NCBI GenBank assembly: GCA_008632985.1 | Contig: QPGO01000020.1 | Location: 620,001 to 684,000, forward strand | From: Psammoneis japonica | Lineage: Eukaryota | Reading direction: 5' to 3' | Length of the DNA stretch: 64,000 nt | In this document: one piece after another, positions 1 through 64,000 of the stretch | Numbering within the stretch: position 1 is the first letter of the stretch | How the letters are laid out: each line of letters starts with the position of its first letter | Translations under genes and position numbers: made by a program | The notes under the pieces: model-generated | Databases searched by the model: none | The model's input: the letters and a program-made list of their open reading frames with translations, nothing else | What the model was told of the DNA's origin: nothing

Positions 1-481
1 GCGTGAGGAGCCAGACGATGCTTTGGATGCTCCACCAGACGAGGAAGTACCGATGGACGATTCAGAGGATCCTGTAGGCGTCGGGTTACTGCAACACGAC
101 CTTGTTCCAGAAGGAGAGGGTGAAGAGGAACCCTTGGGGGAAGTCGTTCCGGCAGCTGACGAGGAGCCTGATGATGCCTTGAATGATCCACCAGATGTGG
201 AACAACCGATGGACGATTCGGAGGAACCTGTGGACGATGGGTTAGTGCAACATGACATTATGCCAGAAGGAGAGGATCAAGACGTGGAGAACGCGGAGTT
301 GCCAGACGAAAACGTCGATCCGGTAGGCATTGTTGTTGTTGCAAGAAACGAGGAGAAAGTAGCCCGTCCTGTCTCTTTGAGACGCTCGCCTAGGCTCGGT
401 GGAGCAACGGGCAGCGTCTTTCTTTCGTCTAATACTGGGTGTGTCGTGCGTAGATCCGCAAGGATCATGAGTCGCCGCTAG
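1..481 (+). CDS. 3' end of an acidic, repeat-containing ORF, probably from an LTR retrotransposon (5'-truncated by the window edge)
   Basis: Open frame from the window edge to TAG at 481. Two ~52-aa D/E/P-rich repeats (DEEPDDAL..PPD.E.PMDDSE.PV..GL.QHD..PEGE) are followed by RRSPRL and RRSARI motifs typical of retroelement polyprotein linkers. Confidence 0.45.
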   Translation, partial: REEPDDALDAPPDEEVPMDDSEDPVGVGLLQHDLVPEGEGEEEPLGEVVPAADEEPDDALNDPPDVEQPMDDSEEPVDDGLVQHDIMPEGEDQDVENAELPDENVDPVGIVVVARNEEKVARPVSLRRSPRLGGATGSVFLSSNTGCVVRRSARIMSRR

Positions 482-875
482 ACTCATTAACTGCTTGTTT
501 TGTACTCTTGGACATGGAGCATGCATGGGGGCATCTCTTGGTTCCATTTCACGGTACAATGCAGCTTTTGTGCGCATCAAAGACTCGCCAACATTGCACG
601 AGTTTGTCGTGCAATTCAAATACCATGGGGTGCGCTCGTTGTGCTACGCTACATTCGAATGCACCCCCAATGTAAGTCGATTTCGTGTCTATTTTGCTCT
701 TCATTCGAGATTTGTTTACTGACATTGCTTTTCATCTTCATTTTGTCGATATAGAAATACACCCTCACACCGGTTCAACCACCCAACTTGAAACGATGCG
801 GCAGTCAGTCTTTGTTGAAATACCAAGGTTCAAGTAACAGTGGGTCCCGCCCCGCGACTTATGTTTTCCGGAACA
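482..875 (+). mobile_element. Probable 3' UTR/LTR of an LTR retrotransposon, ending ...TTCCGGAACA
   Basis: Follows the ORF above and ends in CA at 875 (reverse complement TGTTCCGGAAAA...GGGACCCACTGTTAC, which resembles diatom Copia-type LTR ends as I recall them). The second LTR lies outside the window, so this is unverified. Confidence 0.4.
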
Positions 876-1577
876 AAATGTGTACCAGGCAAGATTGGTG
901 CTTCAACGATATGACGACTCTGCATTTGCTCGAGACCAGCGGTAGTCAATGAACCAACTCCTTACTTATTTCGGACGCGGAGAATGAATTGTGGAAGAAT
1001 GAAAAGAATGAGGTAAGTATTGGCGTCACGGAATGGTTCTGTCTATGCGCCAGGAAGGATAGCGGCTCCTCTCTATGGTAATAAAAGATGGAAAGCATTC
1101 TGTGGCGTCTAGAATAAATATAGAACTTTGTTATTCATGTAGCTTTTCAATCGTCTCGTTCAAATTAATGGATCCCAATACAATCTTTTTATTGCCAAAC
1201 ATAACCATTGCTACCTAGAGAGGCTAGATCCGCATACTGCCTATAGCCTCGCGTTTTTGGCTATGGCCCGTTCCCGATTGGCGTCACGGAAGCAATCGAC
1301 CCTAGTTGTAGCCAAGGGAATCGAATTCAGGGAGAGAAGCATAAAGTAGGATCAATAGTACATGCAGTGTCATGCTAAAGTTGTATTTTGTAGTTCAGAA
1401 TATACTTTGTGTTCTCCACAGCCTGTTCTCGATTCGACCCTATAGCCCGGGAAGCCAAACCGAAAGAGAGAAGCCTAGAGAGTAGGATCAAATACATACC
1501 GGTGGGGCAAGTTCATGCAGTGTAATGCTGGTAATAGCCCAGGATACACTCTTTGAGCTCTATCCCAATCGTTTGTT

Positions 1578-4470
1578 TTACTGCTTGGCTTCGGGCATTG
1601 ATCTCTGAACGCTGGTGATGCGATCTCCCAAACTCAGATCAATGCTTTGTGTCTTGGAACGAATCCCTATGTACCCAGCCAACATGCCGTCGTTGTCATC
1701 CTTCTTGTCTTCACCAAAATCACTACAAAAACAACAAAAGACGCTCGTGTTAGTTGACGGTTTCACCATTGCGCTAAAGTACGCGTGAGGATTGATCCCT
1801 CACGGGTACGCACCCGTGCTTGCAATATAGGGCGGCATACGTCGCAAGGTACCTTGTCGGTGCCAACAGTTTCGCGAGAAGTTTCTTTCTCCCGGTATTA
1901 AAAGTCACTGCTCGTGAAAAAGCGTGTTACAGTACGCAGTATTCAACACGGAACCGCACCGGGAAACAATCGGAAAGCGCACATCGAGAACAAGCACTAT
2001 CTTACTTGCGTAGAGATTGGCGGCAAGGAAGTTTACCGTTGCCGACGTGTCGTGCAGAGTGATGCAACGCATGTTGGTCGACTCGACAATGTCGTTGAGA
2101 AAATCCAATGAGTTGGGAATCAAGGTTGAAATGGCTACCTTGCTTTCCCATTCAAACTAAGCCCACATGGATCGAAAGGCTTCGTCGGTAGAAGTTGCGG
2201 GGCTAATGTATCCATAATGTCCATGTGAATTTCATTGAGATTGATGTATGCCTTCTCTCGTGTCGCCGTGTCTTCGTAGACAATGGTTCCAAAGATGTGC
2301 CCCACATCTCGGTGGAGAAGACCTTGATGGAGGCGCTAACGGTGACCTGATCGAGAGGGCCAGTATTTTGAGACTGCGGTCGTTCGACAATCTTCATGTC
2401 TCACCCATGGTGGCGAGCTCCACCGTCAAGTTGGCTAGTGTCTCGGGAGTACGATTGATGACCAGATCTTTGACAAAGCCCCCCGCGTAGACATTATCCG
2501 CAAACCCACTGAGTTGGTAGACATGATTCAGTTCGGACTAAGCAAATCGTTGGCACCGGCATAACCAGTGGCACGTTCCAAATCGTCTCCGTCGTCAAGT
2601 CGACATCACCACCCTGAACACCCATGGAAAGCAACTGACGAAAGTGGATCAAGTCGTCAAGCTGCGCCGTGACGAGTTTGCCTGCGTCGTCCTCGCCGTC
2701 GGTCGAATCATCGTTGGTTTGTTTCTCCTTGAGTGTCTTTGAGAAACTGGACAGACGTTGCTTTGCCATCGTTCAGCCAGGAGAGCGTCCTTGAGTAAAG
2801 CCTTGGATTCCAACAGCGCACGGCAATAGAGTAATGCGTTTTGAACAATCAGCCGCGGCGGGACGATGAGCTGAAGCGCTGGCCTCGGCCATTTTGACTA
2901 CATCACACATGATAAGCAGCGTGTCGGACGTCGTTTTCCTAACCACCAATGGGTCCATTAGAGGCAAATCCGTACCCCTCAAACACAGCTTGGTGAGGCA
3001 AGGAGCTAGAATGGTTCATAAGCCATCTTGCGCAAATGAGAAGTATTATCTGACTCGTCCGGACGAACGGCTTCGGAGTAGACGGTCTGTGTTGCACAAG
3101 CACCGTCGGCCAACACGACGCTCTTGGTAATCATTTTGGGAGCTTCTTCTTTGTGCTTCTCTTCATGATTGTCTTCCTTGGCAATCAAGAATAGGGTCGG
3201 ACTTAACTGTTCCGAAATAGTTTGAAAGATCTCCACAATGGTTTCCTCCGTATCTGATCATTCACCCAAGTTCCAGAGGCATACGCTCATAACGTTGCTA
3301 TAGAAGAAATGTCCTCGACGGAATCCAACAACTTGGGCAGGATGGATCCTGGCAGTGCGGGGTACTGTTTGACAATGGCTCATGACAAAATAGCAACCTG
3401 CATGCCACCAACAGCGTCCAAAAAGTCCATGAGGGTAAAAACAACCGACTCGGCAACATTGTTGAATCGCACGGCGCATCCACGAATGGCCCGAATCAGC
3501 ATGTTCCGGTAGGCCATGCCCTAAGATTCCGCCATGGTGGAGTCCTGCTCTTGAGCCATCTTAGCAAACTCGCACTCTAGCGTCGATACCACATCAGCGA
3601 CGTAACGAGGGGTGACAATGTCCATGGCAACATCGAGGACCTTCTTACAGATATCAGCGCTTGGGGAACTGAGAGCACTTAGAATGCCCATGAGCGGTTC
3701 CTGCAAGATCTTGCAATGACGAGTCATGAGGTCTTCCAATCGCTCAAGAACAATGAGCTTGATATTGTTTTCGTTCTTGCTATTCAAAAAGTGTGCATAA
3801 GTGACGGCGACATCCCGAGTGGTAGTGGGCACCGAAGAAAGCGATACTAGAGTCCAAGCTGCCTCGTAGGACACGGCAGCAGACGTGCTGGAAAGCATCT
3901 AACAAGACCCGGACAAATCGTGACTTTTGGGTAGGATCACGACGATACACCTTACGAGTTAGTTCCAGAACAAGCAAGGCGAATCCATCTCCGTACTTGC
4001 CACTGTCATCCATGTTTTGGGCCAAGAACAGCATGGCCATATCCTCCGACTGATTGAAAGCATGAGAAAAGCATTTCTCCTCGGAGCCACGTCTGCTTCG
4101 GCTTGGAGGAATTCGCACATGAGCTCTAATGCATTATAAGAATCAAGTGCTCTCCAAACAGCTTGTGAGCATGAAATACGGCCAGTGCCGTGTTCTTACG
4201 GGCGTTTTGATGACGGTGTTCTAGACAAGCCTTGATGGAGGGGATGAGTAGATCGAGATCCACTCATCCTTTACTTTACAAAGAGCATGCTGCCTCGTAC
4301 GTATTCATTTGGGTGATTCAAATCTTTCATAAGTGCATTACACAGCAAGAGCATTTCAGGAAGCATCTTGCGCCGAACCGGCGGACCTCCTGCAGCAGCC
4401 GCCTACACTAGATCGAATGTCGGTTCTTGATAGTTGGGCATAACCTCCAGTAAAGCATGCATAGCTTCTT
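1578..4470 (-). pseudogene. COPB1: Coatomer subunit beta (beta-COP) pseudogene
   Basis: Collinear fragments in shifting frames: SAAVSYEAAWTLVSLS..NNIKLIVLERL..LSSPSADICKKVLDVAMDIV; QLDDLIHFRQL; MKIVERPQS..SASIKVFSTE; DFLNDIVESTNMRCIT..FLAANLYA; GYIGIRSKTQSIDLSLGDRITSVQR. Multiple frameshifts and stops; intron remnants retained. Confidence 0.85.
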
Positions 4471-5450
4471 CAATTGCTATCATGCTTCAATTGCTTATCA
4501 TGTGAATTGATACATAACCGAATCATATGATTCAGTTCGGAACCAAGCAAACAACTCCACGTGATTTTGCATCATTCACTCGGCGTGTTATTGTTGCAGG
4601 TTGCAGATGTGCGGTACTTTCACGCCAGTATCCTGGAAGAAGAACGCATCAGTTTTATGGGTGTTCCTTGGATAGATTAAGCTTTCGTTTTTGACGACAT
4701 GGTGTAAATTTGATATTTCTTTCAAGCACAATTCGATTGCCAAATCTGCCATTTCGCAACAAGTGTCAGCACATGCAATCAAAATTTGGGGCTTGACGGG
4801 GCAGAACCACAGCAAGCAGAACCACTGCTTTTCGAAAAAGAGCAAATCGCCAAGGAGAAACTTGCATTTGGGTCCACTATAGGATGCCATAGCCGCCACG
4901 AGAACAAGCGGAGTCGACTATTCGAGTGTATAGTGCGTTTGCTTGTGATTCAAATTTACCGTATTGCTTCTTCTGCTCTTCGAAGCATTGACATCATCGC
5001 TGCGATGTTTTTTGCACCATTTCACACCATACACCATTGCTCAGCTCAGCGTCATACTGTAGTATACCGCAACCCCTCCTTTTCTGCAGCAAGAATGAGG
5101 ACTTTGTATTCTGCCATTTCCCACGTGTTACTCTTGACTTTTTGGACTGCCATGAACGATCGCAACCTCTCTCGTCAAGTGGGTATGATAATGCTGTGAT
5201 ATGAGTTGGAAAGTTGAAATGGGCTTGGATGCACGGCTAACGTACAGACAGTACGAGGACTGAACGGTAATTCCCCTTTGTAGGATCTGGTGCGCTTTCT
5301 ACCATTTATTTCCCCAGTAGAAGCGTACGAGTTTGCCGCAGTACTTTCAGGTATAAACGATATACGGGGACATAGGAATAACAAATAATGTACAAAATTT
5401 TGAAATCAGAATTTCTCCCTCCACCTCCACATCGCACAGCGAACCATGGC

Positions 5451-5660
5451 ATGGCGTCGTCAGCGACTGTCCTGTCGAAACGCGTCAGTCTTCCCAAGTC
5501 GGGTAGAGATGCAGTTGTTCTGTCTTTAAATCGTCCCGATCGTCTGAACTGTTTCAACACACAAGTTTGCGAATTGTTGTCGAGACATGTTTCCGAGCAG
5601 TTGGTGTTGGATGCAGAAAATGTGGCTGCAGTGATTTTGACGGGAGAAGGGAGATCGTTT
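5451..5660 (+). pseudogene. Enoyl-CoA hydratase/crotonase N-terminal fragment
   Basis: AVVLSLNRPDRLNCFNTQVC...VAAVILTGEGRSF is the crotonase N-terminal signature; homology is lost immediately afterwards. Confidence 0.7.
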
Positions 5661-7319
5661 TGGCGCGATGGCAGGAACATCCAAGGATCAGCATTACAAC
5701 GTTGCAGGAACAGCAGCAGCGATCCATTTTTGTGCAATTTGAAAACCCGGTGCAACAAGAACCATCCGACGGAGATGCACCATGATTGCCAGCAAACTCG
5801 CTTCTTGCGTGTGCGCTGAATGCTTGTAAACGTCCAATACGGCAGTAACCCGGTGCCAACCAACGCACTTTCTAGTGCAACGGTTGTTTAAGCAGGAACC
5901 ATATGAGGGCCAGCCCCTGCTTTCTTTTTTTGAATGCACGCTGAACGCCTGTAGACGTCGTGGACTAAGACGGTGTGCTTGATAACCCCGAAGTGCAGCC
6001 TTTTTCGTGAAGGTTGTAAGGTGGTTCAGACCGCTTGAGTTGCTCATTGAGCATCTCATATCTGATCCCCCGTAGGTTTAATACTCCTATGGGTCGCCGG
6101 CCCGTTATATCAGCTATATTCTCCACGTCCCACAGCGTTTGAAGATCTATTTGTTACGCTCGTTCGTATTGATCTTCTCGCTGAGTTATATACTATAACT
6201 CACACTTTTTTTTCAGATTTGATTTCTATTTTTGACAGACGAATATGAATGGAGAAGAGTGCTTCCGAGGGGCTACACATTTACAGTGACATCTACGTTT
6301 GCTGCAATATTGACAGGACAGTGGCATTCTCATTGCTTATTATTGTGGCCATCATATGTCGTTTGCAACAAGACAAAGTGTTGAGACGTATCGGCAAGGG
6401 TTTATTCTCGAGAGTCGGATATACATAAAGGGTTTTCCTCGGGCTCCTTCAAGTATCTGTCATTCGAGTCACTCGGTTTGAGACGTGATAGCGAAAGCAC
6501 ATCTACCTCCAATATTTACGTAGTCCACGCCGTGGATGGCGTTCTTACGCAACAGGCGCGTCTCTGGCCCTTGGCGGTTGACGTGTTCCCCGAGAAGCAT
6601 CCCTCTCGCGACACTCCTACGGTACAAATGACGCGACTCCCTGAGCCTTGGTGGTTACTTTGTTTGAAACTAGGATACCGGTAGATAATCGAGAATGCCG
6701 CCCAATCGCTCCATCCAATTTATGTAAAAGCGGTTCTGCGTTGCGAGCAGTCGACCCGAGTGCGTTCTCCAAGACGCAGCAGTCACTTTATTCAATTTCA
6801 ATAAGCACTCGCAGTTTCACGCCCGCCGCCCCAAGCCCATTCACCGTGTTCGCCCTTCTTCTTGTGGCTCCTTACATAAAACAGATCGTTTTCCGAAATT
6901 GCAGAGGGCTGCGTCAGGGCTGCACCATTTGCTGAGTGCTGAAAGAAGGTACAACGAAGGAGGCGATGCGGTCGACGTAGCGAAGCACTGCCTCCCTCGT
7001 TTGAGTTATCAACGCGCTTTGGGTCCACCCAAATAGCCCTGAAACAATCCCTCATACAGTAACTTGACGGGCAAGCAATGTTACATTCCCTTTTTGCACT
7101 TAGGACACTAGACCGATTAAAATGCATCTTTTAGCTAGCAAGCATCTCAAACGGTTTAACGTACTCGCAAGAATCACGATTCTACCATAGAGAGAAGTGG
7201 CATTAATACTTCATGCCAGTAAAGGCTTTAGCTTAGTCTGAAACAAGAAAAAATACCGTGTTGTGAGAGACATATGCAAACAGTCGCCAGAAAGTAAACG
7301 AGTCAGATTGAGTTCCTAA

Positions 7320-9329
7320 CTACGCACCTGGAATACCGTGATCCATGCCTGCTCCCATGGCGTTCTGGTCAAACATCCTCTGCTCATCCTCTTCGCTCAT
7401 CTCAATCGGAATTTCCGTCACCAGGCATTCGGTCGTGAGAACCAATCCAGCGACACTGGCCGAGTTTTCAATGGCGTTAATAGCCACCTTGGCTGGGTCA
7501 ATGACACCTCTCTCCATCAAGTCGCAGTATTCCAGGGCGGCAGCATCCCAACCCCAACCAAACTTCAAGAACAGAGGATAACGAGAAGATTCCGTGAGGA
7601 TGCATGATAACAATACTAGTGTGGCAGGATACAAAGACAACTTACTCCCTTTTCTTCCATAAGAGCTTGAATCTTGGCTAGAACCACGGCTCCTTCGATA
7701 CCTACATTCTCTGCAACTTGCATGGCAGGAGCCGACAATGCCTTGATGAGAATGGAAGCACCTTGCTTTTCATCGTCGCTGTCCATTGCTTTAATGCTCT
7801 TGTCACCCATAACGTTTTGGGGGTGCACAAGGCACGATCCTCCGCCGCGAACAATTCCCATTTCTCTAGCACTATCGACCGAGTTGAGGGCATCCCCGTA
7901 ACGGAGTTTCTTGTCCTTGAGCTCGGTTTCGGTGGCAGCGCCCACTTTGATACGTGCAATACCACCGCCCAAAGGCAGCGATACGCTATATAGACACTTT
8001 TCACATTGTTAAGCCGTGCCTGCCGCTTCGCATTCCTTTCGAAGCTGCAGGATTCTTGCATTGATGGATTCTTCCTGTTTACCATCCGTGACAATCGTAG
8101 TAAGTTCCGTGGCCACCACGATGCGTTCCGCTGTTCCAAACATGTCAATTGTGACAGAGTCACGCGTAACGCCAACTTCTTCTGCAACAAAGGTGGCATC
8201 TGTGGCGATCGCAATATGCTGTGTGTACTCCCTTCGCCTGTTTCCAAATCCGGGAGCCTTAATGGCAACCACGTCCAACACTCCTCGCATCTTGTTAACA
8301 TCAAGCGCAGAGAGGGCTTCACCCGTTACGTCTTTCGCAACAATCAAGATGGGGTCCTTGGTCTTGACCAATTGTTCCAAGAGGGGGACGACGTCAATGA
8401 CATTTTCAATCTTGTAGTCCGTAACCAAGGCACGAGGATTGACCAATTCTTCTACTTGACGCACCTGGGCTTAAAATGCACGGAGAAATGTATCCGCTGT
8501 CAATGGTGAGGCCCTCGGTGAATTCAATTTCGTCCACCAGAGTCTGAGACTCTTCCACCACGGTAGATCCATCCTCTCCAACCTTGTCAGCAGCCTGAGC
8601 AATGATACGACCCATGTCAACCGATCCAGAAACAATGGTGGCAGTGTTCCTCAAATCGCTGATACTAGTCACATCCTTTATAGAGGTTACAATTCACGTG
8701 AAAAAGATGAATTAGGCATACAGTACAAACACGATACGGTACACAGTCGAAAGACGAGTGATATTAAAATGCAAGAATAGCACAGTACACAAAAGTTGCC
8801 GTACCTGTGCCAACTCCTTGATTTCGTCCGAAACGATCCTCGTTTCTTTGCGAATACCTATGTTGAGTGCGACGAGGTTGACTCCTGACGTGGCAGATCT
8901 CATACCGTTATTGACAATAGCCTGTGTCATGATTGTCGACGTGGTGGTTTCATCGCCCGCCTTACTGTCACTCTTGGATGCCACTTCTTGAATAAGTCTC
9001 GCTCCAACATTCTGCCCGTGGTCTTTTAAGGGAAATCTCTCGCGCAATCGTGACGCCATCGTTGACAACTTCGGGAGCTCCATAGTTGCAATCCAACACC
9101 ACGTTGCGACCCTCGGGACCGAGAGTCACCTTGACAGCACTGGCAACGGCGTTAATGCCGTCGACGAGGGCTTTGTGCGATTCTTCACGAAAGGTCACCT
9201 TCTTGACGTGAAGCGAGGTGTCAAAGGCAACAGGAGGTGTTTTGATGCGCGAGAGACAAATGCACTTGCGGACGACGACTGTGTCCGTACAATGGCCACC
9301 AGCAGCGAAACGGCAATGGAAAATCTCAT
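7320..9329 (-). pseudogene. cpn60: Plastid-targeted chaperonin 60 (GroEL family) pseudogene
   Basis: [10 protein letters not shown]...SASAF leader, then [35 protein letters not shown] (the GDGTTT motif altered), [59 protein letters not shown]. Several frameshifts; introns retained. Confidence 0.9.
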
Positions 9330-9440
9330 GGTGTGATACTGTCGTAAAGCGTGGCTTTCAACACACACTTAAACACCTGTTGTTTCACACAAGTATCACG
9401 TAAAGTCAAATACCGACTATCAGCCAGTCACGTGCGTCCC

Positions 9441-11271
9441 TTAACGTATTTTGGTTCGAAGCTCGTGGACAGCGGAAGACAAGTTGAGAAGCTCTAGATC
9501 CTTTTCCTTCCGGTTCGCTAGTCCCCACTGATAAGGAGCTTCTCCTTCTCGACGCACCATGGTGTCATTCATGTAGAGTTCTACCGACTTGACAGAATCA
9601 TCGAGATCGGTCGTCTCGACTGCAATACCAAGATTTGTCGAGACAAGGCTGAAACGGACGCCAAGAGGTCCCTCGGTTTGTTTAGGAGTGGGTGGAGGAG
9701 TAGGACCTGGTATAGGCCGCGGGGTCGGAATGGTGGGAGAAGCTGGTTCGGGTGTTAGACTACGTGGTCCATCAGCTCTGCTCCACGTGTTTTGCACAAC
9801 CCTCGGGCAAGGACCAGGATACTTTCCACCCCTGCGATCAATATCAAAGATGTGAGTACCATCCTCCGGATTGCGCAGAATAGAGAAAACCGTTGCTGGG
9901 GCCTCTTCTACCGCTTCGAGTTCCACTTCTACCAAATTGGGATTCCTATCGTCAAGGTAGTTCACACAGTAGTCGTGACCTAGATGGGCAAAGCAAGCAG
10001 CAAAGCGGGGATCAGTACAGGGACACTAACGACGGCGTTCGGAGCAAGAAAGCATTGAAAAAAGAAGCACGCACCATCTCCATGCAGGTAGAGAACGGGA
10101 AGCTCCTTGAATTCCTCCCGAAGCAATTTTTGGAAGGGCAAACCAAAGTCCCTCCTCCGTTCTCCGCCCATGCGTGCGTGGCCAAATATCACCGCCGAAA
10201 CAATCGCATCCTTGTGCTCACGAAGATTCTTTCTCACCCATTGAAAGTTCTGTGCAACACGAACACTGCAAATGAAAAGGAGTATGCGTGAGTGACATGT
10301 ACTAGCGCAGAGGCATATGCGTACGGGAACGTATCAATTTCTAGAGCTCACCTTTAGTTTCAGTAGAAATGGCGACGGACGGAGAGACAAATAGTGAGCA
10401 ACAGAGGGAGGGAGTGCAAGGAACGCATAAAAGGACAAGGACCACCACTCACCAACGGTACCGCCTCCTGGTTGAGCAGAACGAATAGGGAAAACGTGAG
10501 AAAAGGACTCACATGCCCGGAAAGGGTCTATAGCCAGTCATTGCGAGACTTGCCAACCATGTGAAGCCCAACGAACAATACATTGTCTTTGACAAAGGCA
10601 AAGTTTTCTCCTCGGTCAACACCGGGACGTCTCTCTACGCCAAACTGCCTTTTGACGTTGCTGAACTTTGAGGATAGGGTGCCAAACCCGAACTGATTGC
10701 CAGGACCAAAGTAGTTTGCCCAATGCTCCCACGCTTCCTCACGATCGGCGCAATCATTCCACTCATTGTCACCCACAACCCAAAACACGTCCTTGGGATT
10801 ATAGCGCACGGCATTATCCGGATGAGCAAAGATCCGAAAGACAGACTCGCTGCATTTGCCTCCGCCGGGTTTGATGTCACCGAGGTGGATCAAGAAGGAT
10901 GGCGAATTAGGAGACTCAAAGTCGAGCTCGCGCAGCTGATGGTTGAGACAGTACCTATAATCAAAAGATGGATGAGAGATCAAGCGTAAGAGCTGAACGT
11001 AAAAGAAGAAAGATCTAGTCTGGACAGTTGCTCATGCAGTGCGGCATACACACCTTTCCGACAAGGCATAGGGCCCATCAGCAAGAGCCGCAAAGCTGAC
11101 TACCTTCTCCGCCTTGACAGAGGGACCAAACGCAGGCATCGGATCGTCACCGCAGGTAAAGAGCTCACGTTGGCCATGGTCAAGAAGAGGGATCTCAGAG
11201 GAACGCAACTGACCCGTGACCAAGGGCAAAAAGGCGACAAGCACTGGAGCAAACCTTGGAAGCGACTTCAT
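9441..11271 (-). CDS. Secreted calcineurin-like metallophosphoesterase, multi-exon (exon limits approximate; may be 3'-truncated)
   Basis: Signal peptide MKSLPRFAPVLVAFLPLVTG. Motifs FAALADGPY, IHLGDIK, VVGDNEWNDC, VIFGHA, LYLHGDG occur in successive exons; Pro/Thr linker near the C-terminus. Confidence 0.7.
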
Positions 11272-12132
11272 TTCAACCTCGTCCTCAAGATATTGTGAGA
11301 AACTTTTGCTGTTTCCATAATTTCTGCGGTATTTTCTGCAGATCCTCCTAAAAGGCTCTTGTTTTCGCCCCTATGACACTGTTACGGACTGGAGAAATTA
11401 AGCCATCAATCAGCACGGATCCGGGTATCATCTGTCATGTCCTTTTCGTCCTCAACATCGGGAAACTCCCTGCGTGGTGAGTCGCATGGCAGTATGGATG
11501 AAGCACGCGGTTGCGGGTTGCAGATTGCAGGCAGCAATCTTACATACCATACACTTCCAGTCCGACTCAAAAAGACCAGGGACGAGAACAACGGCATAGA
11601 GATGATATTGTCGTTGTTCCGATATGTAGATAGAGCGTTACTACGTACTGTATTGGCAAGAGACTGCTGGGCGTTCGTTGCGTTCTCTTCCGCCGCCGTC
11701 ACCTCTTTGATTGACATCAACAACATGGTGATGGTGCATGGTTCGCGCGAATTCAAACGCGCGTGTATCATGATTTAGTCGCAGAAGTCAATTTAAATAA
11801 TACACTGGGATCTGTAGGTTGATAAATTACCGTTGGGCTTCGGTTCATCATATTAACACATTTAAAGTAAGTATAAACACATAGAATCTCAACGGAAAAG
11901 GTACGACAGAAAACGGAATCGGCGATTGGCGATGATGTGATCAAACACACCACGCATCTTCAAGTTGTGTTCTGTTCTCGGCAGACACCAAGAAGTAACA
12001 AGTGTGTGACCAAGAACATTATAGCCGAAGACACGGTCATCTCTCGACCCGTTCCGTTTCGTTGTGCTCTGCGCTTTCTTGATTAGAAGCATCCAGCAAC
12101 GCTAAAAACATTGAGTGGGAACCCAAGAAAAA

Positions 12133-14012
12133 ATGAAGCTCTCGTTTGCAACGCGTGTGTTGCTCCTAACCTTGAGCGTGTCCTGCGTGGCGTCGGCCTT
12201 TACAAGTCCCAGTATCGCCAAGACGGCGACTGAGACAGCTCGATTTGCCTTGCCCGACGACTTGTCTAACGAACTGTCGAATCTCGTGAAACCCGAGGAC
12301 TTGAGTTACACCAAACAAGTTGTGGCAGACGCTGCTTCCAAGGTCAAGGTGGATGTGGGTTCAGCCTTGTCGCCGGAAGCCAGCGAAAGGCTTGGTATCT
12401 TGGGGCAAAACTTTAACAAGATGCTTTCAGGATGGAACCCGAACAACTTGAACAATGTGGCTTCCGAGACGGCATCGCAATTGCAGGTTGACACGTATGG
12501 ACCTTGGTATGTTGCTGTAGGCTGTCTTTTTCTAGCTGCTTCTCAGCGAGAAGCTGGACGAGAAGAGGCGAGGCAAGACATGATTGACAAAATTGTCAAG
12601 GGGGAACTCGATGTAGAAGAGGTGAGTTGTATCAGTTTGTATTTTATTTGCTTTTTTATTATTTGACGTACACTCCTAGAAAAATACCGGTATTGAGTAT
12701 GTTGTGCAGCGTACCCACCTTTGGCCATACTCATTCGAATACATTTCCTCTTGTTCTCAATGTTCTCCCTACTCTCTAGATGGTCGCAAGGATCAAGGAA
12801 GAGCGCGAGGCAGAGGCCCGAGCCAAAGCGGAACGCGAGGCAGAAATCAAGAGACGTGAAGAAGAGAGAATTGCCAAGCGCGAGGCTGAACAGCAACGGG
12901 TATTGGAAGAAAAGCAAGCCCGAGCCGATGCCTTGGCGGCCAAACGAGCCGAACAAAAGGCCAAGGCGGACGAAAAGAAACGAATTGCCGCCGAAGCATT
13001 GGCCAAGAAAAAGGCAGAAATAGAAGCTATTCGTGCAGAACGACAAGCCAAACTCGAGGCGGAAGCGGCAGAACGTCGTCGAATCGCCGAGGAGAAGAAG
13101 GCGGCCATTGAGGCCAAGAAACTTGCCAAACAGGAAGAGATTCGCCAAAAGGCAGAGGAGCGTCAGCTTGCAATTGAAATGAAGCGGATCGAGGCGGAAG
13201 CCAAGAAACAGGCTCTAGCGGATGAACGTGCTGCGGCTTTGGAACTCAAACGTGCTGAAGCCGAAGCAAAGAAACAAGCCATCTTGGATGCCAAACAACA
13301 GAAACTTGAAGAGATAGAGGCGTCAAAGGAAGAAGAGCGATTGGCCGCGGAGGCAAAGAAACAAGATATGCTTGATGCGACGAAGGAAGCAAAGCGATTG
13401 ACTACCGAGGCAAAGAAAAAGGCTGCCGAGGACGCCAAGTTGGAGGTTCCAGAGAAGAAGGAAGTGACCAAGGTTGTGGCGGAAAAGAAACCAACAAAAA
13501 CGAAAAAGAAGGCTCCGGCAACAGCTAAATCAGCAACGACAACTACAGTCAAGGCGTCGCCCTTGGCTAAGGTACTTGCCAATGAACGTGGTATTGACAT
13601 AACCACAATTGTTGGGACGGGTACTGGCGGTCGTGTCCTTGCCGATGATGTAAGGAATCACCAAATGCAACCTGCTCCTGCGCCAGAAGTGGCCCCAAAT
13701 GGAGAAGTTCCATACTATGCAGCTCGGGAAACAAATGGGGACGACTGGAGCAAGCTTGCGCCATCGACATTGAAACGGAAAACGATTGCGGAATTATCGG
13801 AATATCTTTCTGCCAGGGTACGTAACTGATTGATGCATTAGTTGTGGTTGTGTTGTAGCAGTGTTACCTCAACCATTTTGGCGTTTGGTCGTTGTTTTGT
13901 TTCCTGCCTCTTCTAGGGAGCACCCGTGACGGACGAGGATGGAAAACCGTTGAAAAAGGCAGATTTGATTCTGGAGGTACTGGAACAAGCGTGGAATACT
14001 GCCTTGGTTTAG
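12133..14012 (+). CDS. Plastid-targeted coiled-coil protein with an E3-binding (PSBD)-like and a C-terminal SAP/Rho-N-like motif; exons 12133-12621, 12780-13817, 13917-14012
   Basis: Signal peptide + ASAF; canonical GT..AG introns join in frame; long E/A/K/R coiled coil; VKASPLAKVLANERGIDITTIVGTGTGGRVLADDV; TLKRKTIAELSEYLSARG..GKPLKKADLI. Confidence 0.8.
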
Positions 14013-17000
14013 TCAGTCGAGATACTTGAGGGTTGAATGAATACCAGGGTAGGTGGCAATCGATCACTTTTTGTGTTTCTTATATTGTTTGGTGATCAGA
14101 TGATTGCACGAGGATCGTGACTGGTTGTCCCCCGATCTGGCGGCGTTGCGGGGCGGGGGCATAGCAGCACTAAAATAATTGACGTTTGCTTCTTCTGGGT
14201 TTCCCCCCGATCATGGGAGTGAGGTGCAAAAAGTGGAAGCACCTCATGGAGGGGCGAGTCTATGGATCGTTACTTTTTCTGATTGTTCAATTGCTGAACC
14301 AAGAATAAGTAGACTTGTCTCTTTCATTCGATGATAGGCCTTGTCAGAAATGTGGTTAAACAAGTCGCTACCAGGAGTTTGTGTGTTCTAGCTTGCTACT
14401 GTGACCCACAAGTACTGTAGTTCTCTACTGATGGGAGTTATTGGGTCATCGCATTTGACTCGGCGTGGTTCAGTTTTAGAAGAATCAACTAGGGATAAGG
14501 ACAAGAGATTCAAAATGGATTAGACCAATCTAGTTGGTCTAGCCACCTGGTTAGACGGTACGAATTGTTCTGGCCATATGGTAACAGTAAGGTAGCTTTT
14601 CTGCATTGGTTTAGAGTCCCTCGCACACTTATTTCACCCTACTTCGAAAACATATGAGCGTCAAATCTATCGCGAGCGTCATATCATTGTGATAACTTTC
14701 GTTCTTCGATTGCGATGCGCTTGTGTGTGTATGTGTTTGGTCCAGGTCGCGCATGGCCGTCGTCAGATCTTTGCGGACGCATGTCAGACGTAGATTCTTA
14801 ACACATCAAAAATGCCGGCATGATGTGCAGTGTCTAAAAAGATGATGCTACGATCTTTGTTTTTGCCGCTTGCTGAATTCTGCACCACTCCATCTCCACC
14901 CGGCACATGTGTGGTCCATGTCTGGGCTGATCACTTTGGATTAAGCCACCATGTGTGGTCTTGGCTGGAGTTTGAAGGAAACGGCAGTGACAGAGAGCAG
15001 CGCGACACAGCCAGTGAGAGTGGCAAGCACTGGGATCCTCCCTGCAAACTGGCGACAGTGATGACATATGCACTGGCAAGAAAAAGTGAGAGAATTGTCC
15101 ACTCATCATGTCTGACTGTCATCCATGTGCAGTCTGACCTTGCACAGCAGTCGGTCTGCTGGCACCCTCTCCTCCTGATCCAGCACATCAGCTGGCACAA
15201 GTGCAGATCAAAAACAGGCACAATGGCAAGCAACCAACAGTCAAAGGAACATGGGTCAAACAGGATGACTCAGAAAAGAAAAACAGACAAAAAATGAAGC
15301 CAGGTGCTGCTCTTCTGCAGAAAACCCAAGCCGAGGTTCAGAGCATCAGTGACAACACGTTCCATCATCCAACACGCAAGCTCACAAAGTGGTGCAAGAG
15401 GGGTGGGGATGTGAGGCTCAATTTGTGAACAAGTGCAAGCAAAGTGCTTCAACCTTGCTCTTGTCAATCTTGCAATCTCCGCCTCCATCACTCTTCAGCA
15501 CAACCAAGAGGAGTCTTGCCAGATCTTTTCCTCCATTGAGTGTTTCATGAAGTGCTGGCGGATTTGCCAGATGCTTTCAATGTGGTCACAACATGTGAGC
15601 AAACTGTGCCTTCTGTTGTGATGGCAACAGCTCAAAGCAAGCATCCAACTGAGGTTTTTGGGCTGGCTGACACACTTTGCCATCATTCCAACCTGCAATG
15701 GGCACAGGTGCAGAGTTTGACACTGAAGGCATGAGGGACTCAACAAACACAAAGCACTGTTCAGCATCTCTGTGAAAGACAGCCCTGCACTCAGCTTGGA
15801 ATCATCTCTCAGCCTCAGCCTTGCCACTTGCTTGGGGGGGGGGGGCTGCTTTCTTGGTAGAGAAAAGATGTCATGGCTGAAAACACACCCTCTCCGCATC
15901 AGGTGTGGGGTGCCTTGGCTCTGTCATCAGACTCCTCCCAGGCATTTGCCACAACAGGACCCAAGATTCTTCTCTTTTGAGCATGTGCGTGCCCCTTGAC
16001 CAAAGCTCCAGATTTTGAACATGTGCCAGGGCAGTTTCTTGAGAGACTTTGGGCGAGCCACATGCACACACACACACGTGCCTCCATTTTGCACTTGTGC
16101 CTGCTTCTGTGGGCATCTCATTCTGCGCCCCTTGTCACATGCCGCTGGCCCACCAGCATCAGTCATCTGAGGTTTGCAGCCCAGCAGTCATGGTGCAGAC
16201 TCCAGTCATTGGGCTGGCTTGGCATGGAAGCAACAACTGGAAGGCCCTGACTGCAAACAGTGGCAAGTGCCAAAACAACGTTCTCTCACATGAAGAATGA
16301 ACAACACCAGGTGGAAACAATTGTTCACTCATCTCAAGGAAAATGACATGGCAGCAGCACAGCAGCCATCTTGGATTGGCACATGCCCCTTGTTGTTGCA
16401 GCATCATCACACTGCCCTTGTTGCAAGGGCCTTTGCAACAACTGTTGCGGACAATGTGAAAGGCTCTAAAGCAAGCACAAGAAGCACTTTGAGAGTCACT
16501 CAAGACACTGTGAACCAGCAGCATCAGCTGAGACTGTGACTGAATGGAAGCAACAAGAGGCTGAGCACTGAGCTCTTGTCTTGACTTGCCTTGAACCCCT
16601 CATGCTGCGATGTCTTGCAAGTGAAAAAAGCAACATTGTGAGTGACAGAGCTGAGCCAACAGCAATGCTGCACTCCTCCACCTGCCTTTGAAAACAACAT
16701 GGCGTCACAGAGCACATTGTCCCACAATCTGCCAGCAGAGCAGCAGCAGGACAAGCAGGTGGCACTGCAGCCAAAACAAGATCAGCAAAAGCAGCCCACA
16801 TGTGTGCCAAACAACTCACACAAAAATGCAAGGCATGGCATGATGGGAAACTCACACTGACAAAATTGCTGTCATTCTTTTGTGTGGTGCCAGCAATGGC
16901 ACTGTGGAAGCCAAGAAGCACAGGCATTTTTCTTTTTGCAAGCTTTGCCAAATCTGCTTTCCCTCCTCTTGTTTGTGTCTTTTTGGCACTTGCAGCTCCC

Positions 17001-17714
17001 CTTGCATTCTTCAACAAATTGAGGCAAGAGAAACATGCGCACATCATCTCCCATTGTGTGGCAAACATGTCCCACACAATGCCAACTCTTCAAGCTGTTC
17101 TTCCTCAAGAGCTCTGTTGAGCTTCCTGGCATTCCTCAAAACAAAGCCCATTGTTGCCTGTTTGACCATCATGCTCCAAGATTCTTCCCATCCTTTTTGT
17201 GCTTTTTGGAAAATCATGGCAGCTCTTACATTCCTCAAGCCATTGAACAAGGAGTTGGTGATGAATCATTTCCCACTCAGAGCCAAAATGACAAACACAC
17301 CCAAAGCTGTTGTTCTTTGATTCATGACATTGCTGCTCTTCATTTCAAGTGGTGTTGAATCTGGGAGCTTGGATGACTCAAGCACCTGGGAAGGGGGTTC
17401 TGTCTCTTGCAAAGGTCTTTCAAAACTGGCACTCTTGCCAGTCACAAACAAGGCATCCTTGTGCAACTTGGGGCCAATTTGACCATTGCATCAAAGGTTC
17501 ACCATGCAAGAGAATCATGGCCACCCTCATCATCTTGCATGCACACCCAAGATGATGTTTGCTGCTGGGAGCCTTCCAGCCAATGCACCCAATCATTTGG
17601 CTTGCATCAGTGGCAGAACTTTGAACAGGATCTGCCATTGCTCCAATCTCTGCTGTGCCATGTTCACACTGGTTGCCAAAACTCTGCAGCTCTGGCATCA
17701 ACAAATTTGCTTGC

Positions 17715-20120
17715 AAGAACATTGTTGCCCAGACTGGAGTGTTTCAGACAAGCCAAAAATGTTTTTTGTCTGGACAAGAATTTTCTTGCCCAAACAAGAG
17801 TGTCCCCCAGACCATGTTCTTGCCCAAAAAAGAACACTCTTGCTGGAATGTTCCAGGCAAGCCAAATGGAGATGGTTGGCAAGCAATGAAAATTCTTTGC
17901 AGAAATGAAAATTTGCAGTGCCGACCAGGCACAAACATCTGTCTGATGACAGTTTGTCATTGCAAGCTGAGACAATTGTGCTCTGCCAGAAATTTCAGCA
18001 GTGCATCAATGCAAAAAAGTTGCTCTCTTGCCGCTGCTTCAATGTGGTCTCTCCTTGTGCTGCAGAGTCATTGACTTTGACAACAAAGCTCCAGAGCCTC
18101 ATCACATGGCTCATGCATCAAACTCCAGCACCACTTCTGTTGCTGCTGAAGCTTCTCCTGTGGAGGGAAGGCTTGCACTTGCTCGACACCAAGAGCAAAA
18201 TCACATCAAGCAAGCTTGAGGCCACTGGCAAGAGTGACACAAGCAAGGAGGTCATGCCATCCCCAGAAGACAAATGCCAGAGGGCTTGTGAGTGTGCGGA
18301 CCATGGCAAGAAGAAAACTTGTCTGGAAGACTGGAAAAGGCCCTCTGAGATGACAGGTGGTGAGCATCTGCTGTGCAATGATCCAGACCAGCTAAAAATG
18401 TTCTGGGCCATTCTTGCCCCTGCTGGACAAGAGTGCCCCAGATGAGCAAAGAATGTTCTTGCCCAATCAAGAACATTCTTGCCCAAACAAGAATGTCCCA
18501 GACGGCCAAAAATGTTCTTGTCTGGACAAGAATGTTCTTGCCTGGGCAAGAGTTTTCCAGACCAGGACAAGAACATTCCTGCCCAGATGAGAATGTTGTT
18601 GCCCCCAGACTGGAGTGCTCCAGACAAGCCAAAAATGTTTTGGTCTGGACAAGAATTTTCTTGCCCAAACAAGAGTGTCCCAGACCAGCCAGGAACATGT
18701 TCTTGCCCAGACAAAAACATCCTCACCCAGACAAAAACACTCTTGCCCAGACAAGAATGTTGTTGCCCAGGATGGGATGTTCTGGGCAGCCCAAATGTGT
18801 TTTTGTTTGGATGCAAATTTTCTTGCCCAGACAAGAATGTCCCAGACCAGCCAAAAAAAATGTCTGGACAAAAGCGTTCTTGCCTGGACAAGGAGAGTGT
18901 TCCAGACCAGGACAAGAACATTGTTGCCCAGACAAGAATGTTGTTGCCCAAACTGGAGTGTTCCAGAAAAGCCAAAAATGTTTTTGTGTGGACAAGAGTG
19001 TTGTTGCCCAGACAAGAGCGTCCCAGAAAAGCCAAAACTGTTTTTGTGTGGACAAGAACACCCTTGCCCAGACAAGAATGCTCTTGCCCAGACAAGAGCA
19101 TCCTTGCCCAAGCTGGAATGTTCCAGGCTGGCCAAGTGTGTTTTTGTCTGGACACAAATTTTCTTGCCCAGACAAAAGAGCACTCTTGCCTGGACAAGAG
19201 CATTGTTGCCCAGACAGGAGTGCTCCAGACCAGCCAAAAATGTTCTGGGCCATTCTTGCCCACCAGACAAGATTGCCGGCCTGTTCCAGCTCCAGGTGCT
19301 CCGCGTGGGTTCGATTCCCATCATTTGGAATTTTTTTTTTTTTTGCAGGTGCAGCGCAAATAACTTTTTCAAAATCCGTTTTTTGCCAAATCGAAGGGTA
19401 AGTGTACACTTTACATTTATTTTTGGGTGTGCACTCACCTTTCGATTTTCAAAATGATCAAAATTGAAGGAGTTAATTGCGCCAAACTGCGCAGAAAATC
19501 GGCCTCTCTCGTGATGAAAAGCAGATCACCTGGAGCTGGAACAGGCCTGCCCCAGATCAGCAAAGATTGTTCTTGCCCAGGCCAGAATGTCCCAGACCAG
19601 CCAAAAATGTTCTTGTCTGGACAAAAATGTTCTTGCCTGGACAAGAGTGTTCCAGACCAAGACAAGAACATTCTTGCCCAGACAAGAATGCTGCTCCCCA
19701 GACTGGAGTGTTCCAGACAAGCGCCAAAGATGTTTTTGCCTGGAGACAAGAATTTTCTTGCCAAGACAAGATTGTCCCAGACTGGCCAGGAATGTTGGTG
19801 CCCAGACAAGAACATTCTTGCCCAGACAAGAGTGCTGTTGTCCAGGCTGGAATGTTCCAAGCAAGCCAGCTGCATTTTGTCTTGACTCGAATGTTTTTGC
19901 CCAGACAAGAATGCTCTTGCCTGGACAAGAGCATTGTTGCCCCTGCAAGAATGTTCCAAACCAGCCAAAAATGTTCTGGGCTGTTCTTGCCCACCATGCA
20001 AGAGTGCCCCAGAACAGCAAAGAATGTTCTTGCCCAGACAAGAGTGTCCCAGAACAGCCAAAAATGTTCTTGCCTGGACAAGAGTGTTCCAGGCCAGGGC
20101 AAGAACATTCTTGCCCAGAA
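17715..20120. repeat. Degenerate tandem satellite of ~19-22-bp quasi-palindromic units (TCTTGCC[CA/TG]GACAAGA..) with higher-order blocks, interrupted at ~17870-18380 and by a MITE
   Basis: Dozens of copies of cttgcccagacaagaatg / cttgcctggacaagag / cttgtctggacaagaa and ccagaccagccaaaaatgtt. Confidence 0.9.
19278..19547. mobile_element. MITE family A, copy 1 (270 bp; 21-bp TIR GGCCTGTTCCAGCTCCAGGTG; TSD TGCC)
   Basis: Perfect TIRs, 4-bp direct repeat at 19274-19277 and 19548-19551, near-identical copy at 41604-41864. Confidence 0.9.
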
Positions 20121-23100
20121 AAAAGAGCCTGCTGAGGCTGCCACTGCAACAGCAAAAATGCAGCAAATGCTGTCCCCGTGTGATCTCAAAGTCTCAAGAA
20201 CTCCTGGTGGCTGTTGTGTCCCACATGGAAGCCTGTGCAGCCAAGCCAGCTCACAGGTGATGCACAAAATGACATTCCCTTTTGAACACTGTTCATCAAA
20301 AATGCTCACATGTTCTGGCTTTTGTCTTTGATTCAAGCAGGGACATTTGAACATTTTTTTCATGGGGGCTCAAGTCTTCATGGAATGTGCGCCACAATTT
20401 TTTTTCTGCAAAAACAATGCTGACTGCACGTCATTGCTTGCTCATGATGTTGCAGAGAATTTTGTGCAAGCAGACTGCTGCTGCCAAGTGCACGCAGAAG
20501 CAAATGTGTCATTTCACCTGCAAACAGTGACAGTGTGCACGTCTTCAAAAATTTTGGTGAAAATCATCCATTGTGTTGCAACTCATTTGTCACAATGAAG
20601 GGACATTGATTGCACAAAAACAACGATGTTGCAACACTGATGTGAGTCTTGTCACAGGGTTGCAAAACAACAAAGTTTGGACAAATTTGTGCTTTTGGCA
20701 GCAAAAACTCATTCACATGTCAGAGACCATGTGAAGGCTGACAGCATCTGTTTTGGGGATGAGGAGGAGCCTCCACAGCAGCCAGAGCTTTGTGCCAACA
20801 ACATCAGCAGCCAGCTGTGCAGCACCCACTGCTGAAGTGCAAGAGATGTGCAATGGCTCATTTGCTTCTGAGCCAAAAAATGAGGCAATCTGCTTTGCAG
20901 CAAACTGGCAAGACATGGTCTGCGAGATCTGAGCCTTTGGCTTTCAACTTTGACGAGCCCAACTTGAAAGGGGAAAATGGCAGTTGTCAGCCTGTTCCTC
21001 CAACCTGATGTCTGAGCTTCTGCAGCAAGCAGAGTGACGGACAACAATCACAAAGAGGCGGCAGAAGCCAGCACTTGCATGTTTCATTTTTACAACCACA
21101 CATGAAAGTTGCAAATGCGTTGTGCAATTTGCAGAATTCTGCAATGATGAAAACCTCGGGTGATGACAATGTCATTTGCAGTTTTCAGGAAAGGATGAAT
21201 CTGAGTGCATGCTGAATGATGTTGACTTCGCGCAAGCAAATTCACACGATTGGAATTCACAGCCCATTTGACAACCACACAACAGTGCATGTCTCAGCTC
21301 TCAGTGCAGATGCTGTCATGTCCAGCATGACAGGTTTTGGCGTTGTTTCAATGACAGAGCAGTGTCATCATGGCCTTGCTGTTTCATCCTTGGTGTGGCA
21401 TTGTTGCAGAGCAGAAGTGGTGGCAGTTCTGCAGCAAGCACAGATGCCTTCTCTGCCTTTGCCAACAGCTTTGAAGAAGAAGAAGAAGAAGAAGAACCAA
21501 ATGGAGCAATGTTTGGTCAAGGGGAAAAAGAAGAGGTGTCATGGCAAGCAAGTTTGGGTGATCTCTTGAGCACAAATGAAGAAATTCGTGACAGCACACA
21601 AGCTGCACTCCAAGATGGAAACACAGGCATTGCATTCTTGCTGCTGTGGTGCGCTGCAAGGTTTGGTGGGTCCAGCTTGCAAAGTGGCACAAGAGGGAGA
21701 GGGCTGTGAGATTCAGGAATGTGAAGGACAGGTGGCGACCTTGACAAACATGGCAAAGGTGGGTGAGCCTTGCTTGGCAGATGATTGGCAAGTGGAGCAG
21801 CCGCCTTCAATGTGCTTGCTGCCTGTCTGTTTGGAGCCAATGGCGAGGGCAAGAACATGGCCATGCTGACACTGGTTGCCACAACATCACTGGGTGAAAT
21901 GCAAGAAGATGCCAATGGCTTTTTATGAAAAGGGCGCTGTCAAGATTGTCGATGCACCCCCAGCCAGACTGGCTGCAGTGCAATTCGCGGGATTTGTCAC
22001 CAAGAGTGAAGAGTGCCATCAAAAAGATGCACTCCTTTCATGACTGGAGTTGAGTGGCATGGAGATTGACATCTCACATGAAGCTGTTGTGCCACATGTT
22101 GTGTTTCAGTGCAATTTGCCCTGTGCCATTCCAGCTTCAAATTGTTTGGCACAACAAAATTGCACTGCCCACACGAAGTGATGGAGATGAGTCTGCCAAC
22201 CTGAGAACAGAATGGGAAGCTGCAGATGGCAATGAAGATGCTGCCACTCCTGACATGGAGGCTGCAGGCCATGTGAAATTGTCCAGCAATGTGGATGTGC
22301 GGAGTGGACTGGGAAGACAAGCAATCCAATTTGTCAGCTCCTTTGGGCTTTGGGACAGCTGAAGAATTGTTGATGTCAGCATCACAAATGGAGAGAGTGC
22401 GAGTGGCATCAGTCCAATCTAGAGCCATCCATCCCCTGCCAGAGACAGATCAACATTTCCCATCATTGTGCAGATGTGCCATCCAATGGTCTTGATGAGA
22501 CTTGAGCATCTGTGAAGAAAGGATTCTGCTCTTGCAGCGTGCCCCCTGCCAAGCTGCTGTGCTGCTCCTTTTGCCCCCTGAAGCTCCTTGTCAATGACAG
22601 ATTGAGCAAGTGACACCTGGAAACATCATCACTTCCATCATTGTCCCCCATGACTTTCTTGACCAACTCCATGGAACTTGACAGACAGGCAGTTGAGAAG
22701 AGCAGCTTTCAATCTTTGCCATTGCAAGACTTTGAACCCACCTTCAACCAATTGGTGCAACTGCAATTTAAGACACTGGATTCAATCATCTCAGTTGCAG
22801 CACAATCAACCTCAATCATTGCCATTGAAAGACTTTTGGCCCACCTTCAACCAATCAGTGCAACTGCTGCTGTTGAGAACACTGGCTTTTGTCAACTGAG
22901 TTGTGGCACAATCAACCTCCTGGGAATGAAAAAAAGCAGTTTTCAGTGCAGAGTCAATGACTTCCTTTGACTCGAGGCAGAGAAACTTCAAACAAAGCAA
23001 AAGCATCACAGCTCAGAACCTCCCACTCCCTTTTTCTGCCAAAACAATGGCCAAGTTGTGAAAACCAGCCTCCATGCACAGTGCTTCACAGTCAGTTGCT

Positions 23101-25301
23101 CCATTCTTTGTGCTGTGCATTCCATTGTTGTTTGCTTCCAGAAACAAGCCTCCCATCATTTGCCATGGTGGTGGTCAGGAGAACAATGGATGTGGTTGCA
23201 TCATGTGCAGGCGTGTCTTCCAACATCATGCTGTGTTTGCACTGTTTGGCCTCTTCGAGATGTTTTGTTGTTCAACAAATGAGACACAATTGACACACTC
23301 TTTTTTGACCACACAGATGAGACATAAAATGTGAGCACTTCATTGCCTCTTAGAGAACATTTTCATGCCCCACTTGCATTTCCGCGGAAGCATGACACAT
23401 GGACATTGATTGTGACACAGACCAAAGGAGCCGGTTTCCAGGTTGTTTTGCAAAAACTGGCAAACTGCGCCCACACCCTGCTTGTGCCACAAGGGCAGGA
23501 GTGGTGTTTTGGCCCATTGCTTGTGAAAAACTGTTTGACAGTGACAAGCTTTTTGCAAGTCTCTGCTGTCACACAGAGGTGACTTGTGAAGGTGGGCGGT
23601 GTTTTGGTTGACAAAAAATTGGATTTGTCTTGTTGATGCTGCACTCTTGCTTGCTCTTCATGTGCCATGTGAGTGGCAAAGCATTGGACAGATTGGATGG
23701 AGCAATCTTTGTTGCCATTGGCACTGAAACACATGGCAGCTGTGTTCCTCATGCTTTGTGCAGATGGGATGCATGGTGCATTGGGCACAGCATGAGCAGG
23801 CTCAGGAAAACTCTCATGTTTCTGGTGCCAGTTCTTGAAAAGCCATTTTGCTGGAGATGTGCCACTCTGCTTGACGGGGCCAGTGCTCATGTTTTCAGTG
23901 CAACTTGCAAGCTTGCAGCTTGCATCTTTCAAGCATTGAACAAAAAGATGGGAAAAAACCATGCTTTGCAGGGTGGACTGGCAGTGGGCGGCAAAAAGGA
24001 GCATCACATGTTGAGCAACAGGACGTTGGATCCAACATGCTGATGGCTGCACAATGATGGCTGTTGCAGCACTTTGACAACTCCCACTTGCAAACACAAC
24101 TGCAAGACCACCACGCAGGATGCTGCCATCTTGATGGGAGGCGCCATCATTTTGGAACATTGCTGGCCCCACTTCTGCTGTCCAGAGTGTGCCAAAGCTG
24201 CCTGAAGTGATTGTGAGCAAGAGAAGCTCATCCATGAAGAGACTTGCCAAGCTCTCTTGGTGGCACGGTGGCCATCATTGAGATGGGCAGCACCTCTGAG
24301 GTGGAAGTCAAGGAAAAGAACAAGAGCAATGTTGACACAGATGCATTGAATGTCACCCATGCAACTTCATCCTGGCTTTGGTGGAATGCTGTGTGGATGA
24401 TGCACATTTGTTGTGAATTCGACTGGGAAAGTCACTCCTTTGGAGACTGGCATTGTTGTCCTTTTTCTGGAAAACAACATTTGGAAACTGCCACATCAGT
24501 GCACTGCAATGGCAGATTGGAAAGGCAGCTCAGTCCCAGAAAGCTTTGTTTTCAATCTCTTGCACACCCCCCACTCCATTCTGGGCGCGTGATTGATGGG
24601 CAGTCTTTCAGCCTCTGTGACTCCTGTTTCTCACTGGAACGAAGAAGAAGAGGCAGCAAGCATGAGAACAAAACTGTTGCTGCCAAATGTGCAAGTGGCA
24701 TCAACACAACAACAGCCCTGCATTTTGGATTTGCAAACACGCTCCCCTTTTGGATGTCAGTCTGAGTTGATTTGTCAATTGATTGATTTTGGATTTGCAG
24801 GTGTGGATCGCTGATGCGCCACAAGATTGCTTCTGTGCTTCAATGTGCAGAGGCACTGGTGATCTCCATTCAACCAGTTCTGAGGTGCTGCTGGCACTCC
24901 CTGGTTGGCTGCAGCTGGCTGTTCCCCAAGACATTTGGGGCATCTGTCGCACATTTGGTTTGTCGTGTGTGGCAAGAAACTCGGGTTGTGAGCTTTTTCT
25001 CTTCCCACCTGGAGGTCAAGCTGTGGCCCACAAGCCTGCGCTCATCATCCTGATCTTGCTTCCCCACAGATCTGTGTGGCACTTCAATCTCCATCCATTG
25101 CAGATGACTCATGATTCCTTGGACTGATGCCAGACAGAGGCAGCCCAAACATGAACTCACAGTTCTGCCGCGCCGTCGTGGGGTCAAGAAAACACACACA
25201 ACACAAACCACGTCATTCATTCTTGTCTCCAAAACAACCCTGACAATCCTCTGTTTCAATGAATTGTGATCAGAGTGAGCAATGTTCCGATCAGCCATCA
25301 T

Positions 25302-25351
25302 GCTCAGCGACCACACTCAGCGACCACACTCAGCGACCACGCGCTCAGCGA
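25302..25351 (+). repeat. 13-bp minisatellite (CTCAGCGACCACA) x~4
   Basis: Directly visible tandem copies. Confidence 0.8.
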
Positions 25352-25698
25352 CATGCCAGGAATTTGTGGGTGTTCCACACGAGTTCTGAACCACCACGAC
25401 TTGTTTCACGATTGTTGGGAACAGGGTTTGTGAGTGCCATGAAGGTGTTGGCTAAAAGATTTGACGGAGGATGTGTGTTGAAAACGGCATCCACGTTCAT
25501 CACACACACAGTGTGGTGCCGTCGTCAACAGCAGCGTCGAGTCGTCGTCGTCCAACAGATGATTGATGCGCTTCCGCGCGCGGTCTCGATCATCAGGTCG
25601 GATAGCGGAGGGAAGTTTCGCAAGTTGAAGTTCGCATGCATGCCGGTATCTTTGATCTTTGGCGCGTTTGGAAATACAGTACGAAATGGGTACTGTAG

Positions 25699-25748
25699 CT
25701 ACAATGCCGTTCGTTCGTTCGTTCGAGAGAGAGAGAGAGAGAGAGAGT
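25699..25748 (+). repeat. (TTCG)n + (GA)n microsatellite
   Basis: Directly visible. Confidence 0.9.
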
Positions 25749-27502
25749 AGGTTCACAAAGAATAGACCACACGTCTTTACCGACCAAGTTGAAGCGCAGG
25801 TTGAAGCGCTCTACTAGCTGGAACATTCCGATCATGGATCATGGCTCACGTTTAACAGCGGTCATCCTTTGTCGAGTCAAACACCACGGAGGACCGGGGG
25901 GATGAAAGAAGAAGCGACAAACCTACCGCTACGGACGAGATTGCGTTTGTTTGGCGACTATTTTGTGCTGAAGCTGAGAGACAAACGCCGGAAACTCTCC
26001 TCGAGTGAATTTATTTCCCACGGTGCTGTTGGATTCTGAGCTTAAAGCCGTTTGCTTTGAATTGGGATGAAGCCTTGTTGTGTCCAGCAGTTGCGCTCAT
26101 TTGTTTTGCTTCGATCCATTCATTTAATATCCTTCAAATTTCGGACCTTTCTTTTGTATCGTATTTGATATCGCCTCCGGAGGCGGTGCTTTGGAATCGT
26201 CTCTTGTACACGCCGCAGAGTGACGATTGACAGGAATAAGACCTCTGGTCTGCCATTGCTATCAAAGAAAGACAAGATGTTTGACAAGTGTATTTGCAGG
26301 AAGCTTATCTCTTGTACTGCCGTTGACGACGCTGTTGTCGTATTGAACGAGCTTATGCAAGCGGCGGATGCGTTGATATCTGCAGCTCAAAAGACGGTTT
26401 CAACATTGTCATCCAACAACATTATGCGGTCGTCATCCAATCAACGGAAGCAAGCATAACACGATTTTTTGCTGTAATCAACTGGAAAGCTACAAGAGCC
26501 AATAGTTTTCAAAGAAAAAGAATATCAATTCAATAGTGGAGCGTTAAACTTGTGAAGTGGCTGCGTCAGAGGTTTGCGTGTAATAGTGTGTCTTGTGGAG
26601 AGCTTTCGATGCAGTTGCTGAGCTGGACTATTGGTTGGAGGTGGCGTTGCAGTAATGGAGGATATGAAGGAGAGCCCATGACTGTGTTTTGCGGTATTTT
26701 TCTGTCCCTCTCTGGTTCACGGCCTTTATTTATACTACGGGTACCTCTCCTGAGTCATAATTCACAGGGAGCTTTTGCGTGTTCCAGCTACAATCCAAGA
26801 TTGGTCTATCGTTGCTCATTAATAATTGCTTCTTCTGCTTTCCTTTTGGCTACGCGGAAAAGTGGTATTTAGAGACGGACGCCGCTTTATGGGTCGTCAA
26901 CGCAGTTTGATGCGACTCACACTTGAAAGGGTTTGGTCATGGCAGACTGGCGGTAGTCTGCCTGCACTGATTCGAGAATGCATCTATTGCCTGATCTCTG
27001 GAATCTCGTCTGCACGTAGCTAAGGATCCTTGAAGTGAGTCGCCCGAGTCTTTTGTATTTTCAGATTTGGGAAATTATGAACGTATGATGCCAGACATCA
27101 TTGTTCCAGCAGAGTGGGTTGGCCACGGCCCTTGCACCCGCCGTTGGTTGGAAGGTTCACCAGCAGCTGTGCCGCTTGACTTGCATTGCGGGAACTCCCA
27201 GCTCCAGTGTTGCTGATACCGGAAGAGGTTTTGGAAGACTTCATCTGCTCAATCTGTATGACGATTCCTGTCGATGCAGTCATCTCTCTGACAGTATCCA
27301 AGAAGTGTACGCCTTCGTACCATCATCTTATTTATTGAAGTTTTGGCTGCTCCTCAAGGTGTCTTTGAAGCGAGAGCGCTAGCCGCTGCGTCTCGAAGCA
27401 TTCGGATGTCATACTTTGTGTGAGTTGTTCATGTAATCACTATCTTCGAAAAGAACGATTTCTTCTTCTCGTCCGCTTGTCTTCTTTCTTGTGCTCGTCA
27501 CC

Positions 27503-28802
27503 ACAAGAATGGGTTGGCTTGGACGGAATTGCCTTAAGGTATCAAGTCGCTTGTGATGGACGATACTTGATGGGTTCAAACACTGCATTGTGGGTACAGT
27601 ATACCTCTACTGCATCTACAATGAAGACATCCTGGGCGCACAATAATTGTACCAATCGAATCATGCTTTCTCGAGTTGGCGGAGAGTCATCGACTAGTAG
27701 TGCACGACAATGTCATCTTCTCAACTAGCCCTACAAACCCATCGGAAATGCTTACTGCACGGTGGGAGAATTCGGCATTCATGTCATTCGACAAAAACCT
27801 GTGTCACTGGCTCATCACACTGACTCTGCCGCAAAGCGGCCACGAACACAACATTAAAGATAAGAGAACGAAGGAAAACGACTAGACGTGAAAATTTGAC
27901 GTTCTCAAAGGTACCAAATGGTCGCCTGCTTCAGTACCGATAACAGCAGATTCTCCCTTGTCCAGGTCGCTGGAGAAGAGAAAATCCCGATTATATCTAT
28001 TGTTGTTTGAGCGTATGGGTATTGTACACAGACTATCTAACCGCAAGAATTGGTTGGCTTGGACGGAATTGCCTTGGGGTATCAAGTCGCTTGTGATGGA
28101 CGATACTTTCAAACACCGTATTGTGGGTGCAGTATACCTCTACTGCATCTACAACTGCAGACAAGAATTGGTTGGCTTGGACGGAATTGCCTTGGGGTAT
28201 CAAGTCGCTTGTGATAGACGATACTTGATGGGTTCAAACACTGTATTTTGGGTACAGCATACCTCTACTGCATGTACAACTGAAGACAGTGAAGAGGACA
28301 TCCGAGTTTTCATACTGTCGAAGCGGGAATTGATGGTGCGTGCCTCTACTAGAGGTAGCACCAACAGCTCAAGATCAGTTCCTGCCTTGGAGGCATCCTG
28401 GGCGCTCAACAATTGTCGAATCATGCTTTCTCGAGTCGACGGAGAACCATCGACTAGCAGTGCACGACAATGTCATCTTCTCAACTCGCCCTACAAACCC
28501 ATCGGAAATGCTTGCTGCACAGTGGGAGAATTCGGCATTCGTGACATTCGACAAAAACCTGTGTCACTGGCTCATCACACTGACTCTGCCGCAAAGCGGC
28601 CACGAACACAACATTTAAAGACAAGAGAACAAAGGAAAGCAACTAGACGTGAATTTGACGTTCTCAAAGCTGTCAAAACGGTCGCCTGCTTCAGCACCGA
28701 TGACCGTAGATTCTCTCTTGTCCTGGTCGCTGGAGAAGAGAAAAGTCCCGATTAAATCTATTGTTGCTTGAGCGTGTGGGTATGGTACACAGACGATCTA
28801 AG
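27503..28802 (+). repeat. Tandem segmental duplication (unit starts at ~27503, ~28044 [partial] and ~28162)
   Basis: caagaat.ggttggcttggacggaattgcctt..ggtatcaagtcgcttgtgat occurs three times; the following ~400 bp are duplicated with high identity. Confidence 0.9.
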
Positions 28803-29106
28803 CTAGAGTATAGCACTCCCTCGTTGGCCGTAGCCGGCTTCTCCCCACGACGTGTGGGGCGCCTATTCCATCTTTAGTTTTTATCGTGTGACTCTTCTAG
28901 AAACTCGGATTATGAGCTTCTTCTCGGCACCTAAGGCGGTCAGGCTACTCAAGGTTGCTCCATTATCCGCGCTGCTCTCAAATCCCTTAATCCACCCGCT
29001 CTGCACTTGAGTCCCTATCCACCGCACTTACAGTAGCTCTTGATTGCTTTGTAGCCCAGGTTTCGTTGATTCTGGCGTTTCGAGTTTCCAAAATCCGTAA
29101 AAGTTT

Positions 29107-29410
29107 GAATGTAGGTACACGTTGGTTGTGCGCATGTTCTGAACTGCAGGCGCCACGAAAATTCTGGTTTGAATATCGCTACTCACCCGACTTACCGTTC
29201 ACGCATTTAACGGTCAGTGCCTTTGTCATTCAAGGATACGGTATCAACAAATTGCGCCAACGATAACGTCAATTCTTTCCACATCTCCGCAAACTGAACC
29301 ATGCTTACTGTCGGAATGCAGGTACGTGTTTTGTGCATATTCTATCGCGAACTGCGGGCGCCGCGAACATTCTTGGGTGAATATCGCTGCTCACCCGAAT
29401 CTTACCGATC
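29107..29410 (+). repeat. Two diverged ~95-bp direct repeats
   Basis: gaatg.aggtac...gaactgc.ggcgcc.cgaa.attct...tgaatatcgct.ctcacccga at ~29107 and ~29314. Confidence 0.75.
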
Positions 29411-31723
29411 GTAGATCATGAAAGCAACAACACAACCTTGATTATTCATGTGCATGGAATCAGCTTGGGCAGTTAATAAAACTCATTTCAATGCATTCGT
29501 CTGGAACCGGTAAAGCAATCAAGAGCCAGTGCATTCCCAGCGCGCCGTCTTCATCTTCTTGCCTCGACTTGTCTTCGAACCGCGCTCTCCTTATCTTCCG
29601 CTTTTAAATCATTCGTTACTTGCTTGGTATCTCTCTCGATCTCCCACCACTATCTCCCTCTCGAACGACTCTCGAATCATCGCGTATATCCTCTCGCTCC
29701 ACCAACATAAACGGCACGTGTGGCCAACTTTCACAGTTGATACAATGTGCCGAATACGTAGATTCCAATCATCATTATCGTTGCCATTCGTATCTATTTT
29801 TTAGAGTACAAAAGTGTCGCGTAAGTTACAGTTAATAATATTGCTCGAGAATGAGTCAAGACAATTGCACCGACGGTTGTCACAAGAAACTACAGACCCG
29901 TACTGTAGATGAGTAGTCCATCATGCTACATGGTGATACGAGGTCGATTGATACACTCAACGAAATACACAGAGAAAAGAAGTCACAGGCCAATAATCCT
30001 CGCCAGGTCCATGTTTGCAACGACCGCCGATCGTCTGCAACACGAGAACACGAGGCGACTCACCCTCTAGCGGAGCAACCTTGGTTATCAATGAGCCCAC
30101 GTGCTTCCAACAAAGGCGATGAACGAGTTGTTTGCCTTGTGAACGCGTGAGCATAGTCAGTCTGTTTTGACTTGACCGCCATTTTTTGAAACCGACGCCA
30201 TATTCGTCCAAATTGTGGGCTGTCGTAACAACGACTTTAACTCATAACCGTTTCCGTATTATGTGTTATATTGACATGCGAACCATACGACGTCATAGTA
30301 TTAATATATATATTCATATTTGTTGATATTTTGTATTCGAAATCGATTTTTCCCCGCAATCCTTCGCGATCGGAGACCGACCATGTTGCCCCACAACTAG
30401 CCCTAACATACAATAGATTCGTGGTGCTCTCAATCAAAACCCAACAGCATCACAAAGTTCTCCATAACAATGGCCTTGTCACCATCAATGCAATTTACAT
30501 GTCGAGCTGTGTTACTTTCCATAGGAGAACATAGACATTGATTGTGACACAGACTGAAGGAGCCGGGTTCAGACAATGGTGTACCTCAGATTTCCCTCTA
30601 CCTCTCTATGCCTTTGCCAGTAGCCTTGAAGAAGAAAAAGAAGAAGAATCCAACGAAGATATGTTTGGTGGTGAGCAAGCCTTGATGAGCTTTCAGATCC
30701 AGCCAATAGTCTCTTGCCCGAAAATAAAAAAAATCCTTCTCAGTGATATCTTGAGCGCAAATTAAGAGATTCGTGATACAAGTACAAGTACAAGCTACTG
30801 CACTCCAAGATGGAAAGGTATGAATTGCGCACTCGTTCTCATGCTATTGATGAGGTCCAAAAATGATTTTCTTCATACAGTATTTCTGCTTACCATTTCC
30901 CTAACCCGTCGCTTTCTTTTGTTTCCACATTTTTTGATAGATCGATTCTCCCACGGCGACACATTGAAAGCGTGGGAGTCGAAGTGAGAATAATGCAGAT
31001 TACTGTTATATCAGCTTGCTGTCACTACGAATCGGCGCTCGTTGAAGCGGTACTTTTGGTAAATCAGTCGATACATTTATCGAACGAGCTGCAAGACTGA
31101 ATCCGCATTGGCCAGCATTTGAGCTGTCTGCTTCCAAAGAGAGCTATCAAGACAAACGATATCATATGAGATCTGCAGAACAAGTGCAACTAGAAGTACA
31201 ACAGAGAAGAGTCGCGACGATTGTCAACAGCAATACAGTATGATCGCTACGATGGTATGGGATCGTTCGTGTGAAGAGCTACTGCAACTCACCGGTGGGT
31301 TTGTGAAGAGGGAAGCGCTGTAGCAGTAGCCTGCCTGTTATAGAGACACATACTTTTTGGGGACTCTATTCATGCTTTCGTATCTTGCATCTCGACCGGC
31401 CTGCTTAGATTTGGGGAGAGTTACTGCACATGTTTTGTTGGGGACTTATTTTCGAGCTCCCTTGCTTTCATAACCTGTATAGTGTTGCGCTCTCCGCTAT
31501 ATGGTTGTAGTTTTTGCTCGAGTTACTTAAAGCGTAACCTCGCAGAGCAAAAAAAAAAAAACGATGCACTGTACAAAAGGAATGGCCGAAGCATTCTTGT
31601 AACATGATTATTTCAATCCGCTAAGGGGGTGATGTAAGCTACTGGTACATAAGGTGGTCCTTATTTACGTAGAACTATTTCTATTTGCATCGCTACTCTG
31701 TGGCTGTTCTAAAGAGAGGCAGA

Positions 31724-32105
31724 CTAAACAATTCCATACGAGTCCATTCTAGAGCTGACAGCTTCATAAGTCATGAAAGTAATTGCCTGTCCTGGCATGA
31801 TTCGCATAAGACGTGGCGAAATGCCCTTCCAGAGAGCCAGGTATCCCTCTTCCTCGGCAATCACGGTACAAGATGGAAACAATCCCATACTTTGGCGTTT
31901 TGCCCGGCACAACCACTTGCTTTTGCATACGAGTCTTGACCACATCCAAGGGGTTGTTCACCATGGGTCCCATACCTCCAGAGATACCTCCCATGACTAA
32001 AGATTGCCAGTGTTGCAGTTCAGTAGTGCCCTGGTATTCCAAGAGTTTTCTCTTGAACGCTTAGTAGGCTGTAAAGTTGGATGCCTGATTGTATCCCTGC
32101 CTCAT
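31724..32105 (-). pseudogene. Mitochondrial carrier C-terminal fragment, succinate/fumarate (SFC1)-like
   Basis: RQGYNQASNFTAY* then GGISGGMGPMVNNPLDVVKTRMQKQ, a frameshift, then EEGYLALWKGISPRLMRIMPGQAITFMTYEAV. Confidence 0.85.
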
Positions 32106-32204
32106 CGTAATCGTAAAGGCCGTTTGCAATATATTGGTGTATTTGCGATAATGCGCCTGAGAAGGATCCAATAACGAACATTTGCAAAGCTCAATCCCCA
32201 TCGG

Positions 32205-32741
32205 ATGGAGGAGAAAGAACAACAAGAAGAAATCTTGCTATCATCCTTCTGGACGTTCCCTTTGGAGAACGTCCGGCTACCACCGGGATTGGGCAAGACG
32301 CTGCTTACCACGAAGAGTATTGAAGCGTTTGCCTTGGATGGAGTAGGCCGAGCTGATCAAAATTTCGACTTGTTGGTTCTGTCACATCAACTCTGAAACT
32401 CGTGCATCATATTTGGACGACTTTTGGATATGTTCCGAGTGCCGGTGCTTGATTACGTGCCTCTCTCGCGATTAATAGTTGCAAAGCAGACGAATCGAAC
32501 AGAAGCATGCACAACCTCTGTTGACAAGATTGCAGACTTTTTGAGCTCAGAAGGAATCAGGTTATTGTTTGTTTGTTGCGAAGGGCACATGGGATTTCTA
32601 AATATGTCTGGATACGGTCTCTTTGACTCGAAGCTTCCCGCTGACTACCGTCTGTTTCTAACAGCTACTCCTCGTCAGCATACGGACGCTCCCAAACAGG
32701 TTAACATTATCGCTGGCAAGCTCTGTAAGGATGGGTCTTGA
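32205..32741 (+). pseudogene. Superfamily-2 helicase-like remnant
   Basis: Degenerate Walker A (LPPGLGKTLL) and motif III (RLFLTATPR), broken by stops. Confidence 0.45.
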
Positions 32742-34226
32742 ACGCCGATTTCCATTAAAAAATCTTAGCCCAAGAAGGAGGGGAGTATGCAGTTTTAACA
32801 TCTTGCAGTGATGGTGTGGAGTCAAAACGTAACGGCTCCCATTACGCTCTTGGCTTTGGAAAGCAATGTAACCAGTGTCTTTGTTGGCGATTCGCTTATT
32901 GCTGATTCCATGCCATACACCAAGGTTTCCTTTCATCCATCTACTTTCTATTCCATGAACCCTATGCCTTGCACGTACTTTTGCGCGTGACGCATGACCA
33001 GATTTCGAGAAGTTCGATATCACTACATTTGCTGTTAGTGGCGGCTCGGACATGTCTACTTCCAGTCGGGACGATATTTTGTCGAGATTGAAAAGAGCGA
33101 CCATATCGACTGTTTCCAAATGTAGAGATTTGGTAACATGCGCGGACGGGCGGATTGGGAGTTTGTAGTCATGGCGGATCCACTCCGAAGCACCGTTGAC
33201 AACCCGACAAAATGATTGAAGAAGTCGCCTCGAGTTGTGAGAGGGAGCGTTTGCTACCTATTCGTATATTCCTCAGGGAACACGTCAAACGGAGCAACCA
33301 AAATGGCTCATGGGCGCACCGGTCGAGTGGACCATTGTCTGTTGCTGAGACTCGACGAAGCCCGTAGGTTGATGCACTTCCGTATGCATGGAGGAGCTTT
33401 TCAAGAAAAGCCTCATCGAACCGACTGAACGAAGAGATGCGCTTGTTGCGAAGGAGCATTGTCTGCTACTGGCACTTGATTAAGGTGGGAGGTAGATGCA
33501 CGCTGGGTAATATGTTTCAAACCCGAGTTACTTACTCGAATGAAAGATATTTGGAGGAGATCGAGGAAGCTCTTATGGATATAAGTCAACGCATTGTTCT
33601 TGCAAGTGAATTTTGGAAGCAGTTATCTCCGAGTCAATGTCCCGAGGAAACTGCGGCATGAGACCACCAACACTAGCTCAACCACTAAAGGACGAATGAG
33701 AGATTCAGCTGTGCGATATGTTGTGATGCATCTATTCATCCAAAACAGCATCCAACGAAACTTGCTTGTGACAAATGGCGTTGATCGATACAATCTCTGA
33801 CTCTTGCATCTCGGGTTTATCAATCGTCTCGAGCTTGACAGAAACAGTAGCCATGAGTCGAGGCGGACGGGCGACACACTTGGTGACCGAATCGAGCCTA
33901 GAGACTGGATTCCAAAAAGCAGTGGCATACACACCAACTTGGCATCCTGCCAGCAATCTAGCTACATACAGAATATGTAAACGCACACCCAGTGGTGTTA
34001 AAGATGTCCTGTACTCACGCTTCAAAAGCCGACAAATCTATTCATAGTACAGCCGACAACCGGTAGAAAGAATAACCTGCTCGAGAATAGGGGACCGCTT
34101 GGTATTTTCAACCGGCGTTATTTATCCAAAAAATGAAAGCCGGTAACGCAGGCTGGAACAACTCAATTGTAGCTCCGCTCGGAGGAGACGACGCCAGAGA
34201 CATTACATCTACCGATACCCAAGAGC

Positions 34227-34806
34227 TCACACTGCCGGCTGCAACCTATCGGGAGTTGTCTGTTTCTCTACAATCTCGTCGTCCGATGTCTTGTACCTGA
34301 TTGTCTGTTTCCGCGTACGCGAGGACAAAAAGCAAAAAGACAAATAAGATATCTAAGCATCTCCATGTAGTTAAAAGCCACGCAATCAATCAGGCCACAT
34401 CACAGCAACAATCTGTACGAATCCTTACATAGTACGGTTTGTCTGGGCCGTCATCCAAGTGGACACCAACGACTGTAGCTTCATGATATTTATCGGTGGC
34501 CCGGTGGTGATAAATAACATTCTGCTTCTCTTGAAGCACGTCAAACGCTTTCGGTGTGTCTTGAGTCTTGACGGAGGTACTTGTAACAGCGCCGGAATTT
34601 GTTTCACCTGACGTATTGCCAGTTCCAAGGCTGTCTTTGCGTTTGAACTCTACGGGATAGTTCTCCTCTGCCTTTTTGTCTGAACCAAGAACATCTTCGG
34701 TACGATTGTCCTCCCGTCGTTTTGATGATCCATTTCTTGGATCCGCTGATGTGCTTGGATCCTTTTCTGACCTGCAACAACAAAGCCGGCTCAGCAGCGA
34801 CGACAT
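34227..34806 (-). CDS. Small hypothetical protein; exons 34806-34429 and 34304-34227
   Basis: N-terminal CCC cluster (possible palmitoylation). A GT..AG intron joins VVGVHLDDGPDKPYY to TIRYK..EKQTTPDRL, an SH3/Tudor-like segment. Confidence 0.7.
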
Positions 34807-35158
34807 GACGCAATTTTCTCGCTTATGGACAGTGTGACTGTTCCGGCGTCGCGGTGTTGCGTTTGTTTGTGTTGCTAATGCCCTTGCTGGATCTATGATC
34901 TATGATAAGAAGTGTTGTGTTGCTTCGCAGTTCAGGTTGTTGACGCCGCATCGTCCACATTGAACGCATCCACCATCCACAGGCTGAAGAATCGCGTTTT
35001 CGATTTGGGTGGCTGTACTGTACCGCACTTGATAGAATATATATTATGTTATTATACATACATAATGATATATTCTAACGGTATCCGTTGATACCGAAAA
35101 TTTGAAATTCCCAAACGGTATTGTCGAGCTCATTTTTTCACTTTCCACACAATAAACG

Positions 35159-36442
35159 ATGACAATGACGCTGCATCTACAATGGATAGCTACTGTTGGA
35201 ATCATCCTTCTAGTATCGTATAACCTTTGCACGTCATATTTTGCCACCGTCGATCAAGGAAACTTAAGTAGGGGTGCTTTTCTGATGCACGTTGCATTGG
35301 AAGAATACACAAAAACAGCTCCGACCGCTCATGTCGCACCGAAGAATAGTTGGTTTACTCCGGCCAACGAGAGTTTTGCTGCATGTCTCATGACAAGTGA
35401 CGATAATTGGATCCTTTCCGAATGGATAGCATATCACTACACCGTACTGCCACTTCGGGCGTTGGTGGTTGCCAACGATCCTCGTTCCAAGCAATCTCCG
35501 CTCGACGTCTTGGAAAAATGGGAAAACACTTCCGAGGCGACGAGGGATAATGCTGCTGTACTACAATACTGGATCTGGGACGACTCAGATTACATGAAAT
35601 CATCCGAACTAAAACTTGTACAGGAGATACTGGAGAAAAGGGGGAACCACCATCAATTGAAGCTTAGACAACGACACTTTATATCAGCGTGCACCAAGTT
35701 TTTCAAGGAGCAGAATCGAACGTGGGTATCGTTTACAGACTCGGACGAATTCATCACGTTCAATAAAGTACATGCTACAGATGACGAGGAGCTCAGATTT
35801 TCTGACGACTCAGCGAGATCCATTCCTAATACAACTATTGGCGAGCTTGTTCAATTACGCGAGTCGGTTCCAAACAACACGACCGTTCTAGAGGCAATCC
35901 GAAAAATACAAAATGTGCTACCAAGGCTCGGCCCTTGCCACACCATGCCTCGTTTATTACATGGCTCTCTCGAAACAGCAAATTGCAGTAAAACCTCACG
36001 ACAGCTTGCGCAAACGAACGATCACCTTGCGTCACTTTTCAAGGATGCTATCGAAAACCTGACAACCTTGCGATACTTTCAGCATGCGGGCAAGAACAGC
36101 TTTGACAATCGGTGGGGCAAGGTCATAATGGACGTTTCCAGGCTACACAACTCATCAGTCTACCAGACATTCCCCCGAAACATACACCGTCCTTATCCAG
36201 CGGAATGTATTGTCCCCATGGTGCCCATGGCGGAAGCGCCTTTTCGTGTTCATCACTACATTGGACCATGGGAACGCTTCAGCTCACGGAGTTACGACAG
36301 TCGACGAACCAACAAGTCTTGGGTCAGCCGATCATCAATGGACATTGGGGACTCTTGTGACTTGGAGATACATAAATGGCTGCCTAGATTTGTAAATGTC
36401 GTTGGAGTCGAAAAGGCGATTGATATATTAAAATGGCATTGA
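35159..36442 (+). CDS. Type II membrane glycosyltransferase, GT-A fold (GT92/GT2-like)
   Basis: 427-aa intact ORF; N-terminal TM segment; FAACLMTSDDNWILSEWIAYHY, WVSFTDSDEF (DxD), RVHHYIG. Confidence 0.8.
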   Translation: MTMTLHLQWIATVGIILLVSYNLCTSYFATVDQGNLSRGAFLMHVALEEYTKTAPTAHVAPKNSWFTPANESFAACLMTSDDNWILSEWIAYHYTVLPLRALVVANDPRSKQSPLDVLEKWENTSEATRDNAAVLQYWIWDDSDYMKSSELKLVQEILEKRGNHHQLKLRQRHFISACTKFFKEQNRTWVSFTDSDEFITFNKVHATDDEELRFSDDSARSIPNTTIGELVQLRESVPNNTTVLEAIRKIQNVLPRLGPCHTMPRLLHGSLETANCSKTSRQLAQTNDHLASLFKDAIENLTTLRYFQHAGKNSFDNRWGKVIMDVSRLHNSSVYQTFPRNIHRPYPAECIVPMVPMAEAPFRVHHYIGPWERFSSRSYDSRRTNKSWVSRSSMDIGDSCDLEIHKWLPRFVNVVGVEKAIDILKWH

Positions 36443-37910
36443 CATGGATTGATGGGCTGCATCTACCTTGAAACAAGTAACCCGAGCGCATGTCGTCCTT
36501 TCGTACGAACTACAGATCGAACCTCCATCCTTTGGCGCTAACTGGAAAATACTGGCGTTTCTTCTGTACGGGCTGAGACGGTTCTCAGTGAGAGTCGTTT
36601 GCATTTGACAACATCTCCAACTTGTTGCGATTCCTCTCAAAAGCGACATGCATGCTGATAGGAACTGCCCTATTGTGCGGGAACTTCTCGACAGTCAGTC
36701 ATGCCGATGCGTGCCCGACAAGCACAGGTTTTATACTTGAGTGGCATTGAGGACAGGACCTCGGTCTCTTTTCTTCTTCCTATACTTAGTTCGTGATCCA
36801 TTCCATCTTCTCGACAAGTGTCTGAGGCTTATGCTTTAGAAAGTGTCAACATGCGGGTCTATAAATTCGGATTAAAGTTCACATGTTCAAGATTTTTGCA
36901 TGATCGATCACCAGCTTAGTATCGATAGTATTGGAACCATCCGTGTGACATATCAGTCTCGACCTATGCCGTCACCGACTCATGATATTTCAGCCGACAG
37001 ATTACTGTTTGTACGTATTTTGCACTCGACGTGGATGCTCTCCGCCGTACAAAAGAAAGAAGCTAGTTCATTGAGCCCCGGCTACAAAAGAATAACATCT
37101 GAACGCTACGTCTAGATACCTTGGTGGTCTGTTCAAACGTCCAGAGGCAGAGAATGCGCTTCCGACTAACATTCTTCATCTCTTGACTCAATCTTTTGAG
37201 ACTGTAAAACCCGTCGTCATTTCGGCGAATCAAATTAGTTCTTTCCCTTCTGGTTGGAATATGATAAATCAGTGTGTGGTTGATACAGGACCCACATCCA
37301 CAATAGCTGGGTGGATTGATACATGATTGGCTCGCAACTCGCATACCACTCAGACGGAGGTTTGACGGCCCTAAGTTGATGCAGCAATCACTTGGTCCGT
37401 ATTACCTAGTTTACGGTAATGGTACGTTATCCCGGGTTCTCTAGACATCATGTACGTATGGGGAGACGGGCTTAGCGTCAGAGGTAGTAGTGGTCGTGCT
37501 ATAGCCTACATGTTGACAGCCACACACATAGGTGGAGGGTTGCACTCGTGTGATGCTGACTCTGTGGTTCGCACAAATTGTATCATGGGAACGCTGACAA
37601 CACTGATTAAGCATTCTGACTATTGCTAAATTGGTTGACCTGATAGGATTTACTGTGACATGAGAAGAAGTTTTTAGTAACTGACGTGTTTGTGCTTCGA
37701 CATTCAATCTAGCGCTTCTATCTTCTCTGGTATAAGCCAGTCGTATATCGGGCAAACGAATCACCCATCAATGATAATCCCGGTTGAAGGTGCGTGTCCT
37801 TAGGAAACGCGTTTCCCCCTCTGGTTGCACTGTAAGATCCCAGTGGAATAGAGAATCATTGGAAGAACGGCAGACACCGTTTGGACTCGGCGCAGGGCTC
37901 TGCTAGTACT

Positions 37911-38357
37911 TCAGTAAATCTTTCGGTCTGGTGGCGACATGCTCATCCTCTTTACATCTATATCGCCAAATCTTGCTCTTGTCTGACATTTGAGCCCACG
38001 ACAAGCCTCATCTTTACTTTCGGAATTGTTTTGAACTCGCTTGAGTGGCTTGACGATAGCATCTCTTTGTCGTACGCAGTATCCAACATTCGCCTTTCCT
38101 TTTCCTTGGCATCCAGGAACTTTACTGAAACGCTTGCGCTGGAAACAAACAAGGGTTCCTTGACAGTCTTCATCCGACAGGCACGATCCACTGCACCTAG
38201 GAAGAGGGTCGGTGCCGTTCTCTGCCCACGTGAGCTTCACGACGATTCGATGGTTCTCCTCGGCATCATCATGGAGAAGGCGCGCATCACCCGTTGCTGA
38301 GGATGCGATGAAGACTAAGCAGACGCTGATGAAATGGAGGAGAGTAGCTATGCGCAT
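37911..38357 (-). CDS. Secreted protein with one frustulin-type ACR domain
   Basis: Signal peptide; PLPRCSGSCLSDEDCQGTLVCFQR....VPGCQG......YC matches the ACR cysteine pattern. Confidence 0.7.
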   Translation of the reverse strand: MRIATLLHFISVCLVFIASSATGDARLLHDDAEENHRIVVKLTWAENGTDPLPRCSGSCLSDEDCQGTLVCFQRKRFSKVPGCQGKGKANVGYCVRQRDAIVKPLKRVQNNSESKDEACRGLKCQTRARFGDIDVKRMSMSPPDRKIY

Positions 38358-40369
38358 GGTGCAATATGTTGAAGATTTTCTTTCGGTTTTGTGGGAAATA
38401 CTACAATGAGCGTTCGGAAGAAGTTATTGCACTTGGGTTCAAGTGGGTTCACGCTTGCGGTTCACAGGGTTCACTTTTTTGTGATGAGTTCGGGTCATCA
38501 ACAGTCATTCCCGCCACGGGGCCGTGCTTATGCCCTTGAAGCCCTTTATTGTCATGACAAAAAATGGACATTTTTTGTAATGCCGTCCCGCCACGAAACA
38601 CAATACGGTACCATAAGCATAAGAGGGAGTTTCAAGTTGTTGTGGTCGAGCAGACTTGAGCCTGTCCTCTTTCTATCGACACTGTGCGGTGCCAAACTCC
38701 GGGAAGATGAAACACCACTCGTGCTTGAGAGATGTCGCATGTAGCCCCTTGAGTCAACAAGTTTGGATGCGGGCTGTGGCTGCTTACTTCACCTTTGAGC
38801 TGCAAGAGTGACACGACCATTCCTCGTCTCGGGTATAACACAGCTTCATGAAAATTATTCATGATTTCTCCAGAGATCTTCTGTCGACATGAGCACGAGC
38901 ACGGCCGCACGCAAAGAAGCTTGCAGAGTCGAAGATGCAGCAGGATCTCATTTCCTATCTAAACGCCGACAGACAAATGATGCGGACTTGACGAGTCTCT
39001 AATCTTTGTCTCACATCGGGGAGAAGCGAGATTCAATCTAGCGTGGAGCACACGGCATCTTACGCAGCTCAGTCGCTTTGTGTGTGAACGGAAGCGCAGG
39101 TGGAAAATTCAAAACTGAGAACAGATTTGGGCTGCAATGTAGGTCATTTCTCTGATTGGCCCGCCCAAGTTTCACCGGATTCTCTTGGGTACAAATTCGT
39201 GCAGATTGCCCTTCTCTCAGTCGCTTGACAAGAAAAAGAAACCTTCGCCGCTCCCCACGCGTGCCGCATTTCGGCTGTGGCAGCTTGTTTCCAATTGATT
39301 TCAAGATGTTCAAAAAGATATACTTCAGAATTTGCTTGAGCAATGAATCATAATCATATTCGCCCGGAATGTGCTTGAAGTAATCTGCAACCGTGTCTAT
39401 GAAGCATGTGGGCTGTGGAACGTTACTTGAAATGGATTGCAAGGTAGCGTATTAAAAAGATCTGCTACTGCGTTTTGTGCGTCAAGGGTAAGAAGCGTGG
39501 ATCTTGAAAAAGGAGAAACCACAAGGTGGCGTTATTGCCAACGTTGAGAAACAGCTTCAACCCGCCGTTCGGTAAGTCCTGCAACGGTTACTGAACGGGG
39601 GACTTGGAAAGTGGTGATTTGTTCTTGACTTTACCAGCCCTACTTGTATCAGATTCGCTCATTGGAAGTTACGTTTCTTGAAACGCCGGGTTGAGTTCTC
39701 AGTCCCCACAAGTCAAACAACTGAGAAAATCTGTGATCGAGTGCTTTACAAAAACACAGACGGATTCCTGTTATACAGTACTAGTATAGAAGCAAAGACG
39801 AAACGACATTCTTTTGTCCCATATACTTTGTGTACACTTGCCCTCTCTACAGATTTTTGTATTTAGTCTACTCAACAGGAGCATGCATTGTTCGTAGCAT
39901 GTTGTCTTTGGTTTTCGAATCGCTCTTTAAATTGATTGCCACACGTACACTTTGATCCTTATCTTCTGGTTGGAGCATGAACTTCAAACTAGCATTGTTT
40001 CTGGTGCAACGTTGATAGGGGTGAATCGACGCACCTAGCCTACTCCAGCACTTATGATGGTCGGTAAAATATTGATACATAGCCCTACCGGTCCCGCGGC
40101 ATTTTCTCTTTCTTTCACCTGTGCGAAAAGGCAAAGTGATAGACTTGTAGGACCTACGGTAGTTCTTAATCTCTTGCGCGCAAGGAAGTTCAAGTCGAGC
40201 ATACACCGTTTTACTATAGAATGAGAAAGTGATGCAACGGTACCAACAGTGGAGACATGAATTGGTATGTCTATTAGAAGTAAGGGGCTAGTCAACTACC
40301 TGCACCTAGTCCACAACTAGCAATCGTACGGCGCCAGATTCGAAACGGTCAGTAATGATCATGACACTC

Positions 40370-41062
40370 CTAGATTAGAGGCTTCTCGACAATTCCAATT
40401 GACAAGAAATCGTAATACACCAAGACCCGAGAAACCAAGCAAACTGCATTCCATTCAGGAGTCTTTTCGCGTTCGTTAATCTTTACAGACTCCCTCCCGT
40501 GCAGCTCAATTACAGTATCCCATGCACCTTTGTGTGCATCCTCGTCCTCTTGTGGATCAGGCAACAACTCCTCCAAAGCGGCCAACACGTCCGCGTCTCC
40601 TGGAGAACACTCTGGATCCGTCACTGCAGACACAATTCTGAAATCCTCTCTCTCCAATAGCTTTTGGATTTTGCTTCTCAACTCGTCAGTCAAAACGGGT
40701 GTTGGATTTTCCTCTTGGCCGTCCTCATTGATAAAAGTAGGACGTGGAAACTTGAGAAAGCCCTCGAGAACGAGAAATAAGACTTGATTGACATCCACAG
40801 CATCCAATTCATTGTCCAATAACTTTTGCATAAATCTCCATCGATCGAAATTGTCGTCCAAACCCAGTCGTTCGACCACGTCGGATGCCATGTGGAGTCG
40901 TCCGACAGTTTGAGTTCGGGGGAGATGAAATGTTGTTCCAAAGCTCAATGGGGATCTAGATCCAAAGTCCCGCCGGCTCAACGACGAAAACGACCAAACC
41001 GTAGACTGTAGCAACAACAGCTCGCAAAGCACCACATATCCCACTCGACGAAGTGACGGCAT
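40370..41062 (-). CDS. Hypothetical protein, probably plastid-targeted
   Basis: Intact ORF; signal peptide ending VWS-F, Ser/Arg-rich transit peptide, acidic mature domain. Confidence 0.7.
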   Translation of the reverse strand: MPSLRRVGYVVLCELLLLQSTVWSFSSLSRRDFGSRSPLSFGTTFHLPRTQTVGRLHMASDVVERLGLDDNFDRWRFMQKLLDNELDAVDVNQVLFLVLEGFLKFPRPTFINEDGQEENPTPVLTDELRSKIQKLLEREDFRIVSAVTDPECSPGDADVLAALEELLPDPQEDEDAHKGAWDTVIELHGRESVKINEREKTPEWNAVCLVSRVLVYYDFLSIGIVEKPLI

Positions 41063-41603
41063 TTTGTTGACGATACCGTCTGTTTTCGAATCGGTTGAGA
41101 AACGCACGAAATTACGCAAAAGGACTTGCTCACGCGCTAGAGATCAGCCGTCGAATTTCTACTGTATCTCTTAGACAGTCTCCGTCCTATGGATGGCGTG
41201 TGTGTGATGAAAACTCCTCGGTCTCGTTGCGGCTGTGAGCTGGTGTTATGCCATCATCATTTGCAACCTGCAACGCAAGCAACAACTCGCGGACGAAACA
41301 ATAGAAGAGCAAGCAAAACTTCCCGCCACTAACGTCCGTCTTCGTACGTCGAGGCACATCGGACTGACCACACACCGCACTGAGTCACATCGTCGTCAAG
41401 CGTCAAGCCACGCCACAATCATCAGAGCCGCCGCCGCCGCTCATCTGGCCCGTGATCTGCGTGAGAATGGGTGACCCAAGTTGGAAGTGCTTTTTTGCAT
41501 GTGTGGAGAATGCTTGCGAACCCACCGTGTGTTCTTCCTGGTGATTTCTTTTGTTCTCTCTTAATGAGGACTGGCCACCTGCAAGCTGCGAGCTTGTGTT
41601 GCT

Positions 41604-41864
41604 GGCCTGTTCCAGCTCCAGGTGCTCCGCGAGGGTTCGATTCCCATCATTTGGAAATTTGTGCATTTGGCGCAATTGACTTTTTTCCAAATCCATTTTT
41701 TGCCAAATCGAAGGGTGAGTGTACACTTTACATGCATTTTCGGGTGTACGCTCACCTTTTGATTTTCGAAACGATCAAAATTGAAGGAGTCAATTGCGCC
41801 AAACTGCGCAGAAAATCGGCCTCTCACGTGATGAAAAGCAGATCACCTGGAGCTGGAACAGGCA
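41604..41864. mobile_element. MITE family A, copy 2 (261 bp; TSD TGCT)
   Basis: Same TIRs and interior as 19278-19547; TGCT at 41600-41603 and 41865-41868. Confidence 0.9.
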
Positions 41865-44800
41865 TGCTGTTGCCCTGGCTGAAAGACTGCTCTTCGCTGC
41901 TTTTTTGTCATCTTGACAAATTGTCACCTGAAGTCAGCCCGTGTCTGTTGCACATGGCATGCCAGAGCCATGGAGTCCAGATGACATCATCTGCAGCTGC
42001 CTGCTGTTGACACCTTTTTTTAAACCAAAAGCTCAAAGAGACGCAAGCATCTGAGAATGCCCCCCTGGCACCAAGCCCTCAGCCAACAGCACGACATTTT
42101 GCAAGTCATGTTGAAATCCCCTGTGCACACAGCTGTGTGGCTGCCAAGCTTGGGGAGCACAGCTGCCGACAATGTGGACAAAATGCGCACACTTCTTCAT
42201 GCTGCACCTCTCAACAGGCCTGCCCTTTTCATCCCAGCTTGTTCAGATGATGCACACTGCAATCTTTGAAACTCATCTCATCTCATGAGTGTCTGAAAAA
42301 CAGCCTTTTGTTGCTTGACTGTGCTTTTTCACTCAGCATTGTTTGCAAAAGAGTTGGGTGAATTGGGCCTGGGTGTTTTTGCCAAAACCAAGTGTTCTTG
42401 ACCAGGTGGTGGTGGTCTGCAACTTGAATCTTAGCCTCAAATTTTCATTTTGTGTTTGGGCCTTCAATGTCAGCATCCTCAAATCCACAGCTCCGTCTGT
42501 CCTTGTCAAACCTGCAGTGTTTTTTTGCTTGTGACTGCAACCCTCGCCAGCACCTGTGCACCACCCATCCTTGTCATGCTGCCAAAGGCTGCGTGGGTGG
42601 TCAAATGAAAAGAGACAGTGCAACAGGTGAGAGATGAAAAAAGCAAAATGTGTTTGCTTGCCTGTCTCAGTGAGCCCAGTCCATTTTTGCCATGAAAGAA
42701 TGTTGCCCCTGCTCCCAGCACTTGCTCAAGCACAAAATCAGATTGCACAGCAAAGTCAGAGACCCAAAAATCAATGGATTGTGACCCTGTTGTGGTGGTG
42801 CAAGACAGTGCCAGCAGCACAGGAGATTGGTGCGGAAGTGGCCAAGAGTGTGCGGCAGAGGTGAGAAAGTGGCCAGGCTGTGAGAACCATCTTCCAGAAA
42901 GCAAAGCAAGAGCTCTCAGCGGCAATGGGAGGAACAAGAGCAGAGTGCTGTGTTTGCAGATTTTCCTGTGTGGACAATGACCCAAATCTGAAAGCAATGT
43001 TTTCACACTTTTTTGACTGATGGAGGGATGGCTGGAAAGCTCTGCCATGGCACCATTGATTTGGAGAGAGCTGGTTTGGACAAGTGAAAACAAAGAGCAA
43101 AGTTTGTTCACACAAAACTCTTGGTGTGTGGCAAAACATTGGCAAACTGCACTGACCATGCTGACATTCTCCAGAACAACAAAATTTGGCAAACTGAGTG
43201 CTTCTGCCTTCCATCTTTTGCAGCACATGATTCACGCTGGCAGCTGACAGATGCCAGCAAATGCATTGTGAGTGATGCATGCATTGTGCACCCTCGTCAT
43301 TCTGGCACTTTTCTTTGGAGTTGAAAAATGTCAAAAATGCAAAGCAAAATGAAAAATCAGCAGCACAGTGTTTGTGACACCCACAGCTGGATGCAATGAA
43401 AACTGAATTTGGTGCTTTTTGTCATTGTGAGACAACTTCCTCCCCACCAGAGCAAGAGCAATTGCCACACAGCAAAAAGCTGCTCTTTCCAAACAGCAGC
43501 TTGTGGCCATGTTTTTGTGCCAGCCTGTGTGCCTCCCAAGAGTGCAAATGCTCTCAAACACTGTGGCACACAGGGAAGTGCAAGGTGGAGGCATGCAGGA
43601 GACAGCAAGAAAGAAGTCAGAGAAGGGGCTTGCAAGTGCAAAATCATCCTGATGCCAGACAACCTGCTTTGGAGGAGAGGGGTCAAAAGCTGCACACTTG
43701 CAAAAATGGTGGACTTAGAAATGGGTCAGATCATTTGGGGAAAGAAGGAGTTGTCTTGCAGGAAGGATTTGACAAAGCACTTGTGAAAAGATTGCTTGAG
43801 GAAACTCAAAGAGAGAGCACAGATGATGTCAAATGTTTGGAGGGAAAAGATGCTCTTGTGTGACACGTGAGCTTTGATTTGTTTTTCTCATGACATGTGC
43901 ATTTGAGCTCCTGGCCCCAAGTCTTGCTTGCAGTCTTGCAAACACACCACAGCCAGATTTGAAAAAGAGGAGCTTGCCAACCATGCACAACAAATGTGGG
44001 TTGTTGGGTCTGCAATGACAGCCCAAGGAAGTGCTCACTCTTTTTTAGCCAGCTGGCTGGCAGGGCTGCAAGTCACAAAGTCCAAATGTGCATGTTGCAC
44101 AAGCTGCTGTGCTGCTCAGCTTGCTGGGACAAGCCTGCATTGCAAGAAGGATTGTGCACTTTGCTGGCTGTTAAAGTCACAGCACCAAGTGAACAAAGAC
44201 CAAGCCCTGCAGGAGGACAAACTTGGAGTGAAGTCAGTGGCTTGTGGACAAAGCAGGCAGCTCACTTGCACACATGCATGAAGCAAGTGTGCAAAAACAC
44301 CAGCCCATGAGACCCAGCACACTCTGCAGCAGAGCAAGCAAGCTCAGAAACAGCCTTGCAGCTGCTTGTTGTTGGCAGCAACCCTCTCTTTGTAGCTGCC
44401 TTTGTGCTGCTTCTGTCGCACCACCTGGCACACAAGGCACAGAGCACAAAGCACAGCCACACTCTGATGCTTTTTGAGCAAGTCTGGCACAGAAGTTGGT
44501 GCTCAGTTGGTGTGTTGCCTGCTGTGCCAAGTGGAAATGTGCCCTGGACAGAAAACAGATGAAGTGTGTTTAACTGGACAACACACAAAAGAGCTCCAAG
44601 CAAAAAGAGCACCAACAAGCCACAGTGCATTTGGCCCTCATTGAAGAGGAGGAGCAAAAGAAATCAAACATGGGGGCCAGTGTGATGCAGATCCTGCAAG
44701 AGTGGTGGTCTGTGAAATTGGTGGTGGTGGCACATTGCATGAGCCAAAGATGGTGCTCTGATGGACATGCACAGCATGTGGCAGATCACGCCATCAGTGG

Positions 44801-45625
44801 TGAAATGACATCTTCCCTTTTTGTTGGGGAGTGCCCAGCACATGAAGTGTCGACACAACTGGCAGATGCCAGCCAGCAGCAGCAAATGTCCTGCAGCTGT
44901 GGTGCAGGCCTTGTGAAAGAGTGAAGGTGTGCACCATGGCACAAATTTGCTGCATGAGCCCAGCCCACACAGCTGCTCACAACTCTTGCACAGAGAAGCT
45001 CAAGCACACACTCATGCAACCAAGAATCATTTCACAGCAGAAAAGCACCCTGGCTGCCTTCTTCCTTTGCTGGGTGGAAACTTGTGGTGCTGGGTTGTGA
45101 CAGAGTTTGTTCTTTGTCACATGCTGCACAAAAGACACACCCATTTCTGCATGACACTGGATTTGGTTTGCACTGAAAAAGTTTTGGGTCATGAAAACTT
45201 TTGACATTTTTTGCATTTTTGAGTGTCTGTGCTGGAATGATGCAACCTCGTCCATTTCCAAAATTTCAAGTGGCAAGAAGAGGCACAACGGTGCTGCAAA
45301 AAGGCGGTTGCTTCTTTTTTACATTGAGGGCAAATGTGCACTGCCCAATGATTTTGCTGCAAAGCCCGCCACACACACAGAATTCTGTGGGCCCAATGTC
45401 GCAGGGCACCCCAGCCACATTTTGCTGAAATGCATGTTGGCAGCAGGCAGAGGTGTGTGCCAACTTAGAAGCAGCTTTGCAGCTGTTGTCAACCTGCTTT
45501 TGTTCATCTCCAACAAACTTGGCACATGAAGCATGATCCTTTGTCACAGAGGTTGAGAGCTCGGTGCCTGCGCCAGAAGCAGCACACAAAAACAACTCTC
45601 TTGCAGACAAAGAGGCAGCAGAGAG

Positions 45626-45629
<4 letters not shown>

Positions 45630-45666
<37 letters not shown>

Positions 45667-45672
45667 AGAGAG
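45630..45672 (+). repeat. (GA)n microsatellite
   Basis: Directly visible. Confidence 0.95.
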
Positions 45673-46376
45673 CTCTTGCTGTGCTGCCAATGGCAGGGGA
45701 GGAGGGAGACCATGGCAAAAACTGTTGGCTCTTTCCTTGTGTGTCAAGGCCAGGGCAGCTGCTGGGCACAAAAGAAAGCTGCTGGCAACTGAAGCTAACA
45801 CAAAAATGCCAGCAGCTCACTGGCTGCAACTCCATGAACTCAACTTCAAAAAAATGCACACTGAACATTGCATTGCCCGCCCTGTGTGCGTGGTGGTTTA
45901 GTCCATGTTGTTTGAGAGAGTCGTCCGTCGTCACACATCTCCACACCTCTTGCTCTGTGCGGGCGGCCGGAGGTGTTGCACAGAAAATGCTCCAGCATAT
46001 ATGAAATTTAAATTTTAATGAAAGTATTAAAGCTTGAATATCGTCAATATTTTGATATCAAATATCTCGTGTTCATGAATTTAAAGTTAACATTAATTTT
46101 TGGAATGATGGATCCGCATCGTCCATCGTTGTGGCGTTTGTCACAAAGACAGAAAATATACCGGTACACTATGTATAGTAAGCTTGCTCATGCTGATGCC
46201 GCCCGTGAAAGAGTGAATATACTGCGGCTTTGTTTTCCTTTTACCGGTACACCTTCTTGGCATTTTCTCCTCATCATTATCTAGAACCCAACGCCACACC
46301 GAATCATCACACCGGTGCAAGCATGTCAGAGTTTCATCATAGATGGTATTTATGTTCTAGAGTATAATCATTCAAA

Positions 46377-47606
46377 ATGTCCCGACGAGTCAGCACGCGA
46401 TTGGTTGTGTTAACCGTGTTGGTGGTGATCGCGACACGTACAAACCTCATGTGGGGCCTCCATTCGAGAATATTGTTCGAAAGAGCGTCGTCGGAAGTAG
46501 ATCTTGGTGCCAACAGCGAGGCCATCAAGTCCTCGCACCAAGTATACGCAAGGCCGACTGTTGCCAAAGCAACGAACGCTGGTTGGCTGCAATCCTACTC
46601 TGACCAGGCGGCTACGGAAGCGGTGACACCTATTTGGAATTGTCACGATACAACAGAGGCTCGTCAACAACAAAAGTTTGTATTTGTTCACGTATTCAAG
46701 ACTGCTGGATCGTCAATGCGTCAGTGGCTGCGAGATTATGCTTTTAAGTACGGTTTTGGCTACAGCACCATTGTGTCCTGTACCAACGTGGAGCCCAACA
46801 CGATGATACGGCACAGTCAGAACGGTAAAGCCTCGCTAGATCAACGTTGGGACCCATGCCGCATGAAAGATCACATTGGTCGAAACAGCGGTCACGTTTC
46901 TTTAAAAGCGACGCATCAGTTTGTCCACAACTCGTACCTTGAAACGGAGGTTGATATCTTGGCTGGTCATTTCCGAATTGGCAGCTTCAATCAACTACGA
47001 ACTCCAAGCAACGCCAGTTTCCAAATCAAGTATTTCAGCTTTTTCCGCAGCGCCATTATGAAGTTTATTAGTTCGAAACTGTACATCAAAATGAGGCATT
47101 CCAACGTCACGGTCGCCGAAGTGATAAAAGATATCTGCACGCAAGCTACCAACGGGGTAAAAAATGGCAAGTACTATTCGAAATACAGTGAATACCTATT
47201 GACACCGAGCCAAAGGCGAATGTACCGATTAGATTCAAAGCAGAACGAAGCGCTTCTCCGAAATGCAACTCAGGTAATGATGGGCAACTTGGTGGAGCAC
47301 AATGTCTTGATTGGAATTGTGGAACGCATGGATGCAAGTATGGAACTGTTGCATCATGTTCTCGGTGTCGACCCAAAACCCAAACCGCAAAAAGAGCAAA
47401 TGATTAGTACACCCTTGAACCATAAGAATCCTTCAAAAATTCCCTCCCATGATCTGCTTCAAACCATTAAAGACCAACACACCGATTGCTACGCAACTCT
47501 TGTGGAGTTTATGAAGTATGAACAAGCCATCACTGACTTTGCCATGAAGATGCACGTGAAACAGTATGCGGCATTCTTTAAAAAAGAAAGAGGAGAGAAC
47601 AGCTGA
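46377..47606 (+). CDS. Type II membrane sulfotransferase-like protein
   Basis: 409-aa intact ORF; N-terminal TM; FVHVFKTAGSS (5'-PSB loop), LAGHF, FFRSAIMKFISS (3'-PB-like), IGIVERMDASMELL. Confidence 0.8.
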   Translation: MSRRVSTRLVVLTVLVVIATRTNLMWGLHSRILFERASSEVDLGANSEAIKSSHQVYARPTVAKATNAGWLQSYSDQAATEAVTPIWNCHDTTEARQQQKFVFVHVFKTAGSSMRQWLRDYAFKYGFGYSTIVSCTNVEPNTMIRHSQNGKASLDQRWDPCRMKDHIGRNSGHVSLKATHQFVHNSYLETEVDILAGHFRIGSFNQLRTPSNASFQIKYFSFFRSAIMKFISSKLYIKMRHSNVTVAEVIKDICTQATNGVKNGKYYSKYSEYLLTPSQRRMYRLDSKQNEALLRNATQVMMGNLVEHNVLIGIVERMDASMELLHHVLGVDPKPKPQKEQMISTPLNHKNPSKIPSHDLLQTIKDQHTDCYATLVEFMKYEQAITDFAMKMHVKQYAAFFKKERGENS

Positions 47607-48079
47607 GCTAATAGTGCAGTTCAAACTTTTAGACGAGAAGCTATTTTGTTTCTCAGAGTGCGTCCCAACCATGATTTTGAGGTTTAGTTGTCTCTTTATG
47701 CAGTACCAGTAGCCTACCAGGTAGATTCCCGGAAGTACAACAATTGTTGCAGTCACCTTCACAAAACTAGTATCTGGACTAACGCGGCCATGGTAGCCTG
47801 GCAAATTCGAATGTTGAATCTCAAAGATCTGATTTCTTGCAGCTAGGGCCCTAGAAGTACCAAAGTTGTATAGTGTTTCCATTACATTGACACCGACAAG
47901 AAGAACTCGTGCCGTTGACAGCCTGGGGGATATACGTTTGTGGCAGCTTCTAATCAGCAGAGAAAACGAAAGATTCATTGTAATAGAAAACTAGGCAAAT
48001 TGCAGCTATGAAACACGTAGTATGTAGATCTTTGTCCGGGCATCACGTCATCGAAAGAGTTGAGCGGGTAGTTACGCAC

Positions 48080-48781
48080 TTAGTGGAGCGAGAACGTCAT
48101 GATGACGGCCCAACCAACAGCAGCAAACCAAACATTCCTAGAATGAGTGCTTCCGGCACTGTCTTCAGGCAACATGAGCTCATCACACGTCGTGGCTCCT
48201 GCTGCGCCCACCTTGGTCACGTTCATCAAGGGAGGAGTGCTGTTGTCGCCATCGACCATTTTCCCAACCACCACGGCACGCAAACCCTTGTCCGTATCAC
48301 CGACGCACCCGGCGCAGCCCGAACCAACCTCGAGACCGAGATTGATGATCATAGTATTTCCAGCCTGATCCAATTTGGCAACACGAGTGTAGTTCCCACC
48401 TTCTGTCTCGGGGTCGCCAAGAACTTCGTAACCGGACGCACGGCAATAGGGTGGATTCAGCATGCCTACAGTATGACGTGTGTTTAGGGCGGTGCCACAA
48501 AACAACGCATGAGAATTCGTTAGAAAAGAATGAAAATAATGAAAAGGGTAGTCTCCTCCATTGCACTTACAAATAAAGCTGTGCGTTTCCGGATTCTTGA
48601 GAGGAACGGCTTCTGCATCATCTTCGAAAAAGCCTTGTTCGATGCAGTAGGTATCAAGAACGTAGCCTTCAAAGCAGACTTCGCCTCCGTCAAGCTGACG
48701 AGCATGAACAGTAGGCACCACGACAGAACTGCCAACAATGGCAAGATTAGCAACAACGAAGAGAGAGCGAAAGAGCATCAT
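48080..48781 (-). CDS. Secreted, possibly GPI-anchored Cys-containing protein; in-frame 105-bp intron at 48570-48466
   Basis: Signal peptide; VCFEGYVLDTYCI..NPETHS..C..SGYEVL..LDQAGN; hydrophobic C-terminal tail; GTAAGT..TAG intron. Confidence 0.7.
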   Translation of the reverse strand: MMLFRSLFVVANLAIVGSSVVVPTVHARQLDGGEVCFEGYVLDTYCIEQGFFEDDAEAVPLKNPETHSFICKCNGGDYPFHYFHSFLTNSHALFCGTALNTRHTVGMLNPPYCRASGYEVLGDPETEGGNYTRVAKLDQAGNTMIINLGLEVGSGCAGCVGDTDKGLRAVVVGKMVDGDNSTPPLMNVTKVGAAGATTCDELMLPEDSAGSTHSRNVWFAAVGWAVIMTFSLH

Positions 48782-49453
48782 GGTGGTAAGGATATGGTGT
48801 GCAGATGGTGTGTTGAAGGCATGCGTCAGTGTGTGTTGCGGCAACCGCCTTGTGTATCTCGCAGCGTCAGTTCTGCGGTATCCTGTTGTCCATCATCAAG
48901 AGGCGTTTCATTGCAGGGCTGTGGGTAATCGACGCTACGAATAAGCCAGAGAACAACCGTGTCAACATCACCGTTGTATGTCCATTGTCCATAAAGTGCG
49001 AAAAAATGCTCAAGCACTTTTCTTTGCCGTTTTCGCTTTTGCCTGTCGTGTGCACATGGCTGGATGGACGTACAGTAGAGTGTTCTTACCGACCCGTAGG
49101 GGACCCTTTTTTCCGGGTCTCTTTTTGTATGACGTCATCGTGCGAATATAATAGCGCCACCTGACGTCACCGCACCTGTAAGTCGCCATGAGAACCCGTA
49201 GAAAACGCCATGTCTTACAGCTACAGGGGGGAAACATAACCTGCTGTATCTGTAAGCGGAATGATTTCCGCTCGTACAAATTCTACGTGATTTCCCCGTG
49301 CACCGTCGCTTGCGGGTCGAATCAGAACTCCGAAGAAATGATGTGTGAGAAGCAAATCCCGTGACACCTCTCTCGCGACAAAAAACACACATCAACGCAT
49401 TCTCACGATGCTCTAGTCATAACAAGTCATAGCATCCATGCAACACATCTGTC

Positions 49454-50512
49454 ATGCCTGGTGGACAGCCACAGAGTCACAAGTTGTCATGGGCATTGAA
49501 AGAGTTGAAAAAGAAGGAGAGATCTGGTGGCTCCGGTGGCGCTGACGGGGAAAAAAATGCGAGCGGTGCTGGTGGCATTTCTGCGCTCGATGTTGACAGG
49601 CCAGCCCCGCATTTGACCATGGATGGAAAAGAATCAACTCTTGTGGAAATGACAAATCTCCCAATCGATCTTACGGAGGATGAAAAAGTTGACATCATCA
49701 ACAAGGAGAAGGGAGTCACGAAAAAGCCGAAGCTTCCAAACTTGCTGGCTCCTGAGAACGAGGCCTTGTTGCGTGATCTGCTGCAAATCACACAAGCAGC
49801 AAAGGCAAATTGGCATGTCAAGCACATGTCCAAAAATGCAACCACATCTTCAATCTGGCAGCCAATCATGGACGAGTTCTGTGACCCACCTGACGGCCCT
49901 GCACGTGGCTGCGCCAAGCCAGATGGTGAGCATGCGGCGCGCACCTTCAAAGAAAAGTGCTGGAGTGTCATGAAATCATTGGCGAATTTTGCCAAACAGA
50001 AGAAGGAAGAGGATTGCTCCCCGTGTGAGGTGTCTGCATTGTTCATGTGGAACGAGCAGCAGGAACTGGTCAACAAAGACAAAGAGACCAAGTCGGAAGC
50101 AATGGCCTTGCAGAAGGAGAGGGCAGCTGCAAATGCTTCATGTGAAGCAAAACTAAAGCTTGAGCCCCCACCTCCATTCACAAAGAAGCGCCCAGTCCCA
50201 AGTGCAGCTGTCAATCCATCTGAGAGGCCTGATGGAAAAGTGCCGGGGGAGCCGAGGTCAAAGGACCGTGTGCTGGATTTGGAAAAAACTCAAGACAAGG
50301 CAGACGAAGTCTTGAGTGGCATTAAAGCTTTTTTGCCATCCAAGGAAGAGATTGGAGAACTCAACAAGCGCAAGAAGAGGAAGCTTCAGCTTGATGCAAT
50401 GGCGTCTGTGGCAACAATGATCACGCAGGGCAGGGATGCGGGTCTCGACGTTTCAAGGTTTGAAAAGCATTTCAAGCACCTGCAAGACGAGTTCTTCGAA
50501 GACCAAGCTTGA
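49454..50512 (+). CDS. Harbinger accessory ORF (putative Myb/SANT-like DNA-binding partner), Tyr-free, probably inactivated
   Basis: 352-aa ORF inside the TIRs, convergent with the transposase; 0 Tyr. Myb/SANT identity is inferred from position only. Confidence 0.6.
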   Translation: MPGGQPQSHKLSWALKELKKKERSGGSGGADGEKNASGAGGISALDVDRPAPHLTMDGKESTLVEMTNLPIDLTEDEKVDIINKEKGVTKKPKLPNLLAPENEALLRDLLQITQAAKANWHVKHMSKNATTSSIWQPIMDEFCDPPDGPARGCAKPDGEHAARTFKEKCWSVMKSLANFAKQKKEEDCSPCEVSALFMWNEQQELVNKDKETKSEAMALQKERAAANASCEAKLKLEPPPPFTKKRPVPSAAVNPSERPDGKVPGEPRSKDRVLDLEKTQDKADEVLSGIKAFLPSKEEIGELNKRKKRKLQLDAMASVATMITQGRDAGLDVSRFEKHFKHLQDEFFEDQA

Positions 50513-50741
50513 AAGAGATGAGGCTTTGCTTGGCACAAATTAGGACACATGTTGCATGTCGCCACAACAACTTCAGAGCCACACAGAAAAAAATCTGTGG
50601 CCTCTCACAGTGCATGCTGAGCATGACGACCCCGCAAAGTTGCGCGCCAAATTCCCAGTGCGTTAAAATGAGCTGGGCGTTGCTCCAGAAGCAATGGGAA
50701 TTTTGCAACAACAAACAGTGTCAACGTCATCTAAAGAACGA

Positions 50742-51712
50742 GAGCTTTCTAAATGGTGTCTTTTTTATTTCCATGCCCCTGTCAGATCCGAATCGGCGTC
50801 GAGATGTCCAGACGACCCCGCAGTTGCGCGCCAAAATCCTGGTGCGTTTTGCTTGAACAGGCGTTGCTTTAGAAGTGCTTAAATTGTGGGACAATCAATG
50901 GCAGCAACATTGTCACAGAGTGAGAGCTTTGTGTCTTTTTTATTTCTACACCCCCATCAGATCCGAATCGGCGTCGAGATGTCCAGACGACCCTGCAGTT
51001 TCGCGCCAAAATCCTGGCACGTTTTTTTTTTTGCTTGAACACGCATTGCTTTAAAAGCACCCAGAATTGTGGGACAATCAACGGCAGTGACATCATTTGC
51101 AGAACAAGAGCTTTCTAATGGTGTCTTTTTTATTTCCACGCCCCTGTCATATCCAAATCGGCGTTGAGATGTCCAGACAACCCCGCAGTTGCGCGCCAAA
51201 ATCCTGGTGCATTTTGCTCAAATGGGCGTGGCTTTAAAAGCACTTGGAATTGTGGGACAATCAATGGCAGCAACATTGTCTGCAGAACAAGAGCTTTCTA
51301 ATGGTGTCTTTTTTATTTCTGTGCCCCTGTCAGATCCGAATCAGCGTTGAGATGTCCAGACGACCCCGCAGTTGCGCGCCAAAATCCTGGTGCGTTTTGC
51401 TTAAACAGGCACTGCTTTAGAAGTGCTTGGAATTATGGGACAATCAATGGCAGCAACATCTTCTACAGAACGAGAGCTTTCTAATGGTGTCTTTTTTATT
51501 TCTGTGCCCCTGTCAGATCCGAATCAGCATTGAGACATCCAGACGACCCCGCAGTTGCTGCCAAAATCCTGGTGCGTTTTGCTGAAATGGGCGTAGCTTT
51601 AGAAGCACTTGGAATTGTGGGACAATCAATGGCAGTGACATTTTCTACAGAACAAGAGCTTTCTAATGGTGTCTTTTTTATTTCCACACCCCAATCAGAT
51701 CCGAATCGGCGT
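50742..51712 (+). repeat. ~183-bp tandem array, ~5.3 copies, between the two Harbinger ORFs
   Basis: gagctttctaatggtgtcttttttatttc..cagatccgaatcggcgtcgagatgtccagacgaccccgcagttgcgcgccaaaatcctgg recurs at ~50742, 50925, 51108, 51291, 51474 and 51656. Confidence 0.95.
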
Positions 51713-51806
51713 CGTTCAGGAAATAGAAGCGCTGAGAGTTTCGCAACAATGTGTGACACAAAGACAAAAGAAGCTACATTCATGCTGAGTTTGCAACAAC
51801 ACAGAT

Positions 51807-54363
51807 CTAATGTAAATTTAAGCAGTTTTGAATTGATGGTGGATCGACACCAAATGTGCCGATCGCACCAATCTGGTTGTGGTTGAAGCACGTGTAACAA
51901 TTTGTGAGCAAGAAAGACACGCGAAGCTGCTCACAAGCATGCGGTGTTTCACAGCATGGCTTGAAAGGACAAAACGTCCTGCAAATTCGAAAGACATTGG
52001 ATGCAACACCATGGCTCCACTCTACCGTGATGCGCACTGCCTTGAGCTGATAATTTTCGAGCACCTGAATGGGCGTGAGTGGAGCTAGCCCGTTGTGGCC
52101 GGGGCGATGCGCATGAATGACGCATTGTTGTTGAGCAAATCCCCGGTCCGCATGCACAGCATGCACCATGCCATTTGGAAAGCAGCCTTGCTGAATGTCC
52201 AGCAAGTGTTGGTTCACGGCTGACAAGTGCTGCAAATCGGTGTCAGCTCTGGCAAACTCGAACAACACAAAGAGCAATGAGAGTGTGATGAGCAGCCACA
52301 TTTTACAGGAAATGCAAAGCACATCGGACTTGTTCCAGACTTAGGTGGCGCGCACATGCCCCTTTTCGCAGAAAAAATAATTTTTTAAAGCTTTATTTAA
52401 CACCGTACATATTTAATAAAATTGAATATATTAATGGCTTTTAAGTAAAATAAACAGAATAAACTCGAACAAACAAACAGCCAAACCGGCCATGGCTTTC
52501 AGTGACCATGACGGCCCACTTTTTTCAGCCTTATGGAAAATTGAATGTCATGACCAGGATCTCCGTATTTGATATAGTCTGTGTCATCAACAACAATAGT
52601 GAAAATGCTTGTTGAAGGCTGCAGCGCGGCACAATAATGCTAAATCTGTCAGCAACAACAATTGAGCCTCTATTCACTCACAATTTGCCTCTAAGGACCA
52701 TTTCTTTTCTATTACCATGTATATTTCCTCAATATATTCGACTGATTCAAGTGTATCAATCGTTTATGCCTTCTAAACCGTGAAAAATGGTCCGAAGTCG
52801 ACGCCATTGCGTGGGCTGAGCTACACTTCTTCTCACGTCGTCCTAAACTTATTAATCAACGGATGCTTTATTCGATCCGTTGAATGTAACTCGTATTCGC
52901 GTATATAAACAAAATATTAATTATGCTATGTTAAAGACTTAATTTATATATATTAATAATATTTTATATGTTTCTTCTTACATTAAGGCGTATATAAATC
53001 GCTCATCGGAAAATTCGAGCTCTCAACTTACGGTACAATTTAGCGACTAATGACTGAGTCCATCAACAGTTTCGAATACATGGGTACACGCACAAGACAA
53101 TTCTGTATGTACCCATAAAAACACATTTGTAAATTGTTATGTTTTTACTCTATCGAAAATGGTGCCGCAAGTGTGGACCGCGCGTTTCATGCAAAAAGGG
53201 TCATTTTTTTGCGCGTGAGTGCACCCAAGTCTGGAACAAGTCATCGGCAATGCACAACTGTGTGCTTGCCTGCGAGCTGAAGTGGGACCCCATGTGATGC
53301 TCAAGCCGTTTGGAAAAGTTGTTGCAAGCATCTTCATGCCGTGAATGTGCTTGCACCCCGTGCACACCGATCGCTGAATGTTGTCTGCGTCAGGGCGACG
53401 CGGTGCATCTGCCCAGTCCTCAACTGGCCCTGTCCCTGGAGCATTTGTTTCAAACATTGAACAATCCACAAAGCCAAAAATGTTGAATTCCCCTGGTGGA
53501 CAAACAAGACCGGGGACGTTGTGCACTTGAGCAGTGTCCGGGTCAGTCCAAGTAGCCCGTTGCTTCAGTTTTCGCTCCATTGCTCTTGCAAACAAGGGAA
53601 AGTCATCAATCCACCTTTCAAGACCTTGTTGCCCAAGTGTGGGAGCACATCTGTCATCAAGATGCATCAAAAACCACCGGCATCCATGCGACCACCGAGT
53701 CAAATCCCTGCCTCCAAAGCACTCATCCACCAACACGGCATTGTCGAGTCCAAGTGCCACCTTGGTCAAGGAAAACAAAAACAATTCCTCACCGGTGAAT
53801 TGGCAATGATGCCCATGAGCACATGGCACAAGAACCAAATCGGGCAGGTCAAACAAAACACACAATTGTCGCAACTGATCCACATTGAATCGTGTCATCC
53901 GCTCGGCGCAGTTGTCAGAGCATTCATCAATTCGTCGGTTATGAGGCAAGACAAAATCAGCAGCACGATGCTCTTCCTCGCATGTCATGTCGCCAATTGC
54001 TGCGTTGCAATCTGCCCAAATGTGAGCCACATGATGACATGCAAAAATGCCACCCAATGTGTGCGCAAGAGCAACGCCAAACGGATCGTCCACATTGCCA
54101 ACTTGTTCTGGATCCAACAAATGACCATTGTCCTGGTTGAAAACATCAATTCTGGACACAATTGAAAGCAGAGTGAGAGTTGCAGACCATTGAATAAGTG
54201 ATTGAACAGAACGCGTCCAGAACACCTCTGTTCTCCTTGGCGCTGACACTCCTCGAGCGTTGAGAGACCTGTCCCTCATGTTTCTGTTGGTGAGCCGCCG
54301 TGGCAATTTGCGGCGGTGTCCATGGTGAAACAGACGTGGTTGTCTTGGCATGATGTGCATCAA
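51807..54363 (-). pseudogene. Harbinger DDE transposase (DDE_Tnp_4-like); exons 54363-53270 and 52248-51807
   Basis: IFGFVDCS, QRSVCTGCKHIHGMK, FPNG, GPTSARR|AD, HADRGF, ENYQLKAVRITVEWSHG, LLTNCYTC. The exons join in frame; the donor reads GCAAGC. Confidence 0.9.
52327..53242. mobile_element. MITE family B (916 bp; TIR GACTTGTTCCAGACTT[A/G]GGTG; TSD ATCG), inserted in the transposase intron
   Basis: 21-bp TIRs with one mismatch; ATCG at 52323-52326 and 53243-53246; AT-rich interior. Confidence 0.9.
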
Positions 54364-54915
54364 GAGTGCAACAACAATGCGACTGCAAAAGTGTTTCTTT
54401 ACCTTGGTGGATGAGAACCCGCAACCCCATCGTCAAAGCATCAAAGCCGCACCCGCACAGGTTGAGCTGATCGGCTGCAGCACCGGGCAGGCGAATTGTG
54501 ATTGAGTCGAGTGGTGAAACACGAATGGATCAGAACCCGAGACCCATGACCCATGCGGGTCGGTAAGAACACTCTAGCACCGGGCGGGTGGTGCGGACGA
54601 AAATGAGGTTCGTCCATCTGTCCATTGAAGCTTGAAGATGTTCGAGCAATCGGTCATCGCGGTCGGTGCCTGGTGCTCGCGGTGCTTCAGTGCTCGGTGC
54701 GGTGCGGCATCATTGGACGCAGTGACGATGGTGCCCACGACTTGCAAAAGCAATGCTGATCCGAGACATTGCATGATTTTTTCTTGTGGATCTTGACCAA
54801 AATGTTGCAATGGCCATGGTTGTTGCACCCCAAAAGAAGCGTTTGGTGAGGCCTCAAAAAGACGCTTCATGCACGAACAGGTGACAGGTGGCTCTCCATT
54901 TTTTTAGCTCTCGGC

Positions 54916-56030
54916 ATGGCAAGTTGCGTTCTGCTGCATTTGTTGGTTCTCGGAGGATCTGTTTTTCTTTTTCGCAATGTCCTTTGGGATCATGAAAGCC
55001 TTCGTGGTGCCTTCAGACATCGCAAACACCACATCTCATGCCCCTGCGTTCAGCGTCACTTGGTGGAAATTTCCAGCTCCACCCATCTCGATTGGAAAAG
55101 CATCTCCACCATGTCAAGAATGAAAGCAAAGATGACGTGATTTTGAGTGAGAATCTGTTGCAAGTCAAAATGCCCTGTTTAGATCATGCCCGGCGCTTTC
55201 TCTTTTTTCGGATGCCTTGGATGCGCTCAAGCTGCAGCGAGGAAAGGATTTGTGTTTGCACACGCGCCAAATGTGGGTTTGCCGCTCAGCATCATGATTG
55301 GTGCCCGGGGCACATCAAAAGGCTGGCATTGTCAACAAGAACATGGATGCCAGAGATGACTTTGTCCATCCCATGTTGAAACAACATTTGGAGGAGGAAG
55401 ATGTCAATTCATCCAGAGCGTGCAAGAAACAACAGACAGCACAATGGCGGTGCATTGCACGGCATGTGTCAATCGATCTGGGCTCATGGGGTGGTGCAAT
55501 GTGTGATTCATGAAGAACAAGTTGTCTTGAGAAAATCCATCTGTTGTCAACAGTGCTGAGGAAATGTGATTTTGAGATCAAACCACAACTTTCAGTGGCA
55601 GCTGGCAGCACTGGCGGGCACGACATGAAGGGTTGCTCGGGCCAGCTCCAGGAGAGCTGCAGTGCATTGCAACAGAGCCACTGAAAAGCCATTCTTCCAA
55701 TGGGCAAAAAGAGACACATGTGGTGGATGCCCCCCTGTTTGCAGTTGCACAGAGTGTTGCACCCGTGTCGTCTGCAGCCTCTTGGCAGCCAAGGCTTCAA
55801 GTGCTGCTCCCATGTGGATTCGTCCACCAGGTCTGAGGTGCAAGTTGTTGCGGCACTGCCAATTGCTTTGGGATTTTCAACTCTGTGTTTCAAAGCCGTG
55901 TCATGTCAAATTGATGAATGATCATGGGTTTTTCTTCATTTGGGTTTTCCTGTCCAAAGCTCTGCCTCCTGCTGCAATCATCCACCTGAAGCTGCAGGAC
56001 CGTGCGTCAGCAATGAGAGACTGAGCCAGG
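54916..56030 (+). pseudogene. Hypermutated remnant of a probable host type II membrane gene (possibly sulfotransferase-like)
   Basis: MASCVLLHLLVLGGSVFLFRNVLW N-terminal TM-like segment and ICVCTRAKCG (resembles a PSB-type KCG motif); lies outside any TIR pair; no TA seen. Confidence 0.3.
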
Positions 56031-56380
56031 GCATTTGAAAGCGACATCAGTTGCATCAGAAACTCGCTTTGCCGAGGAACATTCTGTGTGAGGCAAAAGA
56101 GGGTGCGAGACATTGAGCAACATGCATGCATGTTCTTCTGGAGCAGCACTCGAGCTTCAGGTTTGGGCGGGGGCAGTGAATTGGAACTGCCACGACAAAA
56201 AGGTGTCTGGTTGTGGGGTGCATGATCTTTTTTCTGCTCGTGAGTCATTCAGAAATGCTTGAGGTTGCTCGCATCCCACATCAGGATGAGGACACTCTGG
56301 AGAGGAAAAGTGTTTGCAACGAGTGTGGTGTCTTTGTGAATGCTTTCAGATGCTTGCACTGGGGCCGGAGTCTCTTCTTG

Positions 56381-56935
56381 GACGTGTTCCAGCCGCACGT
56401 GAACCAAATCGTGCACAAAAACGACATTTGCGCGATTTTTGCGCGGTCCCTAACTTACGATCGAACTTTCACCACCAAAAGTATAGATTTATACAAATAT
56501 AAATGTTTTGCAACACTAACAAGACTCGTGTGAGTGTTGCAATATCATTGTTATTGTGCTATCTATGTTTTTCATTGCGTTAAAAGATTCGTAACACAAC
56601 GGATGATTTTCGGCGAAAATATTGCCGTTATTTGGCTGTTACCTAAATATATCTTTCTACGATGCTACTTGGTAGGTTTTCTACCTACAAAAAAATCTCA
56701 GTATAAATCTACTGACGTACAATCAGTATTGAGTCTACTGAGGAAGTTTATGATACATATCCCATGAGGATTTGAATACCCCTCAAAAAACTATTTAAAT
56801 GTTCATACTCTAGAAGCCTATAACAGTCAATCCGTCTAAGTATTTTTATTAAAATGCTATATACACTAAAATATACATAAATTATATTCAAAATCCGATT
56901 GTCGTTTTGTGCGTCACCTGGGACTGGAACACGTC
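56381..56935. mobile_element. MITE family C (555 bp; TIR GACGTGTTCCAG....A[C/G]GTGA; TSD CTTG)
   Basis: Inverted ends; CTTG at 56377-56380 and 56936-56939; AT-rich interior. Confidence 0.85.
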
Positions 56936-57190
56936 CTTGTTGGAATGGCATGGGGCGGGCAGGAAGAGCCCTTGTTTCTTCAGGGCCACACACTGATCTC
57001 CTTGATGATCTAGATTCTTCCAAGGCTGAGGCATCAGATCCACTCGTGATGAGCGGAGAATCCAGAACTCGATCGCCGAGTGCGATGAAACAGATGGCCC
57101 AGATCTTGTCGTTCAAACAGAGTCTGTCGTTAACGGTCGAGCGCATGCTGAGACAAATCATGGTCTGTGCAATGACGGCAACCTGTTCTT

Positions 57191-60100
57191 GTTCAGTCTT
57201 GGCACCAGAACCCCGGGACTGAATCCCTGGTTTTTGAAAATGTGGGTTTGAACCCCAAAATGAAAACATGGGATTGAAACCCGGGTTTTTGTTCACGCAG
57301 CTCGCAGCACTTTTTCTGCGTAATTTTGCCATTTCTTAGAACCCGATGTGACTTTGCTTCCCAGTTCTTGCAGAAAACAGATCACTTGATCCACTGCATG
57401 GCCACTGCTGCTTGCAATGTTGAACAAAGAATTTGACATTTTATGTGGCATTGCTGTCCTGCTGTTCAATGAGACTTTTGATGTGATTTGCATTCTGTCT
57501 CTTCACCGCAATTGATGGTGGTGTCCAGTCAGTCTTGCATTTGTTTGAAAACAGCTGAGTGTCTTCCCTGCCAAGCCCATGCAACAGTGCATCATGACAG
57601 TCAAGGAAACAGGTCTTCTTGCCGCTTGTGCCTCGGTTGGTGGGGAAGTGCAATGGTTTCCCACACAGGTTGCAACTCGAGTGCGAGTCTGCCCTGCACC
57701 AAACACAGACCCTTGGATGCTTGTGGCTGGCAGACACTGCATCGAACTGACAATGTAAGTGCGGCAAACCATGACATGGACAAGATTCATTTCCACCCTG
57801 CTGAGCGTGTTGGCATTGTTCCAATGTCACAAAATTGTGAGTCGTCGTCATTTGTTCCGAAGCCGCTCTTCGATGATGGTTTTGTTGCATTGCAACCCGC
57901 ATTGCGGAGTCACCATGGTGTAAACATGCTTCAGGGTGACACTGCAGCATCTGTCTTGAGAGTTGTTCTCAGAACTCCCAGCAACCCATTGGACTGTTGT
58001 CTTTCCAAGACAAGTCTGACCCACCCTCCGCCACTTCCAAATGCATGTCATGCGCAATGATGATGGCCATGGCCTTGCCATGGTTCATGGCAGAATGCCA
58101 ATGCTTCCAAGAGCAACAGAACATCTTTGCATTTTTGATGCAATGATCCATTGAATCAATTCGTGAGTGAGTTGAAAGATGCAGATCACGGGCTTCATTC
58201 ATCTTGATTGCCCAGTGTTGCTTGCTCTCGTTTCCACCTCTTTCCCGATGCTTCACATGTTTGTTGCACTGGTTGAGGGCATTCACAGCAGCAATGTTGC
58301 ACAACGAGGTTGATTGAAATGAGCAAAGCACATGTTGGTGTCCCTCAGTGCTGCGTGTGGGCACCACAGTCTTGACAGCAACAATCGGATGACCAAATCT
58401 TGCTGCTTTTGATCTTGCATCGGATGGTGTTTGTTTTTTCTGAAAGCACTTCCCTGGCACTCCCGAAGGCAGCCGATCCCTTTGACGTGTGAATGCAGCC
58501 GAATGGCCATTTTCTCCAATCCAGTCTGAGCTGTGGTCAGCATCAAAGCAGTTGTCACATGTTGTGTGTGGCTTTCCTTGGAACATCTTCTTGGGTCCGG
58601 CGTTGTCACCCATTCTGCCAAAATCCACCATTTCGCCTGCTTGTTCCAAGATCACACGGATTTCTGTCAGGCCCATGGCACCCCCCATCCATCTGTCCTT
58701 GGGTGCAATTTGTGTCGGTGAACACAAACCCAAGGTCAGATCCAGTGTGCATCCAACATGATCACTGTCTGACCACCCTTGGCAATGCCGGGCTTTCCAA
58801 CTGTGCGACCGGCAATCCCGCCACCAGCGTCACCACAACCCGCATGGCCCCAGGTGGTTTCGTCACCACATTGATCCAATTCTGCATGGTGTGTCATCGC
58901 GTTGACATTGTGAGCTGTTGTCGTGCATGTCATGTCATGCTTGTGGGCCGGGTTGCACCCAGCTTCTCCTCTTCTGGGGGATGTCATGTTGTTGCATGGC
59001 TTCAGCACTCGCTTCATTTGAAGCCAATGTGAATGATCAATTGACGAGGACATGTCTGAGTCGCAGTCGGATCCATCAGCCATCCACCTGCGGTGAATGG
59101 CTCCGTCACTGCCACCCTTGACACCGTCTCGGACAAATCTCTGTCAAATCTGACAAGCTCCTGGATGCTCACAAGTTTGAGCTGGTGTCCATGCGAAGAG
59201 CACAGCTTCAACTCTCCCGCGGTGCACAAGTTTGAACATGTTTCTGCTTCGCTGCAGAACGACTTTCTGGGGTCTGAGTTGACACCCGACCGTGTGGTGT
59301 CACACATTGGCAGAATCAATTGATGGAAAACAAAGCATCCCAATTTTTCATCTGCTCAGCTTTCATTCCCAATGATCGCAACACATCTGTGTCCAATGAT
59401 CCTTTCCCAATGCCTGGAAACAGGTTGTCTTTTGATGCACCCGATCCATTCGGCAGCGACAACATCTCAGATCTTTGTCATCATCAGCAACATCATCGTT
59501 GGACATGGACCGATCCCACCCCTGATGAAAGAACCACCATCCATGGGAAATTTGTTTCCCTTCCAAATTCTCAGGTGCCGGTGCGGCACCAGTTGGCAAG
59601 CTGTGATGAATGTGCTCCTTCTCCCCTCTTGCCTCAAACTCAGGGCGGAGCGCATGTGTCTGCTCCACCCTCCGGGATTGTCCACATCAGCAAATGGTGG
59701 CTCTCCCTTGTCTGCTTTTATTTCAGGCAGCTGCCACCCTTCAGGAGCACCTGGAACATTCAACTGCACCGACGGGTCATGCTCACCATGGTGCAGCAGC
59801 AAGGCAGCATGGTCATTGTCAGCCACAGTCTGTCCGTCACTGTCTTGGTCCACAACACGTGATCTCAACCGTTCCAAATGGGCTTCAGCACAAGCTCCAT
59901 CAATGTCATTGACATTCTCATGCTCTTCGTCGCTGTCACCACCATCTCCCGTCTCTGTCTCATCCTCAAGGACGTGCTCGGGGTTCACCAGTTGGTCCTC
60001 CACGGTTGCGGGACCAAAGTCTGTGGCCGTCATGCACAGTGGCAGCCCTGGTTGTTGTGCTGCCATTCCACCAAACGCTTCATTGGTGCTTTCAGAGGCG

Positions 60101-60484
60101 GCCATCTTCGTCACGACGTTGATACTCCGATTCACTGAGCGTGTTACTTTGACGACAATGGCGGTGGCTGCGGTTGTTGGTTTTTTTTTTGTAGTCATCG
60201 GCTTTTCAACGTAGACTCAGGTAACATTTCTACGGTGATGCGTCACTGCAAAAAACCCGGGATTCAGTCCCCGAACACCCCGGTTTCAAGCCCACTCTAA
60301 TAACGACAACAAAATGCCAATGTAACTCCAACCGTTAGACATGTTATTTGAAGGGTAAACAGTCATTAACATCCCGACTAAACCCCTCTGAGTAATAATC
60401 AATGGTTATTGGATCTTTCCGTTCAACGGCTAACGGCTAAACCCGGGACTGAATCCCGGGTTTTTCGGGGCGCCCAGACTAAAC
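57191..60484 (-). mobile_element. piggyBac-like DNA transposon (hypermutated)
   Basis: Imperfect TIR GTTCAGTCTTGGCACC vs GTTTAGTCTGGGCGCC; subterminal palindromic CCCGGGACTGAATCCCGGG motifs at both ends; encloses the transposase remnants. Confidence 0.8.
57441..60198 (-). pseudogene. piggyBac (PGBD)-like transposase with C-terminal Cys-rich domain, fragmented
   Basis: CGDETTW, TTCDNCF (=DNYF), IDSMDH, SWKHWH, and C-terminal CVWC..CNLC..LH..CFLDCH; broken by stops and frameshifts; the main fragments are Tyr-free. Confidence 0.8.
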
Positions 60485-60651
60485 GATACGTACTATTTTA
60501 CAAGAAGGGCGCTGCTAATCCTTTGTCTCTCCGATGGAGACAAGGTTTGGGCAAAGGTGATCGAATTCAGAGCTTTCCAGCTTCATAGCGAACGGAATGA
60601 CAAAATGCCTGTGTCTGGTGGTGACCTATCGAATTTGTAAAAGAGGATTTC

Positions 60652-61722
60652 TTGAAAAGTCGAGGAGATTTCATCCTGGAACATGAAGGTGCGTTCAACA
60701 AATTAGACCAAGGTATGTATGATCAGACAGTGAAAAGGACGGAACGCAAGCCCTTTCGATCCCATCACATCCGAGCCGACATGAGGAATTCTATCGAATA
60801 CCGCGCAATCACTTTGGCACAGCTTCGAGACTGGGCCAAGATACGCCAGAAGAAAAAGTGCGAGGTAAAGATGGCGGAAAAGGGGCAATTTTATGGGAAG
60901 ACATCAGTTGTTACCATAATACACTCTACCTTGTGGTGAGACCATCGACAGCAGCAACTGGTCGTAGCTACGTGGAGAAAATTTCTAGCACACCTCAGAA
61001 AGGGCATTACCACTTCAGCTTTCCATGGGATATGAAGTTCGACGAGTTTCGAATGGCTAGCTGAAGCAAGAAGAATACCAGACACGACCCCACTTTATGT
61101 ATACCCCTTGATGTCTACCCAAGAAGACAATTATTTTTACAAGGATTTGTGGGCGGGTCTAATGGAAGCTTGCGATTACAGTGTCTTTTCTGCAAGCATG
61201 TATGTGGCACCTCTACTTGATGTCGCCCATCGACCTGCACGGGTGTCCTCTCCTTGGTTCGACCCTTTCAGGAGGGAAGCTAAGAGTTTGGCCATTTCGC
61301 CACAGATTTCGCGACATCCCTCGTGAATATAAACTCTGAAAAAGACGATTACTATCATGCGAGTTTCGCAATCGACTTAAAGTATGTACTCTGAAGCTGT
61401 TAATGCGCTCGAGACGACGATAAGCACAGCCTGGGTGGGACCAATTCTCCGAAACGCCGCTTTTCTAAATGACTGGGAGAAGCTCGATAAGATATTCAGT
61501 GAGTATCCGTGGTTGATTGACCGTGGCTTACATTTGCAGGGTCCCCTGGGAGAGACTCCTCTTCACCTCGCCACAAGTGCCGGGAGTGCTGAGACTTTGA
61601 AGATATTTCTGTCAAAAAGCGCGAATCCAAATGCACTATGGGTCTTATGCGCAACATCTGCATTGGCCATGGGTGTGAATCTACCAGCACCCTCGTCAAT
61701 ATCCTGGGCAACACAGACTTGA
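60652..61722 (+). pseudogene. Ankyrin-repeat protein remnant
   Basis: GETPLHLATSAGSAETLKIFLSKSANPNA; upstream fragments (RAITLAQL, VVRPST..SYVE) lie in other frames. Confidence 0.6.
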
Positions 61723-62569
61723 CGAGGCAGAGAGACGCAGGCTACCAACGTCGGTTTCTACTGGCTGCAAAAGATGATGAGGGCAATTCTTTCGAAGAAA
61801 TGGGAAGCAGTTTGAATTTTGACTTTTTCTGAGACAAGAAGCAAACAAGTCGAATATGATTCGAACATGCTTCGCGCTATCTTTGCTACCAGAGTTGCTG
61901 CCTCTCGTCACCTTTCGGACCGGTGTACTTCTTTCCCAGGTTACGTACTCCATGGTGATGATTATACTATTGTTCAGAGCGAGTCCCGATGATGTTGTGA
62001 TCAACAGCGAGATCTCATTATCCCTAACACGATTCAACTTCGATGCACAAGTCGGGAAGAACATGCGTGGTACGACCAGCATTTGCGCTCTTCACGAACA
62101 CACCGACCAACTGCATCGAAGACAATAGTTCGGTTGCACCATCGCTTCGTGGAGTGAAGCCAGTCCATCGCAACATACGCCTTAAAGCAGCTGAAAAATG
62201 ATAACAGAAGGATGATTAAATTAGAAGTGAGTTTAGCGGCAACGATATCCTGGCTTGCACACTTTGCAGGGCTCACCCTTTTGCTCAGTGGAATTGTTTG
62301 CAAATTATTGTTTCGCCGCTGTTTCCTTCATCCTCTAGTTGTCTCGCATGGTGTAGATTCCCGGAGAGTTCTTGCTGGCGCTCTACCTGCAGAATCTGGA
62401 GTGTTGCCGACGTGAACGTGTTGCGGTGGCAACGGGGAGTGCGCCTTGAGCCAAGCTCTTGGACTTGGCTTTCCGTGAGATTCTGGAGAAGCAGCGCTTT
62501 GAAACTGAGGTCAACTTGAATCTCATAGCCGGTATCGTGGGGAAAGTTGACAAGGAAACCATGCCCTAA

Positions 62570-63440
62570 TTTCAAGGCGGCCATGTACTATTGCAGTTGT
62601 CCCACGTGATCTTGGATAGCCCATGGTAAACTGCCTTGAATTCAGCTACCATGCACCGATGTTGTCGTATCACCAGGTGGTTGCTCAGTGGAATCAGTCC
62701 GCTTTTGGCCTCAGCCGACCAAGATCCCCATGGGATTCGTGGCCATTCCGTATTAGAGAATCTTTGACTGTTTGGATCTCGAGAATATTCTTGCTGATTG
62801 GTATACACGCACATTGGAACGAATGATCTTGCTCCCGTCAAGCCAATACTCGATCCTCACGGTCCGTGCAGAGATTCCACGCTCTTTGCTATTTCTTTTT
62901 TACGTGGAGCCATTTGTATGTTCCCCTCTTGCCAAAGTTCCTGAGTCCCATGTTAGACGCCCCCGTGCCATACTTGGTCGGAGTTGTTCGTGACAATTGG
63001 AGATGGGCAGAAAAATACGTCAATGTAGAAACCGTTCTGATGGCTTGGATAGAAATTTGGTCACCCTTGGAGAAGAAACCGAACCGCTCCCGCCTCCTCG
63101 CAGTAGGAAATACTCAAAGCTTACAGCATCCCTTGAACAAGAGACTGGAGATATCTACTGGAAAACACGAGCAATCTGGGAGGAGCATCGAAGATTTGTT
63201 CACAAGAGAGCGGATTCAAAGGCTTGGGAAAAAGCTCGACCTGAGGGAGACAAACGATGGAATGAGAAATTGCATAAATATGACGAGGCGACAAGTGTTG
63301 GTTATTCACCAGATTCACTGAATCTCATCGATGATCCTCAGAACGAGAATCATTAAAGTCAGTGGGATCGAGCACAGGAAACGTTTCTGCGCTTTTTCGT
63401 TTCTACTCTAAAAGACTACAGTAAGTTCTTGGTGATGTGG
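62570..63440 (+). pseudogene. DENN-domain protein remnant
   Basis: LERMILLPSSQYSILT, FTWSHLYVPLLP..MLDAPVPYLVGV and dDENN-like QETFLRFFVSTLKDYSKFL, separated by frameshifts. Confidence 0.8.
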
Positions 63441-63546
63441 AGGACGACATCCCAAAGAGTGTTCATGACCAGTGACATTCTCGTCAAACATATGAATGCA
63501 TGCTTGTAACAAGAGATGTATGAATTCCTAATAAACGAACGCCACT

Positions 63547-64000
63547 CTACCACAGGTTAGTGTCCGGGACAACCTGGTCAAACCAGTGTCGCTGACGTTT
63601 CTCGGGACGTTCCGTTTTCTGTTCAATGTGAAGTACTTTCTGAAGCCTTGCCCTCTCTTCCTGGAGCTCTTTTGTTTTCCTCTTCATTTCTCGATTGGAG
63701 ATTTCTTTGGTCTTCGTCAACATAACAACACATCGCCCATCATCAAATTCATATGGCTCGAATTCCACACTGAAATGGTACAATCGAATCCGATCCTTCA
63801 GATTACCTCCAAAGTGAAGCTGACCCCATACGCGTGCATCTTTAGCATCTTTAAAGCCACGGATGCATGTACATTCTTCTGGTCCGTGGAGAAACTTTAA
63901 CACTTCGCCAGAATGTTCTTCGTACTTTGGAAATGTTGCTCGACGCTGATGCCACGAGAACGCTGGGCCTCCAGCATCGAGCACTTGGCAAACCTGCTTG
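63547..64000 (-). CDS. C-terminal part of a hypothetical protein (runs off the window)
   Basis: Open frame of at least 145 aa; FSW..A.FP..EVLKFLHGP..F..A.DAR..LTKTK plus a coiled tail. Confidence 0.5.
   Translation of the reverse strand, partial: KQVCQVLDAGGPAFSWHQRRATFPKYEEHSGEVLKFLHGPEECTCIRGFKDAKDARVWGQLHFGGNLKDRIRLYHFSVEFEPYEFDDGRCVVMLTKTKEISNREMKRKTKELQEERARLQKVLHIEQKTERPEKRQRHWFDQVVPDTNLW

Follow-up and report, generated by a model that had tools for sequence, protein, structure and literature searches.

The window, i.e. the whole 64,000-nt stretch of DNA analysed here, carries host genes in its flanks and three long tracts that are poor or almost lacking in the dinucleotide TA, into which several MITEs have been inserted. 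The features discussed below are as follows (coordinates, strand where assigned, description; o/e, observed over expected dinucleotide ratio):

7323..9357, minus strand: GroEL/Cpn60 host gene with several exons, with Cpn60_TCP1 matches in five ORF pieces
14850..25600: tract 1, of unassigned origin, free of TA and poor in CG
19275..19550: MITE A copy 1, inserted into tract 1 at a later time and bounded by 30-nt terminal inverted repeats
41350..45997: tract 2, single-copy DNA that is free of TA and poor in CG
41605..41863: MITE A copy 2, bounded by terminal inverted repeats of 26 nt
49431..50600, plus strand: TA-free segment that contains an ORF of 352 aa without Tyr (49454-50512), family unassigned; TA o/e 0.06, CG o/e 0.54
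50600..51809: partly TA-depleted zone with a 183-bp tandem repeat and families D3, D4 and D6; TA o/e 0.25-0.43
51810..52326, minus strand: Harbinger (DDE_Tnp_4) transposase, C-terminal part, separated from the remainder by MITE B; TA o/e 0.22
52327..53242: MITE B, a later insertion within the Harbinger transposase gene, with 21-nt terminal inverted repeats
53243..54432, minus strand: Harbinger transposase, N-terminal and central part, Tyr-free; TA o/e 0.05, CG o/e 0.68
54441..56379: TA-free segment in which no gene was recognised; TA o/e 0.03, CG o/e 0.61
56380..56936: MITE C, inserted later, with terminal inverted repeats of 23 nt
56937..60210, minus strand: TA-free transposon body comprising a piggyBac-like ORF (57972-58829) and another ORF that lacks Tyr (59467-60198); TA o/e 0.05

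Organism-named matches to the GroEL/Cpn60 exon at 7619-8008 all come from diatoms or diatom-bearing dinoflagellates (69-81% identity). From this one exon the organism appears to be a diatom, as had been presumed at the outset. Mobile genes, of the Harbinger and piggyBac-like types, could be recognised in tract 3, and tracts 1 and 2 are without a recognisable domain. The C-terminal piece of the Harbinger gene (51810-52340) matches PF13359 with an E-value of 4e-7 and 30.2 bits, against a curated cut-off of 24.8, and aligns to residues 273-432 of protein P0001, with Tyr mostly changed to His or Cys; the N-terminal piece fails the PF13359 profile and is 41% identical to the same PF13359-bearing protein. 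The piggyBac-like ORF of the window did not match PF13843 (DDE_Tnp_1_7) even at E <= 10; 717 homologues of it were found, and one of the six that were scanned (P0131) gave a weak PF13843 match (E 5.5e-4, 19.8 bits, cut-off 22.4). This match lies below the family cut-off, and the family of the ORF is best described as distantly piggyBac-like. Pfam searches of the tract 1 ORFs of at least 90 aa gave no domain, those of tract 2 gave no credible one even with stops read through as X, and neither tract yielded an identifiable ancestor or transposon domain. Degenerate internal arrays with a 20-bp periodicity lie at 18.4-20.1 kb in tract 1. A paralogous contig in run X2 spans 49498-50531, in the first segment of tract 3, and differs from it at 15 letters.

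The dinucleotide counts set the tracts apart from their surroundings. Tract 1 (14830-25600) contains 21 TAs where about 452 would be expected at the flank ratio, a scarcity that had been estimated by eye at about 15, and its ratios are TA o/e 0.03, CG o/e 0.21, TG 1.85 and CA 1.73. Tract 2 (41200-46000) has a TA o/e of 0.06 and a CG o/e of 0.26, and tract 3 (49430-60210), which is mosaic in structure, has whole-tract values of 0.26 and 0.68 and three TA-free stretches (49.4-50.6, 53.2-56.4 and 56.9-60.2 kb) at a TA o/e of 0.03-0.09 each. The three TA-poor tracts of the preliminary description are thus all recovered, with the qualification that the third is interspersed with TA-normal MITE islands. 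Its claim of ordinary TA use in the flanking genes also holds, the flanks having a TA o/e of 0.57-0.66 and a CG o/e of 0.90-1.02. These values are plain ratios, which may differ slightly from the Rho used in a related preprint on Bigelowiella natans discussed below. CG is depleted in the same tracts as TA. In 20 of the 64 1-kb windows a TA o/e of at most 0.43 goes together with a mean TG/CA o/e of at least 1.52, and these windows form four runs of at least three. The longest TA-free runs measure 2102, 1798 and 1617 bp; in the flanks no run exceeds 234 bp and the median gap is 15. Tract borders are sharp to tens of bases, those of tract 1 being placed near 14.80-14.85 kb on the left and near 25.60 kb on the right; its last 300-400 bp on the right are TA-free yet CG-dense. 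Non-coding DNA is depleted in TA as strongly as coding DNA, right up to these borders. As had been noted at the outset, AA is intact: AA/TT and base composition are unchanged in the tracts (AA o/e 1.23-1.27 alongside TA o/e 0.03-0.06), which excludes a general loss of AT. Tracts 1 and 2 show in addition an excess of the dinucleotide GC (o/e 1.3-1.48) and a deficit of AT (0.63-0.81), which the two-process simulation described below does not reproduce.

The TA-normal islands of tract 3 are later MITE insertions. MITE C (TA o/e 0.96, CG o/e 1.42) is present in about 230 copies in the run, at a depth of 14,232 in X1, an accurate read set of about 60x assembled into k-mer contigs; MITE B, with ATCG on either side, has a TA o/e of 0.85, a CG o/e of 1.28 and an X1 depth of about 3,000. 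MITE edges divide a TA o/e of 0.96 from one of 0.03-0.09 with single-base sharpness. MITE A has about 200 copies in the run, and its copy 2 an X1 depth of 12,652 against about 61 in the flanks. Copy 1 accounts for six of the 21 TAs of tract 1, has a CG o/e of 0.89 and is 88% identical to copy 2; the two differ by 10 transversions and 13 transitions, five of the latter at sites with TA in one copy and TG or CA in the other, six at CG versus TG/CA sites and two elsewhere. Since young, high-copy MITEs (about 50-230 copies) inside the tracts have a normal TA content, the process that depleted their surroundings is not a steady regional property and, going by the copy numbers of today, is not triggered by copy number.

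Before any biological reading, one has to consider that modified bases at TpA and CpG might have been misread and the errors fixed by polishing. There is no N in the window even within high-copy repeats, which points to a long-read assembly and would fit such an artefact. However, the stretch of tract 2 from 41834 to 45401 is covered by one X1 contig with three differing letters in 3,570 bases, at a depth of 68 (flanks 58-61), although X1 may comprise the window's own assembly or polishing reads and is hence not a fully independent sample. The read-derived contigs are thus without TA at the tract 2 positions, and because they reproduce the tract at single-copy depth, a base-calling artefact is excluded there. 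The single-base sharpness of the MITE borders also speaks against misreading, as does the fact that unrelated public proteins of the piggyBac-like family share the replacement of Tyr by His or Cys. An artefact of assembly or base calling is therefore scarcely credible as an account of the tracts.

The consequences of TA loss are most readily seen in the transposases. Four Tyr-free ORFs had been reported, and all four are present, although their lengths from ATG are 352, 407, 239 and 243 aa rather than the 352, 408, 254 and 243 aa given originally. The Harbinger gene keeps Tyr at none of 14 conserved Tyr columns (six are Cys, one His, two Trp and five other residues); of its 144 other conserved columns, 79 are kept. 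All eight conserved Tyr columns of the piggyBac-like gene read His (six) or Cys (two), and 59 of its 72 other conserved columns are kept (Fisher p = 7e-6). Pooled over both genes, Tyr is found at 0 of 22 conserved Tyr columns, and His or Cys at 15. Some motifs had been singled out earlier: the alignments agree that the Harbinger protein has CTGCK where relatives carry Y-x-G-Y-K and that Tyr has become His beside ADRG (HADRG), while a piggyBac DNCF derived from DNYF is merely plausible, the relatives having F (8), Y (4) or H (3) at that position. It had been envisaged that active copies of these transposons might be equally free of TA and Tyr; relatives from elsewhere instead have normal TA and Tyr, the TA o/e being 0.63-0.65 in three environmental relatives of the Harbinger transposase. 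Among the best 150 piggyBac-like homologues, seven have no or one Tyr and show His or Cys at conserved Tyr columns, in a pattern that differs in each.

Paralogous X1 contigs differ from the window by 252 transitions and 45 transversions. The 40 variants listed out of 305 comprise nine single-site TA versus TG/CA differences, four within two CA-versus-TG doublets, seven CG versus TG/CA differences, five ambiguous ones and 15 others. Differences thus concentrate at TA and CG sites, and the TA-specific excess on which the original proposal depended is present. Judged from these paralogues and from the relatives, the direction of change would be away from TA. A low TA content could also be native or selected, if the tracts came from a TA- and CG-poor donor or virus, or if the transposons had evaded a TA-cutting nuclease or TA-targeting insertions. 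Taken alone, tracts 1 and 2 might have such a foreign composition, as an identifiable ancestor is lacking. Nevertheless, the conserved and probably essential Tyr residues of two transposases have all been replaced and the genes truncated, relatives have a normal TA content, the same site reads CA in one paralogue and TG in another, and non-coding DNA is equally affected. The low TA content is of mutational origin, and we consider a native or selected one very unlikely.

When 96% of TA and 78% of CG in flank DNA were converted in silico to TG/CA, the TG/CA o/e rose to 1.84 (1.73-1.92 observed) and G+C stayed unchanged. Since the simulated products cover the whole TG/CA excess, the changes are transitions, and TpA conversion together with CpG decay accounts for the doubled TG/CA at unchanged G+C. 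Both strands are hit equally. TTA and TAA are refractory contexts: 38 of the 45 surviving TAs lie in them, compared with 600 of the 1634 TAs of the flanks (p = 1e-10), and a model that takes flank-like TA contexts for the ancestors gives per-strand hazards by the 3′ neighbour of A of 2.6 for T, 2.2 for C, 1.35 for G and 0.66 for A. CpG decay is also evident, from a CG o/e of 0.21-0.68 in the tracts and from paralogues that differ at CG versus TG/CA sites. It is a separate, slower process that accounts for only part of the pattern, because tract 3 has lost all its TA in places where CG is only partly gone; the TA-free parts there keep a CG o/e of 0.53-0.68, i.e. only about a third to half of CG was lost. 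The TA-free but CG-dense right end of tract 1 likewise sets the two processes apart.

Pol eta prefers WA sites. The TA loss could be a by-product of the repair of deaminated 5-methylcytosine in heavily methylated DNA, in which T:G mismatches would engage non-canonical mismatch repair and an error-prone Pol eta-type polymerase (WA to WG) would miscopy A:T pairs close by, no dedicated mutator being needed. That TA loss and CG loss share tracts, and that on the right-hand side of tract 1 TA loss extends 300-400 bp past the zone poor in CG, as might be expected of a repair patch, would fit. Yet AA is undepleted (o/e 1.23-1.27) while 97% of TA is gone, a far stricter specificity than a WA preference; the TG/CA excess is wholly covered by transition products, the TA-free parts of tract 3 lost only a third to half of their CG, and according to the available text of the B. 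natans preprint the hypermutated changes there fall on TpA only (bioRxiv 10.64898/2026.01.13.699255). Such a by-product is in our view improbable. Pol eta-type WA to WG mutagenesis as such, which targets both TA and AA and yields some transversions, was rejected on the ratios (AA o/e 1.23-1.27 versus TA o/e 0.03-0.06).

The target could also be thymine rather than adenine. A TET/JBP-type dioxygenase or another thymine modifier might act at TpA, generating 5-hydroxymethyl- or 5-formyl-uracil that mispairs with G and leads to T to C changes. Sequence alone cannot separate A to G on one strand from T to C on the other, both strands are hit equally, and thymine hydroxylation in dinoflagellates prefers TpA. 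Against this, we know of no thymine-modifying enzyme or modified thymine in diatoms, and the chance that thymine is the target appears small.

That the tracts record a real TpA-specific hypermutation is, in our judgement, very likely. As proposed in the preliminary description, a second regional, TpA-specific A:T to G:C process, apart from CpG decay, appears to hit mobile DNA and to destroy transposase genes. Mobile or foreign DNA would insert in the diatom nuclear genome and then be struck by a DNA-level mutational process that converts TpA to TpG or CpA (A:T to G:C, on either strand) with near-complete efficiency and halts within tens of bases of neighbouring genes. It would be superimposed on, and much faster than, ordinary decay of CpG to TpG/CpA, presumably via 5-methylcytosine deamination. 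The outcome would be permanently inactivated transposase genes, in which every Tyr codon, among others, is rewritten. It would be the same process that was observed at work in mutation-accumulation lines of B. natans. We give this reading as a whole, TpA hypermutation plus CpG decay, a probability of about 0.6. The agent could be a dedicated enzyme, most plausibly an adenine deaminase of the TadA/ADAT type that works on DNA and is brought to silenced regions in a genome-defence role, although we hold to an adenine deaminase only tentatively, and for a selected defence rather than a by-product the balance is even. One may further speculate that diatoms and chlorarachniophytes share an ancient, dedicated defence enzyme, a TpA-specific DNA editor of adenine (or thymine) directed against transposons and viral inserts that have recently been silenced, erasing every TA of a bounded domain in bursts and widespread in the SAR supergroup; we regard this as doubtful. 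If true, such an enzyme would in effect mirror fungal RIP, and it would be a natural double-strand DNA A-to-G editor.

A diatom signature means that the process is limited neither to a single alga nor to inserts of giant viruses, and shifts the question to a group with established genetic tools. It also opens a comparative route to the gene, through deaminase or dioxygenase paralogues common to the lineages with the signature and absent from others, and any candidate enzyme would be constrained by strand symmetry, independence from CpG decay, refractory TTA/TAA, action in bursts and domains with definite limits. Base editing would also have an interest in a natural enzyme that makes A:T to G:C changes in chromosomal DNA at one given dinucleotide. 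For annotation, the signature explains why such transposons are missed in profile searches and why long spurious ORFs arise, the TAA and TAG stop codons having been erased.

Among known systems, 5-methylcytosine-driven CpG decay explains the CG to TG/CA half of the pattern in the three tracts but cannot remove TpA. RIP of ascomycete fungi changes C to T at CpA, creates TpA and needs duplicated DNA. The likeness lies in a regional, irreversible transition hypermutation, visible in dinucleotide ratios, that leaves transposons riddled with missense changes and neighbouring genes untouched. The direction is the opposite, as here TpA is removed and CpA/TpG gained, and the system, called RIP-like at the outset, does not look RIP-like in its trigger: going by present-day copy number, the single-copy tract 2 (depth 68 versus 58-61) is saturated while MITEs of about 50-230 copies are spared. 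ADAR and TadA/ADAT2, including the TadA-derived adenine base editors, share the A to G outcome. ADAR, which only animals have, takes double-stranded RNA as its substrate, and ADAR/TadA-type deaminases prefer a 5′ U/T ahead of the edited A. This preference is also cited in the Discussion of the B. natans preprint (bioRxiv 10.64898/2026.01.13.699255). ADAR edits RNA, whereas here the genome itself is changed. Hyper-editing by ADAR via an RNA intermediate, which would strike elements that replicate through RNA, was rejected: the identified victims are DNA transposons, and non-coding DNA is changed up to sharp borders.

The phenomenon is not undescribed, as had been thought initially, for Mettrop et al. 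(bioRxiv 10.64898/2026.01.13.699255) already report that giant-virus and virophage DNA integrated in B. natans undergoes TpA to TpG/CpA hypermutation. In the text available, of the 231 de novo mutations counted in two viral inserts 230 are A to G or T to C, the GC-biased ones all being on TpA, and TpA-poor genes are enriched in DDE transposase and reverse-transcriptase domains (bioRxiv 10.64898/2026.01.13.699255). Beyond this preprint, a full-text literature search returned no report of TpA-specific hypermutation, and none in diatoms. As far as the available text goes, the two cases agree in the change of TpA to TpG/CpA on either strand and in clusters of 1-kb windows poor in TpA and rich in CpA+TpG. 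In B. natans the change is confined to foreign or mobile DNA; here mobile genes are identified in tract 3, and the flanking host genes have a normal TA content. The hosts belong to different branches of the supergroup, a diatom and a chlorarachniophyte, and saturation is reached here (o/e 0.03) compared with a Rho of 0.45 given for the B. natans giant-virus insert in that text. Here DNA transposons are hit, alongside CpG decay, of which the available text of the preprint makes no mention; our data add the refractory TTA/TAA context and the contrast in MITE insertion age, the words ‘trinucleotide’ and ‘flanking’ being absent from that text. Because the preprint describes TpA to TpG/CpA hypermutation, the diatom case is not a first description; it is the second lineage with TpA hypermutation.

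Dinucleotide counts, made in 1-kb windows and tract by tract, bear out the TA-poor tracts pointed to in the preliminary description. The observed/expected ratio (o/e) of TpA in 1-kb windows is 0.45-0.87 in the gene-bearing flanks, as against 0.00-0.09 at 15-25 kb, at 42-46 kb and in parts of 53-60 kb, and where TpA goes down TG/CA goes up, from ~1.1-1.3 to 1.5-2.05. Tract 1 (14850-25600) retains 21 TAs in 10.8 kb (o/e 0.03), where the flank ratio would predict ~452; the o/e of TA is 0.06 in tract 2 (41350-45997) and 0.26 overall in tract 3 (49430-60210), the last value reflecting the mosaic nature of that tract. The longest TA-free runs measure 2102, 1798 and 1617 bp, whereas the flanks have a maximum of 234 bp and a median gap of 15 bp. 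The borders are sharp: at the right end of tract 2, TA occurs at 45796 and 45899, and then about once per 10 bases from 45998. AA/TT and base composition are the same in the tracts as in the flanks. CG is also depleted in tracts 1, 2 and 3 (o/e 0.21, 0.26 and 0.68, respectively), a point absent from the preliminary description. The four ORFs said there to lack Tyr do so, as an automatic consequence of the absence of TA.

The possibility of a base-calling artefact was checked with the one sample that covers the stretch, of which run X1 provides k-mer contigs at ~60x. The X1 contig over 41834-45401, in tract 2, has 3 differing letters and 2 gaps at a depth of 68, and the flanking X1 contigs have 0 differing letters at depths of 58-61; accurate reads thus carry the TA-free sequence at single-copy depth and a base-calling artefact is excluded, X1 being possibly the window's own data and not an independent strain. 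Since tract 2 is both single-copy and saturated, TpA loss does not track copy number.

Tract 3 holds two transposase genes in which the fate of individual Tyr codons can be followed.

Transposase genes in tract 3
51810-54432, minus strand, Harbinger transposase gene, split by MITE B
57972-58829, minus strand, putative transposase gene, only distantly piggyBac-like, with 717 homologues

Pfam searches gave one real match in 106 tract ORFs, to DDE_Tnp_4. The C-terminal piece of the Harbinger gene has a PF13359 match and aligns with residues 273-432 of P0001, a PF13359-bearing homologue to which the N-terminal piece is 41% identical. As for the TA content of related elements, on which the earlier reading had been made to depend, three environmental Harbinger relatives have ordinary TA (o/e 0.63-0.65). 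When the window's protein was aligned with three relatives, a conserved Tyr column being one with Tyr in at least two of the three, none of the 14 conserved Tyr was kept in the window (six columns read Cys, two Trp, one His and five another residue), and 79 of the 144 other conserved columns were. By sequence, the second gene would be only a distant piggyBac relative; a PF13843 match was found, below threshold, in one of six scanned homologues. It is otherwise well preserved, with 59 of 72 conserved non-Tyr, non-Arg columns kept, and all eight conserved Tyr are replaced, by His in six cases and by Cys in two (Fisher p = 7e-6). A Tyr codon (TAY) becomes one for His (CAY) or Cys (TGY) precisely when its TpA is turned into CpA or TpG.

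Other features of these elements deserve mention. L003, a 1799-bp metagenome contig with a Harbinger relative, has a CG o/e of 0.33 and raised TG/CA with normal TA (o/e 0.65), that is, CpG decay without TpA loss, which shows that in nature the two signatures arise independently. A tandem repeat of ~183 bp (50638-51759; 4-6 copies, 65-95% identity) separates the two ORFs of the Harbinger-like element and is only partly TA-depleted (o/e 0.25-0.43). A contig of X2, another run of the same sample, covers 49498-50531 and is a paralogue of the Tyr-free 352-aa ORF with 15 differing letters, several of which give TA, or TG for the window's CA; transcription may therefore persist from one or more hypermutated copies of this element.

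The loss of Tyr recurs among the piggyBac-like homologues. Among the best 150 of the 717 family members, seven (P0145, P0147, P0148, P0176, P0246, P0249 and P0265) have 0-1 Tyr, with Cys and His raised. They mostly carry His or Cys at 11 conserved Tyr columns, in a pattern that is different in each, and were therefore hit independently. In a FastTree phylogeny of 119 family members with Y, H and C masked, the Tyr-poor members fall at several places, with five state changes; support is weak and one origin is compatible with the tree. These homologues may come from the window's species or from others.

The TA-normal islands that interrupt the tracts are MITEs.

MITEs in the tracts (copy numbers by X1 depth)
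19275-19550 and 41605-41863, MITE A, ~200 copies, TA o/e 0.16-0.28
52327-53242, MITE B, ~50 copies, TA o/e 0.85, splits the Harbinger gene
56380-56936, MITE C, ~230 copies, TA o/e 0.96

Their TIRs (A, B and C) have the common core TGTTCCAG, and short matching words flank the elements; the three families have apparent 4-bp target duplications, and look recently active. At the MITE ends a single base divides DNA with a TA o/e of 0.03-0.09 from DNA with one of 0.85-0.96, which implies either that the surrounding DNA was mutated before insertion or that particular elements are targeted. TpA loss is thus no constant feature of the locus, and the process leaves recently inserted MITEs alone.

Comparisons between copies show the substitutions more directly. 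Two MITE copies in the window differ by 13 transitions, of which five are TA<->TG/CA, six CG<->TG/CA and two lie elsewhere; there are 10 transversions as well, several of which fall where a T-run is poorly aligned. Paralogous X1 contigs differ from the window by 252 transitions and 45 transversions. Variant rows were classed by reading, and among the best-supported 40 of 305 there are nine single-site TA<->TG/CA differences, with the paralogue holding TA in eight of the nine, seven CG<->TG/CA differences, five ambiguous multi-base rows and 15 others. The remaining four rows make up two CA-versus-TG doublets, in each of which one ancestral site has been resolved differently in two copies. The spectrum of paralogue differences hence includes both TA<->TG/CA and CG<->TG/CA classes, in agreement with the TA-specific component that had been proposed. 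When 96% of TA and 78% of CG, taken at random, were converted to TG/CA in the window's flank DNA, the simulated TG/CA o/e was 1.84, compared with 1.73-1.92 observed, with G+C unchanged; the loss of TA and that of CG are therefore enough, taken together, to explain the size of the TG/CA excess. Two features of tracts 1 and 2 (measured over 14850-25600 and 41870-45990) are not reproduced by the simulation: the GC dinucleotide is overrepresented (o/e 1.3-1.48) and AT is underrepresented (0.63-0.81). They could reflect ancestral composition or a weaker third context of the same mutator (A before pyrimidine).

The TpA process can be told apart from CpG decay. Where tract 3 is TA-free, the o/e of TA is 0.03-0.06 and yet that of CG is 0.53-0.68, and at the right end of tract 1 the final 300-400 bp contain no TA but are CG-dense. 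This CG-dense stretch (25290-25600) has 14 CG in 80 bp near 25520-25600; TpA loss here reaches DNA showing no CpG decay, and the stretch could represent either a promoter-like island free of methylation or a spill-over into host DNA. With flank ratios as the start, the cumulative TA hazard is at least 4 to 8 times the CG hazard, only a lower bound because TA is saturated, so the TpA process outpaces CpG decay. We hold it to be improbable that TpA loss is a repair by-product of dense 5mC.

With regard to strands, no TG-versus-CA skew was found in 16 segments (strongest p = 0.02, uncorrected), nor were there runs of same-strand changes (|z| <= 1.5). The ratio of Cys to His at lost Tyr is 6:1 in the Harbinger gene versus 2:6 in the piggyBac-like gene (p = 0.04); in view of the lack of same-strand runs, this contrast was not taken as strand coordination. 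Sequence context, on the other hand, matters: TTA/TAA accounts for 38 of 45 surviving TAs, compared with 600 of 1634 flank TAs (p = 1e-10), and the one-strand hazard according to the base 3′ of the adenine, in a model that assumes flank-like ancestral contexts, is 2.6 for T, 2.2 for C, 1.35 for G and 0.66 for A (likelihood-ratio p = 1e-10). The process is thus less effective at TTA/TAA. By symmetry, the same model describes a dependence on the base 5′ of the thymine.

Tracts 1 and 2 yielded no Pfam domains in ORFs of >=90 aa, and when tract 2 was translated in six frames, reading through stops with X, the sole match was to cytochrome b561, which is below threshold and was read as chance. The simplest explanation for the many long ORFs of these tracts, which overlap in multiple frames, is that TAA/TAG stop codons have been erased. 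In a degenerate 20-bp-periodic array at 18400-20150, split by MITE A, all six frames contain ORFs of 200-400 aa, which are almost certainly a side effect of TAA/TAG stop loss and not genes. A tRNA scan of the window found none.

The flanks carry intron-split eukaryotic genes (Cpn60, adaptin, mitochondrial carrier, DENN and ankyrin). For one Cpn60 exon, all matches with an organism in the name are to a diatom or a diatom-bearing dinoflagellate, at 69-81% identity; they include Pseudictyota, Cylindrotheca, Nitzschia, Seminavis and Minutocellus, with none above 81% and transcriptome collections among the sources. On the strength of this one exon we take the window to come from a diatom; an origin in Bigelowiella was considered and discarded, since the named best matches are diatoms and the transcriptomes offered nothing near-identical. 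A flanking 409-aa ORF gave distant matches only in the homology search. A 105-bp piece at 48465-48569 with CT..AC ends is skipped in a high-depth X2 contig and present in X1, a pattern that fits a GT..AG intron in a gene on the minus strand and a transcript origin for X2, though X2 is not recorded as RNA. A 349-aa ORF (12780-13829) resembles part of an atypical 2-oxoacid dehydrogenase E2 or E3-binding protein: it has an E3-binding domain (PF02817) after a long, repetitive stretch rich in Lys, Glu and Ala.

Taken as a whole, the tracts record a post-insertional, DNA-level A:T->G:C process that is TpA-specific, strand-symmetric and bounded in domains. Its agent would be a dedicated enzyme; the strict dinucleotide rule, with AA untouched, argues against a habit of a polymerase. 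First among the candidates comes an adenine deaminase of the TadA/ADAT type that works on DNA, to which we give a probability of about 0.4. A thymine-modifying route seems to us an outside possibility, although sequence cannot separate thymine modification from adenine deamination. TpA loss may be a defence under selection, or it may follow from silencing as a side effect.

The substance of the preliminary description stands, but not its statement that no description of such a process was known, as a preprint (bioRxiv 10.64898/2026.01.13.699255) provides a precedent; the chromatin targeting and defence role proposed there, like the mutator enzyme, are putative. The preprint reports that, of 302 nuclear point mutations in Bigelowiella natans mutation-accumulation lines, 231 lay in one giant-virus insert and one virophage insert, and 230 of these 231 were A->G or T->C, all on TpA, at a rate of ~6e-7 per site per generation and in some lines only (bioRxiv 10.64898/2026.01.13.699255). 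The process in the window probably works in episodes, as would fit this line-to-line variation. The same source reports 124 TpA-poor, CpA+TpG-rich clusters across the B. natans genome, with DDE and reverse-transcriptase domains enriched in TpA-poor genes, and its authors propose an ADAT2-like DNA adenine deaminase (bioRxiv 10.64898/2026.01.13.699255). CpG, diatom, stramenopile, trinucleotide and flanking are nowhere mentioned in its text. Full-text literature searches yielded this one description of TpA hypermutation, no other on TpA-depleted transposons and none in diatoms, and nothing useful on methylation in Bigelowiella. The system in the window represents, in a new lineage and in saturated form, a type of system described once.

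Follow-up and report, generated by a model that had tools for sequence, protein, structure and literature searches.

Hypermutation directed at TpA dinucleotides has been described for integrated viral DNA of Bigelowiella natans (Mettrop et al., bioRxiv 10.64898/2026.01.13.699255), where it was found in only a subset of lines and where TpA-depleted genes are enriched for DDE endonuclease and reverse-transcriptase domains. In the passages of that preprint consulted, the process in this chlorarachniophyte has the same TpA-specific A:T-to-G:C signature as the tracts reported here; these passages deal with viral inserts and mention neither MITEs nor nested young insertions, and in our tracts, unlike those of B. 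natans as set out there, CpG loss accompanies the loss of TA. MITEs and other non-autonomous TIR transposons are short, non-coding elements with terminal inverted repeats (TIRs), target duplications (TSDs) of fixed length and a high copy number. The four elements described below, designated A to D, resemble them in all of these properties, in forming several families that have different interiors and one common terminal motif, and in the hairpin fold of A and B; C, with 916 bp, is above the 800-bp MITE limit applied in PMC5199201.

The window (the whole stretch of 64,000 nucleotides analysed, from the diatom Psammoneis japonica) contains three TA-erased tracts, which the initial annotation had recognised and which proved to be real, with observed/expected (o/e) ratios of 0.01-0.21 for TA and 0.10-0.71 for CG and CA/TG values of 1.4-1.9. 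They make up about 38% of the window:

15068..25452, no strand: tract 1, TA- and CG-erased, 16 TA in 10.4 kb, 6 of them within element A
41400..45950, no strand: tract 2, TA- and CG-erased, contig depth at the single-copy level (about 68), element B at its left border
49500..60122, no strand: tract 3, TA-erased with CG depleted less, 188 TA

In tract 3, C and D account for 132 of the 188 TA; another 32 belong to an additional island (50664-51895) that has kept part of its TA. Fungal RIP provides an analogy for hypermutation of such tracts. When tract ORFs of at least 100 aa were compared with Pfam, 1 of 100 passed the curated cut-off (DDE_Tnp_4) and 4 further ORFs gave sub-threshold matches; a permissive rerun with 28 of these ORFs added only sub-threshold noise, so that tracts 1 and 2 and the right part of tract 3 yielded no identification. 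A tRNA scan of the window gave 0 genes. Between tracts 2 and 3 the DNA has the appearance of host genes; the ORFs 46368-47606 and 48080-48892 encode, as judged by eye, host-type proteins and not transposases.

The four elements were recovered with exactly the ends that had been assigned to them, each flanked directly outside its 21-nt inverted ends by the reported tetramers:

19278..19547, forward strand: element A, a hairpin MITE of 270 bp whose 21-nt TIR is perfect (GGCCTGTTCCAGCTCCAGGTG); TSD TGCC at 19274-19277 and 19548-19551
41604..41864, forward strand: element B, a second copy of the A family; TSD TGCT at 41600-41603 and 41865-41868
52327..53242, forward strand: element C, a 916-bp non-coding TIR element; TSD ATCG
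56381..56935, forward strand: element D, a 555-bp non-coding TIR element; TSD CTTG

Thus perfect 4-bp direct repeats and 21-nt TIRs, by which MITEs and TIR transposons are recognised, are present in all four. The inverted ends of all four also contain the proposed common core, GRCNTGTTCCAG..GTG. With one mismatch or fewer, TGTTCCAG-N6-GTG has 11 matches in the window as compared to 1.99 expected, a number reached in 0 of 100 shuffles, and each of the 8 exact matches corresponds to one of the 8 element ends. A further TIR-like match with one mismatch (59742-59758) was rejected as an element end, as it has neither the GRC prefix nor a partner. The TIR arms of C differ at one site (TTAGG versus TTGGG), and the final base of B is A where the inverted repeat predicts C.

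A and B (88.5% identity by blastn) constitute one hairpin MITE family with a near-complete hairpin fold, for which a DNA folding energy of -61.4 kcal/mol (z -7.66) was calculated with A; in Rfam, A matched just microRNA-hairpin models, far under their gathering scores. None of the interiors has an ORF longer than 77 aa or a transposase gene. The interiors of A/B, C and D do differ, as the initial annotation had stated, but they are not entirely unrelated, since the 3' end of C and the 5' end of D are alike beyond the TIRs (score 14; shuffle mean 7.05, sd 1.42, maximum 13, n=500).

The contigs of run X1, which is not an independent source because it probably derives from the same sample as the assembly, separate into dissimilar flanks precisely at 52327 (11 contigs), 53242 (11) and 56381 (17), i.e., among the rows listed, at three of the eight element ends, with a flank agreement among the diverging contigs of just 0.40-0.42. 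Summed X1 contig depth, which is not equivalent to copy number, amounts to 3,200-15,500 over the elements, with the highest value for D, versus 55-71 over single-copy DNA. A to D are non-coding and multi-copy. One X1 contig joins 52321 to 53242 (positional ambiguity 6) and skips 920 bases, which correspond to C (916) plus one duplication (4). Such an empty site with one target copy was seen for C alone among the rows listed; with a depth of 90.6, versus about 61-68 for single copy, it may be paralogous instead of allelic.

PiggyBac, Harbinger and Ginger, which the initial annotation had set aside because of their duplications and termini, are also a poor fit by the definitions in the published excerpts consulted. 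PiggyBac has TTAA duplications and 5'-CC..GG-3' termini (PMC10045372), neither of which occurs here (0 of 4 TSDs; termini GRC..GYC). Sola elements are characterised by 4-bp TSDs and very variable termini (PMC10741241; PMC3627910). The 4-bp duplication, which A to D share, is the sole pointer to a Sola origin, which is unproven; the Sola2 duplications are AT-rich (AWWT, ATAT, AAAT) as opposed to TGCC, TGCT, ATCG and CTTG, and no DDD transposase was seen in the window. The PHIS groups (PIF/Harbinger, ISL2EU, Spy, Pangu, Nuwa) have TIRs that start with G or A (PMC4482050), and those of A to D start with G; however, TSDs of 0, 2 or 3 bp are given for the eukaryotic groups (PMC4482050), the 3-bp TWA of PIF/Harbinger differs from the 4-bp duplications here, none of which is TWA, and 4 bp is listed only for a wider group that includes PHIS and prokaryotic relatives (PMC10045372). 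For CMC/CMCT (EnSpm, Mirage, Chapaev, Transib), duplications of 2-4 or 2-5 bp are reported (PMC4482050; PMC12730594), so that the length fits, whereas the termini, in most cases 5'-CA..TG-3' (PMC12730594), do not fit 5'-GRC..GYC-3'. AcademX, whose large elements code for both a transposase and a nuclease, has a 3-4 bp TSD (PMC10045372); the comparison with A to D covered this length alone, and 4 bp lies within it. Duplications are 4 bp for Ginger1, 4-5 bp for Ginger2 and about 4, 15 or 25 bp for IS481EU, the latter being reported only from parabasalids (PMC10045372); the TG..CA or TGT termini of Ginger and IS481EU (PMC10045372; PMC10741241) differ from those of A to D. A boundary moved inward to TGTTCC was tried and rejected, as the flanking tetramers at C and D are then inverted and not direct (GACT/AGTC, GACG/CGTC). 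Kolobok duplicates TTAA, which none of A to D does. Tourist/PIF ends resemble GGCC..TGTT. Counted by eye, the terminus of D agrees with the TIR of the DDE_Tnp_4 element in the window in 10 of 13 positions if one indel is allowed. With its non-AT-rich 4-bp TSD and GRC termini, the clan fits no superfamily whose termini could be checked in these sources, and Sola by TSD length only.

A superfamily was not assigned because the autonomous partner was not found. No element with the clan termini and a transposase was detected in the window or in scans of metagenomes and viral contigs. The exact 21-nt TIR of A/B gave 4 metagenome loci (GC 0.49-0.65), which we consider chance matches since each is a single unpaired match in unrelated sequence. 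In viral contigs, the degenerate TIR gave at least 119 stretches, all single or same-strand among the matches listed, and the exact TIRs of C, D and A gave 0, 1 (unpaired) and 0 stretches, respectively. Of the 123 listed viral and metagenome loci, 10 have a loose inverted partner (up to 2 substitutions); one of these (L092) was inspected and is not an element. In the literature on diatom MITEs, word searches, which cannot find sequence families, returned no description of the clan.

Two of the elements lie within recognisable older repeats:

18449..20119, forward strand: host of A, a degenerate 20-bp/60-bp minisatellite
49076..54576, reverse strand: host of C, a transposon of about 5.5 kb that has a decayed DDE_Tnp_4 transposase and TIRs of 27 nt (93% complementary)

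A is inserted within the 20-bp-unit minisatellite. The host of C has an apparent TA duplication and an unmutated left end of about 400 bp, and its DDE_Tnp_4 match (E 4e-7) reaches 30.2 bits versus a cut-off of 24.8. C splits the transposase pseudogene, which was already hypermutated: the flanks have TA o/e ratios of 0.16 and 0.04, and the interior of C is unmutated, with 71 TA versus 79 expected. The description of the element interiors as TA islands is accurate for C (o/e 0.85) and D (0.95) but does not extend to A (0.28; 6 TA) and B (0.16; 3 TA). These two differ by 23 substitutions, 5 of which are TA versus TG/CA; of the 7 sites with TA in one or both, they disagree at 5, 11 of the 13 transitions are TA or CG versus TG/CA, and the conversions are interior (alignment columns 85-198), away from the edges. 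The 3'-terminal 91 bp of C are without TA (0 in the last 80, versus 4.5 expected), three sites being TG or CA where the 5' arm of C or the homologous end of D has TA, and the first 80 nt of D contain 10 CpG versus 5.2 expected.

Tract 1 contains, in addition, a relative of D that the first reading had missed:

20246..20788, reverse strand: D', an old relative without any TA, which aligns to positions 6-547 of D

By blastn, D' is 74.5% identical to D over 153 bp (E 8e-22), and with purine/pyrimidine coding the match reaches 329 bits versus a null maximum of 75.7. At the 45 aligned TA sites of D, D' has TG or CA in 33 cases (18 and 15, respectively) and TA in none, and at 22 aligned CG sites it has CA or TG in 18. 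D' has diverged widely from D (of 581 alignment columns, 55 are transversions and 77 contain gaps); its TIRs can no longer be recognised at their outermost bases, and a TSD was not found. Instead of being an aged copy of D, it may belong to an older sister family or share a captured sequence with D. When A/B and C were used in the same coded search, no converted relative scored above the reversed-query null (best for C 81.4 vs 83.4).

In our judgement, A to D are probably young non-autonomous TIR transposons that represent three families, A/B, C and D, and entered the tracts late. Observed here are the architecture of the elements, their presence in multiple copies, the sequence of events in the nesting of C, and conversion in an older relative and, in part, in A/B. 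A single transposase recognising the common terminal motif and making 4-bp staggered cuts in the target would mobilise A to D in trans; the subterminal similarity of C and D speaks for such common machinery. The elements would have landed in gene-free blocks of defunct mobile DNA, or survived nowhere else, and these blocks would have been rewritten before the elements arrived by TpA-to-TpG/CpA (plus CpG) hypermutation, presumably through an episodic mutator, for which the restriction to a subset of lines in B. natans speaks, with selection as the probable cause of the location of the elements. They would keep TA by being younger than the main mutation episodes, without any protection, and with time inside such a block element copies would be converted as well. 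That TA sparing reflects youth is the most likely interpretation: the "late insertions" offered as one option in the initial annotation are supported by an unmutated C in a mutated pseudogene, by the loss of all TA in D' and by the disagreement of A and B. Only four insertions in one window are available, which counts against this reading.

The other option, namely that the interiors are kept from mutation by bound protein or an open chromatin state and that the elements seed the domain, accounts for the sharp TA contrast at the element borders and for the presence of at least one copy in every tract. Against it, B is situated at the left edge of tract 2 and not at its centre (TA o/e 0.39 and CG 1.08 in the left 500 bp, 0.03 and 0.20 in the right 500 bp). 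The clan is not protected, because D' is converted and A and B are partly TA versus TG/CA; moreover, perfect TSDs and a host-transposon copy without C show insertion into pre-existing sequence, and tract 3 is partly an identifiable older transposon. Protected or nucleating islands are thus largely refuted here and are exceedingly improbable. An integration bias, i.e., a clan transposase tethered to or preferring hypermutated blocks, is compatible with late insertion. All four copies plus D' lie in or at tracts covering about 38% of the window, none having been found outside within this window, and the minisatellite around A has 9 GTGTTCCAGAC-like motifs (up to 1 mismatch) resembling the TIR core. 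Arithmetic on the coordinates gives, however, a p of only about 0.02 for a single window, an exact 10-mer match is expected about 0.12 times by chance in 64 kb (arithmetic), B is at a tract edge and the four TSDs have no common target. Purifying selection would likewise lead to this pattern, given the host genes that separate tracts 2 and 3, and survival only in gene-free DNA explains four of four as well as targeting does. We consider such a bias unlikely.

Alternatively, the mutator could still be active but be directed to old repeats through homology, small RNA or a length threshold and so miss short non-coding elements, save for leakage of less than 100 bp at the edges. The TA-free 3' end of C and the untouched interiors of C and D, although both are multi-copy, would be expected in this case; against it, about 540 bp of D' are fully converted, the A-B conversions do not lie at edges, and the TA-poor ends keep many CpG and may be natively GC-rich binding regions, so that we regard this escape as quite doubtful. 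It is still more doubtful that the clan is driven by an unclassified transposase lineage that preferentially enters TpA-hypermutated heterochromatin and whose elements the mutator fails to recognise, the enzyme possibly being PHIS-like with 4-bp instead of 0-3-bp duplications, or a new superfamily. If so, the elements would have specialised in colonising the transposon graveyards of their own genome.

Under late insertion, A to D most likely are ordinary transposons, useful as time-markers rather than as protected islands, and their value lies in timing. They serve as internal clocks for a TpA-erasing hypermutation with three stages, represented by C and D (unmutated in mutated DNA), A and B (partly converted) and D' (fully converted), which give an order of events and show that DNA already in place is mutated as time passes and that the mutator can reach this sequence family too. 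The transposase of the clan, once found, would be a modest addition to the known DNA transposons of diatoms.

Three minor observations are added. The TA-free 3' end of C, together with its TTGGG arm, hints at a mutator acting after the arrival of C, and action on this edge without entry into the interior is not predicted by simple youth. Multi-copy yet unmutated elements are odd if the mutator recognises repeats as such. Finally, D has a borderline purine/pyrimidine-coded match at 2188-2289 (83.4 vs 75.7).

The four terminal inverted repeat (TIR) elements A to D, here called the clan, are a real, probably young family group of non-autonomous transposons nested in hypermutated transposon debris. 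They are ordinary as elements and useful as time-markers of the hypermutation.

Features of the window discussed in the text
A, 19278-19547: TIR element, perfect 4-bp direct repeat TGCC immediately outside the inverted ends
B, 41604-41864: TIR element, perfect 4-bp direct repeat TGCT immediately outside the inverted ends
C, 52327-53242: TIR element, perfect 4-bp direct repeat ATCG immediately outside the inverted ends
D, 56381-56935: TIR element, perfect 4-bp direct repeat CTTG immediately outside the inverted ends
D', ~20246-20788, minus strand: relative of D in tract 1 (blastn 74.5% over 153 bp, E 8e-22)
DDE_Tnp_4 element, 49076-54576, minus strand: host transposon of C, ~5.5 kb, 27-nt inverted ends (93% complementary), apparent TA duplication, decayed transposase
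Tract 1, 15068-25452: TA almost gone, CG depleted, CA and TG in excess
Tract 2, ~41400-45950: TA almost gone, CG depleted, CA and TG in excess
Tract 3, 49500-60122: TA almost gone, CG depleted, CA and TG in excess

All four elements of the initial annotation, with their TIRs and 4-bp target site duplications (TSDs), were confirmed at these coordinates. Each has 21-nt inverted ends with the common motif GRCNTGTTCCAG..GTG; the final base of B is A instead of the C expected from the inverted repeat. The core TGTTCCAG-N6-GTG has 11 matches with at most one mismatch, compared to 1.99 expected (11 reached in 0 of 100 shuffles), and its eight exact matches are the eight element ends. An inward boundary at TGT..ACA was rejected, as it renders the flanking tetramers inverted instead of direct; this leaves the 5'-GRC..GYC-3' termini and the 4-bp duplication as assigned. 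A and B represent one hairpin MITE of 260-270 bp (copies 88.5% identical); the AT-rich elements C (916 bp) and D (555 bp) contain interior ORFs of at most 77 aa. The interiors had been described as unrelated, and those of C and D are indeed unlike, yet the resemblance of the 3' end of C to the 5' end of D extends past the inverted ends (local score 14; 500 shuffles: mean 7.05, sd 1.42, maximum 13), a similarity that fits related parents and a shared putative transposase-binding region. By eye, a CACAAAA(A)CGAC motif is present at both ends of D (56396-56425 and 56893-56920) with asymmetric spacing, i.e., 11 nt versus 2 nt away from CASGTG within the inverted end, and a similar motif is visible at the 3' end of C. 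The A/B MITE contains GGTTCGATTCC (19302-19325 and 41628-41651), which we take to resemble a tRNA T-arm or box B motif; ARAGORN predicted no tRNA anywhere in the window, and Rfam returned for the MITE only microRNA-hairpin matches, all sub-threshold.

As previously proposed, termini and TSDs are unlike those of piggyBac, Harbinger, and Ginger, as far as the available portions of the published descriptions extend. In these, piggyBac has a 4-bp TSD with CC..GG termini (PMC10045372), the TSD being TTAA (PMC5199201), in contrast to TGCC, TGCT, ATCG, or CTTG and GRC..GYC in the clan; PIF/Harbinger and other eukaryotic PHIS groups have duplications of 3, 2, or 0 bp (PMC4482050) instead of 4 bp; and Ginger ends are TG..CA (PMC10741241) instead of GRC..GYC. 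For CMCT lineages, the TSD range of 2-5 bp covers the 4 bp of the clan, but the mostly CA..TG ends differ (PMC12730594). The 3-4 bp range of AcademX (PMC10045372) likewise covers 4 bp, and Sola has a 4-bp duplication, as in the clan, and highly variable ends (PMC10741241), although the example TSDs of Sola2 are AT-rich (PMC3627910), unlike those of the clan. Judged by such descriptions, only Sola (in duplication length) and AcademX are uncontradicted, neither being shown. An autonomous partner was found neither in the window nor in metagenome contigs nor, among the matches listed, in viral contigs. One lead is the D terminus, which by eye agrees with the TIR of the DDE_Tnp_4 element in 10 of 13 positions, allowing one indel, but the duplication of that element is TA and that of the clan 4 bp.

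TA observed/expected (o/e) is 0.01-0.21 in the three tracts and 0.58-0.66 in the four other regions of the window; CG o/e in the tracts is 0.10-0.71, and CA/TG is 1.4-1.9. A is located inside a degenerate 20-bp minisatellite in tract 1, D is surrounded by hypermutated DNA at single-copy depth, and C interrupts the decayed DDE_Tnp_4 transposase (Pfam E 4e-7), the sole match above a curated Pfam cut-off among 100 tract ORFs. The location inside tracts claimed initially thus applies to A, C, and D, whereas B is located on the left border of tract 2 (TA o/e 0.39 leftward, 0.03 rightward). Preferred integration into tracts would agree with all four elements being in or at tracts that make up ~38% of the window (p ~0.02); however, survival only in gene-free DNA predicts the same pattern and, since tracts 2 and 3 are separated by what reads as host genes, explains the location equally well. 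The minisatellite (17739-20119; 20-bp and 60-bp units), into whose array A is inserted, has nine plus-strand matches with at most one mismatch to a GTGTTCCAGAC-like motif, which resembles the TIR core of the clan, and a ATGTTCTTGCCCAGAC-like unit similar to the DDE_Tnp_4 TIR; these resemblances may be due to chance or to old transposase-binding repeats.

The interiors of the elements had been regarded as spared, either because of late insertion or because they are protected or even nucleating islands. Normal TA was found within C (71 versus 79 expected) and D (44 versus 45), with TA o/e of 0-0.16 in their flanks, whereas A and B are intermediate: among their 23 substitutions, 11 of 13 transitions set TA (5) or CG (6) against TG/CA, and five of the seven sites with TA in A or B differ between the copies, so that both appear to be at an intermediate stage of conversion. 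D', overlooked initially, provides the decisive evidence; it is strongly diverged, its outermost ends and duplication being unrecognisable, and may represent an older sister family. A transition-tolerant alignment to positions 6-547 of D comprises 342 identical columns, 107 transitions, 55 transversions, and 77 gap columns; the purine/pyrimidine-coded match scores 329 bits (reversed-query maximum, 75.7). Of 45 aligned TA of D, 18 are TG, 15 are CA, and none is TA in D', and 18 of 22 aligned CG read CA or TG, which indicates that clan sequence is converted like the rest, given long enough in a tract. Converted D', partially converted A and B, and the position of C, itself unmutated, within a mutated transposase gene therefore support late insertion and argue against protected or nucleating islands. 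A borderline coded match to D 83-186 occurs in normal-TA DNA at 2188-2289 (83.4 bits; null maximum, 75.7).

Some observations fit late insertion less well. TA is absent from the final 91 bp of C, its 3' arm has TTGGG where the 5' arm has TTAGG, and two more sites at this end are CA or TG where the homologous D end has TA; the mutator may have leaked from the flank after the arrival of C, or this may be the native sequence of its family. That multi-copy elements remained unmutated fits poorly with repeats as such being the mutator target. An episodic mutator would account for it, by analogy with Bigelowiella natans, for which TpA hypermutation is reported to be active in some lines only (bioRxiv 10.64898/2026.01.13.699255). 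Within tract 2, 42302-45556 combines strong TA and CG erasure with a contig depth of ~68, i.e., single-copy level, so present-day repetition is unnecessary for the signature of a block.

Mobility was assessed with contigs of the public run X1, compared over 41000-60500; X1 contains 72% of sampled words from a 9.9-kb stretch and probably comes from the assembled sample, hence is not independent. Contigs part into unlike flanks exactly at 52327 (n=11, agreement 0.41), 53242 (n=11, 0.42), and 56381 (n=17, 0.40), three element ends among the rows listed. Summed contig depth, which does not equal copy number, is 3,200-15,500 in bins mostly on elements and 55-71 on single-copy DNA. One contig connects 52321 to 53242 (positional ambiguity 6, depth 90.6); the 920 bases absent correspond to C (916) plus one ATCG and hence to an empty site, which may be paralogous rather than allelic, given this depth and the repetition of the host transposon itself.

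This host, a PHIS-type DDE_Tnp_4 element with a TA duplication, is in these features like the PHISTA lineage of rust fungi, as described in PMC12730594. The border of the TA-erased zone falls within it, its initial ~400 bp keeping normal TA. Where the window has CA at 49814-49815 and at further sites within 49791-50396, the same dinucleotide is TG in contigs of X1 and of a second run, X2; on sequence grounds, this would be the mark of one ancestral TA independently converted in two copies of the transposon; over the whole stretch compared, X1 and the window differ by 606 transitions and 142 transversions. A partly TA-retaining island (50664-51895; 32 TA) lies within the hypermutated host, and contigs with joints that go back and a loose end at 50676 indicate that copies vary structurally there.

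Follow-up and report, generated by a model that had tools for sequence, protein, structure and literature searches.

Flank-dependent loss of TpA from tracts of probable mobile-element DNA in Psammoneis japonica

Six tracts in a 64,000-nt stretch of Psammoneis japonica DNA (the window analysed here) have lost nearly all of their TA dinucleotides, and this loss is flank-sensitive: RTAY sites disappeared fastest, YTAY and RTAR sites at an intermediate rate and YTAR sites slowest, which is a graded bias and not a strict TAY motif. Per kb, the surrounding DNA contains 44.2 TA and 54.6 CG and the tracts 1.5 and 9.0, respectively, and CA increases from 72.3 outside to 113.8 inside (per strand); TA and CG together lose 88 steps per kb and TG/CA gains 83. 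Since the tracts hold 1.5 TA against 228 TG+CA steps per kb, conversion of TA to TG/CA must be more than 100-fold faster than the reverse. The TA loss is mutational, not selective, in origin. Probably, although well short of certainty, the tracts are degenerate mobile-element DNA in which a locally confined transition process near saturation would turn TpA, and more slowly CpG, into TpG/CpA on both strands, at a rate for TA that would be set by the flanking bases, leaving about 2 TAs per kb, among which YTAR is over-represented and RTAY absent.

To our knowledge, all described hypermutation systems directed at repeats or transposons (RIP, RIP-like CpG decay, APOBEC editing) deaminate cytosine. 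At title and abstract level the literature yielded no process that erases TpA from transposons, and TA-erasing transposon hypermutation is apparently undescribed. A natural DNA-level A:T-to-G:C mutator would, if true, represent new chemistry for genome defence.

The tracts and the elements nested in them

The tracts fall into three groups, 1 (1a, 1b), 2 and 3 (3a, 3b, 3c); strands are given below for those features to which one was assigned. Tract 1a (15070..19272, four TAs in 4203 bp) is TA- and CG-erased and contains, at 18370-19270, arrays of a unit of about 20 nt similar to the TIR motif found in the nested elements. It is followed by a nested MITE copy (19278..19547, plus strand, 18-nt TIRs) in which TA (6) and CG are intact and which aligns with 41599-41867 at 88% identity. 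Beyond this copy the tract resumes as 1b (19551..25450, six TAs in 5900 bp), where a segment at 20559-20669 is homologous to the interior of nested element C (see below) but mutated. At 77% identity, this segment and 56504-56611 are too diverged to be treated as derivative and ancestor, and even TA is aligned to TT/AA. Tract 2 has a further MITE copy (41604..41863, plus strand) at its left edge. The MITE family has about 400 copies, with a word depth of about 25,000 as compared to about 60 in the flanks; its end gave no match in the metagenome scan.

Tract 2 (41868..45990, 4.1 kb) has 11 TA and about 31 CG, with TG/CA at about twice expectation, and a right border that is sharp to within some 10 bp. 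Its open reading frames match no Pfam family; by analogy with tracts 1 and 3 it may well be old transposon DNA. Independent Logan k-mer contigs cover the tract at a depth of 68, against 58-61 in the flanks, and thus it is real and single-copy. Apart from one substitution and two 1-nt insertions the contigs are identical to the assembly, a comparison within one sample (run X1) and as such not biologically independent. In the window the assembly differs from the contigs of this run at homopolymers, which suggests that it is of long-read origin.

The identity of the mutated DNA is clearest in tract 3, which, at least, is a mutated Harbinger-type transposon; for tracts 1 and 2 a mobile-element origin is probable. 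Tract 3a (49440..50500, plus strand) is TA-erased with CG partly kept and carries a 359-codon open frame without Tyr (P0003), for which no Pfam family was found. A 183-bp tandem array follows (50722..51712, plus strand, 5.4 copies, partly mutated). The C-terminal part of a transposase gene lies at 51813..52250 on the minus strand (tblastn with P0004 residues 284-432; Pfam DDE_Tnp_4, E=4e-7) and its N-terminal and core part, of Harbinger/PIF type (DDE_Tnp_4), at 53140..54432 on the same strand; the two are split by nested element B (52327..53242), which has TIRs of the TGTTCCAG type and is TA-rich and unmutated. Tract 3b (53260..56375, 8 TA) has lost CG mainly at WCG. It is separated from tract 3c (56940..60090, 8 TA, CG partly kept) by nested element C (56381..56935), which is likewise TA-rich and unmutated and has TIRs of the same type as element B.

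The N-terminal and core part is 41% identical to P0004, which carries PF13359, and its frame is open for 431 codons with 22 Cys, 23 His and not a single Tyr. At 21 columns where at least two of four homologues have Tyr, the gene in the window has Cys seven times, His five times, Tyr once and another residue eight times; 12/21 conserved Tyr codons are now Cys or His. Three relatives of the transposase, on metagenome contigs, have an ordinary TA content (rho 0.63-0.65) and 18-26 Tyr. Since conserved Tyr residues were replaced by Cys or His and the gene was split by an insertion, it must be dead.

The hypermutation is confined. Borders are sharp, the younger nested elements of 270-925 bp are intact, and host genes a few hundred bases from the tracts are untouched. 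A purine/pyrimidine-coded self-comparison revealed no homology among tracts 1, 2 and 3, its matches being arrays, the MITE and one repeat outside, and a search for terminal inverted repeats at the tract ends gave scores no better than shuffles. Among 118 open reading frames in the tracts, DDE_Tnp_4 was the only Pfam family above the cut-off; below it were matches to ZGRF1-like_N, SOCS_box and Zn_ribbon_Nudix. No deaminase family matched any of these 118 frames or the 61 outside the tracts within the window, and neither Rfam matches nor tRNA genes were detected in the window. A homologue search with an E3-binding open reading frame gave one weak match among 8000 scored candidates.

Residual TA sites, their flanks and the accompanying CG loss

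All 11 TAs that the initial annotation had listed for tract 2 were found in place. Nine are YTAR (42021, 42432, 43716, 44046, 44172, 44571, 45466, 45796 and 45899) and two are not (44393, GTAG; 45320, TTAC), as compared to 287/1665 YTAR (17%) outside the tracts (Fisher p=6e-6). The broader statement that surviving TAs are almost all YTAR describes tract 2 well but goes too far for the six tracts pooled, where the 40 residual TAs, a small sample from one window of one genome, comprise 22 YTAR, 18 mixed and no RTAY. That tracts 1 and 3 agree with tract 2 was half right: YTAR accounts for 5/10 sites in tract 1, where GTAG, TTAC (twice), TTAT and ATAA had been left out of the claim, and for 8/19 in tracts 3a-c. 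Nevertheless, survival departs from the background frequencies, as had been proposed, since the 1665 TAs outside the tracts divide into 287 YTAR, 832 mixed and 546 RTAY (p ~1e-7; chi-square p=8e-11 against the tracts). When three young nested elements and two MITE copies are taken as baseline (28/63/50, n=141 TAs), the p values are 3.5e-5 for YTAR and 4e-7 for RTAY. The bias does not depend on tract 2, as without it YTAR is 13/29 (p=5e-4) and RTAY 0/29 (p=1e-5), and it is also present in tract 1 alone and in tract 3 alone.

A target motif T-A-pyrimidine had been proposed on these grounds. Its direction stood up, its strictness did not. In a Poisson model with two half-sites per TA, survival per half-site is 0.49 for a 3' A, 0.27 for G, 0.10 for C and 0.053 for T (likelihood-ratio test of R versus Y, p=7.6e-11), which implies loss rates of 0.72, 1.30, 2.26 and 2.94, respectively, a range of about 4-fold. 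However, with the outside DNA taken as a stand-in for the original composition of the tracts, only 22 of about 166 expected YTAR sites are left, and because about 87% of these sites are thus gone as well, the flank effect is graded. A bias exists at +2 as well (p=2.4e-5), where a purine, giving a pyrimidine run, TA and a purine run, protects further. Residual TAs sit at junctions of T-runs and A-runs, and 24/40 are TTAN. By full context, CTAG is among the better survivors (6.2%), and ATAT, GTAC and ATAC/GTAT are at 0%. The hierarchy of RTAY over mixed over YTAR, with 3' T>C>G>A and a protective +2 purine, is a fingerprint that any candidate enzyme must match, and can be used in genome-wide scans for further tracts.

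AA/TT is not eroded: tracts 1+2 have 83.9 per kb and tract 3 has 74.0, as compared to 78.0 outside. Pol eta, in phase 2 of somatic hypermutation, mutates WA motifs, with A-to-G at an A after T, and would erode AA too; since AA is kept, and without strand bias in the tracts, mutagenesis of this type is excluded, in line with what the initial annotation had argued.

The loss of CG is slower and less complete than that of TA, and the two are separable: in tract 3 the TA rho is 0.04, yet the CG rho is 0.59, as compared to 0.15 in tracts 1+2 and 0.98 outside. In tract 3, CG after A or T survives at 39-60% (TCGA 41%, ACGT 39%) and CG after C or G at 75-119% (CCGG 119%, GCGC 101%), and in tracts 1+2 only G among the 5' neighbours protects CG; the 5' preference of the CG loss thus appears to be W or H rather than strictly T. 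The CG flank rule is unlike the TA rule, survival being best for GCGC (45%) and worst for CCGG/CCGA/TCGA (7-10%).

In the partly mutated tandem array the dependence of the loss on the flanks can be seen directly. Its copies differ mainly by CG/TA versus TG/CA, with 34/47 variable columns being transitions in YR steps and 13/47 falling outside this class. Conversion was found at RTAY in 16/16 copy-sites, at mixed contexts in 29/39 and at YTAR in 4/16, counts that are not independent events as the copies share ancestry; sites with only TG and CA forms were assigned to an ancestral TA by the argument that CG in the array is mostly retained. TAs common to 5-6 copies (CTAA, TTAT, TTAG/A) are kept in 16/16 copy-sites, and since they predate the copy-specific conversions, the pattern is one of differential loss, not gain. 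At one and the same site, TG is found in some copies and CA in others, as independent forms. New TAs do arise (two in the array by transversion, one ATAT).

Possible causes of the TA loss

Regarding the cause, an enzymatic base modification at the TpA step can be envisaged. Adenine could be deaminated, with 5'-TA(Y) as the context, or thymine could be modified, in which case the context on the opposite strand would be 5'-(R)TA; the sequence is compatible with either. We tentatively propose, giving it somewhat less than an even chance, that a dedicated genome defence chemically rewrites TpA in double-stranded transposon DNA, converting either A to I or T to a derivative that pairs with G, by recognition of a small palindrome of which RTAY is the most and YTAR the least sensitive form, and that it does so alongside a CpG-directed C-to-T activity, leaving TG/CA as the sole pyrimidine-purine step. 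If true, this would be a natural and targeted A:T-to-G:C hypermutator of DNA, the first of its kind, and an obvious enzyme source for base editing. With additive half-site rates about 5 RTAY sites would be expected to remain (an arithmetic estimate), and their complete absence among the 40 points to recognition of the whole duplex site.

This last result weighs against a TadA/ADAT-like adenine deaminase that attacks the A of single-stranded 5'-T-A-Y-3' on either strand and spares only YTAR, a possibility we regard as unlikely. The ADAT2/3 enzyme of Trypanosoma is also able to deaminate C in DNA, and this would account for the CG side. The resemblance, which is all that the link to TadA amounts to, lies in A-to-I conversion (read as G) with an obligatory 5' U/T, as described for TadA, ADAT2-3 and TadA-derived base editors; wild-type TadA requires UACG, and TadA-8e favours UA without any clear preference for the bases downstream (PMC12296453). 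Loss of TA with retention of AA agrees with such a 5' T, although the same data can also be read as T>C at TA, and half-sites with a 3' Y survive 3-9 times less often than those with a 3' R. On the other hand, the natural enzymes act on RNA loops and not on chromosomal duplex DNA, the TAR sites that should be spared are also lost, and T at +1 is at least as good a substrate as C, unlike in UACG; a +2 G would be masked by the removal of CG itself.

A deaminase of this kind also predicts the strand of its products (YTAY to YTGY, RTAR to RCAR). The share of these classes is 0.62-0.67 in tracts 1+2 and, with the array region included, 0.615-0.667 in tracts 1, 2 and array, as compared to 0.548 outside, and mixed contexts within the array were converted 19:10 in the predicted direction. 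In tracts 3a-c, where TA has been lost almost without an accompanying loss of CG, the prediction fails (0.515-0.552). The asymmetry in tracts 1+2 is confounded with the direction of CG change, being explained equally well by TA alone (chi-square 67.4) and by directional CG-to-TG alone (69.5). Since all fits to tetramer gains are poor for tracts 1+2, including joint TA and CG fits (chi-square 63-97, 16 cells), the outside composition is only a rough baseline. The conserved Tyr codons, seven to Cys and five to His, likewise show no preferred strand; the two informative Y|TAY codons divide 1:1, a number without power. At fine scale, TG and CA have the same neighbour in a fraction of 0.496 in the tracts versus 0.513 outside, with no over-dispersion and no strand patches.

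About equally improbable, in our opinion, is that the residual TAs are newcomers, all ancestral TAs having been erased regardless of context and new ones formed by later C>T at TCA/CCA (G>A at TGA/TGG on the other strand). These could arise through a 5'-pyrimidine-preferring C>T activity that also removes CG, or through run-extending misalignment at T or A runs. With four parameters each, this model fits the 40 sites slightly better than differential survival does (negative log-likelihood -14.98 versus -11.98), at per-site probabilities of 3.1% for TCA, 0.9% for CCA and about 0 for ACA/GCA. It would suit the preponderance of TTAN and the position at run junctions, CG loss likewise disfavours a 5' G, and background change as in the 13 array columns would, by our estimate, be large enough for the 206-228 TG/CA steps in each kb to yield about 1-2 TAs. 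The array, however, argues for differential loss, with shared TAs kept and RTAY converted throughout. Furthermore, context-free new TAs should be 25% RTAY; with none observed, we calculate that at most about 30% of the residual TAs are context-neutral newcomers.

Still less probable is an attack on thymine, in which a TET/JBP-type activity would oxidize the 5-methylpyrimidines of self-complementary YR steps, namely T in TpA and 5mC in CpG, to mispairing products and so cause Y>Y transitions, with 5'-R-T-A as flank rule. In the telomere repeats of kinetoplastids, base J/5hmU is located at T before A, and 5-formyluracil mispairs with G. A single activity would explain the loss of precisely the two self-complementary YR steps with TG/CA as sink, the even attack on both strands at fine scale, and the behaviour of the sites as duplex palindromes, RTAY being most sensitive. 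But TA and CG loss are separable in tract 3, and their flank rules differ.

That no special mutator is involved, the elements having adaptively avoided TA and CG or the tracts being artefacts of sequencing or assembly, is very improbable: TA-free DNA would be immune to TA/TTA-targeting transposons, and the assembly does deviate from the contigs at homopolymers, but the transposase is dead with its conserved Tyr codons turned into Cys or His, its relatives have normal TA content, TG and CA forms have arisen independently at the same site among the array copies, and the k-mer contigs of the same sample reproduce the tract.

Relation to known hypermutation systems

The proposed TpA-directed process shares with fungal RIP of the Neurospora type (CpA to TpA) a saturated transition hypermutation on both strands that has sharp borders and destroys element genes, and would also share its confinement to mobile or repeated DNA and the escape of short elements. 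Canonical RIP can nevertheless be rejected, as it produces TpA at the expense of CpA/TpG, the reverse of the present loss of TpA and doubling of CpA/TpG, so that the shifts in TA and CA are of opposite sign; moreover, the net change here includes A:T to G:C and is without strand patches. RIP is limited to duplicated DNA above a length threshold and has sharp borders. Here the borders are likewise sharp, tract 3 is a Harbinger-type element and the nested elements of 270-925 bp are spared, but tract 2 now has the depth of single-copy DNA, and no homology links the tracts even in purine/pyrimidine coding.

RIP-like hypermutation at CpG/TCG and decay by deamination of 5mC are known from transposons of basidiomycetes and rusts, a subject reportedly treated by Horns and co-workers in 2012. 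Such decay resembles the CG component here, in that CG becomes TG/CA and CG after A or T is lost first in tract 3; it differs in the TA component, which does not figure in the part of the description available (PMC8063080). 

Two further candidates were considered and rejected. ADAR hyper-editing leaves clustered A-to-G changes with a 5' U preference in retro-copies, requiring an RNA intermediate and producing one-strand clusters; here, the affected element belongs to the DDE DNA transposons, and TG alternates with CA without runs or over-dispersion. Very-short-patch (Vsr) repair in enterobacteria changes TA to CA/TG through a T:G-directed bias and depletes CTAG; this system is prokaryotic and CTAG-specific, and in the tracts CTAG is one of the contexts in which TA survives better.

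Extent and spectrum of the loss

The window consists of eukaryotic nuclear DNA with multi-exon host genes, including a CCT/TCP-1 chaperonin gene in at least five pieces (7323-9357) and fragments of adaptin, DENN and ankyrin genes, and its background density is 9-48 TA and 13-44 CG per 500 bp. Three regions contain 0-3 TA per 500 bp, with TG+CA at 1.6-2.1 times the expected level. These are tract 1 (15070-25450, split by a 270-bp MITE at 19278-19547), tract 2 (41868-45990, the region considered in the initial annotation) and the composite tract 3, which consists of 49440-50500, 50501-52326 (the partly affected region of a 183-bp array), 53260-56375 and 56940-60090, with two TA-rich nested elements between the pieces. 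The borders are sharp, as illustrated by the right end of tract 2, where TA rises from 1 to 12 per 100 bp.

In tracts 1 and 2, the loss of 42.7 TA and 45.6 CG per kb is roughly matched by a gain of 83 TG+CA, which implies that nearly all loss is due to transition into TG or CA. The level of AA/TT is undiminished (83.9 per kb inside these tracts, 78.0 outside), which excludes WA-type erosion by Pol eta, in agreement with the initial annotation, which had set the pattern apart from the Pol eta signature. The TG and CA steps are finely interleaved without strand patches (same-neighbour fraction 0.496 in tracts vs 0.513 outside; dispersion index 0.86 vs 1.45), and one-strand processes such as edited retro-copies are therefore disfavoured. 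Five copies of the array (50722-51712) vary at 47 of 174 ungapped columns, with 34 transitions in YR steps, 6 other transitions and 7 transversions or multi-state columns. At several array sites both TG and CA occur, in different copies, which places the conversion in situ and after array formation. The process is confined, affects both strands, proceeds by transitions only and follows a hierarchy of flanks; the rate of TpA removal exceeds that of its regeneration by a factor of 100 or more.

Loss of TA is faster than, and separable from, loss of CG, since TA is erased in tract 3 while CG is partly kept (rho 0.04 and 0.59), whereas both are gone from tracts 1 and 2 (0.02 and 0.15). The surviving CGs obey a flank rule different from that of the TAs: in tracts 1 and 2, 45% of GCGC, 32% of CCGC/GCGG and 7-10% of CCGG/CCGA/TCGA remain, and in tract 3, which looks younger, depletion is limited to A/T-CG (39-60% left, vs 75-119% for other CGs). 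At the tract edges 25000-25600, 41400-41600 and 45900-45990, TA is already gone while CG density is normal or high (14 CG and no TA in 25500-25599), so that TA erasure either extends beyond CG loss or comes earlier.

Flanks of the residual TA sites

The initial annotation described the surviving TAs as almost all YTAR, with 5'-TAY-3' as the implied target. Its inventory of tract 2 is correct and complete, with 9 YTAR sites among 11 TAs, but the added statement that tracts 1 and 3 agree left out exceptions, YTAR accounting for only 5 of 10 sites in tract 1 and 8 of 19 in tracts 3a-c. When the six saturated tracts are pooled, the 40 residual TAs comprise 22 YTAR, 18 mixed (YTAY or RTAR) and no RTAY sites, as compared to 287, 832 and 546 of the 1665 TAs outside (chi-square p=8e-11). 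If tract 2 is omitted, the probability of finding at least 13 YTAR among 29 sites is 5e-4 and that of finding no RTAY 1e-5. The corresponding values are 0.0097 and 5e-4 for tract 3 alone, 0.018 and 0.019 for tract 1 alone, and 3.5e-5 and 4e-7 when the 141 TAs (28/63/50) of the nested elements and MITE copies that escaped mutation serve as reference.

Survival of tetramer pairs, scaled to the counts outside and thus dependent on an assumed ancestral composition and on 40 sites in one window, decreases from 18% for CTAA/TTAG to 13% for TTAA, 8% for GTAA/TTAC, 6% for CTAG, 5% for ATAA/TTAT, 2% for CTAC/GTAG and 0% for ATAC/GTAT, ATAG/CTAT, ATAT and GTAC; in keeping with the annotation, it is not proportional to the outside frequencies. 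When survival is fitted by a Poisson model that assigns one factor to each half-site, the values by 3' base are 0.49 (A), 0.27 (G), 0.10 (C) and 0.053 (T). The contrast between purines and pyrimidines is strongly significant (likelihood ratio 42.4, p=7.6e-11), and distinguishing all four bases improves the fit marginally (p=0.027). The +2 position is biased as well (A 0.49 vs 0.27, T 0.09 vs 0.27; p=2.4e-5), which makes a pyrimidine run, TA and a purine run the best-protected context. Where about 166 YTAR sites would be expected, 22 are left, and the share lost is 87% for YTAR, 96% for mixed and 100% for RTAY sites. Thus, the claimed flank preference stands, but since even YTAR is largely lost it is a graded preference and not a strict TAY motif.

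It may be asked whether the present TAs are survivors at all, since every ancestral TA could have been erased and the current ones formed anew through C>T changes in TCA or CCA. Such a model fits slightly better than survival (-14.98 vs -11.98, four parameters each), but the array discriminates loss from gain and makes it an improbable explanation. Three array sites (CTAA, TTAT in a T run, and TTAG/TTAA) have kept TA in 16 of 16 copy-sites and, being common to five or six copies, are older than the copy-specific conversions. Grouped by their own flanks, 16/16 RTAY, 29/39 mixed and 4/16 YTAR copy-sites were converted (chi-square p=1.5e-5, with copies related by descent and the counts therefore not independent events); where just TG and CA occur among the copies, TA was taken as the ancestral state because array CGs are mostly retained. 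New TAs do occur: two in the array were produced by transversion, one of them ATAT. From the absence of RTAY among the 40 sites we calculate that context-neutral newcomers account for no more than about 30% of the remaining TAs. Context-free back-mutation from the tracts' own TG and CA is rejected (p=6e-7).

Direction and possible cause

Under a TAY target, YTAY to YTGY and RTAR to RCAR products (class A) should outnumber YCAY and RTGR (class B). The share of class A, 0.548 (±0.009) outside, is indeed raised in tracts 1a (0.667), 1b (0.615) and 2 (0.667) and in the array region (0.648), but not in tracts 3a-c (0.552, 0.552, 0.515). Moreover, the excess in tracts 1 and 2 is equally explained by directional CG-to-TG conversion with a preferred 5' pyrimidine (chi-square 69.5, vs 67.4 for TAY and 97.3 for no direction). 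In tract 3, where CG is hardly lost, a model without direction fits (16.3 for 16 cells). Mixed contexts in the array are split 19:10 (one-sided p=0.07), and the Tyr codons of the transposase gene discussed below became 7 Cys and 5 His, the only two informative Y|TAY codons being evenly divided (1:1). The complete lack of RTAY slightly favours recognition of the whole duplex site, RTAY being a small palindrome, over a strand-specific TAY half-site.

We consider it fairly probable that a confined, flank-biased transition process at TpA has an enzymatic cause, in which case an enzyme would introduce a lesion at the TpA step; this general reading overlaps with the newcomer model and with the two chemistries that follow. 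Adenine deamination of the TadA type at a half-site (TA to TI to TG) would account for TA loss through the obligatory 5' T of such enzymes, but their +1 C preference is unmatched in the tract flanks, and we regard this route as doubtful; according to PMC12296453, wild-type TadA targets UACG and TadA-8e targets UA. A modification of thymine (RTA to RCA) would explain the same data when read on the other strand, would join TA and methyl-CG as 5-methylpyrimidine-purine steps and seems a little less likely again. The CG loss is similar to the 'RIP-like' TCG/CpG decay that PMC8063080 discusses for methylated transposons. In a literature search at abstract level, largely outside subscription journals, no transposon-directed TpA loss or A:T-to-G:C DNA hypermutation was found.

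Tract contents and nested elements

Among 118 tract open frames of at least 90 codons, DDE_Tnp_4 at 51810-52340 was the only one to reach the Pfam cut-off. A 431-codon frame at 53140-54432(-) shares 41% identity with P0004, a PF13359-bearing transposase homologue of which the last third aligns to 52250-51813. This two-piece alignment identifies one Harbinger/PIF-type transposase gene, interrupted by element B between the parts matching homologue residues 284 and 285. The frame has no Tyr (28 in P0004), 22 Cys (vs 7) and 23 His (vs 16). At 21 alignment columns with Tyr in at least two of four homologues, the window transposase reads Cys in 7, His in 5, Tyr in 1 and another residue in 8; a single transition turns the Tyr codon TAY into either TGY (Cys) or CAY (His). 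Three metagenome relatives, confirmed out of 221 pattern-matched stretches, have ordinary TA (rho 0.63-0.65) and 18-26 Tyr, so the TA-free state reflects mutational ruin and is not a family trait. A Tyr-free, Lys/Glu-rich frame of 359 codons (49433-50509(+)), without a Pfam match, is located upstream of the array, opposite the transposase gene, and is a candidate for the second, DNA-binding gene of the Harbinger-type element.

Tract 1 holds a mutated homologue of element C and arrays of a unit of about 20 nt, similar to the motif in the inverted repeats of nested elements. About 1.7 kb of tandem 20/40/60-nt units (18370-20130) have a core like a decayed palindrome, AGAAYRTTCT, with CG turned to TG or CA differently between units; these units, too, are similar to the nested elements' inverted-repeat motif, and they may represent subterminal repeats to which the transposase of a large autonomous element binds. 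Tract 2, which includes an (AG)22 microsatellite (45630-45672), has no recognisable gene or repeat, and a transposon origin would follow by analogy.

Elements B (52327-53242) and C (56381-56935), both nested in tract 3, are TA-rich and non-autonomous, with related inverted repeats (G-A-C-K-TGTTCCAG). The MITE copies (19278-19547 and 41604-41863) are about 270 bp long, with 18-nt terminal inverted repeats and, near one end, a T-arm-like GGTTCGATTCC motif in which ARAGORN called no tRNA; their flanks suggest 4-bp target duplications (TGCC, TGCT). The copy at the left edge of tract 2 has a word depth of about 25,000 vs 60, corresponding to roughly 400 genomic copies. TA and CG are intact in the MITE and in B and C, which would thus have inserted later or be too short for targeting. 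Outside the tracts, ordinary local duplications of 120-420 bp with 88-93% identity (27500-28800) are unmutated, so repeats of such size and similarity escape erasure.

Tract 2 is covered by a single 3570-nt Logan contig from run X1, an independent assembly of the same sample, at a word depth of 68 (58-61 in the flanks), which indicates that it is genuinely present in the reads and single-copy at present. The two versions differ at three positions (42021, 42187 and 42973): relative to the k-mer contig there are two insertions of a single A, each at a homopolymer, and one G>A substitution, suggesting that the window was assembled from long reads and kept small residual errors.

Follow-up and report, generated by a model that had tools for sequence, protein, structure and literature searches.

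Fungal RIP is a host-imposed system of dinucleotide-specific transitions; it destroys transposons and can spill over into neighboring single-copy sequence. A closer parallel to the locus described here is the TpA hypermutation of integrated viral DNA in the chlorarachniophyte Bigelowiella natans, a rhizarian (Mettrop et al., bioRxiv 10.64898/2026.01.13.699255, 2026 preprint). According to the accessible part of that preprint, 230 of the 231 mutations found in two hypermutable regions of mutation-accumulation lines were A>G or T>C at TpA, and the de novo rate in these lines was raised ~1000-fold; one of the two regions is single-copy, ADAT2 is named as a candidate, and genes for DDE transposases and reverse transcriptases are enriched among the TpA-poor coding sequences. 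From its figures (211 mutations, 6,169 TpA, 3,132 generations) we calculate ~1e-5 mutations per TpA and generation in B. natans. The same part of the text notes that an A preceded by U is the substrate of both ADAR and tRNA adenosine deaminases, and the words 'CpG', 'diatom', 'context' and 'trinucleotide' do not occur in it. Full-text literature searches turned up no second report of targeted A:T>G:C hypermutation of nuclear DNA, and none in diatoms. Diatom transposons, as reported in the accessible part of another study, are CG-methylated through DNMT5a (PMC9998398).

The window analyzed here (the whole 64,000-nt stretch of DNA) carries genes that look diatom-like (Stramenopila, whereas B. 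natans belongs to Rhizaria) and includes tracts from which TA has nearly vanished. By its composition, the signature matches the TpA hypermutation of B. natans and would represent a further case of this recently described process. Judging from what is accessible of the preprint, the likeness extends to the apparently exclusive change of TpA to TpG or CpA (here read from the end state), to low-TA, high-TG/CA tracts that fall within its cut-offs (Rho TpA <=0.43, CpA+TpG >=1.52), and to a non-constitutive action that targets DDE transposases and can reach single-copy DNA. The differences are that TA o/e (observed/expected) is 0.02-0.07 here, i.e., saturated, against 0.45 in the giant-virus region of B. 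natans, that the targets here are DNA transposons and a spacer, and that the relation to CpG loss is readable here. RIP shares the host-imposed, dinucleotide-specific transition hypermutation but converts CpA to TpA (in some fungi the C>T change is at CpG), enriching TpA and lowering GC, whereas here TpA is erased and GC raised; the RIP signature of TpA enrichment and GC loss was not found in the tracts (CpA o/e 1.5-1.8, CpA/TpG 1.5-1.9). The APOBEC/AID and ADAR systems of animals are similar in that they are deaminase-type, context-specific hypermutation systems directed at foreign nucleic acid; the changes described here differ in that they have become fixed in the nuclear genome of a protist, occur on both strands and fall at TpA. 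Decay through deamination of 5-methylcytosine fits the CG-poor cores of tracts 1 and 2 (where a CG o/e of 0.12-0.16 is balanced by a rise in TG/CA), the CpG differences that segregate among tract-3 copies and the CpG-poor family copies in metagenomic loci, but it explains only the inner, CpG-poor part and cannot remove TpA.

TA-depleted tracts and the elements within them

The o/e ratios of TA, CG, TG and CA were computed in 200-bp windows (n=320), and expected TA and CG counts were derived using the flanks as a proxy for the ancestral transposon composition. The background (37,200 bp) has a TA o/e of 0.63 (44.1 per kb) and a CG o/e of 0.97 (54.2 per kb). Conversion is confined to sharp-edged tracts of foreign or mobile DNA: 33 of the 34 TA-free gaps of at least 200 bp in the 64-kb window fall inside tracts, and the edges, placed as maximum-likelihood change points with TA and CG called separately, are sharp (2dLL 45-106). 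The features of the first two tracts are as follows.

14850..25603, tract 1, TA-depleted domain with a CpG-depleted core at 15004-25169 (change points; left edge TA 14850 / CG 15004, right edge TA 25603 / CG 25169)
19273..19550, MITE of 278 bp in tract 1, TIR GGCCTGTTCCAG, 4-bp duplication TGCC (read from alignment)
41346..45998, tract 2, TA-depleted domain with a CpG-depleted core at 41828-45878 (change points; left edge TA 41346 / CG 41828, right edge TA 45998 / CG 45878)
41599..41867, second copy of the 278-bp MITE, 88% identical, at the left margin of tract 2

The cores of tracts 1 and 2 had been described as poor in both dinucleotides, and they are: TA o/e is 0.03 and CG o/e 0.16 in the core of tract 1 (15001-25000, with TG/CA at 1.74-1.86), and the corresponding values in tract 2 are 0.04 and 0.12. 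Among the 58 ORFs (5+53) of these tracts that were compared, none matched a Pfam family above the curated cut-off, and two matches were weak and at chance level. Tract 3 consists of the following features.

49431..52326, left arm of tract 3, partly converted (TA o/e 0.22, CG 0.69)
49433-50512, plus strand, ORF in the left arm
50722-51712, 183-bp tandem array in the left arm
51813-52250, minus strand, C-terminal third of the Harbinger transposase (homologue P0001 residues 284-432, tblastn)
52327..53242, MITE A, 916 bp, 21-nt TIRs, 4-bp duplication ATCG
53243..54605, minus strand, N-terminal two thirds of the Harbinger (PIF) transposase, a pseudogene (P0001 residues 24-284 align at 53269-54021, tblastn)
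54606..56379, single-copy spacer, depth 63-134, continuing at 56937-57214 past MITE B
56380..56936, MITE B, 557 bp, 23-nt TIRs, 4-bp duplication CTTG
57215..60271, minus strand, piggyBac-like DNA transposon bounded by TIRs of 21 nt (57215-57235, 60251-60271)
57471-59970, minus strand, piggyBac-like transposase pseudogene, covering residues 22-827 of the 834-aa homologue P0003

When the young MITE insertions are left out, 6,323 bp of tract 3 remain, in which 279 TA and 343 CG would be expected; the observed counts are 16 TA (Poisson p 5e-96) and 235 CG (p 4e-10). The GC content of tract 3 is 0.50-0.51 compared with 0.46-0.49 in the flanks. The original observation, that this region keeps many CG while having almost no TA, is borne out in both transposons: the Harbinger part (53201-54600) has 67 CG (o/e 0.73) and 6 TA (0.07), the piggyBac-like body (57001-60200) has 113 CG (0.56) and 11 TA (0.06), and both strings quoted as TA-poor and CG-bearing were located, at 53391 and 54658. 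For the spacer, given as 54.6-57.2 kb, the claim holds at 54601-56400 (65 CG, o/e 0.58; 2 TA, o/e 0.02) and fails at the TA-normal, 557-bp MITE B inside it, around which the 600-bp block 56401-57000 contains 55 TA. The left limit at 53243 proved to be a junction with the young MITE A at 52327-53242 rather than the edge of the tract, TA depletion reaching left to 49431.

An ORF at 51807-52340 (minus strand) matches PF13359 (DDE_Tnp_4) with 30.2 bits (cut-off 24.8), and this domain is also borne by the homologue P0001; on these sequence matches, the element is assigned to the PIF/Harbinger transposons. Its pseudogene at 53243..54605 is present in ~8-16 copies by contig depth, and the gene is interrupted by MITE A at P0001 residue 284. 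The window ORF of the other transposon has zero Pfam matches, and of five homologues compared with PF13843 (DDE_Tnp_1_7) P0009 alone matches, below threshold (19.8 bits, cut-off 22.4); from its sequence we thus name this element piggyBac-like only. Matches of 39 transposase homologues to the window (tblastn) are confined to tract 3. A TTAA target duplication could not persist in TA-free DNA.

Copy number was estimated from the depth of De Bruijn contigs of one public sequencing run, in which ~60 corresponds to single copy; the run may be the source sample itself, and so is not fully independent of the assembly. The spacer is covered by one 1802-bp contig with 4 differences. MITE A (TA o/e 0.89) has a summed contig depth of 5295 vs ~60 for single copy (~85x), and MITE B (TA o/e 0.92) reaches a depth of 14,000-27,000 (300-400x the single-copy contig depth). 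Conversion is independent of copy number, and single-copy DNA can be its target: the single-copy spacer is converted whereas MITEs A and B, the most repeated elements, are untouched, so that duplication sensing is not indicated. The two MITEs were inserted after the TA conversion of tract 3. In the multi-copy elements, the TA-free state may have arisen in place or may have been inherited from an already converted source copy.

TA loss, CpG loss and their boundaries

Three observations indicate that the loss of TA is mutational: the losses of TA and CG equal the gains of TG and CA, tyrosines have given way to cysteine and histidine, and relatives keep TA. The ratio of TA+CG lost to TG+CA gained is 880/811 in tract 1, 359/348 in tract 2, 371/414 in tract 3 and 128/120 in the partial tract, spanning 0.92-1.12. 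The Harbinger pseudogene at 53243..54605 has zero Tyr codons; the 25 tyrosines of P0001 aligned to Harbinger correspond to 8 Cys, 6 His, 1 Trp, 1 Tyr and 9 other residues, and the 27 of P0003 aligned to the piggyBac-like pseudogene to 10 Cys, 14 His, 1 Trp, 1 Phe, 1 Val and no Tyr. Altogether, 38 of these 52 positions are Cys or His here (codons TGY and CAY) and one is Tyr; arginine is far better retained than tyrosine, with 17 of 41 kept and 10 changed to Gln, His or Cys. The TG and CA counts are balanced (1111/1133, 460/448, 136/147 in Harbinger, 199/167, and 315/312 in the piggyBac-like element; no binomial p <0.1), indicating that both strands are struck. Read from the end state (TA o/e 0.02-0.07), the changes appear to be A>G/T>C transitions confined to TpA, and the other dinucleotide shifts (GC up, AT down) are as expected from TAC>TGC, GTA>GCA, ATA>ACA and TAT>TGT. 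GC-biased gene conversion was considered and rejected, the loss being specific to TA while AA and TT stay near background (obs/exp 0.87-1.30 and 0.96-1.00).

The same transposon family is also represented by 80 metagenomic loci, whose TA o/e is 0.43-0.83; none of the 80 is TA-depleted, and 33 windows in 6 of the 80 loci are CpG-poor with normal TA. Only 2 of 2,994 metagenomic 500-bp windows have <=2 TA (L040 at 1201 and L069 at 3001); these two may be one related element, and we do not claim them as hypermutation. Among 150 public family representatives, 10 have <1% Tyr, with Cys or His at the conserved-Tyr columns, and most of the Tyr-poor ones retain the conserved arginines (e.g., 18 of 20 in P0026).

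Within the window, 106 of the 320 200-bp windows are TA-poor, and of these 59 are CG-poor, 24 CG-normal and 23 CG-intermediate, whereas 59 of the 61 CG-poor windows are also TA-poor and only 2 are not; the described uncoupling of TA loss from CpG loss is thereby confirmed. The further claim that TA loss is the wider of the two stands at each of the four sharp edges that bound tracts 1 and 2, where the TA boundary lies outside the CG boundary by 120-482 bp, but does not extend to the right side of tract 3, where the TA-poor DNA ends at ~60123, ~150 bp short of the right end of the piggyBac-like element. Coincident TA and CG boundaries, named beforehand as the outcome that would speak against the idea, were found at none of these four edges. 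Two of the margins described as CG-rich and TA-poor are so (25141-25600, 32 CG, o/e 1.04, and 1 TA, o/e 0.04; 41190-41600, 29 CG and 5 TA), whereas the interval 14700-14830 is CG-rich (12 CG) and only mildly TA-poor (3 TA), the true left margin lying at ~14850-15004.

The direction of the change, its symmetry between the strands, the nesting of the boundaries and the separability of the two losses are matters of observation. Three independent lines show, as had been proposed, that the loss of TA does not simply follow from the decay of CpG: the asymmetry within the window, the CpG-poor, TA-normal metagenomic windows and the mutation spectrum of B. natans. Likewise, the idea that TA conversion is faster or spreads further fits the four nested edges and a first-order comparison in which the partial tract and tract 3 give values of 3.1-7.7 for -ln(TA remaining)/-ln(CG remaining). 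The data support two distinct losses, that of TA being the faster and, by a small margin, the wider, with the rates taken from end states. The depletion of CpG with gain of TpG/CpA in the cores of tracts 1 and 2 has the pattern expected of methylation-driven decay. The suggestion that tract 3 may be the youngest is consistent with three lines of sequence evidence, namely transposase homology of near full length (P0003 residues 22-827), the lack of a Pfam match among the 58 ORFs of tracts 1 and 2, and CpG differences that still segregate among copies; age is, however, inseparable here from a lower level of methylation. Among the 30 best-supported in-tract copy differences (best 40 of 780 variant rows), 15 are CG vs TG/CA and none has TA kept in another copy.

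A two-process reading and its alternatives

The reading that we favor, with a probability of about 0.75, is that, in a diatom-like nuclear genome, silenced islands of transposons have been overlaid by two separate mutational processes. The first would be a targeted hypermutation of TpA to TpG or CpA (A:T to G:C) that strikes both strands equally and proceeds to saturation, its target being a domain of the chromosome and not repetition in itself, so that transposon bodies, single-copy spacer and margins of a few hundred base pairs would all be affected and later MITE insertions would escape. The second would be the slower, ordinary change of CpG to TpG/CpA that deamination of 5-methylcytosine is expected to bring about in methylated transposons. 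Tracts 1 and 2 would have nearly finished this decay, and tract 3 would have gone through ~40% of it; methylation is here assumed to be the driver. If the first process is several-fold to orders of magnitude faster than the second, CpG-poor DNA would come to be nested in TpA-free DNA, and tract 3 would be TpA-free yet CpG-rich, its island being younger or less methylated. For the chemistry, the most plausible candidate follows the proposal made for B. natans, an ADAT2/TadA-like enzyme that would deaminate the adenine of T-A and leave inosine; the targeting signal might be heterochromatin or small RNA. Since TpA is palindromic, A>G at T-A is indistinguishable by sequence from T>C at T-A, which makes adenine deamination only one candidate chemistry.

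A single enzyme system, e.g., a dual adenine/cytosine DNA deaminase with different efficiencies at TpA and CpG, could cause both losses as stages of one process. The products (TG/CA) and the islands are the same, 59 of the 61 CG-poor windows are TA-poor, and deamination of A as well as C in DNA has been reported for ADAT2 enzymes (cited in the accessible part of preprint 10.64898/2026.01.13.699255). We nevertheless regard this as improbable given that the geometry differs (a fixed 5' neighbor in T-A, a fixed 3' neighbor in C-G), that 230 of 231 B. natans hypermutations are at TpA (same preprint and part), that metagenomic relatives lose CpG with normal TA (33 windows, 6 of 80 loci), and that margins and single-copy spacer lose TA at a CG o/e of 0.58-1.04. 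A related doubt concerns tract 3, which could be as old as tracts 1 and 2 and less methylated or unmethylated, with CpG decaying slowly. The two transposons inserted into it since conversion imply that it is not very recent, but CpG accounts for 15 of the 30 best-supported in-tract copy differences and is hence hypermutable in the tract-3 families, and transposase homology in tract 3 is near full length while 0 of 58 ORFs in tracts 1 and 2 match Pfam; we hold equal age to be unlikely, although it deserves some weight.

Transposons that insert at TA-containing sites exist, and TA is under-represented in the background as well (o/e 0.63), so the TA-free composition might be native or selected, e.g., as a means of escaping insertion at TA/TTAA targets or cleavage by a nuclease that cuts at TA, rather than host-imposed. 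Such selection would hardly have turned conserved Tyr codons into Cys and His, wrecking the transposases; relatives elsewhere have a TA o/e of at least 0.43 in 80 of 80 loci, and the single-copy spacer and non-coding margins are likewise TA-free, which leaves this explanation with next to no probability. Some long-read base-callers make systematic consensus errors at modified motifs, and modified bases in heterochromatin, one at TpA and 5mC at CpG, might be systematically misread during base-calling or assembly. In the contigs of the public run (depth ~60, possibly from the source sample) the spacer is likewise TA-free, with 4 differences over 1,802 bp, Tyr-free representatives (10 of 150) occur in other public assemblies, the tract boundaries are abrupt, and the MITEs lying inside the tracts have a normal sequence; an artefact is therefore very unlikely. 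A>G RNA editing of the ADAR type fixed via an RNA intermediate, or one-strand transcription-coupled damage, would agree with the preference of ADAR for a 5' U (accessible part of preprint 10.64898/2026.01.13.699255), but the affected DNA comprises cut-and-paste DNA transposons and a non-repeated spacer, and editing of one strand predicts a strong skew where TG/CA is 136/147 in Harbinger and 315/312 in the piggyBac-like element, so that we give it hardly any credence.

Implications and further observations

Under the two-process reading, TpA-directed hypermutation could be a genome defense common to SAR algae (a diatom-like stramenopile and a rhizarian) rather than a peculiarity of one chlorarachniophyte, one that acts on silenced chromatin of any copy number, before and independently of methylation decay, and erases all TpA together with all Tyr codons; we offer this broader proposal tentatively, at somewhat less than even odds. 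A saturated signature in a diatom-like genome suggests that the system is probably phylogenetically wide, and comparing genomes with and without TA-free transposons would be a practical route to the enzyme. The TpA process appears separable from cytosine methylation, and the order of the losses (TA first, CpG later) might serve as a two-axis clock for ordering transposon invasions. For annotation, Tyr-free, Cys/His-rich 'proteins' in algal gene sets are probably relics of hypermutated transposons, and a natural TpA-specific DNA adenine editor would be of interest for base-editing work.

The 278-bp MITE at 19273..19550 has some TA and CG remaining, and 12 of the 24 substitutions between it and the copy at 41599..41867 are TA or CG vs TG/CA. 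Counts are small in all in-window paralogue spectra (the MITE pair, tract-1 repeats and four background repeat pairs), and the background pairs also show differences of the TA/CG type. A piece of tract 1 that aligns over a short length with 30.6-30.8 kb has a few TA>TG/CA differences. Among the TAs that survive in the tracts, 61 of 77 lie in a TAA/TTA context, compared with 36.8% in the flanks (p 5e-14), suggesting an extended site preference of roughly R-T-A-not-A that may be specific enough to fingerprint the enzyme.

Nested boundaries of TA and CG loss

The background composition is uniform over 37,200 bp, with observed/expected dinucleotide ratios (o/e) of 0.97 for CG, 0.63 for TA and about 1.15 for TG/CA. 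Four stretches break this background: TA is almost gone, and TG and CA reach 1.5-1.9.

Dinucleotide ratios in the tracts and in a partly converted stretch
15001-25000, tract 1 core: TA o/e 0.03, CG o/e 0.16
41801-45800, tract 2 core: TA o/e 0.04, CG o/e 0.12
49401-52300, partly converted stretch: TA o/e 0.22, CG o/e 0.69
Tract 3, Harbinger part: TA o/e 0.07, CG o/e 0.73
Tract 3, spacer: TA o/e 0.02, CG o/e 0.58
Tract 3, piggyBac-like body: TA o/e 0.06, CG o/e 0.56

All but one of the 34 TA-free gaps of at least 200 bp lie inside the depleted stretches. Tract 3, after subtraction of later insertions (6,323 bp), holds 16 TA against 279 predicted from the flanking rate and 235 CG against 343, in agreement with the original prediction that it keeps many CG and almost no TA; both sequence strings cited there are present in the window.

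The uncoupling of the two losses, proposed earlier from the sequence, is borne out by 320 windows of 200 bp. Among 106 TA-poor windows (at most 1 TA), 59 are CG-poor (at most 3 CG), 23 intermediate and 24 CG-normal, whereas 59 of the 61 CG-poor windows are TA-poor, with one TA-intermediate and one TA-normal. Within the studied window of this genome, CpG loss is found only in places where TA has already been lost. By maximum-likelihood change points, each of the four sharp borders of tracts 1 and 2 has its TA edge further out than its CG edge, as expected if TpA loss is the wider of the two; identical boundaries, the opposite expectation, are found at none of them.

Change points at the borders of tracts 1 and 2
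Tract 1, left: TA 14850, CG 15004
Tract 1, right: TA 25603, CG 25169
Tract 2, left: TA 41346, CG 41828
Tract 2, right: TA 45998, CG 45878

The TA-poor, CG-normal windows also support the view that TA loss is not a by-product of completed CpG decay, and the nested edges fit a TA loss that is faster or spreads further. The margin is clearest at 25141-25600, where 32 CG (o/e 1.04) stand against a single TA; the proposed CG-rich, TA-poor margin at 14700-14830 has 12 CG but still 3 TA, and its position is corrected to about 14850-15004. On the right side of tract 3, TA depletion ends about 150 bp inside the element. With both losses modelled as first-order decay that starts at flank composition, TA loss in the partial tract and tract 3 has proceeded 3.1-7.7 times as far as CG loss; saturation of TA makes this figure a minimum. 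The conversion is limited to sharp-edged domains.

Several repeats and open frames accompany these stretches. Six open frames, each 200-400 codons long, overlap in the degenerate 20/40/60-bp tandem repeats at 17700-20130 in tract 1; they are composition artefacts rather than genes because TA-free DNA cannot hold TAA/TAG stops. A 183-bp tandem array (50722-51712; 5.4 copies, 83% matches) between the ORF 49433-50512 and the Harbinger transposase has a TA o/e of about 0.3 and close to normal CG. The Glu-rich segment 21430-21640 of tract 1 resembles the TA-normal background segment 30585-30835 (79% column identity), and several of the differences are TG/CA in the tract where the background has TA.

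Mutation of inserted elements irrespective of copy number

Tract 3 is made up of the following elements:
51807-52340 (-) and 53137-54432 (-), two ORFs of the Harbinger transposase
52327-53242, inserted element splitting the Harbinger gene; 916 bp, 21-nt terminal inverted repeats (TIRs), 4-bp duplication ATCG
56380-56936, a like element in the spacer; TIRs sharing the TGTTCCAG motif, duplication CTTG
57215 and 60251, 21-nt TIRs of the right-hand, piggyBac-like element

The ORF 53137-54432 aligns with residues 24-284 of P0001, a 432-aa Harbinger transposase homologue (Pfam DDE_Tnp_4), and 51807-52340, whose own Pfam score is above the cut-off, with its C-terminal third (residues 273-432 by BLASTP, 284-432 by tblastn); the two ORFs are therefore one transposase gene. 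Accordingly, position 53243, previously taken for a tract edge, is an insertion junction, and the 54.6-57.2 kb spacer is not uniformly TA-poor, a TA-normal insertion sitting within it. The pseudogene of the right-hand element spans residues 22-827 of its 834-aa homologue P0003; the family is weakly piggyBac-like (top Pfam score among five homologues 19.8 bits, cut-off 22.4).

The TA loss is mutation rather than native composition, for four reasons. Losses of TA and CG relative to flank rates match the gains of TG and CA (880/811, 359/348, 371/414 and 128/120). Tyrosine codons (TAY) now read Cys (TGY) or His (CAY): all nine homologue-Tyr columns of an 11-sequence alignment have another residue in the window (6 His, 2 Cys, 1 Trp), the 27 Tyr of P0003 are matched across the whole pseudogene by His in 14 cases, by Cys in 10 and by Trp, Phe and Val in one case each, and of the 25 Tyr of P0001, 8 align with Cys in Harbinger, 6 with His, one with Trp, one with Tyr and 9 with other residues. 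Neither window ORF contains Tyr, compared with 3.0-6.5% in intact homologues. Relatives of the piggyBac-like transposase are encoded at 80 metagenomic loci, where the TA o/e is 0.43-0.83 and no locus is TA-depleted. Finally, Arg, partly encoded by CGN, is far better preserved (17 of 41; 10 are now Gln, His or Cys), and this partial retention mirrors the partial CpG loss.

Two of the 80 loci each contain a 500-bp patch downstream of the transposase match (L040:1251-1750 and L069:3001-3500) with 2 TA, a CG o/e of 0.6-0.85 and TG/CA of 1.4-1.9; such a patch may be native to one related element or may have arisen by local conversion. In public data, 10 of 150 representatives of the piggyBac-like family (P0023, P0025, P0026, P0054, P0062, P0065, P0069, P0124, P0127 and P0143) have less than 1% Tyr, raised Cys/His and Cys/His at conserved-Tyr columns; they are relics of hypermutated transposons that were annotated as proteins. 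Most keep the conserved Arg (18/20 in P0026, 11/14 in P0025, 7/8 in P0054); loss is greater in P0124 (7/15 kept).

Relative copy number was taken from contig depth in the one public run containing the stretch.

Contig depth
Unique sequence: ~60
Spacer, 54.6-56.4 kb: 63-134
Harbinger: 480-975
piggyBac-like element: 490-1144
Two tract 3 MITEs: 5,295 and 14,000-27,000

The depth of the spacer, a single 1,802-bp contig with 4 differences, is close to that of unique sequence, so the TA-free DNA includes single-copy sequence. The most abundant repeats, the two MITEs, have a TA o/e of 0.89-0.92; they landed in tracts already converted and are themselves unconverted. The TpA>TpG/CpA conversion is independent of copy number and is probably imposed after insertion. 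By summed contig depth the two MITEs stand at ~85x and 300-400x single copy. They share TGTTCCAG in their terminal repeats with two 278-bp copies at 19273-19550 and 41599-41867, which are partly TA-poor; the 4-bp target duplications of the group are ATCG, CTTG, TGCC and TGCT.

Two probable processes and their candidate chemistry

Comparison of the window with other copies, in the 40 best-supported of 780 differences, yielded 33 events, 30 of them in the tract. Half of these (15/30) are CG versus TG/CA, with CG kept by the window in 4 and by other copies in 11; the remainder comprise 7 CA versus TG doublets, 7 other transitions and 1 transversion, and among these best 40 no in-tract event has TA kept by another copy. 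All 780 differences include 624 transitions and 156 transversions. CpG decay is thus ongoing in families already without TA, and TpA conversion was completed ahead of it. Elsewhere in the piggyBac-like family, 33 windows in 6 of the 80 metagenomic loci are CpG-poor but TA-normal, and the Tyr-poor representatives that mostly keep conserved Arg show the converse; judged from sequence, either loss can be present where the other is absent, in different copies and different hosts. Diatom transposons are described as CG-methylated via DNMT5a (PMC9998398).

In each tract, TG is as frequent as CA (e.g., 136/147 in Harbinger, 315/312 in the piggyBac-like element); therefore, both DNA strands are affected equally, which disfavours RNA editing of one strand or a process coupled to transcription. 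Surviving TAs (counted over 15001-25000, 41868-45800, 49431-52326 and 53243-60100) lie in TAA/TTA context in 61 of 77 cases (79%; 30/37 in cores, 31/40 in the partial tract), compared with 36.8% of 1,639 background TAs (binomial p 5e-14), and ATAC/GTAT plus GTAC, 25% of background TAs, have zero survivors in the tracts. This context is a hint that the hypermutation may prefer a longer site than TpA itself.

We consider a two-process model as a whole likely, with a probability of about three in four: the affected domains would be silenced chromatin in which CpG is lost by slow 5mC deamination and TA by an enzymatic, episodic process. If targeting weakens at the domain borders, a fast saturating process would still clear TA at places where the slow one is only beginning, and the wider TA edge requires no separate spreading rule. 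The leading candidate for the chemistry is an ADAT2/TadA-like enzyme deaminating adenine to inosine, because such enzymes are described as naturally targeting A after U (10.64898/2026.01.13.699255); mutation of the T of TpA would give an identical footprint.

In a full-text literature search, TpA hypermutation was reported for Bigelowiella natans only, and for no diatom or other organism. According to the preprint, 231 of 302 nuclear mutations in mutation-accumulation lines fell in two integrated viral regions, one of them single-copy, and 230 of the 231 were A>G or T>C, all at TpA; the genome has 124 clusters poor in TpA and rich in CpA+TpG, TpA-poor coding sequences are enriched in DDE transposase and reverse-transcriptase domains, and an ADAT2 homologue is the proposed candidate adenine deaminase (10.64898/2026.01.13.699255). 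The TA process of the window is of this type, described only this year (2026), but occurs in a different, diatom-like algal lineage and targets DNA transposons. The main text of the preprint does not contain 'CpG', 'diatom', 'stramenopile', 'context' or 'trinucleotide' (10.64898/2026.01.13.699255); relative to that text, the separation of TA loss from, and its precedence over, CpG decay, the indifference to copy number and the survivor context are additions.

Host genes near the tracts are TA-normal:
3524-3898 (-), adaptin exon
7323-9357 (-), multi-exon Cpn60 gene
12780-13826 (+), ORF with an E3-binding domain (2-oxoacid dehydrogenase E2 type)
62827-63318 (+), DENN-domain exon

The Cpn60 exon 7619-8008 (-) is at most 81% identical to diatom proteins, and its ten matches with an organism name, or with a fragment of one (Gra..., Minuto... 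and Kry...), are presumably diatoms or a diatom-bearing dinoflagellate. For a 428-aa host ORF, no match exceeds 41% identity, and those with an organism name are diatoms. About 1 kb separates the end of the E3-binding ORF from the left edge of tract 1.

Follow-up and report, generated by a model that had tools for sequence, protein, structure and literature searches.

The closest described counterpart of the changes reported here comes from the rhizarian alga Bigelowiella natans, in which hypermutation restricted to TpA was found in integrated viral DNA and measured directly in mutation-accumulation lines at two viral inserts, its rate in some of the lines exceeding background about 1000-fold (Mettrop et al., bioRxiv 10.64898/2026.01.13.699255). 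That preprint proposes, and does not show, an adenosine deaminase (ADAT2/3-like) as the cause, and extends the process to transposons by composition only, TpA-depleted clusters being rich in transposon domains. A related phenomenon is RIP leakage in ascomycetes, wherein dinucleotide-specific hypermutation of transposons overruns into adjacent DNA (PMC3105345). For diatoms, work on DNMT5 describes isolated silenced TE islands with CG methylation, some of which spreads to nearby sequence (PMC9998398). The literature searched by title and start of abstract, with most subscription journals outside its scope, yielded no diatom report of TpA loss, and an A-to-G, TpA-specific genome defence was found there in one preprint on one rhizarian alga.

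The locus that we describe from the diatom Psammoneis japonica resembles B. natans in the conversion of TpA to TpG or CpA on both strands, regionally, and against the usual GC-to-AT bias. The A-to-G and T-to-C changes are confined to TpA (34/47 parental sites, with copies of a MITE and of a Harbinger-like element likewise differing mainly at TA), and the affected DNA directly adjoins normal DNA (TA observed/expected ratio, o/e, of 0.02 versus 0.49-0.67). It differs in that what is hit here is not viral inserts but DNA transposons and a patchwork derived from host genes, and in that a process measured in the rhizarian is in the diatom inferred from the comparison of copies, in which it has run to near-completion. 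A parallel loss of CpG, a preference for TAY and a spread beyond a transposon end on one side only belong to the diatom locus only, as far as the portion of the B. natans account drawn on here goes. RIP, in the part of its description used here (PMC3105345), is a C-to-T process that creates TpA, whereas A-to-G changes remove TpA in the diatom; moreover, it is triggered by duplication, whereas high-copy MITEs and a sister copy of the affected DNA are largely spared here and position decides. RIP was accordingly rejected both on chemistry, with TpA falling to o/e 0.03 and CpA rising to 1.73, and on trigger, as the parental loci (contigs C39 and C119) have normal TA content, 19/36 TA survive in the C18 sister copy and four of six other MITE copies are intact; purifying selection could account for the TA-normal parents only. 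In spilling over into adjoining DNA, on the other hand, the diatom process behaves like RIP leakage. The DNMT5 islands fit the CpG loss at our locus, but what the consulted part of that work describes is methylation and histone marks and not TpA loss (PMC9998398).

The window, i.e. the whole stretch of 64,000 nucleotides that was analysed, corresponds to positions 620001-684000 of contig C21 in the searched genome (91.4 Mb, 597 contigs). TA-poor, TG/CA-rich DNA occupies approximately 15.0-25.4, 41.7-45.9 and 49.4-60.1 kb of it, and the features in and around the last of these are listed in Table 1.

Table 1. Features of the locus, in window coordinates
Feature	Position	Strand	Remarks
Predicted ORF, intact, single-copy	48080..48782	-	left of the Harbinger-like element; TA o/e 0.49; only the window itself matched in the genome
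Left flank	48783..49075		TA-normal, o/e 0.56
Harbinger-like DNA transposon, young	49076..54576		TIRs; four copies 0.4-0.65% apart outside TA/CG sites
Mosaic part A	54591..54845	+	beginning of a dispersed repeat; further copies on C18 and C49 (two)
Mosaic part B	54847..55060	+	internal piece of an Ion_trans/PKD-channel-type gene; TA-normal parent on C119
Mosaic part C	55060..56347	+	broken copy of a dual-specificity phosphatase (to ~55700) and downstream DNA; parent on C39
MITE, high-copy	56381..56935		4-bp target duplication CTTG; 55 TA kept
TA-poor DNA	56940..57188		no second copy found
piggyBac-like DNA transposon	57189..60486	-	transposase reads towards the spacer; right 364 bp keeps TA

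The spacer between the two transposons, both of them multicopy, lies outside either TIR pair, as the original prediction had stated from this stretch, and its description there as almost free of TA apart from the MITE is borne out: outside the MITE it holds 4 TA where an o/e of 0.6 would give about 75 (Poisson P ~4e-27), namely two at 54577-56380 (o/e 0.02) and two at 56936-57188 (o/e 0.14), while the 55 TA of the MITE correspond to an o/e of 0.95. Control stretches within the window range from 0.57 to 0.66, and the left flank, the ORF at 48.1-48.8 kb and the flank to the right of the second element from 0.49 to 0.67; thus, the left flank and this ORF are indeed not TA-erased. In the spared right flank, no stop-to-stop frame that begins within the first 2 kb exceeds 131 aa, which implies that an evident intact gene is not needed for sparing.

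A genome search with the spacer recovered four other loci at 72-78% identity. The parent of part C on C39 has an intact 240-aa frame encoding a dual-specificity phosphatase (DSPc, E 5e-18), with named relatives from the diatoms Seminavis robusta, Bacillariaceae, Trieres and Attheya, and the window copy differs from it by 11 indels, nine of them frameshifting. The TA-normal parent of part B on C119 neighbours a frame matching Ion_trans and PKD_channel. Both parents look intact and keep TA; an intact paralogue or allele was what the original prediction had suggested looking for. For the part A repeat, all four matches, which include C18 and both C49 copies, begin within 14 bp, and a 7-bp hairpin stands at this boundary in two of four copies (the window and one on C49). 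The order A-B-C is found in the window and on C18, B-C on C13 and a C piece on C139, the channel-phosphatase fusion being common to C13 and C18; the longer B-C junction on C13 suggests that a deletion gave rise to the window form. Judged from these copies, the spacer is a low-copy dispersed mosaic with pieces of three sources and not native host DNA.

Transposons that capture genes end in TIRs with a target-site duplication, or in the TC...hairpin-CTRR arrangement. The mosaic resembles Helitrons, Pack-MULEs and CACTA elements, as these are described in the sources used, in that fragments of unrelated genes have been put together and occur as several scattered copies with a boundary in common. 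It departs from them in showing this one boundary with its short hairpin: our searches of the mosaic found neither a second terminus nor a pair of TIRs nor a target duplication, and among its copies only the left boundary is common to four, with no shared right boundary. The original prediction had opposed its host-gene reading to a spacer that is itself part of a multicopy transposon; what was found comes largely down on the latter side, in that the spacer belongs to a dispersed mosaic, albeit one of low copy number and whose transposon nature is not established. Other particulars of that prediction fell away when the relatives were aligned. In place of a GTAC-rich run typical of intergenic DNA, the C18 sister, which keeps three TA just downstream, reads GTGC and has no GTAC at three aligned places, and both C49 relatives are without the stretch; a change from GTAC to GTGC is seen once, at 54591, outside the run so called. 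What was taken at 54916 for the N-terminal TM segment of a gene remnant corresponds to a hydrophobic stretch from within the channel gene on C119, and this parent lacks the ATG. Likewise, no host gene can be said to have been destroyed by the process, as intact-looking parents persist on C39 and C119 and the copy is broken by indels and much older than both transposons.

The edges of the spacer are less clear-cut. Comparison of the left flank with DNA upstream of the C18, C39, C13 and C139 copies gave scores not clearly above those of shuffles (57-67 versus 45.5-71), and a 15-nt word at 49026-49040 also occurs just upstream of the C18 sister mosaic. At the other edge, 56940-57188 has no second DNA copy in the genome, and a protein search with it returned one weak match (E 0.035); this piece may be native host DNA.

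Comparison with the parents reveals the spectrum of the changes. Among the 47 parental TA sites, 18 read TG and 16 read CA in the spacer, and one is kept (0/38 relative to C39, 1/9 relative to C119); CG is hit less, with 24/46 parental sites reading TG or CA. Of six MITE copies fetched from elsewhere, two are set apart from the one in the window mostly by TA having become TG or CA. In the four near-identical Harbinger copies, 43 columns hold both TG and CA, which demands independent mutations after copying. Sites followed by a pyrimidine are hit about twice as often as the rest (TAC 74/161 and TAT 70/152, i.e. 46%, versus TAA 30/186 and TAG 34/149, i.e. 16-23%), and in the second element His or Cys stands at 25 of 32 aligned tyrosines of a relative. 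There is no consistent strand bias, either in the spacer counts above or at ambiguous sites in the window piggyBac-like copy (45:45), and AA is not depleted in the large erased stretches (o/e 1.2-1.3). As read from these alignments, TpA-specific transitions have struck both strands after insertion, in a position-dependent manner and beyond the TIRs. Native composition or codon bias was dismissed as the cause of the TA deficit given the TA-normal parents, CpG decay alone given that the parental TA sites themselves have changed, and an assembly artefact given that short-read contigs match the erased spacer.

The dependence on position is seen from the C18 sister mosaic, which retains 19/36 parental TA against 1/47 in the window (P 5e-8); of the eight C18 TA that align with the window, the latter keeps one. 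No TA-free block lies within several kb of this sister. Similarly, the left end of the Harbinger-like element keeps 19, 19 and 20 of 20 TA in three copies and 4/20 in the copy on C36, the only one of these four with an erased (TA-free) left flank, and a repeat that is TA-normal at window positions 5765-6781 keeps 6/43 TA beside a Harbinger on C140. The original prediction that the process mutates DNA outside the TIRs therefore stands as regards position-dependent TA to TG/CA change, and not as regards native host DNA. As an observation apart, the frame at 5382-5819, which resembles an enoyl-CoA hydratase (ECH_2, E 8e-4, below cut-off), is broken by the repeat at 5765-6781.

We next consider the element to the right of the spacer. 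piggyBac elements carry a DDE_Tnp_1_7 transposase with a C-terminal Cys-rich domain. The second element encodes a member of an 850-980-aa family on the minus strand, and its assignment as piggyBac-like is weak, with one of six scanned relatives passing the PF13843 cut-off (22.9 versus 22.4); its own ORF gave no direct Pfam match, atlas and PDB searches with it were blank, and its terminal dinucleotide is TA, not TTAA. Around its copies, the flank on the 3' side of the transposase is TA-free for at least 1.7 kb in all six full-length copies, nested TA-rich MITEs aside: for 1.7 kb on C1, 2.6 kb in the window and to the end of the fetched DNA, 3.2-3.7 kb, in the other four. The promoter-side flank is TA-poor at two of eight loci (C111 and C40) and normal at six (Fisher P 0.01 for 6/6 versus 2/8), with C365 and C464 counted once and a derivative on C68, a remnant on C76 and the copy on C132 (not fetched) outside the count. 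The 485-bp derivative on C68 has the reverse flank pattern and the short remnant on C76 is TA-poor on both sides. The terminal TA is kept in 0/6 copies on the 3' side and in 4/5 readable copies on the promoter side, the window copy having lost it on the spacer side and kept it on the far side. Two neighbouring transposons, as originally proposed, are thus not needed: around the piggyBac-like element, erasure falls on one side. The polarity is derived from six full-length copies found by similarity to the window copy, and the apparent rule that erasure lies beyond the transposase 3' end would, on these six copies, be what is new here. Some of the TA-free flanks may be other transposons; no family reached the Pfam cut-off among 76 long frames from the erased flanks and the spacer, 69 of them from the flanks.

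PIF/Harbinger elements combine a DDE_Tnp_4 transposase with a second ORF, TIRs and a 3-bp target-site duplication. The element on the left has ORF1 at 49433-50512 on the plus strand and a transposase at 53137-54432 on the minus strand, for which the atlas lead is PF13359 DDE_Tnp_4 (cosine 0.92), and it carries a 183-bp tandem array as well as a nested MITE at 52327-53242. In the window copy, 19/20 TA are kept in the left 355 bp and 6/41 in the right 1.3 kb, which is more than in the spacer. The array (50600-52300), located between the convergent genes, keeps 21-58 of 65 TA, while the distal part of the transposase gene keeps 1-3 of 24, showing that erasure is uneven inside one element. The transposase frame is open in four copies and the ORF1 frame in three, with 0-3 Tyr per frame; frames that are open yet nearly free of tyrosine result from TA loss removing Tyr codons along with two of the three stops. 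Flank polarity is not comparable to that of the piggyBac-like element, the right flank being erased in 6/8 and the left in 4/8. The 2.1 kb beside the C41 copy has no second copy in the genome, and a search with the flank of the C187 copy gave matches filled by a MITE. With regard to target choice, the 3-bp duplication is absent and one duplicated base is present in 6/6 readable copies: the base outside the terminal TA (49075 and 54577) is identical on both sides in the window and on C41, C187, C36, C64 and C8 (chance ~2e-4), so that the target duplication looks like 1 bp instead of 3 bp.

Summed short-read contig depth suggests hundreds of copies of the spacer MITE. Two of the six other fetched copies have lost most of their TA to TG/CA, whereas four keep 51-54. 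All six are flanked on both sides by TA-poor DNA, with 0-4 TA per 500 bp, and the MITE may target erased islands.

Outside TA/CG sites, the mosaic diverges from its parents by ~15% (67/449; 21/144) and from C18 by 8-17%; the piggyBac-like copies differ among themselves by 2.4-8.6% and the Harbinger copies by ~0.5%. The higher divergence of the mosaic, together with its indels, indicates that it was old and broken before either transposon came. Likewise, 24/46 CG sites have become TG/CA in the spacer and 97/184 in the piggyBac-like copy against 28/228 in the Harbinger copy (P 1e-8), the transposon counts being lower bounds, as they include only sites still CG in some copy. From these relative ages, the Harbinger-like element would be a later arrival than the piggyBac-like one.

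For an allele test, two public runs of one sample, which may be the source of the assembly and hence not independent, were compared with 51800-62500 at 85% likeness, using contigs, which drop rare variants. One contig covers 54606-56407 at single-copy depth with four other letters, and another bridges the MITE, the last 250 bp of the spacer and the piggyBac-like end. Neither a TA-intact allele nor an empty site is among the matches listed for this interval in this sample. The six differing letters listed for 54577-55540 all fall at CG/TG/CA steps; similarly, the C365 and C464 copies, with flanks 99.8% identical, differ at 17 columns inside the element, nearly all of them such steps. This hints that the process is recent, at least for CG.

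Taken together, these observations lead us to propose the following course of events, which as a whole we favour with moderate confidence. An old mosaic of a repeat terminus, a channel-gene fragment and a phosphatase locus was dispersed and decayed by indels, after which a piggyBac-like transposon inserted at its right with the transposase facing it, two steps that the copies themselves document. A regional TpA to TpG/CpA hypermutation, with slower loss of CpG, would then have formed on the piggyBac-like element and, leaving it at the 3' end, have extended ~2.6 kb over the mosaic. The mutation and its dependence on position are directly observed, and its source and direction, drawn from the six copies, make regional spread from the piggyBac-like side reasonably probable. 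The Harbinger-like element would have inserted later at the left edge, where it would now be erased in turn, and the MITE would have come late or so far escaped. As for mechanism, silenced, CG-methylated chromatin on the element might extend past its 3' end, probably via read-through transcripts, and recruit an activity that deaminates adenine in DNA specifically at TpA (A to I to G), along the lines suggested for B. natans; we put such deaminase chemistry at slightly better than even by analogy. Deamination of 5mC within that island would account for the loss of CpG. As neither strand is consistently favoured, a chromatin domain is more plausible than the editing of one displaced strand during read-through.

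The process might instead have begun with the mosaic. If this was itself recognised as mobile or foreign and erased first, the transposons and the MITE would have landed in or beside an already silenced island. Related pieces are in fact TA-free elsewhere: the C13 piece keeps 0/21 TA and the C139 piece 0/9, while a further erased channel-gene copy at C21:281k (0/25 kept) and a further phosphatase piece at C39:249k each lie in a TA-free block. The loss of 6/7 TA in a 220-bp core of the C18 sister shows that the mosaic can be hit alone, and the setting of all six MITE copies shows that at least one element family lands in such islands. However, landing in an island predicts that both flanks be erased, and the promoter-side flank of the piggyBac-like element is normal at six of eight loci; the C18 sister still keeps more than half of its TA, the C13 and C139 copies adjoin other repeats too, and the TA-rich majority of MITE copies argues that high copy number alone is no trigger. 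On this evidence we regard prior erasure of the mosaic as rather unlikely, though it is the main competitor of spread from the piggyBac-like element. The chemistry admits a different reading within the same regional process, namely that repair of deaminated 5mC leads to long-patch resynthesis by an error-prone polymerase, with no deaminase. Pol eta type polymerases are known from somatic hypermutation to produce A-to-G changes at WA. The joint loss of TA and CG in the same stretches and on both strands would suit this, as would the CG-methylated islands that diatom TEs form (PMC9998398). Nevertheless, AA, at the o/e given above, shows no depletion, the four Harbinger copies have only 33 other variable columns, and TA is lost in them far faster than CG, all of which makes the polymerase route improbable.

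The model of the original prediction, a native working host gene caught between two transposons and destroyed by a spread from both that halts at active genes, drew on the TA-free spacer outside both TIR pairs and the spared gene to its left, and the last 250 bp without a second copy may indeed be native. For this locus it is already contradicted, and we consider it highly improbable: the spacer joins three sources, with a fusion common to C13 and C18; the phosphatase copy has frameshifting indels, of a kind that TA changes do not produce, and ~15% divergence outside TA/CG sites; and the Harbinger copy is young, with its right end less erased than the spacer. This is real collateral mutation, but of a dead mosaic, and host-gene destruction is not shown here. 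The seemingly destroyed host gene is a mosaic that was older and already dead, so that the locus does not exemplify the loss of genes through collateral mutation. It also cautions that in diatoms DNA without TA need not be transposon DNA; host-gene duplicates seem common in TA-free islands.

More broadly, returning to spread from the piggyBac-like element, it is conceivable, if somewhat doubtful, that diatoms possess an active, transcript-guided DNA-editing defence that erases TpA, runs 1.7 to more than 3.7 kb from the transposase 3' end and has the promoter end as its border. If so, it would depend on the way an insertion faces which of the adjoining sequences is rewritten, with Tyr turning into His or Cys and TAA/TAG stops removed. 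Having a further lineage in which transposon copies can be dated, borders are sharp and orientation follows a rule also renders targeting directly testable.

Some further observations concern the rest of the window. At 15000-25400 and 41700-45900, the loss of CG is nearly as full as that of TA (CG o/e 0.14-0.17), and these blocks are probably of greater age; within the first of them, tandem repeats (17714-20127) match C139:57.2-59.5 kb. Finally, 60500-62500 is single-copy and TA-normal with short frames only, one of them ankyrin-like by eye, and might on such inspection be a spared gene that is broken or intron-rich.
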